The notes: generated by a model from the letters alone, not told the origin. 64,000 bases of DNA from an uncultured Clostridia bacterium (GCA_934621505.1 CAKTUU010000003.1:18580-82579); one strand, 5' to 3'; shown: positions 1 through 64,000, counted from the stretch's first letter. Made by a program: numbers and translations.

Positions 1-135
1 CCATTTGGGAAGCCATAGCAAAACTTTCCGTGAAATGTTTGAAAAAGGCTTGACGAAAGGCCCGGAAAACGAATACAATAGGGATAGGAAACATAGCCTG
101 ATTCTTTTACTACATAAGGTTAGGAGGATGATCCG

Positions 136-2163
136 ATGCTGTATCATGCACCATCGGCTGAAATCCGCGACGCCTTTCATCAAGGAACCAATCGCCGTGC
201 CTACGAAATGTTAGGCGCGCATCCGTGTTTTGAAGATGGTAAACGCAAGTGGCATTTCTGCGTGTGGGCCCCAAACGCCAAGCATGTAGCCCTCATTGGC
301 GAATTTAATCACTGGGATAAAAGCCAAACCCCCATGCAAAAGCAATATGACGGCACATGGGAAATTCGTCTGCCCCAGGAGACGCTGTGGCAAAATGTAC
401 CCGCCGATGGCTGCCCCACCTACAAGTACGCGGTCTGGGGCGCGGACGACGTATGGCGTATCAAGGCGGATCCCTTCGGTTTTTACTGCGAAGTACGTCC
501 AAACAACGCCTCCCGCCTGATAGATCTGGACGGGTATGTCTGGGGAGATCAGGCGTGGATGGACAAGCGTGCCGTCTACAACCCTTACCGCAGTCCGGTC
601 AATATCTATGAACTGCATATCGGCTCCTGGCGCAGGCACGAGGACGGCAGCTTTTTGACTTATACCGAATTGGCGGATCAGCTGATTCCCTATGTGCTGG
701 AGATGGGCTATACCCATATTGAGCTGCTGCCGGTGATGGAGCATCCACTGGACATGAGCTGGGGCTACCAGGTCACCGGCTTTTACGCCGCCACCTCCCG
801 CTACGGTTCCCCTCACGATTTGATGGGGCTGATTGACCGCTGTCACCGGGCCGGTATCGGCGTCATTCTGGACTGGGTGCCCGCTCATTTTCCCCGGGAC
901 GAAATCGGCCTGTTCCGCTTTGACGGAACGGACCTGTACAACCATCCCGATCCACGACGGGGCGAAATTGCCCAGTGGGGCACCATGCTGTTTGATTACG
1001 CCCGGGGCGAGGTATGCAGCTACCTGCTCAGCAACGCCTGCTTCTGGCTGGAATGGTACCATGCCGACGGCCTGCGGGTGGACGCGGTCAGCGGCATCAT
1101 TTACTATGACTTCTGCAAGGAGCCGGGCCAATACCTGCCCAACTGCTACGGCGGACGGGAAAACCTGGACGGCATCAACTTTCTGCGCAGGCTGAACCAG
1201 ACGGTGTACCATGACTTTCCCGGGCTGATGATGATTGCCGAGGAAAGCACCGCTTTCCCCATGGTGACCGCCCCCACCTATCTGGGGGGACTGGGCTTTG
1301 GCTTCAAGTGGAACATGGGCTGGATGAACGATATATTGTCCTATATCAAGCTGGACCCAGTCTATCGCAAATACCATCACGACAAGCTGACCTTCAGCCT
1401 GATGTACGCCTTTAACGAAAATTATATCCTGCCCTTCTCCCATGACGAGGTGGTGCATGGCAAGCACAGCATGCTGGATAAAAACCCTGGCGACCTGTGG
1501 AAGAAGTTTGCGGGCCTGCGGGCCCTGTACGGCTACACCATGGCCCATCCCGGAAAGAAGCTGCTGTTCATGGGCGGCGAGTTTGCCCATTTTATCGAAT
1601 GGAAGTATGACGACCAGCTGGACTGGTTCCTGCTGGTGTACGAGCGTCACGCCCCCCTGCAAAGCTGTGTAAAGGCGCTGAACCATCTGTACCGGTCCAC
1701 CCCCGCCCTGTATCAGGTGGATGATTCCTGGAACGGCTTTCAGTGGATTACCGCCAATGACTCGGACAACAGCGTGGTGGCCTTCCTGCGCACGGACCAG
1801 GAGGGAAAGGCCCTGCTGTGCGTTACCAACTTTACTCCGGTGTTTCACCCCATTTACCGCATCGGCCTGCCCTTTGGCGGAACGCTGAACGAGGTGCTGA
1901 ACACCGACCGGGCGGAATACGGCGGCAGCAACCAGTATAACGCCTACGAAATTCATGCCGCGCCGGGTACTTACAATGACTTTCCCTTCTGGGCGGATAT
2001 TTGCGTGCCGCCCCTGAGCACCGTGTACTTTACCTATGACAAAATTCTGCCGCCGCCCCCAAAGCCCCGGCAGTTTACAACGCTTTCCGCACCCGTCCGC
2101 AGACAGGCGGCATCCGGCCTGACCAAACCCACCGGCGGTTCACGAAAGCAATCAGCAAAGTAA
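136..2163 (+). CDS. glgB: 1,4-alpha-glucan (glycogen) branching enzyme, GH13
   Basis: 675-aa ORF with family-typical GH13 branching-enzyme motifs (e.g. [36 protein letters not shown]). ATG at 136 is preceded by AGGAGGA. Followed by glgC-glgD-glgA in the same orientation. Confidence 0.93.
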
Positions 2164-2179
2164 GGAGTGGAGTTACCTC

Positions 2180-3352
2180 ATGATGAACAAGAAGCAATGC
2201 GTAGCCATGTTGCTGGCGGGCGGCCAGGGAAGCCGTCTGGGCATCCTTACGGCCAATATGGCCAAACCCGCCATTCCCTATGGCGGTAAGTACCGCATTA
2301 TCGATTTTCCGCTCAGCAACTGCACCAACAGCGCCATCGACGTGGTGGGCGTGCTGACCCAGTATCAGCCCCTGAAGCTGAACGCCTACATCGGCAGCGG
2401 CTCTCCCTGGGATTTGGACCTGGCCCATGGCGGCGTATATGTGCTTCCTCCCTATGTGAAGGGCAAAACCGGCGAATGGTATTCCGGTACCGCCAACGCC
2501 ATTTACCAGAACATGCCCTTTATCGAGCAGTTCTCTCCTGAATATGTGCTGATTCTAAGCGGCGACCATATTTACAAAATGGATTACAACGCCATGCTGC
2601 GCTTCCATATGGAAAACAAGGCGGACTGCACCATCGCCGTGCGCGAGGTGCCCTGGGACGAGGCCAGCCGCTTTGGCATCATGAACACCGGCGAAGGAAA
2701 CGTGATCGAGGAATTTGAGGAAAAGCCCGCCCACCCCAAAAGCAACAAGGCTTCCATGGGCGTTTACATCTTTACCTGGGAAAAGCTGCGCAAGTACCTG
2801 AGCGAGGACGCGGCCGACCCCGCCAGCTCCAACGACTTTGGCAAAAACATCATTCCCAATATGCTGGGCGATGGGCAGCGCATGTTCGCCTATGATTTCA
2901 GCGGCTACTGGAAGGACGTGGGCACCATTGAAAGCCTGTGGGAGGCCAACATGGACCTTTTGCAGTTGCCCATGCCCATTGACCTGTACGACAAGAAGTG
3001 GCGCATTTACGGCCGCAACCCCGCCATGCCGCCTCACTACATCGCGGACGGGGCCAGCGTGGCCCGCAGCCTTGTCACCGAGGGCTGCGAGGTATACGGC
3101 CATGTGGACCACAGCGTGCTGTTCGCGGGCGTTGTGGTAAAGGAAGGCGCGCGGGTGGAGGACAGCGTCATCATGCCCGGCGCGGTGGTAGAGCGGGGCG
3201 CGCTGGTGCGCCGGGCTATTATCGCCGAGGGGGCCGTCATTGGCGCGGGCGCCATTGTAGGCGAGGAAACCGGCAACATCGCCGTGGTGGGTCAGCAGGT
3301 GGTTTTGCCCGCGGGCGCTACCGTCAAAGCCGGCGAGCAGCGGGACGCCTAA
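2180..3352 (+). CDS. glgC: glucose-1-phosphate adenylyltransferase
   Basis: 390 aa. N-terminal motifs [12 protein letters not shown] and [19 protein letters not shown] are typical of ADP-glucose pyrophosphorylase. C-terminal left-handed beta-helix repeats. RBS AAGGAG. Confidence 0.92.
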
Positions 3353-3376
3353 CACAAGGAAAGGAAGAAAAGCACC

Positions 3377-4498
3377 ATGAAAAATGTAATGGGCATTATT
3401 TATACAGGCGAAAAAGACAGCTTTCTGCGTGAACTGACCCTGATGCGCGCCATCGCCGCCGTACCCGTGGCGGGCCGCTATCGTGTCATTGACTTTATCG
3501 TCAGCGGCATGGTCAACAGCGGCATCCGCAACGTGGGCGTGATTATGCAAAAAAACTATCACAGCCTGATGGATCATCTGGGCAGCGGAAAGGAATGGGA
3601 CCTGCACGGCAAAAACGACGGTTTGTACATTCTGCCCCCCTTCCTGACCCGGGATAATGTAGGCGTATACAAGGGCAGCCTGGACGCGCTGCATTCCAAC
3701 ATGAACTATCTGCGCCGCAGCCGTCAGGAATATGTGCTCTGGTGCAACAGCCTGATGCTGTTTAACGCCAATTTCCGCGAGATGTTTGAAAAGTATCAGG
3801 CCAGCGGCTGCGATGTAATGATGATGTACCACCGCAGCCCGGATTTGCAGCGGCCTGAATACGGCATTTATGTGGACGTGGACTCCAACGAGCATATCCG
3901 CGATATCGAGATTGATCCCACCAATCCCCGGTACGACTGCACCGGCATGGACGTGATGATTATGCGCAAGGACCTGCTGATTGATCTGGTGGACCGGGGC
4001 GCGGCTCACGGCTACCATGACCTGGCGCGGGATGTGTTGCAGCGGCTGGTGCGGGACGCGGGGCTGAACATGTGCGGCTACGAATACAAGGACGTATGCT
4101 TCCGGCTGGACAGCGTGCAAAGCTACTTTAAGATGAATATGGATATACTGGATGTGGATGTGCTGCACAGCCTGTTCCCGGAGGATAAGCCGGTATATAC
4201 CAAGGTACGGGATCAGCTGCCCGCCCGCTATCTGGACCATGCGAAGATGGTCAACTCCATGGTGGCGGACGGCTGCATCATCAACGGTACGGTGGATCAC
4301 AGCGTTTTGTTCCGGGGCGTCAAAATTGACGAGGGCGCTTATGTGAAAAACTGCGTCCTGATGCAGGACTGCCATATTGAATCCGGCGCGCAGCTGGAAA
4401 ACTGCATCCTGGACAAGCAGGCCGTGGTCAAAAGCGGCGGCCGCCTGATCGGCCCCAGCGCTTACCCCATCGTCATTTCCAAAAACATGGTCATTTAA
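3377..4498 (+). CDS. glgD: glucose-1-phosphate adenylyltransferase regulatory subunit GlgD
   Basis: 373 aa, a GlgC paralog with degenerate catalytic motifs. Its position between glgC and glgA is typical of Firmicutes. Confidence 0.85.
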   Translation: MKNVMGIIYTGEKDSFLRELTLMRAIAAVPVAGRYRVIDFIVSGMVNSGIRNVGVIMQKNYHSLMDHLGSGKEWDLHGKNDGLYILPPFLTRDNVGVYKGSLDALHSNMNYLRRSRQEYVLWCNSLMLFNANFREMFEKYQASGCDVMMMYHRSPDLQRPEYGIYVDVDSNEHIRDIEIDPTNPRYDCTGMDVMIMRKDLLIDLVDRGAAHGYHDLARDVLQRLVRDAGLNMCGYEYKDVCFRLDSVQSYFKMNMDILDVDVLHSLFPEDKPVYTKVRDQLPARYLDHAKMVNSMVADGCIINGTVDHSVLFRGVKIDEGAYVKNCVLMQDCHIESGAQLENCILDKQAVVKSGGRLIGPSAYPIVISKNMVI

Positions 4499-4532
4499 CC
4501 CGATTCTTGAAATTGTCTGGAGGGAATGAGTC

Positions 4533-5972
4533 ATGAAAATCCTTTTCACAGCCAGCGAATGCGTGCCCTTTGTCAAAACCGGCGGTCTGGCGGATGTGGT
4601 GGGCGCTTTGGCTCCCGTACTGGCTAAGGCGGGTCACGACGTGCGGGTTATTTTGCCCATGTATACCGCCATCGACCACCAGTGGCAGTCTCAAATGCAG
4701 TTTGTGCTGGACTTCGATGTACAGCTGGGCTGGCGCAGGCAGTATTGCGGCGTGCAGTCCCTCAAAAAGGACGGCGTTACCTACTACTTCCTGGACAATA
4801 AATATTACTTCGGCCGCCCCTATATTTACGGCCTGGGCGGGGATGAATACGAGCGCTTTGGCTTCTTCTGCCGGGCGGTGCTGAACGTGCTGCCGCTGCT
4901 GGACTTCAGCCCGGATATTCTGCACGCCCACGACTGGCAAAGCGGCATGATTCCCGCGCTGCTGAAGATTCAGTACGCGCACCTGCCCTTCTACGCCAAA
5001 ATCCGCACGGTCTTTACCATTCACAACCTGCAATACCAGGGCATCTTCGGCATTAAGGAAGTGCAGGATGTGCTGGGCCTGGGCGACGGGCTGTGGAGCT
5101 CCGACAAGCTGGAATGCTTTGGCTGTGCCAACTTTATGAAGGCCGGTCTGGTCTACAGCGACGCCATTACCACCGTCAGCCCAAGCTACGCAGAGGAAAT
5201 CACCACCGCCTATTACGGCGAACGTCTGGACGGGCTGATTCGCGCCCGGCGGGATTCTCTCTACGGCGTGCTGAACGGCATTGACGTAGGCGAGTACAAT
5301 CCCGCCACCGATCCCCTGATCTACCAGAATTACAGCGTAAAGGACATGAAGGGCAAGGCCGCCAACAAAGTCGGCCTGCAAAAGGATCTGGGGCTGGAAG
5401 TAAACCCGGATATTCCGCTGATCTGCATGGTGGGCCGTCTGACCAACCAGAAGGGTCTGGACCTGGTGGACTGTGTGCTGGGCGATATCATGAATGAAAA
5501 CGTACAGCTGGCGGTGCTGGGCATGGGTGACGCCCGCTACACCAACCTGTTCAGCTGGGCCGAGCAGCAGTACCACGGCCGGATGGCCGCCCGCTTCGCG
5601 ATGGACCATGCCCTGGCTCACAAAATGTACGCGGGCGCGGATTTCTTCCTGATGCCCTCGCTGTTTGAGCCCTGCGGCCTCAGCCAGATGATCTCCCTGC
5701 GCTACGGAACGGTGCCGATTGTGCGCGAAACCGGCGGCCTGCGGGATACGGTGCTCAGCTACAACGAATTCAGCAAGGACGGCAACGGCTTTACCTTCCT
5801 GAATTACAACGCTCACGATATGCTGAATGTGATTCGCCGGGCGCTGGATTACTACCGCCAGCACAAGGACGTGATCGCGTTGCTGCAAAAGCGGGGTATG
5901 GAGGGCGATTACAGCTGGACCCACAGCGCAGGCGAGTATGTGAAGATTTACGAAAGCCTGATCAAAGCCTGA
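4533..5972 (+). CDS. glgA: glycogen synthase (ADP-glucose type, GT5)
   Basis: 479 aa. N-terminal motif MKILFTASECVPFVKTGGLADVVGALA is typical of GlgA. RBS GGAGGGA. Confidence 0.92.
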   Translation: MKILFTASECVPFVKTGGLADVVGALAPVLAKAGHDVRVILPMYTAIDHQWQSQMQFVLDFDVQLGWRRQYCGVQSLKKDGVTYYFLDNKYYFGRPYIYGLGGDEYERFGFFCRAVLNVLPLLDFSPDILHAHDWQSGMIPALLKIQYAHLPFYAKIRTVFTIHNLQYQGIFGIKEVQDVLGLGDGLWSSDKLECFGCANFMKAGLVYSDAITTVSPSYAEEITTAYYGERLDGLIRARRDSLYGVLNGIDVGEYNPATDPLIYQNYSVKDMKGKAANKVGLQKDLGLEVNPDIPLICMVGRLTNQKGLDLVDCVLGDIMNENVQLAVLGMGDARYTNLFSWAEQQYHGRMAARFAMDHALAHKMYAGADFFLMPSLFEPCGLSQMISLRYGTVPIVRETGGLRDTVLSYNEFSKDGNGFTFLNYNAHDMLNVIRRALDYYRQHKDVIALLQKRGMEGDYSWTHSAGEYVKIYESLIKA

Positions 5973-5984
5973 TTTAACAGCATA

Positions 5985-6015
5985 GCGGTCCGTCTCCGAA
6001 AGGGAGACGGGCCGC
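5985..6015. terminator. bidirectional hairpin between convergent glgA and ribokinase-like gene
   Basis: gcggtccgtctcc-gaaa-gggagacgggccgc perfect stem-loop located between the two stop codons. Confidence 0.6.
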
Positions 6016-6023
6016 TTATTGTT

Positions 6024-6914
6024 TCATGCCCTTAACAGGTATTCCTCTACCTCATGAGCCATGGGAATGGAGCTGGACGCGCCAGGCCTTGACACGCTGA
6101 CGGCTGCTGCGGCGGCGGCACGGCGCATGCAGTCCGCCAGGGGCCTTTTCTGGGTAAGCGCCGCCAGAAAATACCCCGTAAACGTATCACCGGCAGCCGT
6201 GGTGTCCACCGCCGTTGCGGCAAACGCCGGCTGGCGTATGGTCTGCTGGGGTGTGCAGCAAATCGCGCCCGCGCCGCCAAGGGTCAACACCAGCTTCAGC
6301 CTGGGATAACGGCTGTGCAAAATGTTCCAGGCGCTTTCCGGCTCCTTCGATCCACTTAGCTGCTGAGCTTCCACTTCATTTACCAGCAGCCATTCCATCG
6401 CGCCATAATCCAATGCGCGCAGGGATTCCTCAAAGGGGGACGGATTCAGCACGACGCGCAGCCGCTTTTGCGCCGCCCGCTCTACCAGATACGGCAGGCA
6501 GCTGATTTCGTTTTGCAGCACCAGATAATCGCCCGCCTGCAAAACGGCCAGGGTTTGGTCAATCTGGCTTTCCGTCACGGCCTGGTTGGAGCCGCCGAAA
6601 AGCAGAATGGCGTTTTCCCCCGAAGGCGTCACCTGAATCATGGCGTTTCCCTGCAAAGCCTCCACCGGACGAATCCACCGCGTATCCACGCCGTTTTGCT
6701 CAAGCAGTTCCACCAGCCCTTGTCCCCCCTGCCCCACACAGCCGGCATGGCTTACCTTAGCGCCTGCCCGGGCCAGAGCGATGGACTGGTTCAGCCCCTT
6801 GCCGCCCGGCTTTACCGTTTGGCCGGTGGCCGCCAGCGTTTCGCCGGGAAGCACAAAATGGGGCGTTTGATACACATAATCCAGGTTTAAAGAGCCAAAA
6901 TTAACGATTTTCAT
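6024..6914 (-). CDS. PfkB-family carbohydrate kinase, ribokinase-like
   Basis: The ORF-track model (6024..7079) starts at an upstream Met that reads into repeat sequence. The internal Met (MKIVNFGSLNLDYVY) at 6914 has RBS GGAGCG and removes that extension. Ribokinase-type motifs (GGKGLNQS, AAGDTFTGYF) are present. Confidence 0.8.
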   Translation of the reverse strand: MKIVNFGSLNLDYVYQTPHFVLPGETLAATGQTVKPGGKGLNQSIALARAGAKVSHAGCVGQGGQGLVELLEQNGVDTRWIRPVEALQGNAMIQVTPSGENAILLFGGSNQAVTESQIDQTLAVLQAGDYLVLQNEISCLPYLVERAAQKRLRVVLNPSPFEESLRALDYGAMEWLLVNEVEAQQLSGSKEPESAWNILHSRYPRLKLVLTLGGAGAICCTPQQTIRQPAFAATAVDTTAAGDTFTGYFLAALTQKRPLADCMRRAAAAAAVSVSRPGASSSIPMAHEVEEYLLRA

Positions 6915-7065
6915 TGTAAGATAACGCTCCTTTTTTTTGCTGTCATGCAGCGCCCAAACAGGATTGGGGAAAATGCCCTGTTTGTCATTTCCTGCTTTCC
7001 AACATCTTAGCATAGCCCATTTCAAAAAGAAAGAAGGAATTTTTGACTCATCCAATGCCAAGCAG

Positions 7066-7430
7066 CCCCGTTTTTCCATAGCGCTGCCGAGAAGCGCAAC
7101 GTTTCCTACTCACCTGCAGCTCGCCGGGCGGAAAAGAGCGCAAGGCACCAAAACCGCCCGGTTTTGGAATGAAAAAATCGGAGAGCCGAGGCCCTCCGAT
7201 ACCACCCGGGGATTCAGTCTGTGCATCCCCGCTTTTCCATAGCAGGGATGCTTAGAGCGTTGACAAACACTGGCTTGGTTGCCGCGTCCGCGAACATCGC
7301 TGCGCTTGTTCGCGGGAAAAGGGCTGTAGCACAAGGCTTAGGGGGCGCTGCCCCTAAAACCCTGGCAGGAGGCAATGCCTCCTGCACCTCCGGTTTTTCA
7401 GCAGGCTGTGCGCCCCGTTTTTCCATAGCG
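7066..7430. repeat. complex intergenic repeat region
   Basis: 19-bp direct repeat gccccgtttttccatagcg at 7066-7084 and 7402-7420. A third ttttccatagc hairpin lies at ~7226-7246. One full copy of the ~100-bp three-hairpin palindromic element is at 7283-7391. Additional small hairpins are present (aaaaccgcccggtttt, atcggag..ctccgat). Confidence 0.6.
7283..7391 (+). repeat. palindromic intergenic repeat element, copy 1 (MITE/REP-like)
   Basis: Consensus GCG(C/T)CCGCGAACAnCGCTGCGCTnGTTCGCGGGAAAAG..CACAAGGCTTAGGGG.nCTGCCCCTAAAACCCnGGCAGGAGGCAnTGCCTCCTGCACCTCC. Three successive hairpins followed by a T-run. Near-identical copies at 19681-19766, 31623-31765 and 60625-60725 (reverse). Confidence 0.8.
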
Positions 7431-7442
7431 GGGCTGCCTGGC

Positions 7443-10109
7443 TTATTTTTTCTCTCTGGCCCGTTTGGCGTTCAGCAGCGCGTTGGCCGTTTGGCGGGCC
7501 TGCTCCTCCATTTTGGGTTTTGGCGGCTGTTTGGGAGCCACAGAAGGTTTCGGTTTCACGGGTTCCTTCGCGGGCGCGCTCCTTGTCTGCGTCTTGGGCA
7601 GCCAGTCCTCCCAGGGCAGCTTGCGCAGGGCCACGTCCGCAACAAACAGGCATAAAAACGCTATCAGCAGCAGACGCTGCAAGGGCTTTCGCGCAGTCGC
7701 CGAGGCGATGGGCGTGTTCCAGAAGGAGTCCTCCATGGTCAGCATTCGCCCGCCGGTTTGCTGGCACAGCTTTTCCAGGCTGCCATCCGGCTGTACGCGC
7801 AAATCATATTCACTGCTGAAGCCGCGTACTGCTCCCCCCTCCTGAGTGCGAATGGTTTCCTCCCCCTGTTTTTGGGTGACATAAACGGCGTACGCGCCCT
7901 CCAACGCGGCGGAAGTTTCCGCCTGATACTGACCGGGGGCCGTTTCCGTCAGGGGCAGGCTGGTTTCCGTTCCGTCCGGCGACAGCACCGTAGCCTGGGT
8001 TTGCAGGGCATCGTCATTTTCCACCTGATAGGTGATTTGCAGCTTGCCGTTTGCCACGTCCGCCGTTAGCGTGCCCTCCCGTTCCTCGTTAGCCAGCACC
8101 TTGGCCACCATGCCCCCAAAGAAGGCCGGAGCCTGCTGCCATTGCAAAAAGCTGCCGGTCCATGCGCCTTCCGTGTCGCTTGTCCAGGCTATCACCTTGC
8201 CCGCTCCCGCATTCCACCAGGCCAGCAAGGGTTCGTCCGTATCGCTGACCAGGGATACGGTGGCGGTGGCCCTTTCGGCGCAGGTCAGGTAGCCGTCCAG
8301 CGTGGGAAAGCCGTCAAAATCCGTCAGGCTGCCGCTTTCCGTAATAATGGGGGTAAAGGTGCGGTTTTGCACATAGCTGCCGCTGACCAGCATGGTTTCC
8401 TTGGTGAAAATTTTGGGAATGTTGTCAAACTCGCCTACCGAATAGCAGCGTCCCCCGCCCAAAGCCGCCAGCTGGGCCATCAGGCCCGTATCCGCGTCCG
8501 CGCCTACCGATACGGTGGTCAGAGTGATTCCCGCGCTTTTCATGGCCTGCACAATATTTTGAAAGCCGTTGTCCCCGGGCTGGCCGTCCGACAGGAAGAT
8601 GACATGCTTCTGAGGGGTTTGCGCCGCCGCCAGAACGCGATAGGCTTCGTCCAGCGCGGAATAAAACGCCGTGCCGCCGTCGGCCCGCAGGGTGCCAATC
8701 TGGTTTTGAATCGCTTCCACATCCGTTACGTTTTGAAAGGGCACCACCCACTTGGCCGTATCGTCAAAGCCAATCACGCCGATATTGTCCTGAGCCGTCA
8801 GCACCTCCGCGGCGCTCATGGCCGCCTCCTTGGCCACCTCAATGCGGGTGGAGCCAAACTGGCCGGAGGTCATGCTGCCGGATTTATCAATACAGATGAC
8901 CAGCGACAGGGCGGGCATGCGCAGCTTTTCCTTTACGTCCATGGTAACGGGCAGCAGTTCTTCCAGCAGGGTGCCCCGGTAGCCGCCCAGGGCGTAGCTC
9001 TGGTCGCCGCCCAGCACGCACAGGCCCTTGCCCAGACTTGTAACGGCGGCGCTTAGGGCCTGCCACTGCTTTTCCGTTGCGGAATCGTAATCCACATTGT
9101 TCAAGATCACAGCGTCGTAGGACAAATAGCCGTCCGCCGCCAGCGGCATTTCCGCCGGGGTCAGGGACGTTACCTCCATCCCCGCCGCCGCAAACAGGCT
9201 TTGAACACCGGCGCTTTCGCCAATCAGCGCCACATTGGGCGCGCCCAGCACATGCACATAGGCAAAAGCGCTGTTGTTGCGGGGCTGGGTATCCGCGTCG
9301 CAGTTGATTTGCACGCCATAGGTGACCACGCCGGTTTTGCTGGCGGTATCGGTAAAGGCAAAACGGTTTTCGCCCTTTTGCAGGGATACCTGCCGGGTGG
9401 CGGTGGGCGTGCCGTTCTGGTACAGCACAAGGGTTCCTTCCATATCCGCGCTGGCGTCAATCACCACCTGAATGGGAATGCTTTGCCCCTGACGGCTTTC
9501 CGCTGGCACATTCAATTCCGTGGCCTGCGCGTCCGGTCCGTTTTCCCCGGCCAGCGCCAGCACGTCCACCTTCATTCCCTGGGCGGAAAGCATATCCATT
9601 GTCGCCTGGGACACGCTGGCCTTGCCGTCGGTTACGGCGGTGATTCCACCGGTGCCGGACGATGTTAAGGCCGCGGCCAGACGCAGCGCCCCGTCCAAAT
9701 CCGTACCTTCGCCGCCGGTTTGGGTATGCAGTCCTGTAAAGCTGGGAGCCGCGCTCACCGGCGTTTCCACCATGGCGTCAGCCCCAAAGGCCAGTACGCC
9801 CGCCTGCTGTCCTTTGGGCAGCTGAGCGATTTCCTGTATGGTTTTCTGCTCCATCTGGGCACGCAAAGGCTTGGCGGAATCCGACGCGTCCAGCAGCACC
9901 CAGCGGGTAGCCGCTCCGGAAGCCAGCAGCACCGACGGGGCGGCCACAGCCAGCGCCAGCAGGCTGATTACCAGACAGCGTACCGCCCGCGTAACCCGCC
10001 GCTTTAAGGAGCGATTTTTCAGTCCATATCTTCGGTCAATCCAGCAAACGGCCGCTACGCCCACAGGAATGAGCAGCAGCGCCCAAAGCCGTTCAAAGTC
10101 AAGCCCCAC
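7443..10109 (-). CDS. BatA-like membrane protein with von Willebrand factor A domain (888 aa)
   Basis: GTG start at 10109 with RBS GGGAGGTG. N-terminal two-TM BatA-type anchor. vWA/MIDAS motif VICIDKSGSMTSG. C-terminal TM plus Lys/Pro-rich tail. Its start overlaps the stop of the upstream vWA gene. Confidence 0.7.
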   Translation of the reverse strand: MGLDFERLWALLLIPVGVAAVCWIDRRYGLKNRSLKRRVTRAVRCLVISLLALAVAAPSVLLASGAATRWVLLDASDSAKPLRAQMEQKTIQEIAQLPKGQQAGVLAFGADAMVETPVSAAPSFTGLHTQTGGEGTDLDGALRLAAALTSSGTGGITAVTDGKASVSQATMDMLSAQGMKVDVLALAGENGPDAQATELNVPAESRQGQSIPIQVVIDASADMEGTLVLYQNGTPTATRQVSLQKGENRFAFTDTASKTGVVTYGVQINCDADTQPRNNSAFAYVHVLGAPNVALIGESAGVQSLFAAAGMEVTSLTPAEMPLAADGYLSYDAVILNNVDYDSATEKQWQALSAAVTSLGKGLCVLGGDQSYALGGYRGTLLEELLPVTMDVKEKLRMPALSLVICIDKSGSMTSGQFGSTRIEVAKEAAMSAAEVLTAQDNIGVIGFDDTAKWVVPFQNVTDVEAIQNQIGTLRADGGTAFYSALDEAYRVLAAAQTPQKHVIFLSDGQPGDNGFQNIVQAMKSAGITLTTVSVGADADTGLMAQLAALGGGRCYSVGEFDNIPKIFTKETMLVSGSYVQNRTFTPIITESGSLTDFDGFPTLDGYLTCAERATATVSLVSDTDEPLLAWWNAGAGKVIAWTSDTEGAWTGSFLQWQQAPAFFGGMVAKVLANEEREGTLTADVANGKLQITYQVENDDALQTQATVLSPDGTETSLPLTETAPGQYQAETSAALEGAYAVYVTQKQGEETIRTQEGGAVRGFSSEYDLRVQPDGSLEKLCQQTGGRMLTMEDSFWNTPIASATARKPLQRLLLIAFLCLFVADVALRKLPWEDWLPKTQTRSAPAKEPVKPKPSVAPKQPPKPKMEEQARQTANALLNAKRAREKK

Positions 10110-11874
10110 GCCTGCTCACCTCCCATTCAAGCACGCATAAAACAAACAATAGCAGCACCGCGGCCAGCGTCCATTCCCGGTAGCCGTAGCCCGCGGCCAC
10201 GGTTTCTTCCTTTTCAGAGGGCTGGGCCACCGTGCGGGTATCGCTTTCCGCCGCCGGGGCATGTAATGTAAACCGGGTCTGGCGGACGGTTCCGTCCTCC
10301 ATTTCCTCCTGCAGGGTATACACGCCGATCGCCTGTGTATTTTCCAGCCTGCCGCCATTCAGCGGCACGGTCTGTCCGTCCGGGGTCAGCACGGTAACCT
10401 TTTGACTGCGCACATCCGCATCAATCGCTACGCTCTCGCCGCAGGCGGCGCTTTCCACCCGGGCGGACGGCTCCGGCAGCAGGTAGGTCAGCAGGTTTTG
10501 AATCAGCACGGGAAAATCCGCCTTCAGGGGCAGATTGCTGTCATGCACGTCAAACCCCAGCACAGCCGCCCGGTGGGCCGCGGTTTCCTGAACGGCCAGC
10601 AGGCTTTGCCCGCCCGCCTCCAGCACGGCTGTTCCGCCGGTCAGCGGCGTGGCGGAGCGGATGGCGATATCGTTCAGCAGCAGATTTTCACAAAGGGTTC
10701 TGGCGGTATCGCCGGAGGCCGCCCGCAGAGCGCCGGGCTGGCTGACCGCATCGCCGGGGGTAATATCCAGCACGGCCTTCTGCGGATGAACCGCCAGAAT
10801 GGCCCCGCTTTCCGGCAGGGTTTCCGGCAGCACGCCGTCATACACATACAGGTCGTACTGGCCGGGCTGGTCCACATCCTGAGGGGAGGCCAAATCCACC
10901 GTCAGGTTGGTGTTCAGCGCCAAAGCCTTTTCCAGAAACACGTTGCCGTCCGTCACCAGCAGCGCCGTGCGCCGGGTTTGGGCCGGCCTGACCGCGTAGC
11001 GGTCGTTATCCACATCCAGCGCGTCCGAAGCAGCGATGTGGACGCGAACCTGTTGCGCGGTTTCCGGAATAGCAAAGCGCACGCCGGTTTGGCCGTCCTT
11101 GTCCAGACTGGCGGTGCGCACGTCGCACAGTTCCCCATCCGCATAGCATTCCAGCGTCACTTCACAGGCGGGGCCGTAGTTCTGGACCCTTGCAAAGGCC
11201 AGAGCGCTTTCCGGCTGCATGGTCGCGTCCAGCAGCGCGCGGTTTGGCATGCTTTCGCCTGCGGCACGCAGGCTTCCGTCCTGCAGGGTCAGGCTCGCGT
11301 CGTCGGTAAACACATAGATTTGCAGGTTTTGCAGGTCCTGACGCAGAGCGCGGGCCAATGCCAGCGCGCCCTCCATGTCGCTGCCGCCGTTTTGCGCCTG
11401 CAGGTTCTGGATAACCCGGCGCGCCTGTCCATGGTCGCTTGAGCGGGACAACAGCTGCTGAAAGCTGGAGCCGGCGGCCAGCACCGTCACCGGGGTTGTT
11501 TCTCCCAGTCTGTCCAGCAGGGTCAGGGCCTGATCCTTTGCCTCGTCCAGGCGGCTTTGTCCCTGACTGTTTTGGGTCTGCATGCTGGCGGACAGGTCTA
11601 CAATCAGCACCGCCTCGCCCTCAGAGCCGCCAAGGGTGGCGGGGCGCATCAGGCACAGGGTCACCAGCAGCACCGTCAGAATTTGCAGCCACAGCAGCAG
11701 TCTGCTTTTCAGCCGCTGAAAGGGCTTGCTTTGCGGCGCGTCGCTTTCCATGCGCCGCCACAGCAGCAAGCTGGGAACCGTTTGCCTGCGGGCCTTTTTT
11801 TTCAGCACCCACAGCAAAATCACCGGCACAAGCGCCAGCAGCGCCCATGCTCCGGCAGGATAGAGCCATTGCAT
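10099..11874 (-). CDS. BatA-like membrane protein with vWA domain (591 aa)
   Basis: N-terminus MQWLYPAGAWALLALVPVILLWVLKKKARR has the same architecture as BatA_N. vWA motif VLIVDLSASMQT. RBS AGAGGAAA. Confidence 0.75.
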   Translation of the reverse strand: MQWLYPAGAWALLALVPVILLWVLKKKARRQTVPSLLLWRRMESDAPQSKPFQRLKSRLLLWLQILTVLLVTLCLMRPATLGGSEGEAVLIVDLSASMQTQNSQGQSRLDEAKDQALTLLDRLGETTPVTVLAAGSSFQQLLSRSSDHGQARRVIQNLQAQNGGSDMEGALALARALRQDLQNLQIYVFTDDASLTLQDGSLRAAGESMPNRALLDATMQPESALAFARVQNYGPACEVTLECYADGELCDVRTASLDKDGQTGVRFAIPETAQQVRVHIAASDALDVDNDRYAVRPAQTRRTALLVTDGNVFLEKALALNTNLTVDLASPQDVDQPGQYDLYVYDGVLPETLPESGAILAVHPQKAVLDITPGDAVSQPGALRAASGDTARTLCENLLLNDIAIRSATPLTGGTAVLEAGGQSLLAVQETAAHRAAVLGFDVHDSNLPLKADFPVLIQNLLTYLLPEPSARVESAACGESVAIDADVRSQKVTVLTPDGQTVPLNGGRLENTQAIGVYTLQEEMEDGTVRQTRFTLHAPAAESDTRTVAQPSEKEETVAAGYGYREWTLAAVLLLFVLCVLEWEVSRRGA

Positions 11875-11890
11875 CGTTTTTCCTCTTTCA

Positions 11891-12745
11891 TCAGGCGATC
11901 AGGCCGCTTCGGCTCAGTTCGCGCAGCATTTGTTCCTCAAAGGGGGTTTGGGGAATCAAAAACACATGGGTAACGCCGTGGGACAGGCAAAAGTCATGGG
12001 CGCTCTGCACATAGGCCCGCGCCGTTTCCCGGTAGCGCTTCAGGGTATCGTAATCGGCGGACAGAATCAGCTTTTCATCCGTTTCACTGTCGCAAAGCTC
12101 CACCACGTCCTCCAGCCGGGGTTCCCACTCCGTTTGGGCAAGCAACTGAACCACGCTGACCTCCTGCTTGCGGTACAGCAGGGAGGTCAGGGCCCGGTCA
12201 TAGCCGTCCTCGGAAAGCAGGTCGCTGACCAGAATGGTAACGCCCCTGCCCTGTGGCAGGCTGATTTTTTCCACGCAGTCTCCCAGTCTGGTCTGCCCGT
12301 TCGGGGTCAGGCCCTCCAGAAAATCGGAAAGCTCCGGGTAGCTTTGCCTGCCCTGCAGAGGGCGGGTATGCGCCCCATCCCGGCCCAAGGCGTACGCCGT
12401 TACCCGGTCGCCGCCGCACAGGCACAGATAGCCCAGCATTTGAACCAGCTGCCTGGCCGCCTCCCATTTTTCAAAGCCCATGGAAGCGCTGACATCCAGC
12501 AGCAGATGCACCCGCTGCTCCTGTTCCTCCATGAACAGCTTCAGGAATAAACGTTCAAACCGGGCGTAGGCGTTCCAGTCGATTCGGCGCACATCGTCGC
12601 CCAGCGCGTATTCCCGAAAGTCGGAAAATTCCACGCTGCTGCCCAGCGCTTTGGACCGTCTAAGCCCGCCGGAGCCGCCGCTGGCCGGGTGGCGCATGCG
12701 CAGGGCCAGCGTGTCCAGCCGCCGCAAAAAGGCATCGGATAACAC
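11891..12745 (-). CDS. DUF58 family protein (MoxR-associated)
   Basis: GTG start with RBS AAGGAAGGAG. The motif SVEFSDFREYALGDDVRRIDWNAYARFERLFLKLF...LLLDVSASMGF is typical of DUF58 proteins, which usually follow MoxR ATPases. Confidence 0.8.
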   Translation of the reverse strand: MLSDAFLRRLDTLALRMRHPASGGSGGLRRSKALGSSVEFSDFREYALGDDVRRIDWNAYARFERLFLKLFMEEQEQRVHLLLDVSASMGFEKWEAARQLVQMLGYLCLCGGDRVTAYALGRDGAHTRPLQGRQSYPELSDFLEGLTPNGQTRLGDCVEKISLPQGRGVTILVSDLLSEDGYDRALTSLLYRKQEVSVVQLLAQTEWEPRLEDVVELCDSETDEKLILSADYDTLKRYRETARAYVQSAHDFCLSHGVTHVFLIPQTPFEEQMLRELSRSGLIA

Positions 12746-12760
12746 GTTTTTTCTCCTTCC

Positions 12761-13741
12761 TTAGCCCCGGGGCAGGGTCTTGAGCAAATGGTCGATCACG
12801 CCCTCCACGGTAACGCCCTGCGCCACGCCCTCAAAGCTGAGCGCAATGCGGTGCCGCAGACAGGCGGGAGCCACAGCCTCAATGTCCTCAAAGGCCACGT
12901 TATAGCGCCCGTGCATCAGCGCCCGCACCCGTGCGGTGGCAATCAACGCCTGCGCCGCGCGGGGGCTGCCGCCGAAGCGCACGCACTTTTGCACCAGCTC
13001 CGGGCTGTCCTGAAGCTCGGGATGGGTCGCCAGCACCAGCCGCAGGGCAAAATCCTGTACGGCCTGGGCAATGGGCACATCCTGGGCCACAGCCCGCATC
13101 TGCAGCAGAGTATCCGCGTTTGCCACCGCCTGAGCGTGACAGGTTTGCGGCCGGGTGGTCAGGCCCACAATCTGGCCCAGTTCCTCCAGACTGGGAAAAT
13201 CCACCTGAATTTTCAGCATAAAGCGGTCCAGCTGGGCCTCCGGCAGGGGGTAGGTGCCCTCCTGCTCCATGGGATTTTGCGTGGCCAGTACAAAGTAAGG
13301 TTCGCTCAGCTGATGGGTCTCCCCCGCCACGGTGACGGAATGCTCCTGCATGGCTTCCAGCAGGGCAGCCTGGGTTTTGGGCGTGGCGCGGTTGATTTCA
13401 TCCGCCAGCACAATGGAGGCAAACAGCGGGCCTTCCCGGAAACGAAACTCGTTGCCGCTGTCGGTTTTGACAATGATGTTGGTACCGGTAATATCGGCGG
13501 GCATCAGGTCCGGGGTAAACTGAATGCGGTTAAAGGGCATGTCAAACACCTGGGACAGGGTGCGCACCAGACGGGTTTTGCCCAGACCGGGCACGCCCTC
13601 CAGCAGCACGTTGCCACCGGCCACCAGCGCGGTCAGCAGCTGCTCAATCACGTTTTTCTGGCCGATGATTTCCTTGCCGATTTCCGTTTGAATTTCCTCG
13701 ATTTGCCGGGAAAAGGCCTCAATCTGCTCCTGTTGAATCAT
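12761..13741 (-). CDS. MoxR-family AAA+ ATPase
   Basis: Start trimmed to the Met at 13741 (MIQQEQIE), which has RBS AAAGGAG. Walker A GVPGLGKT and family-typical MoxR motifs (IIGQKNVIEQLLTALVAGGNVLLEG, ADEINRATPKTQAALLEAMQE) are present. Confidence 0.9.
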   Translation of the reverse strand: MIQQEQIEAFSRQIEEIQTEIGKEIIGQKNVIEQLLTALVAGGNVLLEGVPGLGKTRLVRTLSQVFDMPFNRIQFTPDLMPADITGTNIIVKTDSGNEFRFREGPLFASIVLADEINRATPKTQAALLEAMQEHSVTVAGETHQLSEPYFVLATQNPMEQEGTYPLPEAQLDRFMLKIQVDFPSLEELGQIVGLTTRPQTCHAQAVANADTLLQMRAVAQDVPIAQAVQDFALRLVLATHPELQDSPELVQKCVRFGGSPRAAQALIATARVRALMHGRYNVAFEDIEAVAPACLRHRIALSFEGVAQGVTVEGVIDHLLKTLPRG

Positions 13742-13757
13742 GGCTTGCTTTCTCCTT

Positions 13758-15182
13758 TTATTGTAAAGCGTTAAAGTAATCCTGCACCCACCGCTGGGCA
13801 TAGGCGGGCAGGGCGGCGTTCTGCACGGCCTGCACCTCGGCCTGGCTGTATTGGGTGATGGCCTGGCTGTAGGGCACGCTGCCGTTCAGGCTGCCTGTTC
13901 CGGAGCCGATTTCCACTTCCTGCACATCGCCCTGCCCCATTTCGCCGCTGTCGCTGACGGCGTCGCCAGCGCCTCCCAGACGGATGGGGTCATAAATGCT
14001 CTCGTATTCCGCGGTTTTCTTTTCCGGGTCGGCGCTGCCGGGCTGCTGCCTGATCGGGTTTTTGCCGCTGACGCCCCCGTCCTTGTCGGAGGAGCCCAAG
14101 CTGGCCCCGCCGCCCTTGCCGTCCTTGCCCTGACTGGCGGACGAGCCAGTTTCGCTGCCCTGACCCATTTGGGAGCCCTGCCCGGACTGGGCGGCCGCGG
14201 CCCGCGCCATAGCGGCCAGCGCCATGGCCTGCGCCGCGGACATGCTTTGTCCCTTCGAGGCGTTTTGCAAAAGCTGCATGGCCTGCTGCAAATCCCCCGC
14301 CTTCAGCGCCTGCGACGCGCTGGCAAGCATATCGCCCACGTCGCCCGCCTGCTGGGCCGCCTGATTCAGCCGGTCCGCCGCGTCCGTCTGCTCCAAAGCT
14401 TCCTGCGCCGCGGCGGTATCCTGATTTTCCAGCGCCGCCGCCAGACTGTCCAGCCCGGCGTTTTTCATCGCGTCTAAGGCCTGACTTGCCGTGCGCTGCT
14501 GCATTTTTTCAATTCTGCGTTCCGTCTGATCCACTGCCTCCAGCGCGTCCCGGCGCTGCTGGGCGTCACGAAGGTTTTGGCTTAATTCCTTCAGCAGCTT
14601 ACGGGGTTCCGGCGTTTGCGTCTGTTTTTCATCCAGATTGTCGGCGGCCTGATCCACCTTATCCGCCTGAGCGGTCATGTCTTTACGGAACTGCTCCCGC
14701 GCCTGCAAAACCTGCGCCTGCGGGTTGGAAATCAAAAAGCTGAGGCCCGTCAGCGCCAGACATACGGCCACGCCGGCCCAAACCAGCGCCGGGGCGCGAA
14801 AGCGCAGCATCCGTTTGGGCTCAATGCTCCGCAAGCTTTCAATGGTATCCTGCCGCTGCATCTGGGCCATGGGGGTATCGTCCCCCTGCAGCATCAGGGC
14901 GGTCTGGGCACGGGCCATCAGGCCCAAAGCATCCGCCTGACGGGCGGCGTTTACATCTTTAACAGGCAGGCACAGCGCGGCCAGGGCAAAAAGCGCCGGG
15001 CCCGCAGCAGCGGCGGCTGCGCCCCACCAGACCGCGTTTTCAAAGGGAAATAAAAAGCTGGCCAACCGAATCAGCACAATGCACACCGCCCCCGCCAGCA
15101 GGCCGTAAGCCGCCCATAAAAAGACCCGCTGAGCACGCATGCGGCGCTTTACCGGCGCAAGGGCTTCTTTCAGCTCACGCAT
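13758..15182 (-). CDS. hypothetical membrane-anchored coiled-coil protein (474 aa)
   Basis: Two or three N-terminal TM segments, then a long Ala/Gln/Glu-rich predicted coiled coil and a Gly/Ser/Gln low-complexity stretch. RBS AGAGGGGGAAAG. Part of the MoxR operon. Confidence 0.55.
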   Translation of the reverse strand: MRELKEALAPVKRRMRAQRVFLWAAYGLLAGAVCIVLIRLASFLFPFENAVWWGAAAAAAGPALFALAALCLPVKDVNAARQADALGLMARAQTALMLQGDDTPMAQMQRQDTIESLRSIEPKRMLRFRAPALVWAGVAVCLALTGLSFLISNPQAQVLQAREQFRKDMTAQADKVDQAADNLDEKQTQTPEPRKLLKELSQNLRDAQQRRDALEAVDQTERRIEKMQQRTASQALDAMKNAGLDSLAAALENQDTAAAQEALEQTDAADRLNQAAQQAGDVGDMLASASQALKAGDLQQAMQLLQNASKGQSMSAAQAMALAAMARAAAAQSGQGSQMGQGSETGSSASQGKDGKGGGASLGSSDKDGGVSGKNPIRQQPGSADPEKKTAEYESIYDPIRLGGAGDAVSDSGEMGQGDVQEVEIGSGTGSLNGSVPYSQAITQYSQAEVQAVQNAALPAYAQRWVQDYFNALQ

Positions 15183-16077
15183 GGGCTTTCCCCCTCTTGG
15201 GAACGCCTTTTACCTTCATATTCAGGGCGGACAGCGCGATCAGCGCCAGAGAGGCGACCAGCATAACCCCCATGTTGATAACAAAGAACCATTCGTAATG
15301 CAGCATGGTTCCCGTATTGCCCAGGGTATAGCTGAACTGCCACAAATAGCCGGTCAGGTCGCTGCCCTGGCTGACCAGCATGGAAAACAGCCCCAATCCC
15401 GGATTCAGCACAAAGGAAATGGGAATGTAATCCAACATCACCTGCTGAACGCCGGACGACTGCATGGCGTCATACAAATCACCAATCCGTTTGACATCAT
15501 AAAACAGGGGCAGCAGGGTAACCACGCCAATGCCCAGCAGCGCCACATAGCTGACCACCGTAGCGGTTACCGTGCGCTTGAGCAGGCTGGAGCAGAACAG
15601 GCCCACGCTGAGGGCCGCCAGCGCCGCTACCAGCAAAAAGGCTGTGCTGACCAGCACCTGACCCGGATTGACCACGCCGGTAATCAACGTCAGGGACAAA
15701 ACCGGCAGCGAACTCATCACCAGCAGCGCCAGAAAAGCAAAGCTCTCCAGCAGCGTGCCCCACACAAGGCGGCCCGGACCCATATTGGTCACCATCAGCA
15801 AATCCAGGGTTTGGCGCTCCCTTTCGCCGCTGATGCTTCCGGCGGTCATGGCGGGGGCCACCAGCAAAATCAGTACAAACTGCAAAAGAACAATGCCCAT
15901 ATATCCCAGTGAACCATTCATGATTTGCTGCAGGGTAAACGTATCCTGCACAAAGGGATGGCAGACGGCAAAATAGCCGATGACGGATAAAACCAAAGCA
16001 TACAGCGTAATCAGCAGCGGCGTGCGGACGGACCGCATTCTGCGCCGGGCCGAGAAGGACAAAATGGGGTTACTCAT
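15175..16077 (-). CDS. ABC-2 type transporter permease
   Basis: 300 aa, about six TM helices. Overlaps the upstream ABC ATPase gene by 8 nt. RBS GGAGGTG. Confidence 0.65.
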   Translation of the reverse strand: MSNPILSFSARRRMRSVRTPLLITLYALVLSVIGYFAVCHPFVQDTFTLQQIMNGSLGYMGIVLLQFVLILLVAPAMTAGSISGERERQTLDLLMVTNMGPGRLVWGTLLESFAFLALLVMSSLPVLSLTLITGVVNPGQVLVSTAFLLVAALAALSVGLFCSSLLKRTVTATVVSYVALLGIGVVTLLPLFYDVKRIGDLYDAMQSSGVQQVMLDYIPISFVLNPGLGLFSMLVSQGSDLTGYLWQFSYTLGNTGTMLHYEWFFVINMGVMLVASLALIALSALNMKVKGVPKRGKAHA

Positions 16078-17005
16078 CCCTGGTCACCTCCATAAACACC
16101 TTTTCCAAATTCAGGGGCGCGCGGTGAAAATCCACCACAGGCGCGGCCTGGACCAGCTGCCGCAGCAGCGCGGCGGCGGCCTGATCGTCGCCGTCAAAGG
16201 CCACCGTCAGCCCGTTGTCCGCCTCCTGTCCCACGCCGGTAACGCCGGGCTGCTGGCGAATCAGCGCCGCGGCGCTGCGCATGCAGGCTTCATCCGCGGT
16301 GGAGGCCAGACGAATCAGCAGGGGGGCGTTTCCGTTCATATGCCGGTTCAGCTCATCCACAGAACCGGAAAACACCAGCTTTCCATGATCGATAATGGTC
16401 AGCGCGTCGCACATCTCCGACAGCTCCGGCAAAATGTGAGAGGAAATCAGCACGGTTTTGCCCATGCCCTTCAGGGTGCGAAGAATGTTCTTCATTTCCG
16501 CCCGGGCCCGGGGGTCCATGCCGGAGGCGGGCTCGTCCAGAATCAGCAGCCGGGGATCATGAATCAGGGCCCTTGCCAGGCACAGGCGCTGCTTCATGCC
16601 ACGGGACAGCACATCCACATAGCTGTCCCGCTTATCCGTCAGGTTCACCAGCTCCAGCAGGCTGTCAATCATATTCATGCGGTCACGGTAGCCAAAGCCG
16701 TAGCACCGGGCGTAAAAGTCCAGATATTCCCAGGTTTTCAGCCGGTCGTACACGCCGAAGAAATCCGGCATATAGCCCATCAGCTTATGCACTTCCTTCG
16801 GGTTTTTCACCACATCCACCCCGTCCAGCGTGGCGCTGCCGACGGTAGGCTTCAGCAGCGTGGCCAGAATGCGCATGGTGGTGGTTTTACCGGCGCCATT
16901 GGGGCCTACAAAGCCGTGCAGCTCGCCGTCGGCAATGGTCATATTCAAATGATCCAGCGCTACAAACTGGCCGTAGTTGCGGGTCAGTTCCTTCACAATC
17001 AGCAC
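16070..17005 (-). CDS. ABC transporter ATP-binding protein
   Basis: GTG start. Walker A GPNGAGKTT, signature LSRGMKQRL, Walker B LLILDEPASGMD. RBS GGAAGGAAGGG. Confidence 0.9.
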   Translation of the reverse strand: MLIVKELTRNYGQFVALDHLNMTIADGELHGFVGPNGAGKTTTMRILATLLKPTVGSATLDGVDVVKNPKEVHKLMGYMPDFFGVYDRLKTWEYLDFYARCYGFGYRDRMNMIDSLLELVNLTDKRDSYVDVLSRGMKQRLCLARALIHDPRLLILDEPASGMDPRARAEMKNILRTLKGMGKTVLISSHILPELSEMCDALTIIDHGKLVFSGSVDELNRHMNGNAPLLIRLASTADEACMRSAAALIRQQPGVTGVGQEADNGLTVAFDGDDQAAAALLRQLVQAAPVVDFHRAPLNLEKVFMEVTRDE

Positions 17006-19528
17006 TTATTTCACCCTTCCTTCCACAGTCACCACAGGCACGGAAACATCCGCGTATTCCTCGCTGCCGCCTTTTTCAAACCGGGCGAACAGGAAACCGT
17101 TTACCAGATAGGTATCCAAATCCGGCAGGCTGGCCACGGAGGAACCGCGCCCTGTGGAACGATCCACCGTAAACTGCTTCCACGCGTCCCACTGACCGGT
17201 TTGCGGGTTATACAGGCTTACATTGTAGGCATAATAGCTGTACTGCGACCCAACGTCAAAGCCGGTGATGGTCAGCTGGTCCGGCAGTGCCCGCATATCA
17301 ATGGCAAAGGTCTGGTCCACGGACAGGCTGAAGGTCTGATAGGCCAGGTTTTGCACAGACTCGCCCACAACCGGCTGCTGGTTGTCGCCCAGGATGGCGG
17401 CGCTGACCGGAAAGCTGTTGGACAGGAACCGGGCCGTACCGTCCGCGGCCACCGGGTTGTAATGGGCCTGCACCAGAACGCAGCTGCGCTGAGCCTGCCG
17501 CTGCACGGGCCGGCCGTCAACGCTTACCTGCAGGCCGTCCAGTTCATCGCTGAAGGCGGCGTAGCAAAACTTGACTTGAAAACGGTCTATCTGGCCGGAA
17601 ACATTGTTTAACAGCTGCCCGCGCAGTACCCATTCATTTTTTTTCGATGAGATTTTCCTTTGCCGGTTCACATAATTATCGGTCATTTCATACATCGACA
17701 CATTGCTGCGCTGCTCGTCCGTCAGCAGCACGCCGTTCCAGTCCTGATTATACCAGTCCGGGTATCTGGTGTTGGCATAGGTCGACGATTTTGGGGCGGG
17801 CTTCAGGCTGCACTGAACCGTCTGCCCCGGCAGCAGACCGGGCGCGGACACATAGCCGTAGCCGCTGAGCACCACGCCCTCGCTAAGGGTAATGGCGGAC
17901 TGGTTGGTAATGGTAAAGGTCAGGTTTTCCCCATCCCAGCCGCATTGAACGGAAATGCCGCTCGCGTCCTTCATGGGCGCGCCGCGCACCACAAAGGTGT
18001 TGATATTCCATGGATGGTCGTTCTGGCAGGTCAGGCTTTCCTGCGCGCCATAGGCGTAGGTATAGCGCAGGGTGGCGGGATTGTTCTTCCCATCGTCCTG
18101 GGAGGCGTTGGCATAATATCCGGCGGTGGCGGCCATATCGATGGTTCCCTCATTCAGCGTCAGGGTCATGGGGCCCTGCTCCGCCTTGGCGGCGGACACC
18201 ACGGTGTAACCGTCGGTATAGCCGTTTTCATCCACCTGCAGCAGGGAATAGCGCACCACGATCGGGTCCCGAATGGGCAGCGCCAGGCTGAAAAGCCACA
18301 TGCCCAGAGCGGACAGGGCCGCCAGCGCGGGCGCCAGGGCCCACATCCATTCCCGCTTATCCGGCTTTTTCAGAACCAGATAGCCGCCCACCCCCGCCAG
18401 CAAAGCAAAGGCTGCCAGCAGAACCGCGGGGCCGTAGGCCTTACGCGCATTGGGAATTTTCACATTGCTGGTTATGCTGGAATCGGCAAAAACGCCGGAA
18501 TTGTCATAGCTGCCGTTGGACCGCTGGTTCACAATGGCCTGATAGCGGGTTTGAACGCTGGCCAGCAAAATCCGCTGCCAGATGACATTGCGTCCCAGCC
18601 ACTGGGCCAGCGGCTTTTCGCACAGCGAAAACGAGGCCGTCAATACATAACCGTCACCAACGGCGGCAGCGTCCACCAGCGGCCCCTCCCCAAAGGGAGC
18701 GCCCTTGGCGCCGTTCAGGGGTACCTGGGTGGTAATCTCCCCCATGCCGTCGCCCTTGACGCCCAGCAGGCTCATCAGCTGGCCGCTGACGTTCTGCCCA
18801 TCGGTAACCGAACCGGCCGTAATGCCGGTATAGGGCTGAAAAAACGCAAAGTTCTGGCGTGCGTTCGCGCCGCCGCCCACAATGAAAATGCCGCCGTTCT
18901 TCAGCCAGGCGTCCGCCGCCTCCTGCTGCTGCTGGCTCAGGGTGGTCAGGTCAAAGCCGTCTACCACCAGCAGGTCAAAAAAGCGCAGGCTTTCCGCGTC
19001 GGACGGAAAGGTGGAAGCGTCCAGAGCCACAGGGGTCCAGTATTCGCCGCGGGCCAGAGGATCCGCCCCCTGGCTGATGCTCATATACTGCAAGTCCTGG
19101 GCGTTGCGGCTGAGCGTGCCCACTACCAGATTGTAGGGGTTCAGCACCGTTTCCGGCTTAAAGGCGGTTTCGCACACCAGCCGGTCCCCCTCCAGCAGGC
19201 GCAGGGTATAGGTCTTTTGCTTCTGGGTCAGCACCACAGGCAGGGTTACCTGCACGGACGCGCCGCTGGCAACGCTGACCGGCATCTGGTACCTGTCGTA
19301 CTCCGCCCCGCTGCGGTTCACGTCCAGGGACAGGGTGCCCTGTAAATCCGGCCCATGGTTTTCCAGGGTCACGGTAACCGGCAGCTTGCGCACATAGGTC
19401 GCCACGCCGTTATACCCCATGGTCACGTCCATGGTTACATCCTCCTGCGCCAGGCCCGCAACGGGCAGACACAGCAGCACAGCACAGCACAACGCTGCCA
19501 GTAACCGGTTGATTTTTCTGGTTGTCAT
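17006..19528 (-). CDS. large secreted/membrane-anchored protein (840 aa), possibly an ABC-transporter auxiliary component (GldG-like)
   Basis: Signal peptide MTTRKINRLLAALCCAVLLCLPVAGLAQ. Two TM helices near residues 470-520. RBS AGGAGG. First gene of the operon, immediately upstream of the ABC ATPase. No confidently recognised domain. Confidence 0.55.
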   Translation of the reverse strand: MTTRKINRLLAALCCAVLLCLPVAGLAQEDVTMDVTMGYNGVATYVRKLPVTVTLENHGPDLQGTLSLDVNRSGAEYDRYQMPVSVASGASVQVTLPVVLTQKQKTYTLRLLEGDRLVCETAFKPETVLNPYNLVVGTLSRNAQDLQYMSISQGADPLARGEYWTPVALDASTFPSDAESLRFFDLLVVDGFDLTTLSQQQQEAADAWLKNGGIFIVGGGANARQNFAFFQPYTGITAGSVTDGQNVSGQLMSLLGVKGDGMGEITTQVPLNGAKGAPFGEGPLVDAAAVGDGYVLTASFSLCEKPLAQWLGRNVIWQRILLASVQTRYQAIVNQRSNGSYDNSGVFADSSITSNVKIPNARKAYGPAVLLAAFALLAGVGGYLVLKKPDKREWMWALAPALAALSALGMWLFSLALPIRDPIVVRYSLLQVDENGYTDGYTVVSAAKAEQGPMTLTLNEGTIDMAATAGYYANASQDDGKNNPATLRYTYAYGAQESLTCQNDHPWNINTFVVRGAPMKDASGISVQCGWDGENLTFTITNQSAITLSEGVVLSGYGYVSAPGLLPGQTVQCSLKPAPKSSTYANTRYPDWYNQDWNGVLLTDEQRSNVSMYEMTDNYVNRQRKISSKKNEWVLRGQLLNNVSGQIDRFQVKFCYAAFSDELDGLQVSVDGRPVQRQAQRSCVLVQAHYNPVAADGTARFLSNSFPVSAAILGDNQQPVVGESVQNLAYQTFSLSVDQTFAIDMRALPDQLTITGFDVGSQYSYYAYNVSLYNPQTGQWDAWKQFTVDRSTGRGSSVASLPDLDTYLVNGFLFARFEKGGSEEYADVSVPVVTVEGRVK

Positions 19529-19680
19529 TGGTGTTCCTCCTTGCCGCGGCGCTTTGTGCCCGCACTTATGTAACGCAAAATCCGTGGATTATCTTCCCAA
19601 CGGCTCCACAAAAAATGGAATGTTGTTCAGGCTGCTGAAAAACCCTAGTATGAGAACACTCGTCCACGAACATGACTACG

Positions 19681-19766
19681 CTGGTTCACGGGAAATACGT
19701 TACGCTACAAGGCTTAGGGGGTCCGCCCCTAAAACCCCGGCAGGAGGCAGTACCTCCTGCACCTCC
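19681..19766 (+). repeat. palindromic intergenic repeat element, copy 2
   Basis: ctacaaggcttagggggtccgcccctaaaaccccggcaggaggcagtacctcctgcacctcc plus T-run. Left arm partially diverged. Lies between the divergent MoxR/ABC operon and zur. Confidence 0.75.
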
Positions 19767-19797
19767 ACTTTTTCAACAACCTGAGTTGTTTTTTCTA

Positions 19798-19826
19798 TTG
19801 ACATCATCGCCTGCACAGACTATACT
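19798..19826 (+). promoter_or_regulatory. sigma-A type promoter of the zur-znuABC operon
   Basis: TTGACA (19798-19803), 17-bp spacer, TATACT (19821-19826). Confidence 0.6.
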
Positions 19827-19835
19827 TGCAAAGTT

Positions 19836-19854
19836 GAAAATGAATTTCATTTTC
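19836..19854 (+). promoter_or_regulatory. Zur/Fur-type operator (Zur box)
   Basis: Perfect 9-1-9 palindrome GAAAATGAA-T-TTCATTTTC immediately downstream of the -10 and upstream of the zur RBS. Confidence 0.65.
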
Positions 19855-19871
19855 AGAAAGGAGAAACGCCC

Positions 19872-20288
19872 ATGACCCAGCGCGTCGCGTACCAGACCCG
19901 CCAGCAGGAGGCGGTGGAACGGCTGTTTGCCAGCCATCCTGAGGAATGCCTGACCCCGGAGGAAGCCTACCAGGCTTTAACATCCGCCGGTATGGACGTG
20001 GGAAAAACCACGGTCTACCGGGCCATTACCAAGCTGTGCCAGAGCGGGCGGCTCAGGCGGTACGCGTCCCAGGAACGGGGCGAAGCGGCCCACTACCAAT
20101 ACAGCCCCTGCACGGAAAGCCACCTGCATATACGCTGCGTTCACTGCGGGGCGCTGGCTCATCTGCACTGCGAGGAAGTGGAGGCCTTTGCCGCCCACCT
20201 GAACCAGCATCACGGCTTTACCCTGGATGAAGGGCAGACCATTCTGTACGGCTGCTGCGAGCGTTGCCGTGAAAAGAACCGGAAATGA
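19872..20288 (+). CDS. zur: Fur-family transcriptional regulator, likely zinc uptake regulator
   Basis: 138 aa. Winged-helix N-terminus, HxH and CxxC...CxxC metal sites (HLHIRCVHCG, CCERC). RBS AAAGGAG. Directly upstream of znuABC. Confidence 0.8.
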   Translation: MTQRVAYQTRQQEAVERLFASHPEECLTPEEAYQALTSAGMDVGKTTVYRAITKLCQSGRLRRYASQERGEAAHYQYSPCTESHLHIRCVHCGALAHLHCEEVEAFAAHLNQHHGFTLDEGQTILYGCCERCREKNRK

Positions 20289-20296
20289 GGAATTGG

Positions 20297-21220
20297 ATGA
20301 AAAAAACTCTGTTACTGCTGCTGACGGCCGCCCTTTTGGCAGGGGCTTGCCTGCCCGCCTCCGCCAGCGAAGCGCCCTCCATTGTGGCTACCAACTTTCC
20401 CTGCTACGATTTGGCAAGGCAGCTTTGGGGCAGCGAAGCGGACATTCGCATGCTGCTGCCGCCGGGCAGCGAAAGCCACAGCTACGAGCCTACGCCCCAG
20501 GACATCATCGCCCTGCAAAACTGCGATTTGTTTCTATATGTAGGGGGCGAAAGCGACGCGTGGGTGGAGCGTATTCTGGAATCGCTGGGAGACGGCGCGC
20601 CCCGCACCTTTCGCCTGACCGATCAGGTAACCCTGCTGGAGGAAGAAACCACCGCAAGCATGGACCGTCACGAAGGCCATGAAGACGAGGAAGAAATGGA
20701 CGAGCATGTGTGGACGTCCCCCAAAAACATGCTGGTCATAACCCGGGCCCTGAGCGATACTCTGTGCGCAATCTTTCCGGATCGGGCAAACGCCATTTCC
20801 GCCAACCGGAACGCTTATCTGGCGGAGCTGACCCGGCTGGATCAGGCTTTTGAATCGGTCGTGGCCGGCGGCAGGCGCAGCCTGATTATCTTTGGGGATC
20901 GTTTTCCCTTCCGCTATTTCGCCCGTGATTACGGCCTGCGCTACGACGCCGCCTTTCCCGGGTGCAGCGAGGACAGCGAGCCCAGCGTGCGCACGGTCAT
21001 CTCTCTGATAAATACCATTCGCCGGGAAAAAATTCCCGTGGTGTTTTACATTGAGTTTTCCAGCCGCCGCACAGCGGATATTCTGGCCGAGGAAACGGGA
21101 GCCAAAGAACTTCTGTTTCACAGCTGCCACAATGTATCCGCCGATGAAATGGCCGCCGGAGCCACCTATTTGAGCCTGATGAAAAACAATTTGGAAGCGT
21201 TAAAGGAGGCGCTGAACTGA
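20297..21220 (+). CDS. znuA: zinc ABC transporter substrate-binding lipoprotein
   Basis: Start trimmed to MKKTLLL, which has RBS GAGGAA and overlaps the zur stop. Lipobox LAGAC. His/Asp/Glu-rich loop DRHEGHEDEEEMDEH is typical of ZnuA. Confidence 0.85.
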   Translation: MKKTLLLLLTAALLAGACLPASASEAPSIVATNFPCYDLARQLWGSEADIRMLLPPGSESHSYEPTPQDIIALQNCDLFLYVGGESDAWVERILESLGDGAPRTFRLTDQVTLLEEETTASMDRHEGHEDEEEMDEHVWTSPKNMLVITRALSDTLCAIFPDRANAISANRNAYLAELTRLDQAFESVVAGGRRSLIIFGDRFPFRYFARDYGLRYDAAFPGCSEDSEPSVRTVISLINTIRREKIPVVFYIEFSSRRTADILAEETGAKELLFHSCHNVSADEMAAGATYLSLMKNNLEALKEALN

Positions 21221-21921
21221 TGGCGCTGATTACCTGTGAAAAAGTCAGCTTTGCCTACGAAGGCCGCCCTGTGATTCAACAGCTGGATGTAACCGTTGAA
21301 AAGGGCGATTACCTGTGCATTGTGGGGGAAAACGGTTCCGGCAAAAGCACCCTGGTGAAGGGTCTGCTGGGATTGATCGCCCCCACCCAGGGACGGATCG
21401 TCTATGGCGACGGTCTGACCCACGACCAAATCGGCTATCTGTCCCAGCGCACCCAGGTGCAAAGCGATTTCCCCGCGTCGGTATGGGAAGTGGTTTCCAG
21501 CGGCTGCCGGGGGCGCGGCCCTTTTTTAACCCGGGCCATGCGCCGTCAGGCAAACGAGCAGCTGGACGTGCTGGGAATTGCCGGTATCAAAAACCGCAGC
21601 TTTATGGACCTGAGCGGTGGCCAGCAGCAGCGGGTGCTGCTGGCCCGGGCCCTGTGCGCCACCCGTACCCTGCTGGTGCTGGACGAGCCTGTCACCGGCC
21701 TGGACCCGCTGGTCACCCGGGAAATGTACGATATTATCGCACATTATCACAGGGAGCACGGCCTGACGGTGGTCATGATCTCTCACGATATGGAGGCGGC
21801 GCTGGACAACGCCACCCGGATTTTGCACCTGTCCCATCACGGCAGCTTTCTGGGCACGCCGGAAGCCTACCGCCAGTCGGAATATGCCCGGGGTTTTGTG
21901 GGAGGGGAAAACCATGATTGA
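21220..21921 (+). CDS. znuC: zinc ABC transporter ATP-binding protein
   Basis: Walker A GENGSGKST, signature LSGGQQQR, Walker B LLVLDEP. RBS AAAGGAGG. Confidence 0.88.
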   Translation: MALITCEKVSFAYEGRPVIQQLDVTVEKGDYLCIVGENGSGKSTLVKGLLGLIAPTQGRIVYGDGLTHDQIGYLSQRTQVQSDFPASVWEVVSSGCRGRGPFLTRAMRRQANEQLDVLGIAGIKNRSFMDLSGGQQQRVLLARALCATRTLLVLDEPVTGLDPLVTREMYDIIAHYHREHGLTVVMISHDMEAALDNATRILHLSHHGSFLGTPEAYRQSEYARGFVGGENHD

Positions 21922-22741
21922 AATGTTTCAAACCATGTTCAGCTATCATTTTATGGTGCGCGCCATGGTGGTGGGCGTGCTGGTGGCCCTGTGCGCGTCG
22001 CTGCTGGGGGTCAGCCTGGTGCTGAAGCGCTATTCCATGATCGGGGACGGCCTCAGCCATGTGGGCTTTGGCTCCCTGGCGGTAGCCACCGCTCTGGGCC
22101 TGTCCCCCATGGCGGTTACCATTCCCGTGGTGGTCATCGCGGCGTTTTTGCTGCTGCGGCTCAGCAACCGCGGCAAGCTGAAGGGCGACGCCGCTATTGC
22201 CATGATTTCCACCGGTGCGCTGGCGCTGGGCGTAATCGTATTGTCCCTGAGTACCGGCATGACCAGCGATGTAAACAACTACCTGTTTGGCAGCGTGCTG
22301 GCCATGAACGCCTCCGACGCAAAATGGAGCGTGATTTTGTCCATGGGGGTGCTGGCGCTGTTTCTGCTGTTTTACCGCCGCATTTTCGCCGTAACCTTCG
22401 ATGAAACCTTCGCCTGCGCCACCGGCTTTCACGCCCAGTGGATCAATATGCTGCTGGCTGTCCTCACCGCCGTTACCATTGTGCTGGGCATGCGGGTCAT
22501 GGGCGCCATGCTGATTTCCAGCCTGGTCATTTTTCCTGCCATTACCGCCATGCGGCTGTGCAAGAGCTTTCGGGGCGTTACGCTGTGCGCGGCGGTCGTA
22601 TCGGTAGCGAGCTATTTTATCGGCCTTTGCCTCAGCTACCTGTTTTCCATCCCGGCGGGGGCCAGCGTGGTGGTGGTCAACATCGCTGCGTTTCTGGTCT
22701 TTTCCATGATTGGCAAAATGAAGCAAAACGCCAGAGCCTAG
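21914..22741 (+). CDS. znuB: zinc ABC transporter permease
   Basis: Start trimmed to MIEMFQTMF, which has RBS GGAGGGG and overlaps the znuC stop. About eight TM helices. Confidence 0.85.
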   Translation: MIEMFQTMFSYHFMVRAMVVGVLVALCASLLGVSLVLKRYSMIGDGLSHVGFGSLAVATALGLSPMAVTIPVVVIAAFLLLRLSNRGKLKGDAAIAMISTGALALGVIVLSLSTGMTSDVNNYLFGSVLAMNASDAKWSVILSMGVLALFLLFYRRIFAVTFDETFACATGFHAQWINMLLAVLTAVTIVLGMRVMGAMLISSLVIFPAITAMRLCKSFRGVTLCAAVVSVASYFIGLCLSYLFSIPAGASVVVVNIAAFLVFSMIGKMKQNARA

Positions 22742-22898
22742 CTTGGCCATCCGTCAAAAACGGAGGAATTTTTCCCTTTCTTCCCTGCCTTCCGTAGTAA
22801 GTTTGTCAATAAGCCGTCCTGCAAATACCATTTTTGTTATAATTTTAGCCTGATTTGGCCTTGAATATGTCAAAAACGCATGGTATAGTAAAGACATC

Positions 22899-22936
22899 AA
22901 TTGAGATGCCTCTCAATTCTTGGACACATAGTGTCC
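22899..22936 (+). promoter_or_regulatory. two adjacent perfect inverted repeats, candidate operator sites
   Basis: aattgaga-tgcc-tctcaatt (22899-22918) and ggacac-ata-gtgtcc (22922-22936). They lie 45-80 bp upstream of the sugar ABC operon start. Confidence 0.3.
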
Positions 22937-22979
22937 GCCATTCTCACGTCAATTCAATATGATAAAGGAGGATTCTCTA

Positions 22980-24044
22980 ATGAAGAAATTGACGGCTTTG
23001 TTCCTGGCTCTGGTTCTGGTTCTTTCCATGTGCGTCAGCGCTACCGCCGACGAGGAAAAGAAGTACACCGTGGGCTTCTCCAATGTGTGGGTGGGCAACA
23101 CCTACGGCATTCAGGGCGTAAACGAACTGGAAGCCTTCCTCAACAGCAACCCCCAGGTGGAAAAGTACTACATCTACAACGCTGACAACGACGTGAACAA
23201 GCAGATCTCCGATATCGAAGACCTGATCGCCAAGGGCGTTGACATGCTGATTCTGCAGCCCATCTCCGCCGAGTCCGTGGCCGCCGTTGTGGAAGAAGCC
23301 TACGAGGCCGGTATCGTGGTTGTGGACTGCACCTCTCCTCTGGCTCCCGCTACCGACGAGTACAGCGTGTCCGTGGTCGCCAAGGACTATGACTTTGGCT
23401 ACACCGGCATGAAGTGGCTGTGCGAGCAGATCGGCGGCAAGGGCAACGTAATCTGCCTGGACGGCATGGCCGGTCTGTCCAGCGCCGTGTTGCGCATGGA
23501 AGGCGCTCAGGACGCTTTGAAGGAATACCCCGATGTGAAGATCATCGCCAGCGAATACGCCAACTGGGACTACGCTACCGCCAAGCCCATCGTTGAAAAC
23601 ATGCTGGCTACCTACGACCAGATTGACGCTGTATGGTCCTCCGGCGGCGACATGACCCGCGCTGCGATTGAAGCCTGGGCCGAGGCCGGCCGTCCCTGGG
23701 TTCCCATGATGGGTGAGGACTGCAACGGCTTCCTGAAGCTGTGGAAGAAGTACAAGGACGAGGGCCTGAGCTGCATCGCCGTTTCCCTGCCCACCTGGCT
23801 GTTCGCCTACGGCGCCGAGCTGGGTCTGGAAATTCTGAACGGCACCTACACCGGCGAGAAGGACGTGGTTGTGGAAATCCCCTCCTTCGGCAACGACGAG
23901 GTAGACAAGTATGTGCGTGAAGACCTGTCCGACAGCTTCTGGGGCCAGACCCATATGACCGAGGAGCAGATTGTGGCTCTGTACGGCAATGGCAACGATG
24001 GTTCTCAGGGCATCACCGGCACCGGCGCTGCTTCCGACCACTAA
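22980..24044 (+). CDS. sugar ABC transporter substrate-binding lipoprotein (ribose/galactose-binding-protein fold)
   Basis: Start at MKKLTALFLALVLVLSMC with RBS AAAGGAGG. Lipobox LSMC. Periplasmic-binding-protein type I fold. Confidence 0.85.
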   Translation: MKKLTALFLALVLVLSMCVSATADEEKKYTVGFSNVWVGNTYGIQGVNELEAFLNSNPQVEKYYIYNADNDVNKQISDIEDLIAKGVDMLILQPISAESVAAVVEEAYEAGIVVVDCTSPLAPATDEYSVSVVAKDYDFGYTGMKWLCEQIGGKGNVICLDGMAGLSSAVLRMEGAQDALKEYPDVKIIASEYANWDYATAKPIVENMLATYDQIDAVWSSGGDMTRAAIEAWAEAGRPWVPMMGEDCNGFLKLWKKYKDEGLSCIAVSLPTWLFAYGAELGLEILNGTYTGEKDVVVEIPSFGNDEVDKYVREDLSDSFWGQTHMTEEQIVALYGNGNDGSQGITGTGAASDH

Positions 24045-24084
24045 TCGATTCCTATTTCCCAGACCGACTGGGATAACACTTGAA

Positions 24085-24117
24085 AAGGTGGGAAGCCCGG
24101 CTTCCCACCTTTCTTTC
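24085..24117 (+). terminator. intra-operon hairpin (partial terminator/attenuator) after the SBP gene
   Basis: aaggtgggaagc-ccgg-cttcccacctt stem followed by T-rich ttctttc. Common arrangement that elevates SBP mRNA relative to the rest of the operon. Confidence 0.4.
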
Positions 24118-24140
24118 AATCAGGAAAGGGAATAACCGCT

Positions 24141-25637
24141 GTGAAAGATTTCTATCTGCAAATGAGTGGAATCACCAAAAGTTTTCCCGGCGTAAGGGCG
24201 CTGGACGGCGTGGATTTCGGCCTGTGTAAAAACGAAATTCACGCGCTGGTAGGCGAAAACGGCGCGGGAAAATCCACCCTGATGAACATGCTGGGCGGAA
24301 ACCTGAAGCCGGATGAGGGCGCCATTCAGCTGGACGGCAAGCCTGTCACCATCGCCGGGCCTATCGAGTCCCTGCGGATGGGCATTGGGTTTGTGCATCA
24401 GGAATCCAACCTGCTGCCCAACCTGACCGTGCAGGAAAACGTGTTTTTGGCCCGTGAAAAGCTGGGCCACGGCCTGTTGGACCGCAAGTCCATGCGCAAG
24501 GAAATTTTGCGGGTGAACGAGCGGCTGGGCTATCAGCTGGACCCGGACGCGCGGGTGGGCAGCCTGCACCTGGCGGAGCAGCAATGCGTGGAAATTACCC
24601 GCGCCCTGCTGTGCGAGCCTCGTATTCTGATTCTGGACGAGCCTACCGCCGCCCTGGATGACAGCGAGGTCAGCCGTCTGTTTGACATCGTTCGCCGCCT
24701 GCGGGACGAAGAGGTGGCCATCATCTACATCTCCCACCGGCTGGACGAAATCTTCCAGCTGGCGGACCGCATCACCGTGCTGAAGGACGGCAAGGTGGTG
24801 GGCGTGCGGGATGTGAAGGACGTTACCAAGGACGACATCATCACCATGATGGTGGGCCGCGTGCTGCAGGACATCTACCCCAAGCGGGACGATGCCGTAT
24901 ACGGTGATACGCTGCTGAATGTGGAGCATCTGGATATTCCGGGCAAGGTTCACGACGTCAGCTTTTCCGTGCGCGCCGGTGAAATTGTAGGTCTGGGCGG
25001 ATTGGAAGGTCAGGGCCAGCGGGACACGGTGCGCGCCATCTTTGGCGATGTGCCCTTTACCCACGGCCGCATCACCGCCAACGGTCTGGAGCTGAAAAGC
25101 GGCGGAATCCGCCGCCGCATCCGCAAGGGCATCGGCTATGTAACCCATGACCGCCGTGGCGAGGGTCTGGTGCTGAACGAATCCGTGCGTAAAAACAGCG
25201 CGCTGGCTTCTCTGTACCGGCGCAGCCACCTGGGCTTTGTGGACGCGGCCGCGGAAAAACGCGAGGTAAGCGAAAACGTAGCCAGGATGCAAATCAAAAC
25301 CGCCGGTATGGAACAAAAGGTCGCCAATTTGTCCGGCGGCAACCAGCAGAAGGTGATGCTGGCCCGCTGGCTGATGACCAGGCCCCGGGTGCTGATTATT
25401 GACGAGCCTACCAAGGGCGTGGACGTGGGCGCGCGTATGTCCGTATACCAGATTATCGATCAGCTGACCCGGGAGGGCATCGGCATTGTGATGCTGACCA
25501 GCGATATGATGGAGCTGATTGGCCTTAGCGACCGGGTGCTGGTATTCTACGAGGGTCATATCACCCGGGAACTAAAGCGCGGCGAGGCTACGGAGGAGCG
25601 CATCATGCGCGCCGCCAGCAGCATGCTGGACGAGTGA
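24141..25637 (+). CDS. sugar ABC transporter ATP-binding protein, two fused ABC domains (RbsA/MglA-type)
   Basis: GTG start. Two Walker A motifs (GENGAGKST, GLGGLEGQGQ region) and two signature motifs (LSGGNQQK). 498 aa. Confidence 0.9.
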   Translation: MKDFYLQMSGITKSFPGVRALDGVDFGLCKNEIHALVGENGAGKSTLMNMLGGNLKPDEGAIQLDGKPVTIAGPIESLRMGIGFVHQESNLLPNLTVQENVFLAREKLGHGLLDRKSMRKEILRVNERLGYQLDPDARVGSLHLAEQQCVEITRALLCEPRILILDEPTAALDDSEVSRLFDIVRRLRDEEVAIIYISHRLDEIFQLADRITVLKDGKVVGVRDVKDVTKDDIITMMVGRVLQDIYPKRDDAVYGDTLLNVEHLDIPGKVHDVSFSVRAGEIVGLGGLEGQGQRDTVRAIFGDVPFTHGRITANGLELKSGGIRRRIRKGIGYVTHDRRGEGLVLNESVRKNSALASLYRRSHLGFVDAAAEKREVSENVARMQIKTAGMEQKVANLSGGNQQKVMLARWLMTRPRVLIIDEPTKGVDVGARMSVYQIIDQLTREGIGIVMLTSDMMELIGLSDRVLVFYEGHITRELKRGEATEERIMRAASSMLDE

Positions 25638-25647
25638 GGTGCTTGCT

Positions 25648-26616
25648 ATGAAAAAGAAAAAGCTAAGCCAGCAGGCACGGGGCGTGCTTACCATTTACCT
25701 GCTGCTGGTGCTGGTGTTCATTGTGATGTGCATCTGCTCGGAATCCTTCCGTTCGCTGTACAACATCACCAACCTGTTAACCCAGTGTGTGCCTCTGGCC
25801 TGCGTGGCGCTGGGCCAGACGCTGGTCATTATCTCCGGCGGCATTGACCTGAGCGTCGCCTCCAGCATCAGCGTATGCACGGCTGTGGCGGCCAAGCTGC
25901 TGAATACCGACAGCCCGGCCATGGTCGCCGTCGGCGCGCTGGCCGTTATCCTGACGGGCGTGCTGATTGGCGCGCTGAACGGTCTGGGCGTAAACCTGCT
26001 GAAGGTTCCCCCGTTGATTACCACCCTGTGCATGAACACCGCCCTCAGCGGCGTGGCCCTGTGGATTCTGCCCATGGCCGGCGGCAAGGTCAACCGGGAT
26101 TTCTGCAAATTCGTCTATCAAAAATGGACCATCCTCTCCATGCCCCTGATGATCATGCTGGTGCTGCTGGCCATTATGAGCATTGTTTTGTACCACACCC
26201 GCACCGGCGTTAACATTTACGCCATCGGCAAAAACCGCCGCATCGCGGCCACCATGGGCGTTAACACCCGTGCAACCAGCATCAAAACCTATGTGCTGTG
26301 CGGCCTGTGCGCCGGTTTAACCGGCCTGCTGCTGGCCTGCCGTATGCGCGTGGGCGACCCCACCTGCGGCACGGCTTACGCCATGGACTCCATCACGGCG
26401 GCTGTGGTAGGCGGCACCTCCATGGCTGGCGGTGTGGGTCTGCTGTCCGGTACGGTAGCGGGCGCGTTCCTGATCGGCATGCTGTCCAACATCATGAACA
26501 ACCTGGCGGTAAACCAGTTCTATCAGTATGTGCTGAAGGGCGGCCTGCTGGTGGTTGCCATGATTATTTATTCCATTTCCAACCTGCTGGAGGTGAAGCG
26601 CCATGAAAAGCACTAA
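25648..26616 (+). CDS. sugar ABC transporter permease (RbsC-type)
   Basis: Start at MKKKKLSQQ preferred over the GTG at 25639. Multi-TM. The motif IDLSVASSISV is typical of the RbsC/XylH family. Confidence 0.85.
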   Translation: MKKKKLSQQARGVLTIYLLLVLVFIVMCICSESFRSLYNITNLLTQCVPLACVALGQTLVIISGGIDLSVASSISVCTAVAAKLLNTDSPAMVAVGALAVILTGVLIGALNGLGVNLLKVPPLITTLCMNTALSGVALWILPMAGGKVNRDFCKFVYQKWTILSMPLMIMLVLLAIMSIVLYHTRTGVNIYAIGKNRRIAATMGVNTRATSIKTYVLCGLCAGLTGLLLACRMRVGDPTCGTAYAMDSITAAVVGGTSMAGGVGLLSGTVAGAFLIGMLSNIMNNLAVNQFYQYVLKGGLLVVAMIIYSISNLLEVKRHEKH

Positions 26617-27556
26617 TCTAAGGCGCAATCCCAACGCCTCTCTACAGCCCCTGTTTTTGCTGGGCATCATTGTTCTGATGGTGGCCATGCAGGCCATTCT
26701 GGTTCCCGGCTCAGTAACCGGCAGCCAATTGTGGCTGGTTTCCCGTCAGGCTTCCGCGCTGGGCATTATCGCCCTGGGCCAGGCGCTGGTCATTCTGGTA
26801 GGCGGCATCGACCTGAGCGTCGGTTCCATTGTGATGATGACCAACGTATTCTGCATCGCGCTGATGCAGGGGTCCAACCAGTCCCTGTGGAGCGGTCTGG
26901 GCGCGTGCCTGCTGATTGCGCTGGCCATTGGCGCGGCCAACGCTATCGGCGTGCTGGTGCTGAACATCGCGCCCTTTGTGATGACGCTTTGCACCATGAC
27001 CATTCTGCAGGGCATTTGCTATGTGTATACCCAGGGCGCGCCTACCGGAAGCGCCGCGCCTGCCATTCGCACGCTGGGCTCCGGCTATCTGGGCCCTATC
27101 CCCTATTCCACGGTGATCTGGTTTGTACTGGCCGCCGTTACGCTGGTGGTGCTGCGCTTTACCACCCTGGGCCGCAAGGTATATGCCGTTGGCGGCAATG
27201 GACAGGCGGCGCGGCTCAGCGGCATCAGCAACAAGGCCGTTATCGCCGGTGCGTACATTTTTTCCGCTGTGATGGCCATGATCGCGGGCGTGATTATGTC
27301 CGGCTATCTGAACATCACCTCCCTGACCGTAGGCGGCGACTATGTGAACAACTCTCTGGCGGCTGTGCTGATTGGTGGCAACGCCATTGAGGGCGGCCGG
27401 GGCGGCATCCTGGGCGTGGTGTTGGGCGCGTTCTTTATGACGTTCCTGATGGCCATCCTGACGATGATTGGCATCGGCGAGGTGGGCAAGCTGATTGTTC
27501 AGGGTCTGGTAATCTTTGTGGTGGTGGCCGTGCAAAGCATGGTCAAAAAGGACTAA
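26603..27556 (+). CDS. sugar ABC transporter permease (second RbsC-type paralog)
   Basis: Overlaps the previous gene. GIDLSVGSIVMM motif. RBS GGAGGTG. Confidence 0.85.
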   Translation: MKSTNLRRNPNASLQPLFLLGIIVLMVAMQAILVPGSVTGSQLWLVSRQASALGIIALGQALVILVGGIDLSVGSIVMMTNVFCIALMQGSNQSLWSGLGACLLIALAIGAANAIGVLVLNIAPFVMTLCTMTILQGICYVYTQGAPTGSAAPAIRTLGSGYLGPIPYSTVIWFVLAAVTLVVLRFTTLGRKVYAVGGNGQAARLSGISNKAVIAGAYIFSAVMAMIAGVIMSGYLNITSLTVGGDYVNNSLAAVLIGGNAIEGGRGGILGVVLGAFFMTFLMAILTMIGIGEVGKLIVQGLVIFVVVAVQSMVKKD

Positions 27557-27568
27557 AGGAGGCGGCGT

Positions 27569-28441
27569 ATGAACATTGGCGTAAACCAGTTCTGTTTCCC
27601 CATGAGCTACGATGTGGCTGACGCGGTAAAGGCGGCAAAGCGCCTGGGCTTTGACAGCATCGAGGTATGCTTTACCGCCGCGGACGGCGCTCGGCCCGGC
27701 GGCGGCGTAACCGACGCGCTGGACATCAGCGGCTACCATAACCGTCTGCTGAATATGGGCAGCACCGACAAGGACGTGCGCGAGCTGAAAAAGCTGGCCG
27801 ATGATACCGGCATTCGCATTTCCAGCGTGGGCGGCATTGTCAGCTTCTCCATCTATCCCCTGACTGCTACGGACGCGCAGGTGGCCCAAAAGAGCATGGA
27901 CGCCGTTAAAAAGATGCTGGATTTCGCCCGTATCCTTGGCGCGGACACCATTCTGGTCATTCCCGGCATGCTGACGGCGGATATGGAGTACAAGGCGGCC
28001 TACGATCTGGCGCAAAGCCGGGTGGCCCAGCTGGCGGCCTACGCCCCGGATATTCAGCTGGCCATTGAGAATGTATGGAACGGCATGCTGTACAGTCCGT
28101 TGGAAATGAGCCGCTTTGTGGACGAGACCGGCCGGAGCAATGTAGGCGTGTACTTTGACATTGCCAACGCCCGCCGCTTTGGCTGGCCCCAGCAGTGGAT
28201 CCGCACCCTGGGCAGGCGCATTCGGCAGTTCCACTGCAAGGATTACCGCATGTCCGTGGATACCATCAACGGCTTTACCAACCTGTTGGACGGCGATGTG
28301 GACTGGCCGGAGGTAATGACCGCCATCCGCGAAACCGGCTACAATGGCGAACTGGTGGTGGAACTGGTTCCTCCCTCCCATTATCTGGTGGAAAACACCC
28401 TTACCTATGCGCAAAACACCCTACGGGATTTCCTGAAATAA
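27569..28441 (+). CDS. sugar phosphate isomerase/epimerase (xylose isomerase-like TIM barrel)
   Basis: 290 aa. RBS AAAGGAGG. Typical AP-endonuclease-2 / xylose-isomerase-like TIM-barrel features (IENVWN, divalent-metal ligands). Confidence 0.8.
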   Translation: MNIGVNQFCFPMSYDVADAVKAAKRLGFDSIEVCFTAADGARPGGGVTDALDISGYHNRLLNMGSTDKDVRELKKLADDTGIRISSVGGIVSFSIYPLTATDAQVAQKSMDAVKKMLDFARILGADTILVIPGMLTADMEYKAAYDLAQSRVAQLAAYAPDIQLAIENVWNGMLYSPLEMSRFVDETGRSNVGVYFDIANARRFGWPQQWIRTLGRRIRQFHCKDYRMSVDTINGFTNLLDGDVDWPEVMTAIRETGYNGELVVELVPPSHYLVENTLTYAQNTLRDFLK

Positions 28442-28465
28442 ACATTTGAAAGGGGTAAACTGAAC

Positions 28466-29488
28466 ATGAAAAAGTATGGCGTAATGATCGTTGGCACGGG
28501 CTGGGTATCCGGCGAGCACATTCGGGCGTTTGAAATGAACGAGCATGCCGAGGTACGGGCCATTGTGTCCCGCAGCTACGAAAAGGGCCGCGCCAAGGCG
28601 GACGAGTACAATCTGGGCGACCGCTGCAAGGTGTACACGGATTATGACGAGGCCCTGAAGGACCCCAACGTGGACATTGTGGTCATCTGCACCCCCAACG
28701 ACATGCACTGCGAGCAGACCATCAAGGCGGCTCAGGCCCACAAGCACATCCTGCTGGAAAAGCCCGTCGCCCTGACCTGGGAGGACACCCTGCGCATGGA
28801 CAAGGCCGTGCGGGAAGCGGGCGTAAAGACTCTGGTGGGCTATGTGCTGCACTACAATCCCCTGTTCATGGCCGCCAAGAAGCTGCAAAAGGACTTTATC
28901 GGCAAGCTGACCTATGCCGAAACCGACTACTTCCACCGTGTGACCAGCAACATTCCCTGCTATGAATGGACCTGCAAAAAGTCCGTTGGCGGCAGCTCTC
29001 TGCTGGCCGGCGGCTGCCACGCGGTAGACGCCATGCGCTGGTTTATGCAGGACGAAGTGGTCAGCGTGTATGCCCAGAGCAGCAAAATGCGCACCGACCT
29101 GGAATTTGACGGCACCATCGCCATCATTCTGAAGTTTAAGAACGGCGCTGTGGCCAAGATTGGTTCCAGCTACGACTTTATCAGCCCCTATGTGTTCAAC
29201 CTGAACCTGTGCGGCGATAAGGGCACCCTGTGGAACGACAAGCTGTGGTCCCCCGGCATGATTCCCGAGCAGCGCGACTACATGCAGCTGCCCGTGCTGA
29301 CCCCCAACAGCGGCGATGTAAAGCACCATCCCTTCCCCGAGGAAGTGGAGCACTTCATGGATTGCATCGTCAACGACCGTGAGACGGATTGTCCCCTCAG
29401 CGACGCTGTAAAGACCCAGGAAGTGGTCTTTGCCGCCGATCGCAGCGCCGCCACCGGCGAAGTGATCAAGCTGCCCCTGGAGCGCTGA
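28466..29488 (+). CDS. Gfo/Idh/MocA family NAD(P)-dependent oxidoreductase
   Basis: N-terminal Rossmann MKKYGVMIVGTGWVSGEHIRAF. EKP motif (LLEKPVA). 340 aa. Confidence 0.85.
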   Translation: MKKYGVMIVGTGWVSGEHIRAFEMNEHAEVRAIVSRSYEKGRAKADEYNLGDRCKVYTDYDEALKDPNVDIVVICTPNDMHCEQTIKAAQAHKHILLEKPVALTWEDTLRMDKAVREAGVKTLVGYVLHYNPLFMAAKKLQKDFIGKLTYAETDYFHRVTSNIPCYEWTCKKSVGGSSLLAGGCHAVDAMRWFMQDEVVSVYAQSSKMRTDLEFDGTIAIILKFKNGAVAKIGSSYDFISPYVFNLNLCGDKGTLWNDKLWSPGMIPEQRDYMQLPVLTPNSGDVKHHPFPEEVEHFMDCIVNDRETDCPLSDAVKTQEVVFAADRSAATGEVIKLPLER

Positions 29489-29497
29489 GAAAAAGCA

Positions 29498-29539
29498 ATC
29501 CCGCAGGCGATTTTAATGCCGCCTGCGGGATTTTTTTAT
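29498..29539. terminator. bidirectional rho-independent terminator
   Basis: aatcccgcaggcg-attttaatgc-cgcctgcgggatt followed by TTTTTT. Sits between the convergent oxidoreductase and araC-type genes. Confidence 0.65.
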
Positions 29540-30408
29540 GTTTGTTTGGCTCCCTGCTGCAAACGGCGGTATTCCGCCGGGGTCATGTGGTAGTGCTGCC
29601 GGAAAATGCGGTAAAACTGGCTGATGTTGGTATAGCCCACTTCCTCAATTACCTGGTGAACGCTCATATCCGAATTGGCCAGCAGCTGCCGTGCGTTGGC
29701 CAGCCGCAGATGGGTCAGGTATTCCTTAAAGGAAACGCACATTTCCTGCTTGAACAGGTGGCGAAAATAGGTGGTGTTCAGCCCCACATGCAGCGCCACG
29801 TCCTCCAGCGTGATGGACTGGTTGTAATGCTGGGTCACATAGCTGCGGGCAGCCAGTATTTTGGGGTTTAAATTCTGCCGGGCGCTTTCCTCGCCATCCT
29901 CGCGAAAATAGTGCAGAGCCAATTCCAGCAGGATTCGGCGGACAATGATGTCCACCTCCATTTCCCACATGGACCCTTTGGCCTGATACACCTCATAGCC
30001 CCGTTTCATCTGCCGGGTGATCCGCCGAGCGGTTTCGGTGTTATGGGCAATGCGGTTCACGAAATCCGGCGGGTTGTAGCGAAAGGTTTCCATGTACTGC
30101 TGATTGGCGCTGTGGTTGGTGGAATCCGAAATAAAGGACGGCATCAGAATCAAAAAGATATAACGGTTTTCCTGCCCGTCGCCGGTAACCGCCACATGAT
30201 TTTCATAGTCGTTATTGATAAAAATATCGCCGGGCTCCACCTGGTATTGCTTGTGCGGATATAAAAAACTGCCCTTTCCCTCCACGCACAGGCCGATTTC
30301 CACATAGCGGTGCCAGTGCATGGCGTCCTTTTGCCCAACCACCGTATATTCAAAAAAATGGGCGGGGAAATAGGGATCAAAGTCAAATTCCCAGTTAAAA
30401 CGTTTCAT
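29536..30408 (-). CDS. AraC-family transcriptional regulator (cupin sensor + HTH)
   Basis: C-terminal AraC HTH (family-typical VTQHYNQSITLEDVALHVGLNTTYFRHLFK...). The ORF-track model (29536..30447) starts at a GTG. Start placed at the Met (MKRFNWEFD) that has RBS GGAAGGGG at 8-nt spacing. Confidence 0.78.
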   Translation of the reverse strand: MKRFNWEFDFDPYFPAHFFEYTVVGQKDAMHWHRYVEIGLCVEGKGSFLYPHKQYQVEPGDIFINNDYENHVAVTGDGQENRYIFLILMPSFISDSTNHSANQQYMETFRYNPPDFVNRIAHNTETARRITRQMKRGYEVYQAKGSMWEMEVDIIVRRILLELALHYFREDGEESARQNLNPKILAARSYVTQHYNQSITLEDVALHVGLNTTYFRHLFKQEMCVSFKEYLTHLRLANARQLLANSDMSVHQVIEEVGYTNISQFYRIFRQHYHMTPAEYRRLQQGAKQT

Positions 30409-30472
30409 GGCCGCGTCCCCTTCCATGGGTTCCCTAGCAGTATACACGGCGGCGGCGGTTTTGGCAAATGGT

Positions 30473-31570
30473 TTACAGCTTTTGCTGCAAGTAATCCAGC
30501 CAGCGTTCCAGGGCCGGCTGGGAAAAATCCTTCAGCGCCCGGGCGTACAGGTCATACCCTGCCGGGTCGTTTTTCCGCATCCAGGCAAGGGATTTCTTGG
30601 GACCCAGATAGCGCCTGCCGCAAGCATCGCAGTAAATTTCCAGGCTGTCCATCAGCACCCAATGCCAGCGGTAGAAGCCCTCCGCGTCTGCCCGCAGGGA
30701 ACGGCGCTGCATCTTGCGGCACCAGTCAATCTCCTCCTGCACTTCCTCCCGGGTGGGAAACGGCTGCCTTTCCATGGTTTCCAGCACGCTGTTTTTTAGC
30801 TTTGCGCCCATTCCGTCCCGGTCTATCACAATCGCGCTGTCAAAAACCTGCACAAAATCCATCGGGTCATAGGACGTTGCAAAGGTTTCCGGCGGATAGA
30901 CAAAAACATCTAGCACCGTACCCGCAACCGTGGAAGTATCATGCTTTTTAGGCCCGTTGGCAATGACCAGCGCGTCAAAATCGCTATGGGCGTTTTGGCT
31001 TCCATCCGCAAAGGAACCGTATGTCATCACCGCCAAAGGCTGATATTGCCGCTTCAGATAATCCAAAATCGCCGCAGGCCGCAGGTCCTTTTGCCTCAAA
31101 ACGCCCCGGTACAGACCGGCCTGACAGCTGCCCGCCGCCCTAAAGCCAAGGCTTTCGTAATACCGGGAAAGGGCCTGGTTGTCCTGGGCGGAGTCAAGGC
31201 GCAGGTACTGCCTGCCTTTTTCAAGGGCATAGGCTTCCGCGTATCGCAGAAAAACGGCCCCGGCTCCTTTCGTCCCTGTTTGCGACACAAAGTTATGCAC
31301 ATAAAGGGCTGGCTGGTCGTCCTGCCAGCGGTCGTCCCGCTCCTTTAGCACAGCGCTGCAAACAAGCATTCCATCTTCTTCCAGTACAAAAACATGCCCC
31401 TTCTGCCGTTCCTGCTCATAATAGGTCTGAGGGTATATCTGGTCATACTGCATCACGTTCCATTGGCGAATGCCTTGCTCGTCCATCCAGGCCATTCGCT
31501 CCCGAATCATGGCAAACAGCCGCGGGATTTCCTGCCGGGTTATCGGACGAAAGATAAAAGAATCAGTCAT
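30473..31570 (-). CDS. GNAT N-acetyltransferase fused to a nucleotidyltransferase (KNTase/Lnu-like) domain
   Basis: The ORF-track model (30473..31810) is N-terminally extended through repeat copy 3. True start is MTDSF at 31570 with RBS GAAAGGG. The GNAT fold occupies residues ~1-160. The NTase motif GSFADGSQNAHSDFDALVI is followed by a helical C-terminal domain. Confidence 0.7.
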   Translation of the reverse strand: MTDSFIFRPITRQEIPRLFAMIRERMAWMDEQGIRQWNVMQYDQIYPQTYYEQERQKGHVFVLEEDGMLVCSAVLKERDDRWQDDQPALYVHNFVSQTGTKGAGAVFLRYAEAYALEKGRQYLRLDSAQDNQALSRYYESLGFRAAGSCQAGLYRGVLRQKDLRPAAILDYLKRQYQPLAVMTYGSFADGSQNAHSDFDALVIANGPKKHDTSTVAGTVLDVFVYPPETFATSYDPMDFVQVFDSAIVIDRDGMGAKLKNSVLETMERQPFPTREEVQEEIDWCRKMQRRSLRADAEGFYRWHWVLMDSLEIYCDACGRRYLGPKKSLAWMRKNDPAGYDLYARALKDFSQPALERWLDYLQQKL

Positions 31571-31607
31571 ACTTAGCCCTTTCCAGAAACAATTTTGAAA
31601 GGGCTGC

Positions 31608-31804
31608 CTGATGAACAGACAGCCCCAACCTGTCGAAAAACCCCTGTTGGCCTCCAGCGCCCGCGAACAGCGCTTCGCTGGTTCGCGGAAAAAGTGCTGC
31701 GGCACAAGGCTTAGGGGCTCTGCCCCTAAAACCCCGGCAGGAGGCAGTGCCTCCTGCACCTCCTTTTTTTGGACGACCTGCGGTCTTTCTGATGAACAGA
31801 CAGA
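31608..31804 (+). repeat. palindromic intergenic repeat element, copy 3, with flanking 15-bp direct repeats
   Basis: ctgatgaacagacag at 31608-31622 and again at 31790-31804. The 167-bp insert between them contains the consensus element (31664-31765). Confidence 0.8.
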
Positions 31805-31813
31805 CCGCAATGA

Positions 31814-33040
31814 TCAATCTACGTCTGTTCGGTGCAGCTTTACGCCCTGCCGCTCCAAAGCCGTTTGCAACTGAGTCAGCGGCAAATCTCTGGCGGCTAC
31901 ATGGGCAGCGGCCATCTGTGCGGCGGCGGTGCCCGCCGCCTGTCCCGTCAGCGCGCATACAGGAATCACCCGGGTAACGTCCCAGCCCCAGCCATCCGAG
32001 CTGACCATGCGGCCGGCGGCCAGCAGGTTTTCACATTCCGGATTGTACAGGCAGCCAAAGGGAATTTCGTACCAGTCCCCCACTTTTTCAAAATCTGACG
32101 CAAGGCCGATGGAATCTGCGTGGGGCTGACGGCAATCCTTTTCCGTCAGGGTATACGCGCCCACCATCCGGCGGGTCTTGCGAAACTGCGGCAGGGTAGG
32201 CAGCGCCGTAATATCCCGCTGGGTCCGCTCCTCATTGCGAATTTTGTCCAGCAGCATTTTTCGGCCGTCCAGCATGAAGCGGGTAATTTCCTCATTGGTA
32301 ACGCCGGATGGATAGGGATACCCCTCCGGGTGTCCAACCCCATGCAAATCCGCCCCGCAAAAGCGCCACTGCCGCAGCTCCATGGCCTTTTTCTTGGCCG
32401 CCGTATTGCTTCCCTGAGCCGCGAAGGACAAAAAGTTCTTTCCCAGGGCACAGGGCAGGCCGGCCCGTTCAAACAGGTCCGCGTCGCCGCTGGCGTCAAT
32501 GACCACCCTGGCGGGAAAGCATTCCCGTCCGCTTTTGCTTTCCGTCACCACGCCGGTGATTCGCCCGTTTTCCATCACCGGGGTAACCGCCTGAATGTCC
32601 AGCCGAAGCTGCACGCCCTCCTTGAGCAAAATTTCATCCATGGCCAGTTGAAACAGGGTGGGCGAAAAAAAGGTGCCGTAGCGGCCGCCCACGGGATGCT
32701 GCTTTTCCGGGCGAACCTTGGACACGTCCACAGGCACGTCGGGATCCCGCCAGATTTCCGGCAGCGTGTCATCGCCATAGCGGATGGACAGACGCAGCAA
32801 CTCCTCAGCCAGGCCAAAGATCAGCTGATGGCCCTGACCGTCGCACAGGGGTTCATACCAGTTAATGAGTCCGTTGGTGGCAAGCCCCCCAAGCAGGGCC
32901 TGTTTTTCCATCAAGAGTACCTGCGCTCCCGCGCGACGCGCAGCGAGGGCGGCTGCCACACCGGCAATGCCGCCCCCCACAATCAGCACGTCCGTACCCT
33001 CGCGGATGGGCGTTTGCAGCCGTTCCACAAGCGTATTCAT
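31814..33040 (-). CDS. FAD-dependent oxidoreductase (pfam12831-like)
   Basis: Start trimmed to MNTLVER, which has RBS AAAGGA. GxGxxG motif LIVGGGIAGVAAALAARRAG. Family commonly found in polysaccharide/sugar utilisation loci. Confidence 0.75.
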   Translation of the reverse strand: MNTLVERLQTPIREGTDVLIVGGGIAGVAAALAARRAGAQVLLMEKQALLGGLATNGLINWYEPLCDGQGHQLIFGLAEELLRLSIRYGDDTLPEIWRDPDVPVDVSKVRPEKQHPVGGRYGTFFSPTLFQLAMDEILLKEGVQLRLDIQAVTPVMENGRITGVVTESKSGRECFPARVVIDASGDADLFERAGLPCALGKNFLSFAAQGSNTAAKKKAMELRQWRFCGADLHGVGHPEGYPYPSGVTNEEITRFMLDGRKMLLDKIRNEERTQRDITALPTLPQFRKTRRMVGAYTLTEKDCRQPHADSIGLASDFEKVGDWYEIPFGCLYNPECENLLAAGRMVSSDGWGWDVTRVIPVCALTGQAAGTAAAQMAAAHVAARDLPLTQLQTALERQGVKLHRTDVD

Positions 33041-33090
33041 GCAGAATCCATCCTTTAATTGTGTGATGCGCCTTATTGGCACCATCAAGT

Positions 33091-34170
33091 TTACCCCTTT
33101 ACAGCGCCCGCTGTCAAGCCGCTGATCATGTACTTCTGGAAGAAAACAAACAGCAGTACAATGGGAATGGAACCGGCCATGGAAAAGGCCATCAGCGCGC
33201 CGTAATCGTGAGCGTATTCCCCCAGGAAGCTCTGGGCCAGACCAACGGTCAGGGTTTTCATGCTGTTGCTGCTCATAATGGTCAGCGCCATCAGGAAGTC
33301 GTCCCAGGCGGACAGGAAGGTGTAAATGCCCACCGCCACCAGACCCGGCAGAGTCAGAGGAATCAAAATGGTTACCATGGTGCGGATGCGGCCCGCGCCG
33401 TCAATACGCGCCGATTCATCCAGAGAACGGGGCAGCGTATCAAAGAAGGAGCGCATCAGCGTAATGGCCAGCGGCAGGGCGAAGGTGGTGTCCGCCAAAA
33501 TGACGCCGATGTAGGTATCCAGCATATTCCACCGCATGTAGAAGCCGTACAGAGAAATCAGGATGACCACAATGGGGAACATCTGCACGGACATGATGGT
33601 GGTCAGAATGGCGTTCTTTCCCTTAAACTTATACCGGGAGAAGGCAAAGCCCGCTGGCAGAGCAATCAGCAGCACCAGCAGCACGGTGCCGCCGGAGGTA
33701 ATAAAGGAATTGATGAAATACCGCACATATTCCGGCTTGGAAAACACCTTGACGTAGTTATCAAAGCTGCTTTCCCCCGTCAGGCTCAGGGTAGGCGGAA
33801 TTTTCATAATGTGGGCGCTGGGCAGCAGCGAGGACACCGCCATCCAGTAAATCGGGAACAGGGTAATGACCAGCACCAGAGCCAGCACCACATAGCGCAT
33901 GGCCTTGGAAATGCGGCGGGTATGATGGGCTACCTTGGTATTCAGCCGCAGCCGCCCGCTGTACGGGGCCAGGATGATGAGTACGGCAGCGCCAATAATC
34001 ATGGGAATAAGCAGCAGCCAGGGATGAGCCATGGTCAGGTTGCCTCCCGCTACCCGCAGCAGCGTGTACAGGGGCCACAAAATCGCCAGCCAGGCGACCA
34101 GCTTTACAATCGCCGTAATGCTCCAGTCCCGGAGGGCGGTCTCGTCACGCACAGTCCAGTTTTGCGTCAT
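33091..34170 (-). CDS. carbohydrate ABC transporter permease (MalG-type)
   Basis: 359 aa. EAA-type motif region (ARIDGAGRIRTMVTILIP). RBS AAGGAGG. Confidence 0.85.
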   Translation of the reverse strand: MTQNWTVRDETALRDWSITAIVKLVAWLAILWPLYTLLRVAGGNLTMAHPWLLLIPMIIGAAVLIILAPYSGRLRLNTKVAHHTRRISKAMRYVVLALVLVITLFPIYWMAVSSLLPSAHIMKIPPTLSLTGESSFDNYVKVFSKPEYVRYFINSFITSGGTVLLVLLIALPAGFAFSRYKFKGKNAILTTIMSVQMFPIVVILISLYGFYMRWNMLDTYIGVILADTTFALPLAITLMRSFFDTLPRSLDESARIDGAGRIRTMVTILIPLTLPGLVAVGIYTFLSAWDDFLMALTIMSSNSMKTLTVGLAQSFLGEYAHDYGALMAFSMAGSIPIVLLFVFFQKYMISGLTAGAVKG

Positions 34171-34183
34171 GGTTTCCGCCTCC

Positions 34184-35209
34184 TTACTGATAGTCCGTCG
34201 CGGTGCGCTCAGACAGCTTATTGGATACCATGGTGATGATGAACAGAATCACCAGCCACAGCACGCCGATGGCTGCGCCGCGGCCAAATTCGTAATTCTT
34301 GAACGCTTCCTGATAAGCGGCGATGGACAGGGTCATGGTACCGGTGGTGCTGCCCGTGCCCGCCAGGTTGGCGATAATGGTGTACATCTGGAAGTTGTTC
34401 ATAATGGCAATCCAGGTGGAGGTAATCAGCACCGGACGAATGGCCGGAATGGTCACATGCCGGAAGGTCTGCACGGCGTTCGCGCCGTCAATGCGGGCCG
34501 CTTCCTCAATGGAGGTATCCACAGACTGCAAACCGGCAAGCAGCATGACCATCATATAGGGCATCTGCCGCCAGACGGAAGCGATGATGATGGACGCACG
34601 GGCCCGGCCCACGGTTTCCAGCCAGCTCAGCTGGGTGGTGCTGGTAAACTGGAACAGGTTCAGGATGTAGTTGATAACGCCGCCATCCTGGTTCAGCATC
34701 AAGCGCCAGATAATGGCCACCACAACCGACGGTATGGTCCAAGGCACCAACAAAATGCCCCTGAAAAAGCCCTGACCGCGTATTCGGCTGTTTAGCAGCA
34801 GGGCGATGGTCATGCCCAGAATCAGCTGGATCACAACGGTAAAAAATACAAAGACCACAGTGTTTACAAAGTAGGTAACAAAATCGCTCTTCCAAAAATC
34901 CTTATTATTGAACAGCTTTTTATAATTCTTGAAGTTATTCCACTTCAGATTGCTCAGAGAGGAAATGTCCTCCTCGCCGGAAACCACGGCGCTGATGGAG
35001 GCAGGGTTGATATTAAAAACGTCCTTGCGGATATCCGCCAGCTTATAGTTGAAAAAACTGATATAAATGCCTTTGAGAATCGGGAGCGCGATAACGATGC
35101 ACAGCACGATGATAGCCGGTACCGTCAGCGCGAAGCCAAACCAGCTGTCCGCCCGCGCACGGCGGGAGACCTTGGGCTTCTTTTGGGTGGTCAAGTTGTT
35201 TGCCTGCAT
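34184..35209 (-). CDS. carbohydrate ABC transporter permease (MalF-type)
   Basis: 341 aa, six TM. EAARIDGANAVQTFRHVTIP motif. RBS AAAGGGGAAG. Confidence 0.85.
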   Translation of the reverse strand: MQANNLTTQKKPKVSRRARADSWFGFALTVPAIIVLCIVIALPILKGIYISFFNYKLADIRKDVFNINPASISAVVSGEEDISSLSNLKWNNFKNYKKLFNNKDFWKSDFVTYFVNTVVFVFFTVVIQLILGMTIALLLNSRIRGQGFFRGILLVPWTIPSVVVAIIWRLMLNQDGGVINYILNLFQFTSTTQLSWLETVGRARASIIIASVWRQMPYMMVMLLAGLQSVDTSIEEAARIDGANAVQTFRHVTIPAIRPVLITSTWIAIMNNFQMYTIIANLAGTGSTTGTMTLSIAAYQEAFKNYEFGRGAAIGVLWLVILFIITMVSNKLSERTATDYQ

Positions 35210-35256
35210 GACAGCGCTTCCCCTTTCGGTAACGTATAAACAAATTGGGATAAAAA

Positions 35257-35281
35257 GCGGGGGCGGGCAAGCCCGCCCCCT
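35257..35281 (-). terminator. intra-operon hairpin after the SBP gene (attenuator)
   Basis: On the minus strand: cgaagggggcgggc-tt-gcccgcccccgc followed by TTTTTA. Confidence 0.4.
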
Positions 35282-35314
35282 TCGTAAGCCGTAACGGAAT
35301 GGACTGAAGATTGG

Positions 35315-36568
35315 TTAGTCGTCGTAGATTTCAGAAACAGCTTCCTGCAGATTATCCGCGGCTTCCTGCGCGGAGGTGCCCTGAGCCATAGCGGTCAGCG
35401 CGTCCACAAACTTGGCCTCGGCTTCCATGAAGTGGCCGTCGATGGGCAGAGGACGGGCGTTGTTCATGGCTTCCACATAAGCGGCGGTAATGTCGCTTAC
35501 ATCGGCAAACACGGCGGCGTTTACGCTGGCGCGGGTGCTCATCTTGCCCTGGCCGCCCTTGTAGAAGATGTCGATTACCTTCGCGTCGCTCATGTACTCC
35601 AGGAAACGGCCCACGGCGGGCATCTTTTCATCGGGCACGGAGTTGAACACGATCAGGTAGTGGTTGACGGCGTAGCCGGAGGTGCCGGGAATGGGCATAA
35701 CGCCAAAGTTCTTGTAGAATTCTTCTTCGTTTTCAGAAGCGGCGGCAGCGGTGGGGATGGTGGCTTCCAGATCCCAGTAGAAGCCGATCTTGCCCTGACC
35801 AAACAGGTTGCGCAGGTCCTTCAGAGAATAACCAACGGTGGAGGTAACCTTATCGTCGATCAAAGACTTGATGCACTCAAAGGCCTTCACGGCGTTTTCG
35901 CTGTTCAGGGCCAGGTTGCCTTCGGCGTCACGGTAATCCGCGCCATAGGCCCACAGGATGGGCAGGATGTTGTAGCCTTCGCCGGCTTCCACGCCATTGC
36001 TGTTGGGGATGGCCAGGCCGTAGATGTCGTCACCCAGAGCGGAAACCTTGCGGGCGTCCTCAATCAGTTCGTCCCAGGTGGTGGGCAGGGTTTCAATGCC
36101 GGCTTCCTTCAACAGAGCCTTGTTGTAGTACAGGGCGACGGTATTGGCAAACCAGGGCATAGCCACCATCGTGCCATCCTTGGTAACGCCTTCCACGGCG
36201 GCGGGGTTGTAATCAGCCAGCACTTCCTCGCTGATGTAGGGCTTAATGTCCTTTACAACACCCAGTTCCAGGAACTGGGGCAACCACTCGGCCTTGATGT
36301 GGGCCACGTCAGGCGCGTTACCCGCGGTAGCGGCAACCAGCAGCTGGTCCAGATACTGGGCATAGGGGTTGGTCTGGGAATAATCCACCACGACGTCAGG
36401 ATTATCCGCCATGAAAGCATCGGCAGATCCGCCGTACACGGGGAGCAGCTTTTCCTCGGCCAGGGCCCAGGAGGTCCAGGAGATGGTGGTCTTTTCCTCG
36501 GCAACGGCAACCGCGCTCAGGGAGGCGATCATCATAACCGCAAGAAGAAGGGCTACAATTTTTTTCAT
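35315..36568 (-). CDS. ABC transporter extracellular solute-binding protein (family 1, sugar)
   Basis: The ORF-track model (35315..36694) has an N-terminal extension. Start trimmed to MKKIVALLLAVMMIASLSAVAVA, a signal peptide. 417 aa. Confidence 0.85.
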   Translation of the reverse strand: MKKIVALLLAVMMIASLSAVAVAEEKTTISWTSWALAEEKLLPVYGGSADAFMADNPDVVVDYSQTNPYAQYLDQLLVAATAGNAPDVAHIKAEWLPQFLELGVVKDIKPYISEEVLADYNPAAVEGVTKDGTMVAMPWFANTVALYYNKALLKEAGIETLPTTWDELIEDARKVSALGDDIYGLAIPNSNGVEAGEGYNILPILWAYGADYRDAEGNLALNSENAVKAFECIKSLIDDKVTSTVGYSLKDLRNLFGQGKIGFYWDLEATIPTAAAASENEEEFYKNFGVMPIPGTSGYAVNHYLIVFNSVPDEKMPAVGRFLEYMSDAKVIDIFYKGGQGKMSTRASVNAAVFADVSDITAAYVEAMNNARPLPIDGHFMEAEAKFVDALTAMAQGTSAQEAADNLQEAVSEIYDD

Positions 36569-36744
36569 GTTTTGTTTCCGCCTTTCCACATATTTTTTGA
36601 AGGGGACATCTAGCATTTGTCGCATCGTCCGTCCTTCATTTTCTACAAATATGATAAACGAGTTTGCCGCACCGAGCCAGTTCAATTCCTCCAAATAGCT
36701 TTTGTGAAAAATAGTATTGCATTTGCAAATATGTATGTGTTATA

Positions 36745-37500
36745 TTATATGTTTATCATTTTTAAAAAATACATACGCATTCCCCATAACATATCGCTGC
36801 CGGAAGTAGCGCCCACAGCCAGCAAATCAGGGATGGCCCGCGCCAGACTGCCGCACCCATATACAGCGTCCACCACATCTGCCACAGGCTGCCCAAAATA
36901 CCCTTCCTGCGCCAAACGCAAATAACGGGCGCTCACGTCTGTGGTGTCCTCCAGACAGGTCAGGGCAAAGGGGGCGGCCTGCCCAAACGCCCGGCATACG
37001 GCCATCACGCCTACACACGCGTCGTCAAAGGAAGGGGTGAGTCCGCGCCCCAGGCCCAAAAATCGGCCGGCTTCCGGTGACAGCAAAGCGCCTTCCGCCC
37101 GGCGGCGTATTCCGGACGGCAGGGAATCCAAACCGCTGGTCAGGTTCTCCGTCGCCTGCAAAAAAGTCCGGACATCCGGCTGGCCGTTCATGGGTTCTAT
37201 CCTGCCTGACCAGCCATTGTCTGTACGCAGGGAAAAAGAACGCCCGTTCAGTTGGAATTTGTCTTTGTCCAGCCATGCGGGCATACCCGGTTCCAGCGCC
37301 TCCAGCACCGGGCCGGGCAGGCAAACGCTGTCCGGCAGCCTGGGCAGTCCGGGCATGGTCAGGGCCAGCATACGCTGTGCTTCCCCGTTTTGCAGCATCA
37401 CATTCGCCACCCGGTGAAACACGGAATGAACATAGCCCCTGCATGGACAGAGCCATGCAGGGGTCAAATACGCTGTGGTTATGCAAGTACCTTCATACAT
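36745..37500 (-). CDS. DUF2877-like protein (YlbF/AllH-like)
   Basis: About 250 aa. Follows the kinase gene with a 22-nt overlap. Size and position match the third subunit of FdrA/DUF1116/DUF2877 modules. Start uncertain; internal Mets lie at 37398 and 37371. Confidence 0.45.
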   Translation of the reverse strand: MYEGTCITTAYLTPAWLCPCRGYVHSVFHRVANVMLQNGEAQRMLALTMPGLPRLPDSVCLPGPVLEALEPGMPAWLDKDKFQLNGRSFSLRTDNGWSGRIEPMNGQPDVRTFLQATENLTSGLDSLPSGIRRRAEGALLSPEAGRFLGLGRGLTPSFDDACVGVMAVCRAFGQAAPFALTCLEDTTDVSARYLRLAQEGYFGQPVADVVDAVYGCGSLARAIPDLLAVGATSGSDMLWGMRMYFLKMINI

Positions 37501-38651
37501 CCGCGAGCCACCATCAATTCTTCGTTGGTTTCCAGCGCCCAGATTTCCACACCGCTGTCCGCCGAGCTGATTTTTCCTTCATATCCACGGCGGTTCAGCT
37601 CGGGGTCCAGCCGCGCGTTCAAAAACTTCAGTTGGTCCGCCACCTGCTGGCGAAGTTCAACCCCGTTCAGGCCGATGCCGCCGGTAAAGGTAATCGCGTC
37701 CACGCCGCCCAGATAAGCGGTAAACATGCCAATATAGCCCACAATTTCATCCGCGAAGGCGTCAATGGCCAGCCGGGCCCGCTCATTTCCCTGAGCTGCC
37801 GCGGCCTCCACATCCCGCATGTCGTTGCTGACGCCGCTGATTCCCAAAAAGCCGCCCTGGCTGGACAGGGTTTTCAGCACCTGCTCCAGACTGCCCAGCT
37901 GCTGAACCAGCACCGGAAGCATAAACACGTCCATATCCCCCACGCGGTTGTTGTGGAACAGTCCGCTCTGGGGCGTAGCGCCCATGGAGGCAGCGATGCT
38001 TTTGCCGTCCTGAATGGCGCAAAGCGAGCTGGACCCGCCCAGATGCACGCTGATGACCCGTTTGGCATAGGGCGCTTCCTTAGCCATTTTCCAGGCGATG
38101 TAACTGTGGCTGGACCCATGAAAGCCATAGCGGCGCAGACCATAGTTTTGCAGCCATTCATAGGGCATGCCATAAACAGCCCGTTTCAGGGGCATGGTCT
38201 GGTGAAAGGCCGTTTCAAAGCAGGCCACCTGCGGCAGGGCGGGATATTTCTGACGCACGCTTTTCATCATGGCCAGGTAAACCGGATTGTGCGCCGGAGC
38301 CAGCGGAGCCATTTTTTCCATCTCGCCCAGCAACGCGTCGTCAATCATCCGGGAGCCGGAAAGAGAACCGCCATGCACTGCCTTATATCCTACACCATCC
38401 AGTGTGCTCATGTCTACAGGCAGGCCCAATCTTTTCATGGCGTCCATGCACAAATCCAGCGCGTCCAGATGGGTTTTGCAGGCGCATTCCGCCTTTTCGG
38501 CCCGTCCGTCCGGCAATTTGACGGCGTAGCTGCCCTTTGCGCCAATGCATTCCACGCCGCCGGTCGCCAGCAGGTTTTCCGCTTCGCCCATTTCATACAG
38601 TTTGAATTTAAAGCTGGTGGACCCCAGGTTCAGAACCAGAATTTTAAGCAT
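37479..38651 (-). CDS. acetate/propionate/butyrate kinase family (ASKHA) acyl-phosphate kinase
   Basis: 390 aa. Family-typical motifs ILVLNLGSTSFKFKLY, ETAFHQTMP, VISVHLGGSSSL. RBS AAAGGAG. Confidence 0.8.
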   Translation of the reverse strand: MLKILVLNLGSTSFKFKLYEMGEAENLLATGGVECIGAKGSYAVKLPDGRAEKAECACKTHLDALDLCMDAMKRLGLPVDMSTLDGVGYKAVHGGSLSGSRMIDDALLGEMEKMAPLAPAHNPVYLAMMKSVRQKYPALPQVACFETAFHQTMPLKRAVYGMPYEWLQNYGLRRYGFHGSSHSYIAWKMAKEAPYAKRVISVHLGGSSSLCAIQDGKSIAASMGATPQSGLFHNNRVGDMDVFMLPVLVQQLGSLEQVLKTLSSQGGFLGISGVSNDMRDVEAAAAQGNERARLAIDAFADEIVGYIGMFTAYLGGVDAITFTGGIGLNGVELRQQVADQLKFLNARLDPELNRRGYEGKISSADSGVEIWALETNEELMVARGCMKVLA

Positions 38652-38730
38652 TTTTCTTCTCCTTTATTATATAAAGCAGCCGCGGAGCCAGGTTAGAGGG
38701 CTGGCCCGCGGCATGGGGATGGGTTTCGTT

Positions 38731-39987
38731 TTACGGACGGTACTTGGCCGCAAAAGCCTTCATGGCCTTCTGGAAGCACTCCATGGGCACGCGGGCCATG
38801 CCCGCGCCGATCAGGCCGCCCTGATAGTTGAACATGCCGCCGTGAATGGCGGGCAGCACGCCGGTTTTCAGCACCAGGCGGATGTCGATTCCCGCAGGCA
38901 GGCAGTCAAAATCCAGATTGGGAATCACATAATTGGGGTTGTGGGTGATGCAGATTTTTTCCATTTCCCGGGTCTGGTTGATGGAATCCTGCAAGCTCAT
39001 GCCCCGCAGGTTGCACACGATGGGGCTGGCGGCGGCGGCGGTGCCGCCCATACCGGCGCACTCCACCACGCAGCTGTCGCCCAGCCAGGGCAGCTGGTCC
39101 TTGATGGTGTATTTGGTGGAGGTATACCGGCCCTCCATCATGGGCGCCTTGGCAGTAAACCACTGTCCGGGCAGGGAGGCAATTTTGATACCGTATTCCA
39201 CGCCGTTGCCCGCCATGGCGGTTACCATGGTAGAGTACTCAATGCCATCGGCGGCAATGGCGGCGGCGCGGCTGGCGCCCTGGCCGTAACAGTGGAAGAA
39301 ACGGGGCGTTTCCACGATATACTTGACCGTGCGCATGATCTGCTCCTTGGGCAGGTCCAGTTCAAACAGCTGGGGCAGCACAATCTTGTCAAACAGCAGG
39401 TCGGCGGCCGTCTGGCGGGTGTGGTTTTCGTCCCCCATCTGCATGGCTTCCGCCAGAATGGGCTTGGTGGGAATACCGCCGTTCTTGGCCAGCATTTCCC
39501 GCATGGGCGGGAACAGTTCCTCCCGCATGTAGCGCAGGTTCTCGGCGATTTCCGGGCTGTACAGGCCCCAGCCGCAGAAGCCGCCCTGGAAGGGGCCTTC
39601 TGCCGGGAAGGTGGCGGCGGTGGTGCCGTTGCGCCGGTCCTCGGTCACAATCATGGCCACGGACTTGGTAATGATGCCGGTGCCCGCGCCTACCGTGTTG
39701 TGGTTCAGAGCGGAATCAATTTTGATTTCGCCGGACTTGAGGATTTCCACCGCTTCCTTATCGTCCCTGGCCCAGCCTTCAAACAGCATAGCGCTGACCA
39801 TGCCCCGCTGGTGCAGCATGACCATATCGTCGTAGTCAATGGGCGGGCCGGAATGCAGGATCATATGATCCTCCAGACCCTCCACACATTCCCCGGCGGG
39901 CTTGATGTCCACCCAGACCGGGTTGTTATCCGTCAAACACGCGGCCGCTTTCTGGTTGGCTTCCGCGATTTTCTGCTTGATATCCAT
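38731..39987 (-). CDS. DUF1116 family protein (YlbE/AllG-like)
   Basis: 418 aa. RBS AGGAGG. Assignment rests on size plus conserved synteny with FdrA, not on a recognised motif. Confidence 0.6.
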   Translation of the reverse strand: MDIKQKIAEANQKAAACLTDNNPVWVDIKPAGECVEGLEDHMILHSGPPIDYDDMVMLHQRGMVSAMLFEGWARDDKEAVEILKSGEIKIDSALNHNTVGAGTGIITKSVAMIVTEDRRNGTTAATFPAEGPFQGGFCGWGLYSPEIAENLRYMREELFPPMREMLAKNGGIPTKPILAEAMQMGDENHTRQTAADLLFDKIVLPQLFELDLPKEQIMRTVKYIVETPRFFHCYGQGASRAAAIAADGIEYSTMVTAMAGNGVEYGIKIASLPGQWFTAKAPMMEGRYTSTKYTIKDQLPWLGDSCVVECAGMGGTAAAASPIVCNLRGMSLQDSINQTREMEKICITHNPNYVIPNLDFDCLPAGIDIRLVLKTGVLPAIHGGMFNYQGGLIGAGMARVPMECFQKAMKAFAAKYRP

Positions 39988-40002
39988 GGTAGCCCTTCCT
40001 CC

Positions 40003-40164
40003 TTACAGGAATTCGTCCAGCAGCTCGTCAATTTCCTCGCTCTGCTTATAAGGCGGCACCCATTCAATCTGGGTGCAGGTGCAGTCCTGCGCTTCCAGCG
40101 CGTTATAGAACAGCATGATGCCCAAATTGGCAACCGCGGGTTTTTCCTTGTAAATACCGTCCAT
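40003..40164 (-). CDS. small conserved-looking ORF (53 aa) between FdrA-like and DUF1116 genes
   Basis: Start MDGIYKEKP with strong RBS GGAGG at ~7-nt spacing. Sits exactly in the 180-bp gap between the two genes. Acidic C-terminus EEIDELLDEFL. Confidence 0.4.
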   Translation of the reverse strand: MDGIYKEKPAVANLGIMLFYNALEAQDCTCTQIEWVPPYKQSEEIDELLDEFL

Positions 40165-40166
40165 GC

Positions 40167-41678
40167 TTACGCCTCCAATGCCTGACAGATCTTGGCGCAC
40201 AGGCGGGCGCTTTCATAGTTGCTGTCGGCCACAACCACGCCCGCGTCGCGCAGCGTCTGCTGAATCTTCGCCTTGTTTTGAGGGTCGCCCTCGCCGCCGC
40301 ACACCGCGCAGACATACACGATATCCGGGCGCTGCTTCATATAGGGAATATAGCAGCTGGCAGGGTCCGGCGCAACGCCGGGTCCCAGAATGATATCCAT
40401 GGCAATCAGGCCCACGGTGGGATCCGCCTGCTCCTGACGGAAGCGGGCAAGGCGCTGGGCGGGATCAAACACGGTATGGGGCGCTTCGGCGGTGAAGTCC
40501 AGGTCGCCCATGTCCAGCAGGGTATGCATTTCGCTCTGCTTATGGGTTTTCAGCCGCTTGGCGTACTTGGTGTTATCCCGGTTGGTGTGCATTTCAATTT
40601 CGGGAGCCACGCTGCGGAAGGTCATCAGGGTTTCCTCGGCAAAGGTGCCGCCGGTATACAGGCCGCGGAACCATTTCTTTTCGCCGGTAAACAGGGCGGC
40701 CTTTTCCCGTGCCAGAGCGTTGACCTCATCCTCGGTCCAGCCGATTTTGGGTTCCTGACCGGTTACAATGCGCACGCAGGCCCTGGCGGCTTCCTCCAGG
40801 TTATACGCGCCGGTTACCTTGTGGCCGCGGTACAGTTCCTCGTCCGCGCCCAGGAATACGGCTACCACAGGCTTGTGCAGCTGATCCGCCTCGCACAAAA
40901 CCTCCTCCATGATTTCACGGTCCGCTAGCATGGATACCAGACAGATCAGCTTGGTATCGTCGTCCCGGTCCAGACGCTTCATATCCGCCTTCATGGACAC
41001 GCCGCCCACCGTCTTTTTCAGGTCGCGCCCGCCGGTGCCCAGCACACAGGTAACGCCGCTGCCCATGGTCTCAATCAGGCAGGCCACCTCCTGGCTGCCG
41101 GAGCCGGAAGCGCCGATCACGCCCACAGGGCCAAACCGCACAATGCTGCCAGCCGCCATCGCCACGCCGCCAAGCAGGCCCACGCCAGCATCGGGGCCCA
41201 TCATCAGCCGGCCGTGGTCCCGGGCGTATTCCTTCAGTTCCCGTTCTTCCTCCAGCGAAACGTCGGCGGTGAACATGAACACGTCCATGCCCTTGTCGAT
41301 GGCCTTTTTGGCCTCCTTCACCGCGTACTGACCCGGCAGGGAAATCTGCACCACGTCAAAGGAGCCGGGCTCCAGCTCATCCACATCCCGGTACACCCGC
41401 TTGTGCTTTCCGCCGCCGCTGGACAGGGCCTCCACACCCGCCTGATACGCCTTGTTCAGCAGGTCCTCGCTTTGCGCGTCAATAGCCAGCATCAGGTCGT
41501 TTTTGGTGGTTTCGGCAGGTACGTCATAGCCTTCTTCCGCCAGCAAATCCATGTTCTGTTTGGTTCCCATGCCGCATTCCGCGCCGTCCACGCCCTCCAG
41601 GTCCGTCAGCTTGATGCCGACGCCCATCAGGGTTACGGAGTCCATATAACGGTTGGGAAGAATGAATACCTTTTTCAT
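40167..41678 (-). CDS. FdrA-like protein (succinyl-CoA synthetase alpha-like CoA-binding/ligase fold; AllF-like)
   Basis: 503 aa. Family-typical N-terminal motif MKKVFILPNRYMDSVTLM (the FxDSV motif of FdrA). GASGSGSQEVACL and GTGGRD motifs. Confidence 0.8.
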   Translation of the reverse strand: MKKVFILPNRYMDSVTLMGVGIKLTDLEGVDGAECGMGTKQNMDLLAEEGYDVPAETTKNDLMLAIDAQSEDLLNKAYQAGVEALSSGGGKHKRVYRDVDELEPGSFDVVQISLPGQYAVKEAKKAIDKGMDVFMFTADVSLEEERELKEYARDHGRLMMGPDAGVGLLGGVAMAAGSIVRFGPVGVIGASGSGSQEVACLIETMGSGVTCVLGTGGRDLKKTVGGVSMKADMKRLDRDDDTKLICLVSMLADREIMEEVLCEADQLHKPVVAVFLGADEELYRGHKVTGAYNLEEAARACVRIVTGQEPKIGWTEDEVNALAREKAALFTGEKKWFRGLYTGGTFAEETLMTFRSVAPEIEMHTNRDNTKYAKRLKTHKQSEMHTLLDMGDLDFTAEAPHTVFDPAQRLARFRQEQADPTVGLIAMDIILGPGVAPDPASCYIPYMKQRPDIVYVCAVCGGEGDPQNKAKIQQTLRDAGVVVADSNYESARLCAKICQALEA

Positions 41679-41682
41679 TCCT

Positions 41683-43254
41683 TTATATACTCTCCCTTTT
41701 TGCTTCTATGCCGCCCTCGCCTTTTTGAAAGGTCAGCCGGTAAGGGGGCCTGGCCGCGTCCGGGTAATCGCTGCGGGTATGACAGCCCAGCGTATCCCGG
41801 CGAGCCAGCGCGGCCTTGGCGGTAAGCAAAGCCGCAATCAAATCATTTTCCAGACGATATCGCTGGAACGCCTCCTGAGCGTCAGCGCCATGCAGGGTCA
41901 TTGCCTGCTCCAGACAGTCCTGCAAAACAGCCGTACATTCCGCCAGACTCTGCTCCTGACGCACAGCGCCCACGCCCGCCGCCAAAGCCTGCCGCATCCG
42001 CTGGCGCAGCAGGGTCAGCTGAGGCGCGCAGCTTTCGCTGTCATAGGGCATTTTTTCCACCGCTTCTTCCCCGGGTTCGGCGGCGCTTCGGGCGTAAGCC
42101 GCCGCGCTGATTCCGGCGCGCCTGCCAAACACCAGCGTTTCCAGCCCGGCGTTTCCGCCGATGCGGTTGGCCCCGTGCAGGCCGCCCACCACTTCGCCGC
42201 AGGCAAACAGGCCCGGCAGCGTGGTGCGGCACTGGTCGTCAATGCACACGCCTCCCAGAGAGGTGTGGGGCGCGGGGCCCAATTCAATCCACTGGGCCGC
42301 CAGATCGATGCCCACATTGCGGTAGCGTTCCACATACATGGCATAGCCGGTTTCCAGCCGTTCACGTCCCACGCCGGTTGCGTCAAAGTACACGCCGCCA
42401 TGGGGGGTGCCACGGCCCGCGGCTACCTCCGCGGCGATGCGCCGGGCCATCACGTCCTTGCCCACCCGTTCGCCCTCGGGGCCGTAGCGCAGCATAAAAC
42501 GTTCGCCGTCCTTGTTGCGCAGCACTGCTCCCTCAAACAGCAGGGTGGTAATCACGCTGGTGCCAATTAAGGCTTCCGGCCACACGGCGGCGCTGGGTTC
42601 AAACTGGATAAATTCCATATCGCACAGCTTTGCCCCGGCGTTCCAGGCCATGCCAATGCCATCGCCGCCGGAATCCCGCTTGTTGGTGGATACGGGAAAA
42701 ATGCCGCAATACCCGCCGCAGGCCAAAATAACGGCCTTTGCCTGCACCGTCAGCCACTGACCCGTCTTCTGGTTATAGGCCAGCGCGCCTGTGGCGCGGC
42801 CATCCCGGGTCAGCAGGCGCACGGCGCGCACGCCGGGCATATCCTGCACACGGCCTTCCAGTTCCCGATGCAGAGCCTTCAGCACTTCCACACCGGTTTC
42901 GTTGCCAATGGAGGCAACCCGGGGGTGACTGGCTCCCAGCGGCCGCAGCAGCTGATACCCATCCCCTTCCCGATTGAAGGAAAGCCCCATCTGGCGCAGG
43001 CTGTCGAACACCGGCCTCGCGTCCTGACAAAGAGCCCTGGCCAGAGCCGGGGTGCTGAGTCCCTGACCGCTTTGCAGCGTGTCCTGTAAAAAACATTCGG
43101 GAGAATCATCCGGGTGCACAGGCGCGTTAAACCCGTGCACCCAGGGAGACGCTCCCTGTCCATCCTCCATCAGGCAGACGGTCAGCCCGGCGGCCGCGCA
43201 TTCCCGCGCGGCCATCCAGCCGGCCAGACCGCCGCCAATGATCAAGCAATCCAT
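41683..43254 (-). CDS. FAD-binding flavoprotein of the FrdA/SdhA/NadB family
   Basis: N-terminal motif DCLIIGGGLAGWMAAREC. Family-typical internal motifs (AKAVILACGGY, capping-domain region). 523 aa. Confidence 0.75.
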   Translation of the reverse strand: MDCLIIGGGLAGWMAARECAAAGLTVCLMEDGQGASPWVHGFNAPVHPDDSPECFLQDTLQSGQGLSTPALARALCQDARPVFDSLRQMGLSFNREGDGYQLLRPLGASHPRVASIGNETGVEVLKALHRELEGRVQDMPGVRAVRLLTRDGRATGALAYNQKTGQWLTVQAKAVILACGGYCGIFPVSTNKRDSGGDGIGMAWNAGAKLCDMEFIQFEPSAAVWPEALIGTSVITTLLFEGAVLRNKDGERFMLRYGPEGERVGKDVMARRIAAEVAAGRGTPHGGVYFDATGVGRERLETGYAMYVERYRNVGIDLAAQWIELGPAPHTSLGGVCIDDQCRTTLPGLFACGEVVGGLHGANRIGGNAGLETLVFGRRAGISAAAYARSAAEPGEEAVEKMPYDSESCAPQLTLLRQRMRQALAAGVGAVRQEQSLAECTAVLQDCLEQAMTLHGADAQEAFQRYRLENDLIAALLTAKAALARRDTLGCHTRSDYPDAARPPYRLTFQKGEGGIEAKRESI

Positions 43255-43255
43255 C

Positions 43256-44929
43256 TTACACTTCCCAGATGCCGCCCTTGGCCATGGAACCCACGTTCTT
43301 GGAGAACAGGCGCAGATAGCGCTGGTAGTCCTTGCCGGGGAATTCCCACTTGAACGCGGCGATACGGGCCTTCAGTTCCTCGTCGGAGATGCACAGTTCA
43401 ATCTTACGGTTGGGAATATCGATGGCGATTTCATCGCCGTCCTTGACCACTGCCAGGGGGCTGCACAGAGCGGCTTCGGGGCTGACATAGCCGACGCTCA
43501 GGCCGCTGGTGCCGCCGGAGAAGCGGCCGTCGGTGATGATGGCGCAGGAATTGTACAGCGCAGGCTTGCCCTTCAGTTCCTCCTGGAAGGTAAAGGCGGT
43601 GGTGCCGAAGCGGCCCTTCAGTCCCATAAAGCGCAGCACGCAGGCGTCGCCTTCCTGAATCTGACCGGAACGCAGCGCGTCCAGGCCTTCCTGCAGGGAG
43701 TTAAACACCTTGGCCTTGCCCTTGTAAGTCATCAGCTGCTGGGGCACAGCGGCAATCTTGATGATGGAGCCTTCGGGAGCCAGGTTGCCGTACAGCACGC
43801 CCAGGCCGGGCTCGGTCATCACGGGGTTATCCAGAGTGCGGATCACGTCGTCGTTATAAATCACGGCGTTTTCCACGTTCTCACGAACGGTATGGCCGTT
43901 GACGGTCATGCAGTCGCCGTTCAGGCGGGGCAGCAGGTTCTTCATCAGGGCGGGCATACCGCCGGCCAGGTCAAAGTCCTTGACGGAGTATTCGCCGCCG
44001 GGCATCAGGTGGCTCAGCAGAGGCACGGTGTTGCTCATTTCGTCAAACACCTTCCACCAGGGCTCGTCGTAACCGGCTTCCTGGGCGATGGCGGGCAGGT
44101 GCAGAATCAGGTTGGAGGAACCGGCCACAGCCATGTCCACAGCGATGGCGTTGCGGATGGATTCGGGGGTGATGATCTGCCGGGCGGTAATGCCTTCGCG
44201 CACCATTTCCATAATGCGCTTGCCGGCGCGGAACGCCAGGTTGCGAATTTCGCTGGACACGGCGCTCATGGAGGAGTTGCCGGGCAGGGTCATGCCCATG
44301 GCCTCGGCCATCATGCACATGGAGTTGGCGGTGGTCATGGAGGTGCAGCCGCCGCAAATGCCCCAGCTGTGCTGAATCAGGCCATGATACAGATCGGGAT
44401 CAATTTTGCCCTCGGCCATAGCGCCCACCTTGTCCTGAGCGCGGATGTGCACCACTTCCTTGCCGCGGAAGGTGCCCAGCGGCATGTAACCGCCGGTAAC
44501 CACAATGGCGGGAATGTCCAGGCGGGCGCAGCCCATCAGGTGGCCGGGCACGATGGAGTCGCAGGTGGACAGCAACACCATGCCGTCAAAGAAGTTGCCG
44601 TCTACGGTCAGTTCCACCTGGTCGGCGATGGAGTTGCGGGAGGGAACCTCAATGTATTTGGGATCCTTCAGCACCATGCCGTCGCAAATGGCGGTGGTCA
44701 TCACTTCCAGCGGCAGGCCGCCCGCCTCGCGGATGCCCTGCTTTACACGCTCGGCCAGTTGATTCAGGTGTACGTGGCCGGGGTTATATTCGTTCCAGGA
44801 GTCCACAACGGCAATCAGGGGCCGGTTCAGTTCTTCCTCGGTATAGCCCATGCCCAGCATCAGTCCGCGGCGGCACTCGGCAGCCTCGCCAAATTCCCAG
44901 CAGCTACGCATTTCTTCATACTTTTTCAT
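43256..44929 (-). CDS. IlvD/EDD-family dehydratase (sugar-acid / dihydroxy-acid dehydratase)
   Basis: 557 aa. RBS AGGAGG. Family-typical motifs (CDGMVLKD-like region, GGCTSMTTANSM, SGGTSGLSVGYVSPEAA). Confidence 0.85.
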   Translation of the reverse strand: MKKYEEMRSCWEFGEAAECRRGLMLGMGYTEEELNRPLIAVVDSWNEYNPGHVHLNQLAERVKQGIREAGGLPLEVMTTAICDGMVLKDPKYIEVPSRNSIADQVELTVDGNFFDGMVLLSTCDSIVPGHLMGCARLDIPAIVVTGGYMPLGTFRGKEVVHIRAQDKVGAMAEGKIDPDLYHGLIQHSWGICGGCTSMTTANSMCMMAEAMGMTLPGNSSMSAVSSEIRNLAFRAGKRIMEMVREGITARQIITPESIRNAIAVDMAVAGSSNLILHLPAIAQEAGYDEPWWKVFDEMSNTVPLLSHLMPGGEYSVKDFDLAGGMPALMKNLLPRLNGDCMTVNGHTVRENVENAVIYNDDVIRTLDNPVMTEPGLGVLYGNLAPEGSIIKIAAVPQQLMTYKGKAKVFNSLQEGLDALRSGQIQEGDACVLRFMGLKGRFGTTAFTFQEELKGKPALYNSCAIITDGRFSGGTSGLSVGYVSPEAALCSPLAVVKDGDEIAIDIPNRKIELCISDEELKARIAAFKWEFPGKDYQRYLRLFSKNVGSMAKGGIWEV

Positions 44930-44961
44930 GTTGTTTTTCCTCCTTGCGTCATTCAGCCAAA

Positions 44962-45753
44962 TTAAAATTCATCCTCAAGCATACAGTCAATCGCGCCGTC
45001 GATGGTCTGACCGCCGTCAATGAAAATGGTCTGACCCACGATAAACCGGCTCTTTTCCTTATCCGCCAGGAACAGCACCATGGGCACGATGTCCTCGGGC
45101 TGGCCGCCGTGACCGATGGGAATTTTCCGGTTGAAGCCCTCGATATCCCGGTCGGAATAACGGCTCATGATCTTGGTATACACCAGGCCGGGGGCGATGG
45201 CGTTTACGTTGATGCCGTACTTGATCAATTCCACGCCGATGGACTTGGTAAACATATTCAAACCGGCCTTGCCGGCGGAATACGGCAGCGCCTTGCGCTT
45301 TACCCAGGTAACCAGGCTGTGGACGGAGGAAATATTGATGATTGCGCCGTGAACGCCCTTCTCCACCATATCCCTGGCCGCCACATGGGAGCAGTAGGCG
45401 GCGGAGTTCAAATTCAGGTTGATCTGGCTGTCCCAGTATTCCATGGGCATATCCACAAAACCGCCCTTGGGCATTTTCAGCGCGCCGCCCGCGTTGTTCA
45501 CCAGCACGTCGATTTTGCCAAAGTGATCGATAAAGGCGTTCAGCATGGCCTCGCAGTCCTCGCGCTTGGACACGTCCGCCTTGTAAACCTGAGCGTCCGC
45601 GCCCAGCGCACGGCACTTTTCCGCCACTTCCATGGCGCCGTCCGGAGAATTGCAGTAGTTGATGCCCACGTCATAGCCTTCCTTGGCGAAGGCCTCCGCG
45701 CAGGCAGCGCCGATTCCATGGGAGGAACCCGTAATGAGAACCGATTTTTTCAT
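44962..45753 (-). CDS. SDR-family short-chain dehydrogenase/reductase
   Basis: TGSSHGIG cofactor motif, NNAG, catalytic YxxxK (YSAGKAG). RBS AAGGAG. Confidence 0.85.
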   Translation of the reverse strand: MKKSVLITGSSHGIGAACAEAFAKEGYDVGINYCNSPDGAMEVAEKCRALGADAQVYKADVSKREDCEAMLNAFIDHFGKIDVLVNNAGGALKMPKGGFVDMPMEYWDSQINLNLNSAAYCSHVAARDMVEKGVHGAIINISSVHSLVTWVKRKALPYSAGKAGLNMFTKSIGVELIKYGINVNAIAPGLVYTKIMSRYSDRDIEGFNRKIPIGHGGQPEDIVPMVLFLADKEKSRFIVGQTIFIDGGQTIDGAIDCMLEDEF

Positions 45754-46625
45754 TTTGCATACTCCTTTTTCATGTATTCCGTAACGGTGTATAACGGAAG
45801 GAAAAGGTATGCCGGTTCCTTCCCGCCAACTTCGCGAATCAACGCCCGGGCGATTTCCGCCGGGTCGGTAACCCCGGCCGCCATCATGCCGTGCACAAAG
45901 CCCTCGTCATGCTTGGCGCAGGCCAGACAGGCCTCCAGATATTTCCGGGACGCCTCCGGACCGATAGCGTCCGCCCCCAGGGGCAGATACGGGTGGCCGC
46001 AGACGATGTTGCAAATGGGCATTTCCAGTAGGCGGCGCAGTGTCTTTTCATAGCCCTGCGCGTCCATCAGCAAAGCGCAGCCCTGGGATACCGTGCCGTT
46101 CAGCTGAAGGGAATCGCCGGTAATCAGGGTCATGGTTCGCTCGTCCAGGTAGCAGCACGCGTCCGTATCATGGCCCGGGGTGTGCAAAAGCCGCAGATCC
46201 CCCAGCTTTCCGCCGTCGGTCAGCAGCAAATCCGGCTTTACCCCATCCAGAACGGCGGGAGCCGCCGGGCTATATTGGGGAAACGTGGCCCGAATGGCCT
46301 TGGAATACTTGAGGGGGTCCAGCATGCGGTCTCTGGAGTCCACATACACGGCCACCTTCATTTGGGGGTTCAGTTCCTTCAGCCGGGCGCAGCCGCCCAC
46401 ATGGTCGCCATGGATATGGGTTATGGCCATCCAGTGGATATCTTTGGGGGTAAGCCCCAGCTGGGTCAACGCGGGCACGATATCGCTGTCCACGGTTTCA
46501 GCGCAGCCGCCGGTATCCACAAGGATATTTTCCCGTCCTGTTACCAGGGTGGCTCCGGCCCAGCATCCTGGAAAAGTCACCGCAAGACGATATACGTCAG
46601 GCGCAAGACGTATGAATGATTCCAT
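45750..46625 (-). CDS. MBL-fold metallo-hydrolase
   Basis: Start trimmed to MESFIRL, which has RBS AGGAGG. HxHxDH motif (HIHGDHVGG) and a downstream His ligand (HTPGHD). Confidence 0.75.
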   Translation of the reverse strand: MESFIRLAPDVYRLAVTFPGCWAGATLVTGRENILVDTGGCAETVDSDIVPALTQLGLTPKDIHWMAITHIHGDHVGGCARLKELNPQMKVAVYVDSRDRMLDPLKYSKAIRATFPQYSPAAPAVLDGVKPDLLLTDGGKLGDLRLLHTPGHDTDACCYLDERTMTLITGDSLQLNGTVSQGCALLMDAQGYEKTLRRLLEMPICNIVCGHPYLPLGADAIGPEASRKYLEACLACAKHDEGFVHGMMAAGVTDPAEIARALIREVGGKEPAYLFLPLYTVTEYMKKEYAK

Positions 46626-46816
46626 CAGTCGGTCAACCTCCTGAGACTTTTTATCCGTACACACATTATATCCTTGCCCCGATAACAGGCTCAACGCCAA
46701 AGCGGGCCACAGGCTTTTTCCATAATTCGTCTTGCTTTTTTTGAAAAAAGAGTATAATATATTTAGCCATATTTTGCGACCGGCCCTGCAGGGCTGTTGA
46801 AAGGAGGCGCCGCCCG

Positions 46817-47950
46817 ATGCGCGACCAGATGATTCCTGTGTTTGTAGACGAAAAATCCGCTTCTTCCTCGCAGTACGCCAATACCATTCAGGGCATTCGC
46901 ACGGCGGCGGCCCGGTGCAATATGCGCCTGAGGCTGATCAGCGACGCCCGCTTTGACGAAACGGATTTTGAAACCCTGCCCGGGGTAGCCATTGTAACGG
47001 GCGTAAGCATGCCCTTTATTCAAAAGGCCATCGCCCGGCTGCGATCCCACGGCAGGTACGCGGTTTTGGCCGGTACGGATTCCGAGCAGTTTGGTCACGA
47101 CGTGTCCTGCGCCACCCCATCCCGCCGCACGGAAACCCAGCAGCTGGTTAACTACCTATATAATTGCGGAAAGCGGCGCATCGCCCTGGTGGGCTTTGGC
47201 CGCCGGTCCATCAACGATAACTTTCGCTACCACGCCGCCATGAGCGCCGTGGCCGCCTGGGGCAATTTGCTCAAGGACGAGGACGTGTGGCTGTGGGAGC
47301 AGGACCCCAGCGAGAGCTTTGAGCAGTTTTTGCAGGTACACAGCCGCTACGACGCGGCCATTTGCCCCAATGACGTCATCGCCGTATGGCTGGTGGATTT
47401 TTTGCAAAAAAACGGCACTCGCGTACCGGACGACCTGTTTGTGGCCTCCTTTGGCAACATGGCCATCGGGCGGTATCACATCCCGTCCATTACCAGCATG
47501 ACCATGGATATGCTGGTGGTGGGCGAGCAGGCCTTTAACGTATGGCGTTTTTTAATGAAGAACGACAAATCCCAGCAGACCGCTTTGAAAATGACCGTGC
47601 CCAGCCGCCTGCTGATTCGCCAAAGCACCGCCAACACCTGCATTGAAGCGGGCGAGGGCGCTGTGGCCCCCACCCTGCAGGATCACTTTTACCACAACCC
47701 CACCATCGCCCTGCTGGTGGGCATTGAAAACTGCATCAACCAGCGGGATGAAACCGACCTGCGCATTATGCGGGGCATGATGGACGGCAAAAGCTACGAG
47801 CAGATTTCCGATGAGCTGTTCATCAGCGGCAGTACCCTGCGTTACCGGCTGAACAAAATCTTCGCCGATATTGGCGCGCACAACCGTCAGGAGTTTGAAA
47901 CCATTATTCGTACCTATCTGGGAAACGGCAATCCTTTTCGACAAAGCTGA
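46817..47950 (+). CDS. transcriptional regulator: periplasmic-binding-protein-like sugar-sensor domain fused to a C-terminal LuxR/GerE HTH
   Basis: RBS AAGGAGG. N-terminal LacI-effector-like fold. C-terminal motif MRGMMDGKSYEQISDELFISGSTLRYRLNKIF is typical of LuxR-type HTH. Confidence 0.65.
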   Translation: MRDQMIPVFVDEKSASSSQYANTIQGIRTAAARCNMRLRLISDARFDETDFETLPGVAIVTGVSMPFIQKAIARLRSHGRYAVLAGTDSEQFGHDVSCATPSRRTETQQLVNYLYNCGKRRIALVGFGRRSINDNFRYHAAMSAVAAWGNLLKDEDVWLWEQDPSESFEQFLQVHSRYDAAICPNDVIAVWLVDFLQKNGTRVPDDLFVASFGNMAIGRYHIPSITSMTMDMLVVGEQAFNVWRFLMKNDKSQQTALKMTVPSRLLIRQSTANTCIEAGEGAVAPTLQDHFYHNPTIALLVGIENCINQRDETDLRIMRGMMDGKSYEQISDELFISGSTLRYRLNKIFADIGAHNRQEFETIIRTYLGNGNPFRQS

Positions 47951-47954
47951 ATAC

Positions 47955-47993
47955 GGCAGGACGGGCCGCAATAAAACTGCGGCCCGTCCTGCC
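47955..47993. terminator. bidirectional hairpin terminator
   Basis: ggcaggacgggccgc-aataaaact-gcggcccgtcctgcc perfect 15-bp stem between convergent genes. Confidence 0.6.
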
Positions 47994-47996
47994 AGT

Positions 47997-48452
47997 TTAT
48001 TTCATCGCGTCCAGCGCGTCCTGCACGGTGCGCCGCAGAATTTCCTGCTCGTCGGCGGTCAGCGTTTCGCCACGCCACTGCTTTTCCCTGGCCTGACGGT
48101 ACAGGGAAAAGCGTTCCATATCCAGCTTTTCCACACAGTCGTCCGGCGTGTCCAGGTTGCCGGTGCGGTAGGTCATGCATTTTAAATAATGAAAGGTAAA
48201 GGCGTATAAGTCCACCGGGCCCAGGCTGTTTTTCAGCCGCAGGGTATCCTGGTAGCAAAAGGCCAGCACATCCGCGGTTTGCTCATCGCTCAGCCGCAGC
48301 CGCCGGGTGTAGGCGTGCACAAACATTTTTACATCGCAGTAATGCACATAATCATGCAGGCGAATATAGGGCAAATCCCGCCGGGCGGTGGCCTGGGCGT
48401 TTAACTGTTCAACGGTCTGGTTCAGCTGCTCATAGCGTTCAAAAAGTTCCAT
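47997..48452 (-). CDS. hypothetical protein (151 aa)
   Basis: Strong RBS AGGAGG. No recognised domain. Coding-like composition. Confidence 0.5.
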   Translation of the reverse strand: MELFERYEQLNQTVEQLNAQATARRDLPYIRLHDYVHYCDVKMFVHAYTRRLRLSDEQTADVLAFCYQDTLRLKNSLGPVDLYAFTFHYLKCMTYRTGNLDTPDDCVEKLDMERFSLYRQAREKQWRGETLTADEQEILRRTVQDALDAMK

Positions 48453-48642
48453 GGCTGCCTCCTGTTTGTTTGAAATTTAACGAATCAATCTATTACAATT
48501 TAGGTATTATATCCCGTTTGAACGGGAATTGCAAGACGATTTTTTTTCGATTTATACCGTTTCTTTGCCCTTTACAAAGCGGTTTGGGCAAAGTTATACT
48601 ACAAAAGATATCTGAGGATTCTCAGAATGGAGGAAATTGCAT

Positions 48643-49290
48643 ATGACTACATTGGAATGGGTCCAGAAAAGCAAAATTATTGCCATTGTACGCGGGCTGA
48701 ACCCCGAATACATGCTGAAGCTGGCGGACGCCCTGTACGCAGGCGGCATCGACCTGATGGAGGTTACCTTTAACCAGCAGAAGCCCGAAACCTGGAAGGA
48801 TACGGCGGCGGCCATCAAGGCCATCGGCGACCATATGGCGGGCAAAATGCTGGCGGGCGCTGGCACCGTCATCACCGAGGAACAGCTGCAAATGGCCATC
48901 GACGCGGGCGCCAAGTACATCATTACCCCCAACACCAATCCGGACCTGATTCGCAAGGTCAAGGCGGCGGGCCTGTGCGCCTTCCCCGGCGCGCTTACCC
49001 CCAGCGAAATCGTCATCGCCCATCAGGCGGGCGCGGACGCGGTCAAGGTATTCCCCGCCGGAAACCTGGGGCCCGCTTACATCAAGGCCATCAAGGCCCC
49101 CCTGTCCAACATTCCCCTGATGGCCGTGGGCGGCGTGAATGAAAAGAACACCGCGGACTTCCTGAAGGCGGGTTGCTGCGGCGTAGGCGTGGGCGGCAAC
49201 CTGGTCAATAAAGACTGGATCGCCAACGGCGAATGGGACAAAATTACGGCTCTGGCAAAAGAATTCCGAAAGGCGGTAGAAGAACAATGA
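48643..49290 (+). CDS. eda: 2-dehydro-3-deoxy-phosphogluconate (KDPG) aldolase
   Basis: Start at MTTLEW with RBS GGAGG at 9-nt spacing, preferred over the upstream TTG at 48637. Family-typical motifs (KIIAIVRG, GGIDLMEVTFNQ, GAGTVITEEQ). Confidence 0.8.
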   Translation: MTTLEWVQKSKIIAIVRGLNPEYMLKLADALYAGGIDLMEVTFNQQKPETWKDTAAAIKAIGDHMAGKMLAGAGTVITEEQLQMAIDAGAKYIITPNTNPDLIRKVKAAGLCAFPGALTPSEIVIAHQAGADAVKVFPAGNLGPAYIKAIKAPLSNIPLMAVGGVNEKNTADFLKAGCCGVGVGGNLVNKDWIANGEWDKITALAKEFRKAVEEQ

Positions 49291-50309
49291 AAAAGGTAGT
49301 AACATTCGGTGAAATCATGATGCGGCTGAACCCGGAAGGCTACGGCCGGTTTGTACAGGCAAACACGTTTGAGGCCACCTACGCGGGCGGCGAGGCCAAC
49401 GTGGCGGTTTCTCTGGCCAATTACGGCGACGACGCCGCCTATGTGTCCAAGGTGCCCGCTCACGAAATCGGCCAGTGCGCCGTCAACGCCCTGCGTCAAT
49501 TTGGCGTGGATACCTCCCGCATGCTGCGGGGCGGCGATCGTCTGGGCATCTACTTCTGCGAAAAGGGCGCCAGCCAGCGCGGCAGCAAGGTCATTTACGA
49601 CCGCGCCAATTCCGCCATCGCCCTGGCCAAGCGGGAGGAGTTTGACTGGGATCAGTTGCTGGACGGCGTGGACTGGTTCCACTGGACCGGCATCACCCCG
49701 GCGCTGGGCGGCCAGCTGCCCGAAATTACCCTGGACGCGCTGAAAAAGTGCCGTGAAAAGGGCATTACCGTCAGCTGCGACCTGAACTACCGCGGCAAGC
49801 TGTGGACCCGGGAAAAGGCCGGCCAGGTCATGGGCCAGTTGGTTCCCTATGTGGACGTGCTGATTGCCAATGAGGAGGACGCCAAGGACGTGTTCGGCAT
49901 CGAGGCCGCCGACACCGATATTATGAGCGGCAAGCTGAACAAGGAAGGCTATGTCAGCGTTGCCAAGCAGCTGACCGACCGCTTTGGCTGCAAGGCCGTG
50001 GCCATCACCCTGCGCGGCTCCATCAGCGCCAGCGAAAACAACTGGGCCGGCATGCTGTACATGGATGGCAAGAGCTACCTGAGCAAGAACTACCTGATTA
50101 AGCTGGTGGACCGCGTAGGCGGCGGCGACAGCTTTGGCGGCGGCCTGATTCACGCCATGCGCAAGGGCATGGCGCCCCAGGACATCATCGAGTTTGCCGT
50201 GGCGGCCAGCTGCCTGAAGCAGACCATCGAGCATGACTTCAACCTGTGCAGTGAAAAGGAAGTTCTGGCCCTGATGGGCGGCAACGCCTCCGGCCGTGTG
50301 CAGAGGTAA
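49287..50309 (+). CDS. kdgK: 2-dehydro-3-deoxygluconokinase (PfkB family)
   Basis: Start MKKVVTFGEIMMRL overlaps the eda stop (ATGA). Family-typical KdgK N-terminus and GGGDSFGGGLIHAM anion-hole motif. Confidence 0.8.
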   Translation: MKKVVTFGEIMMRLNPEGYGRFVQANTFEATYAGGEANVAVSLANYGDDAAYVSKVPAHEIGQCAVNALRQFGVDTSRMLRGGDRLGIYFCEKGASQRGSKVIYDRANSAIALAKREEFDWDQLLDGVDWFHWTGITPALGGQLPEITLDALKKCREKGITVSCDLNYRGKLWTREKAGQVMGQLVPYVDVLIANEEDAKDVFGIEAADTDIMSGKLNKEGYVSVAKQLTDRFGCKAVAITLRGSISASENNWAGMLYMDGKSYLSKNYLIKLVDRVGGGDSFGGGLIHAMRKGMAPQDIIEFAVAASCLKQTIEHDFNLCSEKEVLALMGGNASGRVQR

Positions 50310-50315
50310 ACGTTT

Positions 50316-51095
50316 ATGAACATCTTCGTGTGCATCAAACAGGTTCCCTCCACCAACAAGGTGCAGGTGGACGAAAAAACCGGCGTTCTGAAACGGGACG
50401 GCATTCAAAGCAAAATGAACCCCTATGACCTGTACGCCCTGGAAACCGCGCTGCGCCTGAAGGTGCAGCACGGCGGCACGGTCACGGTGGGTACAATGGG
50501 TCCGCCCCAGGCGCAGGCCGTCGTCCGGGAAGCCTATATGATGGGCGCGGATGATGGATATGTGTTCAGCGACCGCCGGCTGGGCGGCGCTGACGTGCTG
50601 GCAACCAGCTATACCTTGTCCCAGGCCATTCAAAGCGTGGGCGACTTTGACCTGATCCTGTGCGGCAAACAGACCACAGACGGCGACACCGCACAGGTGG
50701 GTCCTTCCATTGCCGAGCATATGGGCATTCCCCACGCGGCGTGGGTCAGCAAAATTGATCTGGCGGGCGACGGCATCAACGTGGAGCAGCAGCTGCAGGA
50801 CGTGATTGAAACCGTGCATATGCCTTTTCCCTGTCTGGTAACGGTGGAGCAGGACATTTTTATGCCCCGTCTGCCCTCGCTGAAAACCGAGCGGGAAATC
50901 AGGGAAAAACCCATTCATATTCAGGGGCTGGACAGCTTTCTGGATACGGACGCCAACCACTACGGCCTGTCCGGCAGCGCCACCCAGGTGGAGCGTATTT
51001 TCCCGCCCCAAAACGATGTGGAGCGGGAAACCTGGACGGGCGACGGTTTGGCGAACCGGCTGTACGATACGCTGCGCAAGTGGAAATTTGTCTAA
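50316..51095 (+). CDS. etfB: electron transfer flavoprotein beta subunit
   Basis: N-terminal motif MNIFVCIKQVPST is typical of EtfB. 259 aa. Confidence 0.85.
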   Translation: MNIFVCIKQVPSTNKVQVDEKTGVLKRDGIQSKMNPYDLYALETALRLKVQHGGTVTVGTMGPPQAQAVVREAYMMGADDGYVFSDRRLGGADVLATSYTLSQAIQSVGDFDLILCGKQTTDGDTAQVGPSIAEHMGIPHAAWVSKIDLAGDGINVEQQLQDVIETVHMPFPCLVTVEQDIFMPRLPSLKTEREIREKPIHIQGLDSFLDTDANHYGLSGSATQVERIFPPQNDVERETWTGDGLANRLYDTLRKWKFV

Positions 51096-51110
51096 AAGGA
51101 GGCGGCAACC

Positions 51111-52298
51111 ATGGCACAAATCGCCATATTGGAACGCAAGTGCATAGGCTGCGGCCTCTGCGTGCAAAACTGTCCCTTTGGCGCGATTGAAATGAAGGAT
51201 GGCAAGCCGGAGATGAACGCCGCCTGCAAGGTTTGCGGGCTGTGCGTCAAAAACTGCCCGGAACAGGCCATTCTGAAACTGGAAACCAAAGTAGAATCCG
51301 TAGATAAACGTGTGTGGCGGGATATTCTGGTTTTTGCCGAGGTCAGCGACGGGCGGCTGCATCCCGTCAGCCTGGAGCTGATCGGCAAGGCCCTGGAAAT
51401 GGCCGCGCCCATTGGTTTTGAGGTGAACGCCGTGCTGGTGGGCAGCGGCGTTTCCGCCTGCGCGGAAGAACTGCGCCATTACGGCGTTCACGAAGTAGCC
51501 GTGTATGACGATCCCGCTCTGGGCTTTTTCCGGGCGGACGCATACGCCGCCTGCGTGGAGGACTACATTCGCCTGACCAAGCCCAGCGTGGTGCTGGTTG
51601 GCGCTACCTCTCTGGGACGCAGTCTCGCGCCCCGTCTGTCCACCCGTTTCCACACCGGCCTGACCGCCGACTGTACCCAGCTGGAGCTGCGGGAAAATAC
51701 GGATCTGGTGCAGATTCGTCCCGCCTTTGGCGGCAACATCATGGCCCAGATCATCACCACCCACACCCGGCCCCAGTTTGCCACCGTGCGTTATAAGGTG
51801 ATGAATCAGCCGGTTCGCCGCGAGGAAGCCTCCGGTGAAATTCTGCTCCGCAAGCTGCCCAAGGCCGCCGCGGCTTCTCCTGTCACCCATGTGTCCACCG
51901 TGCCTGTGCCTGCGGCCAAAAGCATTTCCGACGCGGATGTGCTGGTGGTGGGTGGACGCGGCCTGCAAAAGGAAGCGGATCTGGCGATGATTCAGGAACT
52001 GGCGGCGCTGCTGGGCGGCGACTGGGCGGTGTCCCGACCCCTGGTGGAAAAGGGCTGGGCGGCCAACGACCGCCAGATCGGCCTTTCCGGCCGCACGGTA
52101 CGGCCCAAGCTGATCATTACCTGCGGCGTCAGCGGCGCCATTCAGTTTGCCGCCTGTATGAACGCCAGCGACCACATTGTGGCCATCAACACCGATCCGG
52201 ACGCGCCCATTTTTAACGTGGCGCATGTGGCCATGGTGGGCGATCTGTACGACGTCCTGCCCAAGCTGATTGCGCAATTGAAGGAGGCGGGAAAATGA
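51111..52298 (+). CDS. etfA: electron transfer flavoprotein alpha subunit with N-terminal 2x[4Fe-4S] ferredoxin domain
   Basis: Two CxxCxxCxxxCP motifs in the first 60 residues, then EtfA domains. RBS AAAGGAGG. Confidence 0.85.
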   Translation: MAQIAILERKCIGCGLCVQNCPFGAIEMKDGKPEMNAACKVCGLCVKNCPEQAILKLETKVESVDKRVWRDILVFAEVSDGRLHPVSLELIGKALEMAAPIGFEVNAVLVGSGVSACAEELRHYGVHEVAVYDDPALGFFRADAYAACVEDYIRLTKPSVVLVGATSLGRSLAPRLSTRFHTGLTADCTQLELRENTDLVQIRPAFGGNIMAQIITTHTRPQFATVRYKVMNQPVRREEASGEILLRKLPKAAAASPVTHVSTVPVPAAKSISDADVLVVGGRGLQKEADLAMIQELAALLGGDWAVSRPLVEKGWAANDRQIGLSGRTVRPKLIITCGVSGAIQFAACMNASDHIVAINTDPDAPIFNVAHVAMVGDLYDVLPKLIAQLKEAGK

Positions 52299-53692
52299 AA
52301 CCCTTCAAAACGGTAGACCGTCAGGATCTTGCCTTCTTTGAAAGCGTTATGCCCGGCCGCGTATTCAGCGGCGAGGCGATTTCCAGCGACTATACCCATG
52401 ACGAAATGACCATTTACGGCCATTTCACCCCGGAGGCGGTTTTGCAGGCGCTGACGGCTCAGGAAATCAGCCGGGTGCTGGCTTACTGCAACCGGCAAAA
52501 CATCGCCGTTACCCCCCGCGGCGCGGGCACCGGCCTGTGCGGCGGCTGCGTGCCCATTGACGGCGGCATTGTACTGTCCACTGAAAAGATGAAAAAGGTC
52601 ATCGAAGTGGATCAAAAGAATATGACCGCCACAGTGGAGCCCGGCGTTCTGCTGATGGAATTCCCCAAAAGTCTGGAAGGAACGGGGCTGTTTTATCCCC
52701 CGGATCCCGGCGAAAAAACCGCTACCATGGGCGGCAACGCCATGACCAACGCAGGCGGCATGCGCGCCGTGCGTTACGGCGTTACCCGGGACTACATTCT
52801 GGGCATGGAGGTGGTGCTGCCCACTGGCGAGATTTTGCAGCTGGGCGGCAAAAACGTAAAAACCTCCAGCGGCTACAGCCTGATTGACCTGATGGTGGGC
52901 AGCGAGGGCACGTTGGCCTTTTTGACCCAGCTGACCGTCAAGCTGGTGCCGGAACCCAAGACCAATTTGTCCCTGCTGATTCCCTTTAACAGCCTGGACG
53001 CCTGCATCGAGGCCGTTCCCCAGGTGCTGGGCTGCGGCTGCGAGCCCACCGCCGTGGAATTTATGGAGCGGGAGGTCATCACCAGCGCGGAAACCTATCT
53101 GGGCAAGCAGTTCCCCGATACCAGCGCGGACGCGTACCTGCTGGTGCGGCTGGACGGCGCGAGCCCCGAAGCGCTGCGCCCCTCCATTGACACGCTGACG
53201 GATCTGGCGCTGCGCCTGGGCGCGGTGGACGTGCTGCTGGCGGATACGGACGAGCGCAAGGAAAGCATCTGGAATGCCCGCGGCGCTTTTTTGGAGGCCA
53301 TTAAGGGCAGCACCCTCAGCATGGACGAGTGCGACGTGGTTGTTCCCCGGGACCGCATCGCCGCCTTTGTGAAAAAGAGCGTGGAAATTGGCAGGGAACT
53401 GGGCGTGCGCATCTGTTCCTTTGGACACGCGGGGGATGGCAACCTGCACATTTATGTGTGTCAGGACGGTCTGGACGACCGCACCTGGCATACCACCGTG
53501 GAACAGGTAATGGAGCGGCTTTACGCCGAGGCCCGTCGTCTGAATGGCGCTGTCAGCGGCGAACACGGCATTGGTCACGCCAAGCGGGAATTTCTGCGGG
53601 AAAGTGTGGGCGATACCCAGCTGCGGCTGATGCGCGGCATCAAGGCGGCCTTTGATCCCAACGGCATTCTGAATCCCGGAAAAATCATTTGA
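52295..53692 (+). CDS. FAD-linked oxidase (GlcD / D-lactate dehydrogenase-like)
   Basis: 465 aa. FAD-binding PCMH domain (PRGAGTGLCGG). Overlaps the etfA stop. Confidence 0.85.
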   Translation: MKPFKTVDRQDLAFFESVMPGRVFSGEAISSDYTHDEMTIYGHFTPEAVLQALTAQEISRVLAYCNRQNIAVTPRGAGTGLCGGCVPIDGGIVLSTEKMKKVIEVDQKNMTATVEPGVLLMEFPKSLEGTGLFYPPDPGEKTATMGGNAMTNAGGMRAVRYGVTRDYILGMEVVLPTGEILQLGGKNVKTSSGYSLIDLMVGSEGTLAFLTQLTVKLVPEPKTNLSLLIPFNSLDACIEAVPQVLGCGCEPTAVEFMEREVITSAETYLGKQFPDTSADAYLLVRLDGASPEALRPSIDTLTDLALRLGAVDVLLADTDERKESIWNARGAFLEAIKGSTLSMDECDVVVPRDRIAAFVKKSVEIGRELGVRICSFGHAGDGNLHIYVCQDGLDDRTWHTTVEQVMERLYAEARRLNGAVSGEHGIGHAKREFLRESVGDTQLRLMRGIKAAFDPNGILNPGKII

Positions 53693-53700
53693 TTTGCGCA

Positions 53701-53734
53701 AAACCCTCGGAAGGAGCTTCTCCTTCCGAGGGTT
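53701..53734. terminator. bidirectional hairpin terminator
   Basis: aaaccctcggaaggag-cttc-tccttccgagggtt followed by tttctgtttg. Sits between convergent genes. Confidence 0.6.
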
Positions 53735-53748
53735 CGTTTCTGTTTGTC

Positions 53749-54909
53749 TTATTCCGCCAGCGTCTGGCCCCGACTGGGCCAGTGCAGCAGAATTTTTTCC
53801 AGTTCAAAGCCATAATCCCGTTTCAGCGCGTCCTGGGCCAGCACCAGCGGGACGGCGGACAGGGTTTGCCCTTCCCATACCAGCCGCGCCTCCCCCACCT
53901 GATCGCCTTCGGTCATGCCCGCCTCCAGACTGTCCGGCATATCCAGTTCCAAAACAGGCGTTGTCCCTTTGGGCACCGGGGCGCACAGTTTTCCGGCGGC
54001 GCATACATAAACCGTTTCCTGCCGTCCTTCATGCACCGGCAGCGCCCGCAGGGTTTCCCCCTGATCCAGCGCGGCAAACAGCTCGTAGCGGTCAAAGCCC
54101 ATGTCCATCAGCCGGGCGGCCTCGTCAAACCAGTCGCCGCAGTTCAGCACCACGCCGATCACTTCCATTCCATCCCGGCGTGCGCCAAATACCAGACACC
54201 GGCCCGCCGCCCGGGTAAAACCGGTTTTAATGCCGGTTGCTCCCTCATAGCTGGACAGCAGCCGGTTTTTGTTGTTCAAAATGCGCTGATAGCTGCGGCC
54301 CTCCCAGGGGATGGACGCGCGCCGGGTGCTGACGATCTCTCGAAACAGCGGATAGGTCATGGCCTGCCGGGCAATCAGGGCCAAATCGCGGGCCGTTGTG
54401 TGATGCCCCTGGGCGGGCAGCCCGTTGGGGTTGACAAACACCGTGTCCTGACAGCCCAGTTCCGCCGCCCGCCGGGTCATTTGCCGGCAAAAGGTATCCA
54501 CATCCCCGCCCAGATGCTCTGCAATGGCTACCGCGGCGTCGTTTCCGCTGGCCAGCATCAGCCCGTACAGCAGGTCCTTCATGGCAATCCGCTCGCCCAG
54601 GTTCAAATAGATGCTGGTGCCCGGTACGCCATAGGCGTTGCGCCCAACGGTTACCACATCGTCCAGCCGGCCGGATTCCAGCACCATCAGCGCCGTCATC
54701 ACCTTGGTGGTGGAGGCCATGGGCAGGGGTTCCTCCGCGTTATGGCACAGCAGCACCTTGCCTGTTTCCCGCTCTATCAGCACGGCGGCACGGGCGCTGC
54801 TGTCCACCTGCTCGCCCTCCTCGGCCCCGCAGGGGCGGGGAAGGGTCAGCAGGGCGCAAAACAGCAGCATCGCCAGGGCGCGCAGCTTTCCCATCAGGCG
54901 GCGTTTCAT
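53749..54909 (-). CDS. D-alanyl-D-alanine carboxypeptidase (S11 peptidase, PBP5/DacB-like)
   Basis: Signal peptide. SxxK motif (ASTTKVMT), SGN motif (ASGND), KTG motif (IKTGFT). Confidence 0.85.
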   Translation of the reverse strand: MKRRLMGKLRALAMLLFCALLTLPRPCGAEEGEQVDSSARAAVLIERETGKVLLCHNAEEPLPMASTTKVMTALMVLESGRLDDVVTVGRNAYGVPGTSIYLNLGERIAMKDLLYGLMLASGNDAAVAIAEHLGGDVDTFCRQMTRRAAELGCQDTVFVNPNGLPAQGHHTTARDLALIARQAMTYPLFREIVSTRRASIPWEGRSYQRILNNKNRLLSSYEGATGIKTGFTRAAGRCLVFGARRDGMEVIGVVLNCGDWFDEAARLMDMGFDRYELFAALDQGETLRALPVHEGRQETVYVCAAGKLCAPVPKGTTPVLELDMPDSLEAGMTEGDQVGEARLVWEGQTLSAVPLVLAQDALKRDYGFELEKILLHWPSRGQTLAE

Positions 54910-55319
54910 TGCAGATCCTCGTCAAAGGAAAGCTGCTTTTCCCCATTCTGGTTCAGGTTTTCCAAAAGCTGAGGCAGCAGCTCCACCATGCGTTCCATCG
55001 CGCCGCTGGTCTGGGCGGGCAACACCTTTACCGTGCCCTCCCCCACCACCAGAAAGCCCACCGGCTGCACCGACACACCGGCCCCAGTGCCTCCCGCAAA
55101 GGGGAATACGTCCGTAGGGACAGGGTGGTTTTTGCCATCCTCCACCGCGTATTCTCCGCCGCCCGCCACAAAGCCCAAACTGACCTTGGAAATGGGAATG
55201 ATGGTGGTGCCGTGGGTGCCGCTGACCGGCGCGCCCACCACCGTGTTTACATCCACCATGCTGCGAATGCTCTGCATGGTGGTTTGCATCATGTTGTCAA
55301 TGGGATGCTGCTGTTGCAT
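54906..55319 (-). CDS. ytfJ: sporulation protein YtfJ (GerW family)
   Basis: The ORF-track model (54906..55352) starts at the first Met. Start trimmed to the Met at 55319, which has an AGGAGG RBS. The conserved stretch [25 protein letters not shown] is typical of YtfJ. Confidence 0.75.
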   Translation of the reverse strand: MQQQHPIDNMMQTTMQSIRSMVDVNTVVGAPVSGTHGTTIIPISKVSLGFVAGGGEYAVEDGKNHPVPTDVFPFAGGTGAGVSVQPVGFLVVGEGTVKVLPAQTSGAMERMVELLPQLLENLNQNGEKQLSFDEDLQ

Positions 55320-55818
55320 AGCCGTCCTCCTTGCTTTTGACCCTTTTGGCATATTCCAGATACAGAATCATGCCCGCCATGGCTAGACTGCCCAGCCGGG
55401 TAAAAATCATACATTCCAAATACCCTTCCGGGGTCGTGCGCTGAAAATCCGGCTCCACACGGCCATGCAAAACGGTAAGCCCGCACAGGCGCAGGGTTTG
55501 CAGCGCCGTGCACAGGGCCCCGCAGGCCAGCGCCGTAGCCGCCGCATCCTTCGTGCCCAGTCTGAGGCGAATCACCGCCCGGCGTACCTTCAGCCCGGCG
55601 GCCTTTAGAATGGCCTTGCGCCTGCTCAAAAACGCCAGCAGCCAGTCCAGACTCTGGTCCTTTTTTTTACCCTTTGCCCGGGGCATGGGAATGGGCAGGC
55701 CGCCTATCCGTATTTTCAGATGAAAGGCAAACCCATCGTTCCATTCCAGCCGCGCCTGGGCCTCTGCCGGCGTAATGGCCAGCGCCATCAGCGCGAACAG
55801 CCAAAAATACGGGTTCAT
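55297..55818 (-). CDS. DUF2953-like sporulation-associated membrane protein (YtfI-like)
   Basis: 173 aa. Signal/TM N-terminus. Located upstream of ytfJ as in the Bacillus ytfI-ytfJ operon. RBS GGGGGAAG. Confidence 0.5.
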
Positions 55819-55978
55819 TTTAGCTTCCCCCTTTTGCGCTGGTATGCCCGAAAAGGGGGCGATTCATGTAAAACTCGTAAAAATTTACGGTTTCTTCATT
55901 TTTCAGTTATACATTCTCCATGGGTATGGGGTATGCTTGATACCGTATCAAGAATTGTCAGCCAGGAGGCATTTTGAC

Positions 55979-57766
55979 ATGGGCAAGACCATCGGTATTG
56001 ATTTAGGCACCACCAATTCCTGCGTGGCTTTTATGGAAAACGGCGACCCCGTCGTCATCCCGAACGCGGAGGGCGGACGCACCACCCCGTCCGTGGTGGC
56101 TTTTACCAAGGACGGCGAACGTATTGTAGGCGCGGCGGCCAAGCGTCAGGCCGTTACCAATCCCGGGCGCACCATCTCCTCCATCAAACGGGAAATGGGC
56201 ACGGATAACCGGGTAACCATCGACGGCAAGAGCTATACACCTCAGGAAATCAGCGCCATTATCCTGCAAAAGTTGAAGCAGGACGCGGAAGCCTATCTGG
56301 GAGAGGCCGTCACCGACGCGGTGATTACGGTGCCCGCTTACTTCAGCGACGGCCAGCGGCAGGCCACCAAGGACGCGGGTAAAATCGCCGGGCTGAACGT
56401 GCTGCGCATCATCAACGAGCCAACCGCCGCCGCTTTGGCCTACGGCATGGATAAGAGCGGCGCGCAGAAAATTATGGTCTTTGACCTGGGCGGCGGCACC
56501 TTTGACGTATCCATTCTGGACATCAACGCCGACGTCATCGAGGTGCTGGCCACGGCGGGCAACAACCGTCTGGGCGGCGATGATTTTGACAACTGCGTGG
56601 CCAACTATCTGGTGGAGTGCTTCCAAAAGCAGGAGCACATCGACCTGACCCGGGACACCACCGCCATGAGCCGCATCCGGGAGGCTGCGGAGAAGGCCAA
56701 GATTGAACTGAGCTCCGCCACCAGCGCCAGCGTCAACCTGCCCTTCCTGTATTCCGATCATAACGGGGCCAGGCATTTGGAAATGACCCTGACACGGGCC
56801 AAGTTTGACGAACTGACCGCGCACCTGGTGGAAGCCACCATGGGCCCGGTGAAGCAGGCCATGGACGACGCCGGTCTGACCCCCAGCGACCTGAGCCGTG
56901 TGCTGCTGGTAGGCGGCTCCACCCGTATTCCCGCGGTGCAAAGCGCCGTCAAGCGCTTTACCGGCAAGGAGCCCAGCAAGGACATCAACCCGGATGAGTG
57001 CGTAGCCATGGGCGCGTGTTTGCAGGGCGGCGTGCTTAAGGGCGAGGTCAAGGGCCTGCTGCTGCTGGACGTAACGCCGCTGTCCCTGGGCATTGAAACC
57101 ATGGGCGATGTATTCAGCCGCATTATCGACCGCAACACCACCCTGCCGGTAAAGCGCAGTCAGGTGTTTACCACTGCGGCCAATTTCCAGACTAGCGTGG
57201 ACATTCACGTTTTGCAGGGTGAGCGGGAAATTGCCAGCTGCAACAAAACCCTGGGCAGGTTCCGCCTCAGCGGCATCCGCCGGGCGCTGCGGGGCGTGCC
57301 GCAGATTGAGGTCACCTTCTCCATCGACGCCAACGGCATTGTGAACGTATCCGCCAAGGATCTGGGCACCGGCAAATTCCAGGAAATTACCCTGACCCAA
57401 AGCTCCAACATGTCCTCCGCCGAGATTGACCAGGCCATCCGGGACGCGGAGCGCTACGCCGCCGAGGACTCCCTGCGCCGCAAGAGCGCCGAACTGCACA
57501 ACCACGCCGAGGAATTGCTGTATCAGGCCAAGAGCGCCCAGAAGAAGCTGAATCCCGAGGACAAGGAGCGCATTGAAGCCCTGCGGAAAAAGGTCAAATC
57601 CGCCCTGGACAGCAAGGACGATCAGGCGCTGAAAAACGCCACGGAGGAGCTGACCCAGGCGCTGCAGGCGGTAGGCCGCTTTGTGGACAACACGGCTTTC
57701 TCCGCCGAGGACGGGGCCATGGACGCGGACTTTACCTCCAGCGATAACAACAACAGCAGTCACTAA
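55979..57766 (+). CDS. Hsp70 family chaperone (DnaK paralog, 595 aa)
   Basis: The ORF-track model (55775..57766) has an N-terminal extension. Start trimmed to [18 protein letters not shown], which has RBS AGGAGG. Family-typical motifs [24 protein letters not shown]. No grpE or hrcA adjacent and no CIRCE element upstream. Confidence 0.9.
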
Positions 57767-57778
57767 GGAGGCCGGGCC

Positions 57779-58645
57779 TTGTTTGGTTATGTCACCATTG
57801 CCGCTGGCAGCCTGACGCAGGAGCAGCAGGACCGCTACCGGGCCGCCTACTGCGGCTTGTGTCACGAACTGGGGGCCAGGTACGGCTCGGTTGGGCGGCT
57901 GACCCTCAGCTTTGACAGCACGTTTCTGTATCTGCTGCTCAGCTCCCTGTACGAGCCGGATGAGCAGCGGGGCACGGCCCGCTGCCTGCCTCACCCGTTC
58001 AAGCCCCATCCTTGGGTGCGCAATTCGCTGGCCGCCTACTGCTGCGATATGAACATCGCCCTGGCCTACCACAAATGCCTGGACGACTGGCAGGACGACC
58101 ACAGCCTGACCGGCAGGGCGGAAGCCGCGCTGCTGCGTAAGGATTACGAACGCATTGCCGCCTTTTACCCGGAAAAATGCCAGACGCTGGAAAGCTGTCT
58201 TAAACAAATTGCCGTTCTGGAAAAGTCGGATTCTCCTTCGCTGGACCGGCTGGCCAACCTGACCGGTCAGATGCTGGGGACGCTGTACCGCTATCAGGAC
58301 GACATGTGGGCGGATACCCTTCAGCAGGTGGGCGAGGGGCTGGGACGTTTCATCTACCTGATGGACGCTTACGACGACCTGGACCGGGACCAACGGCGCA
58401 AGCGGTTTAACCCCCTGCTGCCCTACCGGGATCAGCCGGATTACGAAAGCTTTGTAAAGGAAAGCCTGACCCTGCTGATTGCCGAATGCACCAACGCGTT
58501 TGAAACATTACCCCTGGTAAAAGATATGGACATTTTGCGCAATATCCTGTATGCTGGTTGCTGGTCCCGCTACGAGCAGAAACGCATCCGGCGGGAGCGT
58601 AAGCAAGGCGTGCCGGAACGCACGCATAAGGAGGACGGGGTATGA
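57779..58645 (+). CDS. hypothetical protein co-operonic with Hsp70 and a J-protein (possibly DUF5685-like)
   Basis: TTG start 7 nt after RBS AAGGAGG. 288 aa, soluble. Overlaps the downstream J-protein gene start. Confidence 0.5.
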
Positions 58646-59409
58646 GAGACCCCTATGAGGTTTTGGGCGTGCCCCACGGCGCGTCGGATGATGAAATCAA
58701 GTCGGCCTACCGCAGGCTGGCCAAAAAATACCATCCGGATTTGAACGATGGCTCCGCCGAGGCGGAAGCCAAAATGAAGGAGGTAAACGAGGCCTATACC
58801 CTGCTGATCAAGCACAAGGACCAGTACCAGAGCGGCGGTCAAAGCGGCTATGGCAGCCAGGGCTACAGCGGACAGAGCTACGGCGGCTACAGCGGGCAGG
58901 GCTACGGCGGACAAGGGTATGGCAGTCAGGGCTACGGCAACCGCGGCGGTTTTGACTTTGGCGGCTTCGGCTTTGATTTTGAGGATTTGTTTGGGGGCGG
59001 CCAGCGCCGCAATTACCAGACCAGCTCGTATACCGAGAACGACCCCCAGCTGAAAAGCGCCGCCCAGGCCGTGCTTTCGGGCCGGTATCAGGAGGCGCTG
59101 AACCTGCTGACCGGCGTGCAAAACCGCAAGGCGGCCTGGTATTACTGGAACGCCCGGGCCAATATGGGTCTTGGCAACCGCATCGCCGCGCTGAACAACG
59201 CCCGCACCGCCAGCAATATGGCCCCGGACGAGCCCGCCTTTCGCGAGCTGCTGGCCCAGCTGAACGCGGGTGGACAGGCCTATGGTCAGCGGGGCGCACA
59301 GGGCGGCTTTGGTTCCTATCTATGCGCCAATCCCTGTCTGACCCTGATCGCGGCCAATCTGCTGTGCAACTGCTGCTGCGGTTACGGCCGCGGCTTTTAT
59401 TGCTGCTAA
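58642..59409 (+). CDS. J-domain protein with G/Y/S-rich low-complexity region and Cys-rich C-terminus
   Basis: N-terminal J domain with an HPD motif ([16 protein letters not shown]). [26 protein letters not shown] repeats. C-terminal [15 protein letters not shown]. Confidence 0.8.
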
Positions 59410-59434
59410 ACCATTGTGAAAAGAGGTTATCACC

Positions 59435-59878
59435 ATGTCCTTTTGGGAAAAAATCAAGCAGGCGGCCCGCCGTTTTATGGCTGGCCGTCACGGAGTGGAC
59501 CAACTGTCCATGGCGCTGCTGTGGACCGGCCTGGCCTGCTATCTTTTGGGATCGATTATCGGGTCCATTCAGGTTCCCGTCCTGCCTGTTCTGGGCTTTC
59601 TGCTAAGCGTGCTGGGCTTTGCGGCGTATGTGTTTTGCGTCTTTCGCATGTTTTCCCGCAACAACGAAAAGCGCAGCGATGAAAATCGCCGCTATGTGGC
59701 CGCCGCTGAAAAGCGGCGCACCCTGCGCCGTCAGGCCAAGGTAAGATTTCAAAATCGTAAAAAGTACAAATACTTTAAGTGCCCCGGCTGCAAAGCCTGG
59801 CTGCGCGTTCCCCGCGGAACCGGCGTGGTTACGGTCACTTGCAGCCGCTGCCACAACAGCTTTACCCAGAAGGCCTGA
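59435..59878 (+). CDS. membrane protein with C-terminal zinc-ribbon
   Basis: Two TM helices, then CPGC...CSRC (4-Cys ribbon). RBS AAAGAGG. Last gene of the Hsp70 module. Confidence 0.55.
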   Translation: MSFWEKIKQAARRFMAGRHGVDQLSMALLWTGLACYLLGSIIGSIQVPVLPVLGFLLSVLGFAAYVFCVFRMFSRNNEKRSDENRRYVAAAEKRRTLRRQAKVRFQNRKKYKYFKCPGCKAWLRVPRGTGVVTVTCSRCHNSFTQKA

Positions 59879-59882
59879 TATT

Positions 59883-59910
59883 TGCTTTTTTGCAAAGCTA
59901 TGCTATAATG
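59883..59910 (+). promoter_or_regulatory. candidate sigma-A promoter of plsY
   Basis: TTGCTT, 16-bp spacer, TATAAT (59905-59910). Confidence 0.35.
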
Positions 59911-59959
59911 ATGGATGTTTTTATAACATACGCTAAATCGCAGAGGGGGGGCCTCATTG

Positions 59960-60586
59960 ATGAAGATTCTGCTTACGTTGCTGACGGCTGCAATCAGCTA
60001 CCTGCTGGGCTGCTTTTCCACCGGCATTACCCTGTCCAGCGCGCAGGGGGTGGATATTCGCAAATTCGGCAGCCATAACACCGGCGCCAGCAACATGCTG
60101 CGGGTAATGGGCACCAAGAATGGCCTGGCAACCTTTATTGGCGACTTTGCCAAGGCCATGCTGGCCTGTCTGGCCGGTTCGCTGCTTTTACCCGGCGCTA
60201 CCTTCGGCATCGATCGCTTCGGCACGCTGCTGGCGGGTCTGTGCGCCATTATCGGCCATAACTGGCCCGTGTTCTACGGCTTTAAGGGCGGCAAGGGCGT
60301 GGCCTGCTCCGTAGCGGTGATTCTGTTTGTGGATCCCCTGCTGGGCGGCATTTCCATTTTGCTGTGTCTGGCCGTTATCGCCATTACCCGCTACATCAGC
60401 GCGGGCAGCATGACCATGCTGCTCAGCTTTGTGTTGCTGGTGCTGATCTTCCGCTGGGGCAACTGGCCGCTGTGTCTGTTCGCGGTCATTCTGCTGGCCC
60501 TGTGCGTGCTGCGCCACCGGGCCAATATCAAGCGCCTGCTGAACGGCACGGAAAACAAAATCGGCAACAAAGTCAAAGCCAAATAA
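59960..60586 (+). CDS. plsY: glycerol-3-phosphate acyltransferase (acyl-phosphate dependent)
   Basis: Family-typical motifs GSHNTGASN and NWPVFYGFKGGKGVA. Five TM. ATG at 59960 follows a TTG at 59957. Confidence 0.85.
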   Translation: MKILLTLLTAAISYLLGCFSTGITLSSAQGVDIRKFGSHNTGASNMLRVMGTKNGLATFIGDFAKAMLACLAGSLLLPGATFGIDRFGTLLAGLCAIIGHNWPVFYGFKGGKGVACSVAVILFVDPLLGGISILLCLAVIAITRYISAGSMTMLLSFVLLVLIFRWGNWPLCLFAVILLALCVLRHRANIKRLLNGTENKIGNKVKAK

Positions 60587-60592
60587 GCGCCT

Positions 60593-60783
60593 TCGCGGGC
60601 GCTTTCAGCCTGCTGAAAAAATCGGAGGTGCAGGAGTCACTGCCTCCTGCCAGGGTTTTAGGGGCAGCGCCCCTAAGCCTTGTGCCACACCTCTTTTCCC
60701 GCGAACCAGCGCAGCGTTGTTCGCGGGCGCGGCATCCAAGCCGCTGTTTGTCAACGATCTATAAGCGCCTTCGCGGGCGCTTT
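60593..60783 (-). repeat. palindromic intergenic repeat element, copy 4 (reverse orientation), inserted into the plsY terminator with 23-bp flanking direct repeats
   Basis: ataagcgccttcgcgggcgcttt at 60593-60615 and at 60761-60783. The second copy continues into TTTTTT, forming an intact rho-independent terminator. The 145-bp insert contains the element (60625-60725). Confidence 0.8.
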
Positions 60784-60845
60784 TTTGATTGCCCGGCGGC
60801 AGCTTTCCCCCATCGCAACTTTTTTTGAAAAAACCAACCTGTATG

Positions 60846-60875
60846 CTTGACGCTGCTTTTGCGCCCATAGTATAA
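60846..60875 (+). promoter_or_regulatory. candidate sigma-A promoter of prfC
   Basis: TTGACG, 18-bp spacer, TATAAT. Confidence 0.4.
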
Positions 60876-60928
60876 TAAGATGTTGTACTATGTTTTATCC
60901 AAGCAGGGAAGAGAGGGACACAGCTTCC

Positions 60929-62542
60929 ATGGCAGAAACCACCTTGAGCGCGCAAGCGCTGAAACAGATCGAAAAGCGCCGGACCTTCGCCATCATCAGC
61001 CACCCGGACGCGGGTAAAACCACCCTGACGGAAAAGCTGCTTTTGTATGGCGGGGCCATTCGTCAGGCAGGCAGCGTCAAGGCCCGCAAGGCCGAGCGTC
61101 ACGCCACCAGCGACTGGATGGATATTGAAAAGCAGCGCGGCATTTCCGTAACCTCCAGCGCCATGCAGTTTGAGTATGACGGCTACCGCATCAACATTCT
61201 GGATACCCCCGGCCACCAGGACTTCAGCGAGGATACCTACCGTGTGCTGGTAGCCGCCGACGCCGCCGTCATGCTGATTGACGCGGCCAAGGGCGTTGAG
61301 GAGCAGACCATTAAGCTGTTTAAGGTTTGCCGCCTGCGGAACATTCCCATTTTTACCTTTGTCAACAAAATGGACCGTGCGTCCAAGGACCCCTTTGCCC
61401 TGATGGAAGAACTGGAGGAGGTGCTGGGCATCCGGTCCTGCCCCATGAACTGGCCCATCGGCGTGGACGGGGATTTTCAGGGCGTGTACCAGCGCAACAG
61501 CGGCAAGGTGCTGCTGTATTCCGGCGGCAATCACGGCATGAGCATGGCCGACCAACTGTCCGTTGACATTGACAGCCCCGAGGCGGAAAAGGCGCTGGAA
61601 AAGCACTACCGCGACCGTCTGCGGGACGAAATTGAACTGCTGGACGAGGCGGGCGACCCCTTCGACAAGGAAGCGGTGCTAAGCGGTAAGCTGACCCCCC
61701 TGTTCTTTGGTTCCGCCGTAACCAACTTTGGCGTGGAACCCTTTTTAGAGGCGTTTTTGTCCATTACGCCCCCGCCCCTGCCCCGTGAGGCGGATATTGG
61801 AGAAATTCAGCCCACGGACCCCTATTTCTCCGGTTTCATTTTTAAAATTCAGGCCAACATGAACCCGGCGCACCGGGACCGGCTGGCCTTTGTGCGCATC
61901 GTCAGCGGCGAATTTGAAAAGGGCATGACGGTGTACCATTCCGGTACGGATAAGCAGATGCAGCTGAAGCAGCCCCAGCAGTTTATGGCGGATGAGCGGG
62001 AAGCAGTGGAAAACGCCTACGCCGGCGATATCATCGGCCTGTTTGACCCGGGATGCTTCCATCTGGGCGATACGCTGTCCAACGGGCCCAAGCTGCGCTT
62101 TGCCTCCATCCCCGTGTTTGCGCCGGAGCATTTCGCCCGGGTGCGGCCTGAGGACAGCATGAAGCGCAAGCAGTTTTTAAAGGGCATTATGCAGCTGGCC
62201 GAGGAGGGCGCGATTCAAACCTTCCGCCGCACGGAAACCGGACGCGAGGAATTTTTGGTGGGCGTGGTAGGCGTTTTGCAGTTTGAGGTGCTGGAGCACC
62301 GCCTGAAAACCGAGTACGGCGTAACCATGCTGATGGACCGCCTGCCCTTCCGCTATGTGCGCTGGGTGGTTAAGACCCCTGTGGAGGTGGACAAGCTGAA
62401 GCTGACCTCCACCAGCGGCCGGGCCTTTGACAGCGAGGACCATGATGTGCTGCTGTTTGAAAACGAATGGTCCATTCGTCTGGCCCAGGAAAACAACCAG
62501 GGGCTGGAACTGACCGACATCCGGCAGGATGTCGCCCCCTGA
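60929..62542 (+). CDS. prfC: peptide chain release factor 3 (translational GTPase)
   Basis: The ORF-track model (60890..62542) has an N-terminal extension. Start trimmed to [10 protein letters not shown]1 motif [31 protein letters not shown]. Confidence 0.9.
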
Positions 62543-62643
62543 TCCGCCGCCTGTCAATCCACAGCCAGGCCTTTGAACACGCCTGTTCCCCGCGGGCCTG
62601 CGGGGAACGGAGCCTCCCAGTTAAAGAAAGAGGGAATCCTTTT

Positions 62644-64000
62644 ATGGTTCGTAATGACATTCGCAATATCGCTATTATCGCTCACGTTGACCATGGCAAG
62701 ACCACCCTGGTGGATGAAATGCTCAAGCAGGGCGGCGTTTTTCGTGAAAACCAGCAGGTGGCGGAGCGCGTGATGGACTCCGGCGACATCGAGCGGGAGC
62801 GCGGCATCACCATTCTGGCCAAAAACACCGCCGTGCATTACAAAAACACCAAAATCAACATTGTAGACACCCCCGGCCACGCCGATTTTGGCGGCGAGGT
62901 GGAACGCGTGCTGAAAATGGTGGACGGCGTGCTGCTGCTGGTGGACAGCTTTGAAGGCCCCATGCCCCAGACCCGCTTTGTGCTGCGCAAGGCGCTGGCG
63001 CTGAAGCTGCCGGTGATTGTGGTCATCAACAAAATTGACCGTCCCGACGCCCGCTGCGACGAAGTGGTGGACGAGGTGCTGGACCTGTTTATCGAATTGG
63101 GCGCGGACGAAACCGCGCTGGACCGTCCCATCGTATACGCCAGCGCCCGGGAAGGCACCGCCACGCTGGATCTGGACCAGCCCGGCACCGATCTGCGGCC
63201 CCTGTTTGAAACCATTCTGGAATACATTCCCGCCCCCGAGGGCGAAATGGAAGGCCCCGCTCAGGTGCTGATTTCCACCATCGACTATAACGAATATGTG
63301 GGCCGCATCGGCATTGGCCGTATCAACCGGGGCACCCTCAGCGAGGGCATGACCGTTATCAAAATCAATTACGATACCAAGGCCACCTCCCTGCCCCTGC
63401 GCCTGACCGCCCTGTACACCTTTGACGGTTTGAAGCGCGTGCCCGCCAAGTCCGCCTCCATGGGCGACATTGTGGCCATGAGCGGTATTGAGGACATCGG
63501 CATCGGCGATACCGTGTGCGCCCCGGAGCAGGTGGAGGCGCTGCCTTTCGTTTCCATCACCGAGCCTACGGTGACCATGACCTTCTCCGTCAACAACAGT
63601 CCCTTCGCGGGCCGGGAAGGCACCTACGTCACCAGCCGCCATCTGCGCGCCCGCCTGTTCAGGGAATTGCAGACCGACGTGAGCCTGCGGGTCAACGAAA
63701 CCGACAGTCCCGACGCCTTTGAGGTGCGCGGCCGCGGCGAACTGCATCTGTCCATCCTGATTGAAAACATGCGCCGTCAGGGGTACGAATTTCAGGTGTC
63801 CAAGCCCCAGGTGCTGTACAAGCAGATTGACGGCAAGCTGTGCGAGCCTATTGAACGCATGGTGGCCGACGTGCCCCAGGCCTACGCCGGCGCTGTCATT
63901 GAAAAAATCGGCCGCCGCCGCGGCACGCTGGAAAGCATGCACGGCATAAACCGGGTGCGTCTGGAGTTCCTGGTTCCCTCCCGGGGCCTGTTTGGCTACC
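62644..64000 (+). CDS. typA: translational GTPase TypA/BipA (3' end beyond window)
   Basis: ATG at 62644 with [50 protein letters not shown]. The frame stays open to the window end. Not in the ORF track because no stop codon falls within the window. Confidence 0.9.

Follow-up and report, generated by a model that had tools for sequence, protein, structure and literature searches.

A ~155-bp intergenic repeat of gut Clostridia, probably a MITE with IS1182-family ends that duplicates its target hairpin

Four copies of a short, palindrome-rich intergenic repeat lie in the 64-kb stretch of uncultured Clostridia DNA analysed here (the window), which raises the question of what the repeat is and how it came to sit between unrelated flanks. 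The initial annotation described a ~100-bp unit of three stem-loops ending in a T-run, and proposed an actively or recently mobile MITE/REP-like element that might also serve as a terminator or small RNA. The explanation that we consider likely is a ~155-bp MITE with IS1182-family ends that lands on DNA hairpins and duplicates the whole hairpin on both sides.

Anatomy of the repeat and of its flanks

All four annotated copies were confirmed; a pattern search revealed no further copies in the 64-kb window, and shuffled sequences indicated that no matches to the core patterns are expected by chance. The boundaries of the unit had to be redrawn: it measures 155–156 bp in each copy (Table 1) and is bounded by imperfect terminal inverted repeats (CAGACTGTCGAAAAA ... 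TTTTTCAGCAACCTG) that the initial reading had overlooked, the clearest in the window being that of copy 2 (16 nt, 88%). At least 30 copies share a length of 154–157 bp and conserved left (CAGACTGTCGAAAAACC) and right (CACTTTTTCAGCAACCTG) ends; the two consensus ends share 11 of 16 positions, and the termini of the window copies differ from the consensus by 2–5 mismatches. The T-run, formerly read as a terminator tail, lies at least 8 nt past hairpin 3 within the terminal repeat, and makes up half of the right terminal repeat as the complement of the left-end GAAAAA.

Identity of the core between the window copies is 87–95% (mean, 92%) and amounts to only 70–90% over the whole element and 56–87% over the left half, which occurs in at least three versions across 43 aligned copies. 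As described, copies 1, 3 and 4 carry the CGCGAACA..TGTTCGCG arm; in copy 2 this arm has diverged. For copy 3, a fold with three hairpins in succession was obtained (−71.5 kcal/mol, z −4.6), but hairpin 1 is confined to one sub-family in the 43-copy comparison. Coding capacity is nil: open reading frames (ORFs) crossing the element are spurious extensions of neighbouring genes, as had been noted for the frame reading ..EVQEALPPA.. (ORF 30473–31810), and Pfam-supported gene calls agree that all copies are intergenic. No transposase was found in the window.

The most informative feature, missed by the initial annotation, is the duplication of locus-specific hairpins beside the element. Direct repeats of 22–29 nt, themselves stem-loops, flank copies 1, 3 and 4, and copy 2 has a 6-bp flank repeat instead of a stem-loop. 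Two of the window duplications have decayed to 84–88%, and that of copy 4 is identical over 22/22 nt, with the T-tract of the gene-proximal hairpin displaced by the insertion. The two hairpins flanking copy 3 have an identical loop and differing stems, each still paired; a hammerhead-like CUGAUGA in one of them was dropped, being without Rfam support. At the copy 1 locus, two different elements occupy one hairpin, giving three hairpin copies. The hairpin at 7410–7437 (−10.7 kcal/mol) lies directly past the stop of a VWA-domain gene (7443, minus strand), and the third copy overlaps the spurious start of ORF 6024–7079, for which the true pfkB start is at 6914. The second element is related to the consensus of 'family B' in the MAG loci, and its internal hairpin was called terminator-like by a scan.

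Table 1 Positions of the repeats and their flanking sequences in the window
Feature	Position	Strand	Sequence or basis
MITE copy 1, 156 bp	7253–7408	+	Left end TAGAGCGTTGACAAAC, right end TTTTTCAGCAGGCTG; alignment to 42 other copies
MITE copy 2, 156 bp	19628–19783	+	Between divergent genes; terminal inverted repeat
MITE copy 3, 155 bp	31626–31780	+	Sequence, fold
MITE copy 4, 156 bp	60606–60761	−	Sequence, element length
Copy 1 target hairpin copy	7410–7437		GCGCCCCG-TTTTTCCATAG-CGGGGCTGC; repeats 7223–7251, 22/25 identical
Copy 1 hairpin, second copy	7223–7251		Between MITE copy 1 and neighbouring element
Second, different short element, ~134 bp	7088–7221	−	Begins CAGACTGAATCCCCGGGTGGTATCGGAGGGCC..; inserted in the hairpin of copy 1
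Copy 1 hairpin, third copy	7062–7087		GCAGCCCCG-TTTTTCCATAG-CGCTGC
Copy 2 left target duplication	19622–19627		GTTGTT; partner 19785–19790
Copy 2 right target duplication	19785–19790		GTTGTT; partner 19622–19627
Copy 3 left flank hairpin	31601–31625		GGGCTG-CCTGATGAACAGA-CAGCCC; repeats 31782–31806, 21/25 identical
Copy 3 right flank hairpin	31782–31806		GGTCT-TTCTGATGAACAGAC-AGACC; near FAD oxidoreductase stop (31814, minus strand)
Copy 4 flank, plsY terminator hairpin	60584–60605		AAGCGCC-TTCGCG-GGCGCTT; gene-proximal; overlaps plsY stop (60586)
Copy 4 distal plsY hairpin copy	60762–60783		TTTTTTG follows

Insertions in related genomes and a full-length IS

The element is widespread, with at least 50 loci (51 found) in related gut Clostridia MAGs. 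As the copies have unrelated flanks and the element is common outside the window, segmental duplication is not their origin. Of 33 complete copies, 25 had flank duplications of at least 13 nt, and 22 of these folded as hairpins; the length over all complete copies had a median of 19 nt (range, 6–40 nt), with 6–7 bp at non-hairpin sites. True flank pairs scored ≥10 in 24/33 cases, compared with 6.8% for a mismatched-pair control, and several duplications were perfect (30/30 at L023, 25/25 at L035 and 22/22 at L017, as at window copy 4). MITE flanks folded at ≤ −8 kcal/mol in 59/88 cases, against 30/88 further out. Paralogous sites in a second repeat family capture the event itself, five being empty and five filled: insertion duplicates one 19-nt hairpin (TGCCTTGCGCAGCAAGGCT), of which the empty sites carry a single copy. 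Given that duplication length tracks palindrome length (13–40 nt compared with 6–7 bp), the enzyme appears to recognize the structure of the DNA rather than its sequence.

The four copies in the window are old relics that have become fixed. Active or recent mobility in this genome, as initially suggested, finds no support, given their 70–90% identity, mismatched termini, decayed duplications and fixation, and the lack of a transposase in the window. The strain contigs examined, in all of which copies 2–4 are fixed, yielded no orthologous empty site for the window copies, and exact-protein look-ups showed the fur, plsY and FAD oxidoreductase neighbourhoods with the same spacing in every strain; look-ups for the RF3 and pfkB proteins returned no record. 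The only MAG locus syntenic with the window (L022, plsY) has an insertion of its own, located in another hairpin.

A complete IS with the same termini was identified at L085 (199–1792; 1594 bp). Its single ORF of 496 amino acids matches the IS1182 family (NCBIfam NF033551, 407.7 bits; cut-off, 270) and contains Pfam DUF772 and DDE_Tnp_1_6. As L085 was found through a search with the MITE terminus, its match is by ascertainment, and the independent evidence comes from IS copies retrieved through the protein. These ~18 further full-length copies, from other metagenome contigs (gut metagenome, viral), all end in CAGACTGTCGAAAAAGTCCAG.. and ..GGGGTTTCTCGACGGTCTG, their left end matching CAGACTGTCGAAAAA with 0–1 mismatch. 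The MITE left end agrees with the IS left end at 15/16 positions and the MITE right end with the IS ends at 12/16. A likeness of the terminus to IS26/IS6 ends was set aside once the IS1182 element had been found. tblastn detected no IS1182-family gene in the window or the 51 MAG loci. Inverted terminus pairs 0.6–4 kb apart in MAG loci enclosed only host genes (MATE transporter, PRPP synthetase and a two-component system), and a site resembling an IS end (L008 2556, minus strand) had no transposase.

The IS behaves as the MITE does. Perfect whole-hairpin duplications surround it at L115 (26/26), L117 (30/30) and L123 (24/24), and a non-hairpin site (L112) shows a 7-bp duplication; flanks abutting IS ends fold at ≤ −8 kcal/mol in 31/34 cases (mean, −17.4 kcal/mol), compared with 10/28 for control DNA 70 nt beyond. 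One contig (L121) carries, in order, a hairpin, a 175-bp MITE-type element, the same hairpin and the IS, and another locus (L132) holds an internally deleted IS of ~490 bp. About 12 of 17 full-length copies have unlike hairpins on their two sides, which we tentatively attribute to chimeric short-read assembly over a 1.6-kb repeat or to IS–IS recombination. ISfinder reportedly lists 0–60-bp duplications for IS1182, without confirmation in the literature searched.

Mechanism and relation to known systems

On the basis of the termini, the hairpin duplications, the empty and filled sites and the IS sharing these termini and this behaviour, all of which were observed, the MITE was probably mobilized in trans by a palindrome-targeting DDE transposase of the IS1182 family. 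This enzyme, supplied by a full-length element outside the window, would bind both termini and direct integration to DNA palindromes, mostly intrinsic-terminator hairpins. Both strand transfers would take place at the outer feet of the palindrome, and the simplest geometry would be its extrusion as a cruciform that brings the two feet close; gap repair would then copy the whole stem-loop to each side, yielding duplications of 13–40 nt; non-palindromic targets would give 6–7 bp. We infer the cruciform geometry, and likewise the IS lineage that moved the window copies. Their present effect is predicted, as a likely outcome, to be a doubling of the flanked terminators and the inclusion of the element in a 3′ or intergenic transcript. 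Several points stand against this account: the absence of an IS1182-family gene from the window and the 51 MAG loci, the poorer match of the MITE right end to the IS ends, the unlike hairpins beside most full-length IS copies, the deletion of target hairpins by IS1272, and the lack of orthologous empty sites for the window copies. Neutral decay of a MITE is also insufficient by itself to account for a core so much better conserved than the left half.

The hairpin-duplicating MITE is no new kind of system. IS1272, a member of the IS1182 family, targets hairpins and terminators with no sequence specificity (PMC4923244, PMC5678879). IS1272/TnSha1 of Staphylococcus has the transposase family of the IS bearing MITE termini, and inserts in either orientation into hairpins of which many are confirmed terminators (PMC4923244, PMC5678879), but it deletes or replaces the target stem-loop with no duplication, whereas here the whole stem-loop is doubled, and the window elements are non-autonomous and ~155 bp long. 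[quoted passage not shown] 13, pathway b). MITEPye1 of Paracoccus yeei, an IS1182-derived MITE, is likewise non-autonomous and intergenic with IS1182-family termini and a proposed activation in trans, but differs in its 4-bp duplications, its 1–3 copies per chromosome and its alphaproteobacterial host, with no hairpin targeting reported (PMC11578231).

The repeats provide a natural data set of dozens of short, reliably assembled insertions in which IS1182-type transposition can duplicate an entire target hairpin, the alternative pathway predicted for IS1272, whose documented outcome is deletion only. For the annotation of uncultured gut Clostridia, they account for contig breaks, doubled terminators and ORFs with spurious extensions. 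An insertion adds ~155 bp to a 3′ untranslated region (UTR) or intergenic transcript and could alter termination or read-through.

Alternative explanations and the conserved core

Tandem hairpins are common downstream of genes, and the two flank copies differ at window copies 1 and 3; both facts would fit an element that prefers to insert between hairpins already arranged in tandem, such as double terminators, the flank repeats then being no target duplications. We regard this as very improbable, given that paralogous empty sites hold one hairpin, many duplications are perfect over 22–30 nt and locus-unique, copy 1 combines two insertions with three hairpin copies, and non-hairpin sites have 6–7-bp duplications. 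Equally improbable is a spread of REP/REPIN-type extragenic palindromes by RAYT or IS200/IS605 TnpA tyrosine (HUH) transposases, the partnership initially proposed. The repeats do resemble REPs, REPINs and BIMEs in being short, GC-rich, palindrome-rich, intergenic and present in many copies, with clusters and nested mosaics, but REP/RAYT and IS200/IS605 systems, which depend on Y1/HUH enzymes, are without terminal inverted repeats or target duplications. Both are found here, the termini match an autonomous DDE element of the IS1182 family, and no GTAG-type REP signature was seen, a conserved palindrome with a 5′ tetranucleotide and a cognate RAYT gene being the marks of REP systems. Scarcely better placed is descent from an IS30-family (IS1630-like) element. 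IS1630 of Mycoplasma fermentans makes 16–26-bp inverted-repeat duplications (PMC2853133, PMC3317919; also evident in the title of Calcutt 1999, as cited there), a narrower span than the 13–40 nt seen here; it has another transposase family and other termini, and is an autonomous IS of 1.2–1.4 kb, and the only full-length elements recovered with the present termini encode IS1182-family transposases, none of them being of IS30 type.

An explanation compatible with the MITE, and less remote although still unlikely, is that the core is a functional structured RNA (small RNA, 3′ UTR element, terminator or Clostridiales-2-like motif) kept for its function. The greater conservation of the core than of the left half and the stable fold of copy 3 speak for it, as does the presence of the same two-hairpin module outside MITEs, with different but paired stems. 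RF02937 (Clostridiales-2), whose consensus (AAAA.AGGgGGUGCAGGgG...CCcCUGCC.G..UU.AGG) is similar to the MITE right end and hairpin 3 read on the minus strand, gave a weak full-length match to copy 3 on that strand (21.7 bits, E 0.003), but this is far under the gathering threshold of 58.6 and the MITE is not a member; RF02937 could itself describe the terminus of a related element. At gathering, Rfam yielded no match to the element in the window, nor in any of 18 MAG loci; one of these loci (L012) contains an unrelated 6S RNA. Covariation is close to zero (term of 0.08 across 43 copies), four copies carry an inverted hairpin-2 loop, as is typical of DNA palindromes, and the element shows no orientation bias with respect to genes (10 sense, 11 antisense). 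The internal hairpins were not called terminator-like by the scan, which picked out only the duplicated host hairpins and the hairpin of the neighbouring element, and the left-half differences represent sub-families and not decay. The terminator or small RNA role first suggested is thus not borne out.

With the hairpin-duplicating MITE as the vehicle, the near-invariant core (..GGGC-NCY-GCCC..(A)CCC-GGCAGG-stem-loop-CCTGC-ACC..) could conceivably be an independent structured module with a function of its own, as RNA or single-stranded DNA, that was captured and spread by the MITE, a notion that we consider improbable. When annotated plasmids and phages were searched with the MITE by BLAST, only short matches to the core were returned. 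The core also makes up half of a 136-bp four-hairpin unit in tandem arrays, for which BLAST gave no match. Outside MITEs and without their termini, it follows a gene on a Gluconacetobacter plasmid, adjoins a microvirus replication-initiation gene and occurs on several prophage-like contigs, with stems that differ yet stay paired.

Extent and structure of the window copies

Alignment of the four window copies together with their flanks revealed a MITE unit of 155-156 bp that opens with a variant of CAGACTGTCGAAAAAC and terminates in TTTTTCAGCAACCTG, the two ends being imperfect inverted repeats of each other (16 nt, 88% in copy 2). The initial annotation had located the four copies correctly and its three hairpins do form, as seen in the fold of copy 3 (-71.5 kcal/mol, z -4.6), but its limits of ~100 bp were too narrow given that conservation extends past both sides. 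Identity is 87-95% over the near-invariant two-hairpin core, for which >90% had been claimed, and only 70-90% over the whole element. The T-run described as ending each copy is half of the right terminal repeat, because the MITE ends are imperfect inverted repeats. Patterns for the three arms, allowing up to three mismatches, match only the four copies in the window (0 expected from shuffles). Pfam-supported gene calls agree that all four copies are intergenic and that the long ORFs running into the MITE are spurious extensions (true starts: pfkB, 6914; GNAT gene, 31570). Copy 1 occupies the VWA gene-pfkB interval, copy 3 the FAD oxidoreductase-GNAT interval and copy 4 the plsY-prfC interval. 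The right end reads CCUCCUGCACCUCC(U/A).UUUUU on the plus strand (window 7376-7399, 31748-31769 and equivalents), like the anti-Shine-Dalgarno tail of 16S rRNA, and has two Shine-Dalgarno-like GGAGG motifs on the minus strand.

Coordinates of the MITE copies and associated repeat features
Feature	Position	Strand	Flank repeat or other detail
MITE copy 1	7253-7408	+	22/25 identical
MITE copy 2	19628-19783	+	GTTGTT only
MITE copy 3	31626-31780	+	21/25; loop identical, stems differ yet pair
MITE copy 4	60606-60761	-	AAAGCGCCCGCGAAGGCGCTTA, 22/22 identical
Second, different short element (~134 bp)	7088-7221	-	starts CAGACTGAATCCCCGGGTGGTATCGGAGGGCC; adjoins copy 1
136-bp unit, tandem arrays	L155 1-695 and 4125-4391		
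136-bp unit, tandem arrays	L167 ~1190-1500 and ~5010-5310		also in L157 and L237

Duplicated hairpins at the insertion sites

Copies 1, 3 and 4 are bounded, directly outside their termini, by a direct repeat that is absent elsewhere in the window and is itself a stem-loop. At copy 4, this repeat is the plsY terminator, whose distal copy retains the T-tract and whose gene-proximal copy lacks it owing to the insertion. The copy 1 locus has one terminator hairpin in triplicate because the 7088-7221 element sits beside the MITE; this element has a left terminus of the same type as copy 1 and is related to a longer repeat (family B) abundant in CAKTUS01, a MITE-rich human-gut Clostridia MAG. The duplicated hairpins 31601-31625/31782-31806 and 7223-7251/7410-7437 have diverged at paired positions and each still folds (stems at copy 3, GGGCTG/CAGCCC vs GGTCT/AGACC), hinting that both copies of each pair are under continuing structural constraint. 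A strong sigma-70-like promoter match (60847-60876, plus strand; TTGACG-18-TATAAT, 11/12) is located in the gap between copy 4 and the start of prfC (RF3), suggesting a dedicated prfC promoter downstream of copy 4.

The element is also present beyond the window. A 24-nt core pattern, run once against species-representative genomes, yielded 51 loci, many at contig ends, of which ~45 belong to CAKTUS01 and the remainder to three related MAGs; complete copies measure 154-157 bp. Flank duplications of at least 13 nt, 22 of them folding as hairpins, occur in 25 of the 33 copies having both ends (median, 19; range, 6-40). A flank-pair score threshold was reached by 24/33 true pairs vs 6.8% of mismatched pairs. 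Non-hairpin insertion sites have 6-bp duplications (ATTCAT at MAG locus L011; window copy 2). A second repeat family of the MAG proves hairpin duplication directly—five empty instances carry one hairpin (..TTTCGGC TGCCTTGCGCAGCAAGGCT TTCCTTACGC..), and five filled instances carry the 155-bp element between two copies of the 19-nt hairpin. Insertions are intergenic, lie 3' of one or both neighbouring genes in 28 of 36 cases (crude gene calls) and show unbiased orientation between co-directional genes (10 sense, 11 antisense). One MAG copy (L022 6301-6462) lies just downstream of a plsY ~80% identical to that of the window, with a hairpin unlike that at window 60584-60783, and appears to have inserted independently at a similar type of site. 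Another locus carries a 6S RNA gene (L012 600-791; RF00013, 56.2 bits) that has no relation to the MITE.

Across the MITE alignment, the element proves modular: the right half is near-invariant, partly due to the search pattern being located there, and the left half occurs in at least three versions. Four copies (L018, L024, L035 and L045) have an inverted hairpin-2 loop, GGGGCGGAGCCCC in place of GGGGCTCCGCCCC (TCC vs GGA), which is a flip of the whole palindrome and, as such, a DNA-palindrome event. Several other short element families have the same terminus as the MITE.

The initial annotation described a MITE/REP-like element, actively or recently mobile, that may also act as a terminator or small RNA. 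The MITE part of this description stands; the target duplications and the terminal repeats are at odds with a REP/RAYT or IS200/IS605 nature. Recent activity in the window genome is unlikely, as the copies are diverged, their termini have 2-5 mismatches and two of the duplications have decayed. Copies 2, 3 and 4 have identical spacing in every strain contig encoding identical neighbouring proteins, and the window copies are ancient and fixed. An RNA role for the MITE is unsupported: the internal hairpins receive no terminator call, and a small RNA finds no backing in Rfam (no family at gathering), in covariation (term of 0.08, 43 copies) or in orientation, which is unbiased.

An autonomous IS1182-family relative and a proposed insertion mechanism

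Terminus pairs in the MAG loci enclose no transposase, and neither the window nor those loci contain a remnant of one. Scanning viral contigs with TCAGACTGTCGAAAAA yielded more short elements with duplicated hairpin flanks (L084/L093, 222 bp; L100, 163 bp) and a 1594-bp element (L085 199-1792) that ends in CAGACTGTCGAAAAA and TTTTTCTACGGTCTG and carries one ORF of 496 aa. Matches to NCBIfam NF033551 (407.7 bits vs a cut-off of 270) and to Pfam DUF772 and DDE_Tnp_1_6 identify the predicted protein as an IS1182-family transposase. A search of metagenome contigs with this protein recovered ~18 full-length IS copies (1.56-1.70 kb, 66-92% amino-acid identity), all ending in the same termini—evidence independent of the DNA pattern, because these copies were found via the protein. 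Stem-loops abut the IS ends: folding at <= -8 kcal/mol is seen for 31 of the 34 flanks next to the termini (mean, -17.4), compared with 10/28 for DNA lying 70 nt farther away. Whole-hairpin duplications are perfect at three IS copies on longer contigs (26/26, 30/30 and 24/24), and another copy, whose site is not a hairpin, has a duplication of 7 bp. One contig (L121) has the order hairpin, 175-bp MITE-type element, same hairpin, IS; another (L132 ~1417-1906) contains a ~490-bp internally deleted element that keeps both termini and ~91 transposase codons and is an intermediate between IS and MITE. The left and right abutting hairpins differ in ~12/17 full-length copies (L105-L134), probably because assemblies are chimeric across the 1.6-kb repeat or because copies have recombined with one another; a variant mechanism is a further possibility.

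The repeats form a genuine and clearly delimited MITE family of IS1182 type, whose targets are terminator-like hairpins, which it duplicates. They are best read as elements that a DDE transposase of the IS1182 family moves in trans, recognising palindromes by their structure. The duplication is as long as the palindrome and drops to 6-7 bp without one, as expected if the palindrome were extruded as a cruciform and both strand transfers struck its outer feet; we infer the cruciform step, the trans action and which lineage mobilised the copies. IS1272, of the same family, is documented to delete the target hairpin, in contrast to the duplication found here; Wan et al., who documented that deletion, drew the duplicating route proposed here as an alternative (Fig. 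13, pathway b; PMC5678879). IS1272/TnSha1 targets are terminators, hit in both orientations without sequence specificity (Furi et al., PMC4923244). The classic inverted-repeat duplicator is IS1630 of the IS30 family (PMC2853133, PMC3317919), a known IS1182-derived MITE makes 4-bp duplications (PMC11578231) and no hairpin-duplicating MITE is mentioned in a review of prokaryotic MITEs from 2024 (PMC10969869).

The two-hairpin core outside MITEs

Within the window, the core module is confined to the four MITEs. Relatives without MITE termini occur in other phyla and viruses (L081, L082, L188, L201, L215, L240 and L253), their BLAST significance being inflated by palindromes. The Gluconacetobacter plasmid pGDIA01 (L081 ~601-660) carries AAGGCTTGAGGGCTCCGCCCTCAAACTCCCGGCAGGAGCCTCGGGCTCCTGCACCTC six bases past a stop codon, with single-stranded parts identical to the MITE core and compensated changes in both stems; Tortoise microvirus 76 from tortoise gut (L082 ~601-655) has another version. 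Viral contigs scanned with a loose pattern, then filtered for both hairpins, gave ~10 independent versions with differing stems and constant apex and spacing. The conserved single-stranded parts are the GGGC-NCY-GCCC apex, CCCGGCAGG and CCTGCACC; the stems vary and stay paired, although this apparent covariation is partly circular because the hairpin filter required pairing. The module also makes up half of a 136-bp unit, supplying two of its four GC-rich hairpins, namely the first two. Neither Rfam nor the annotated plasmid and phage collections gave a match to this unit. The occurrence of this widely distributed core outside any MITE is surprising. The conserved core in the window (31692-31771, minus strand) gives a weak full-length match to Rfam RF02937 Clostridiales-2 (21.7 bits vs gathering 58.6), a motif that could itself be one terminus of a related mobile element.
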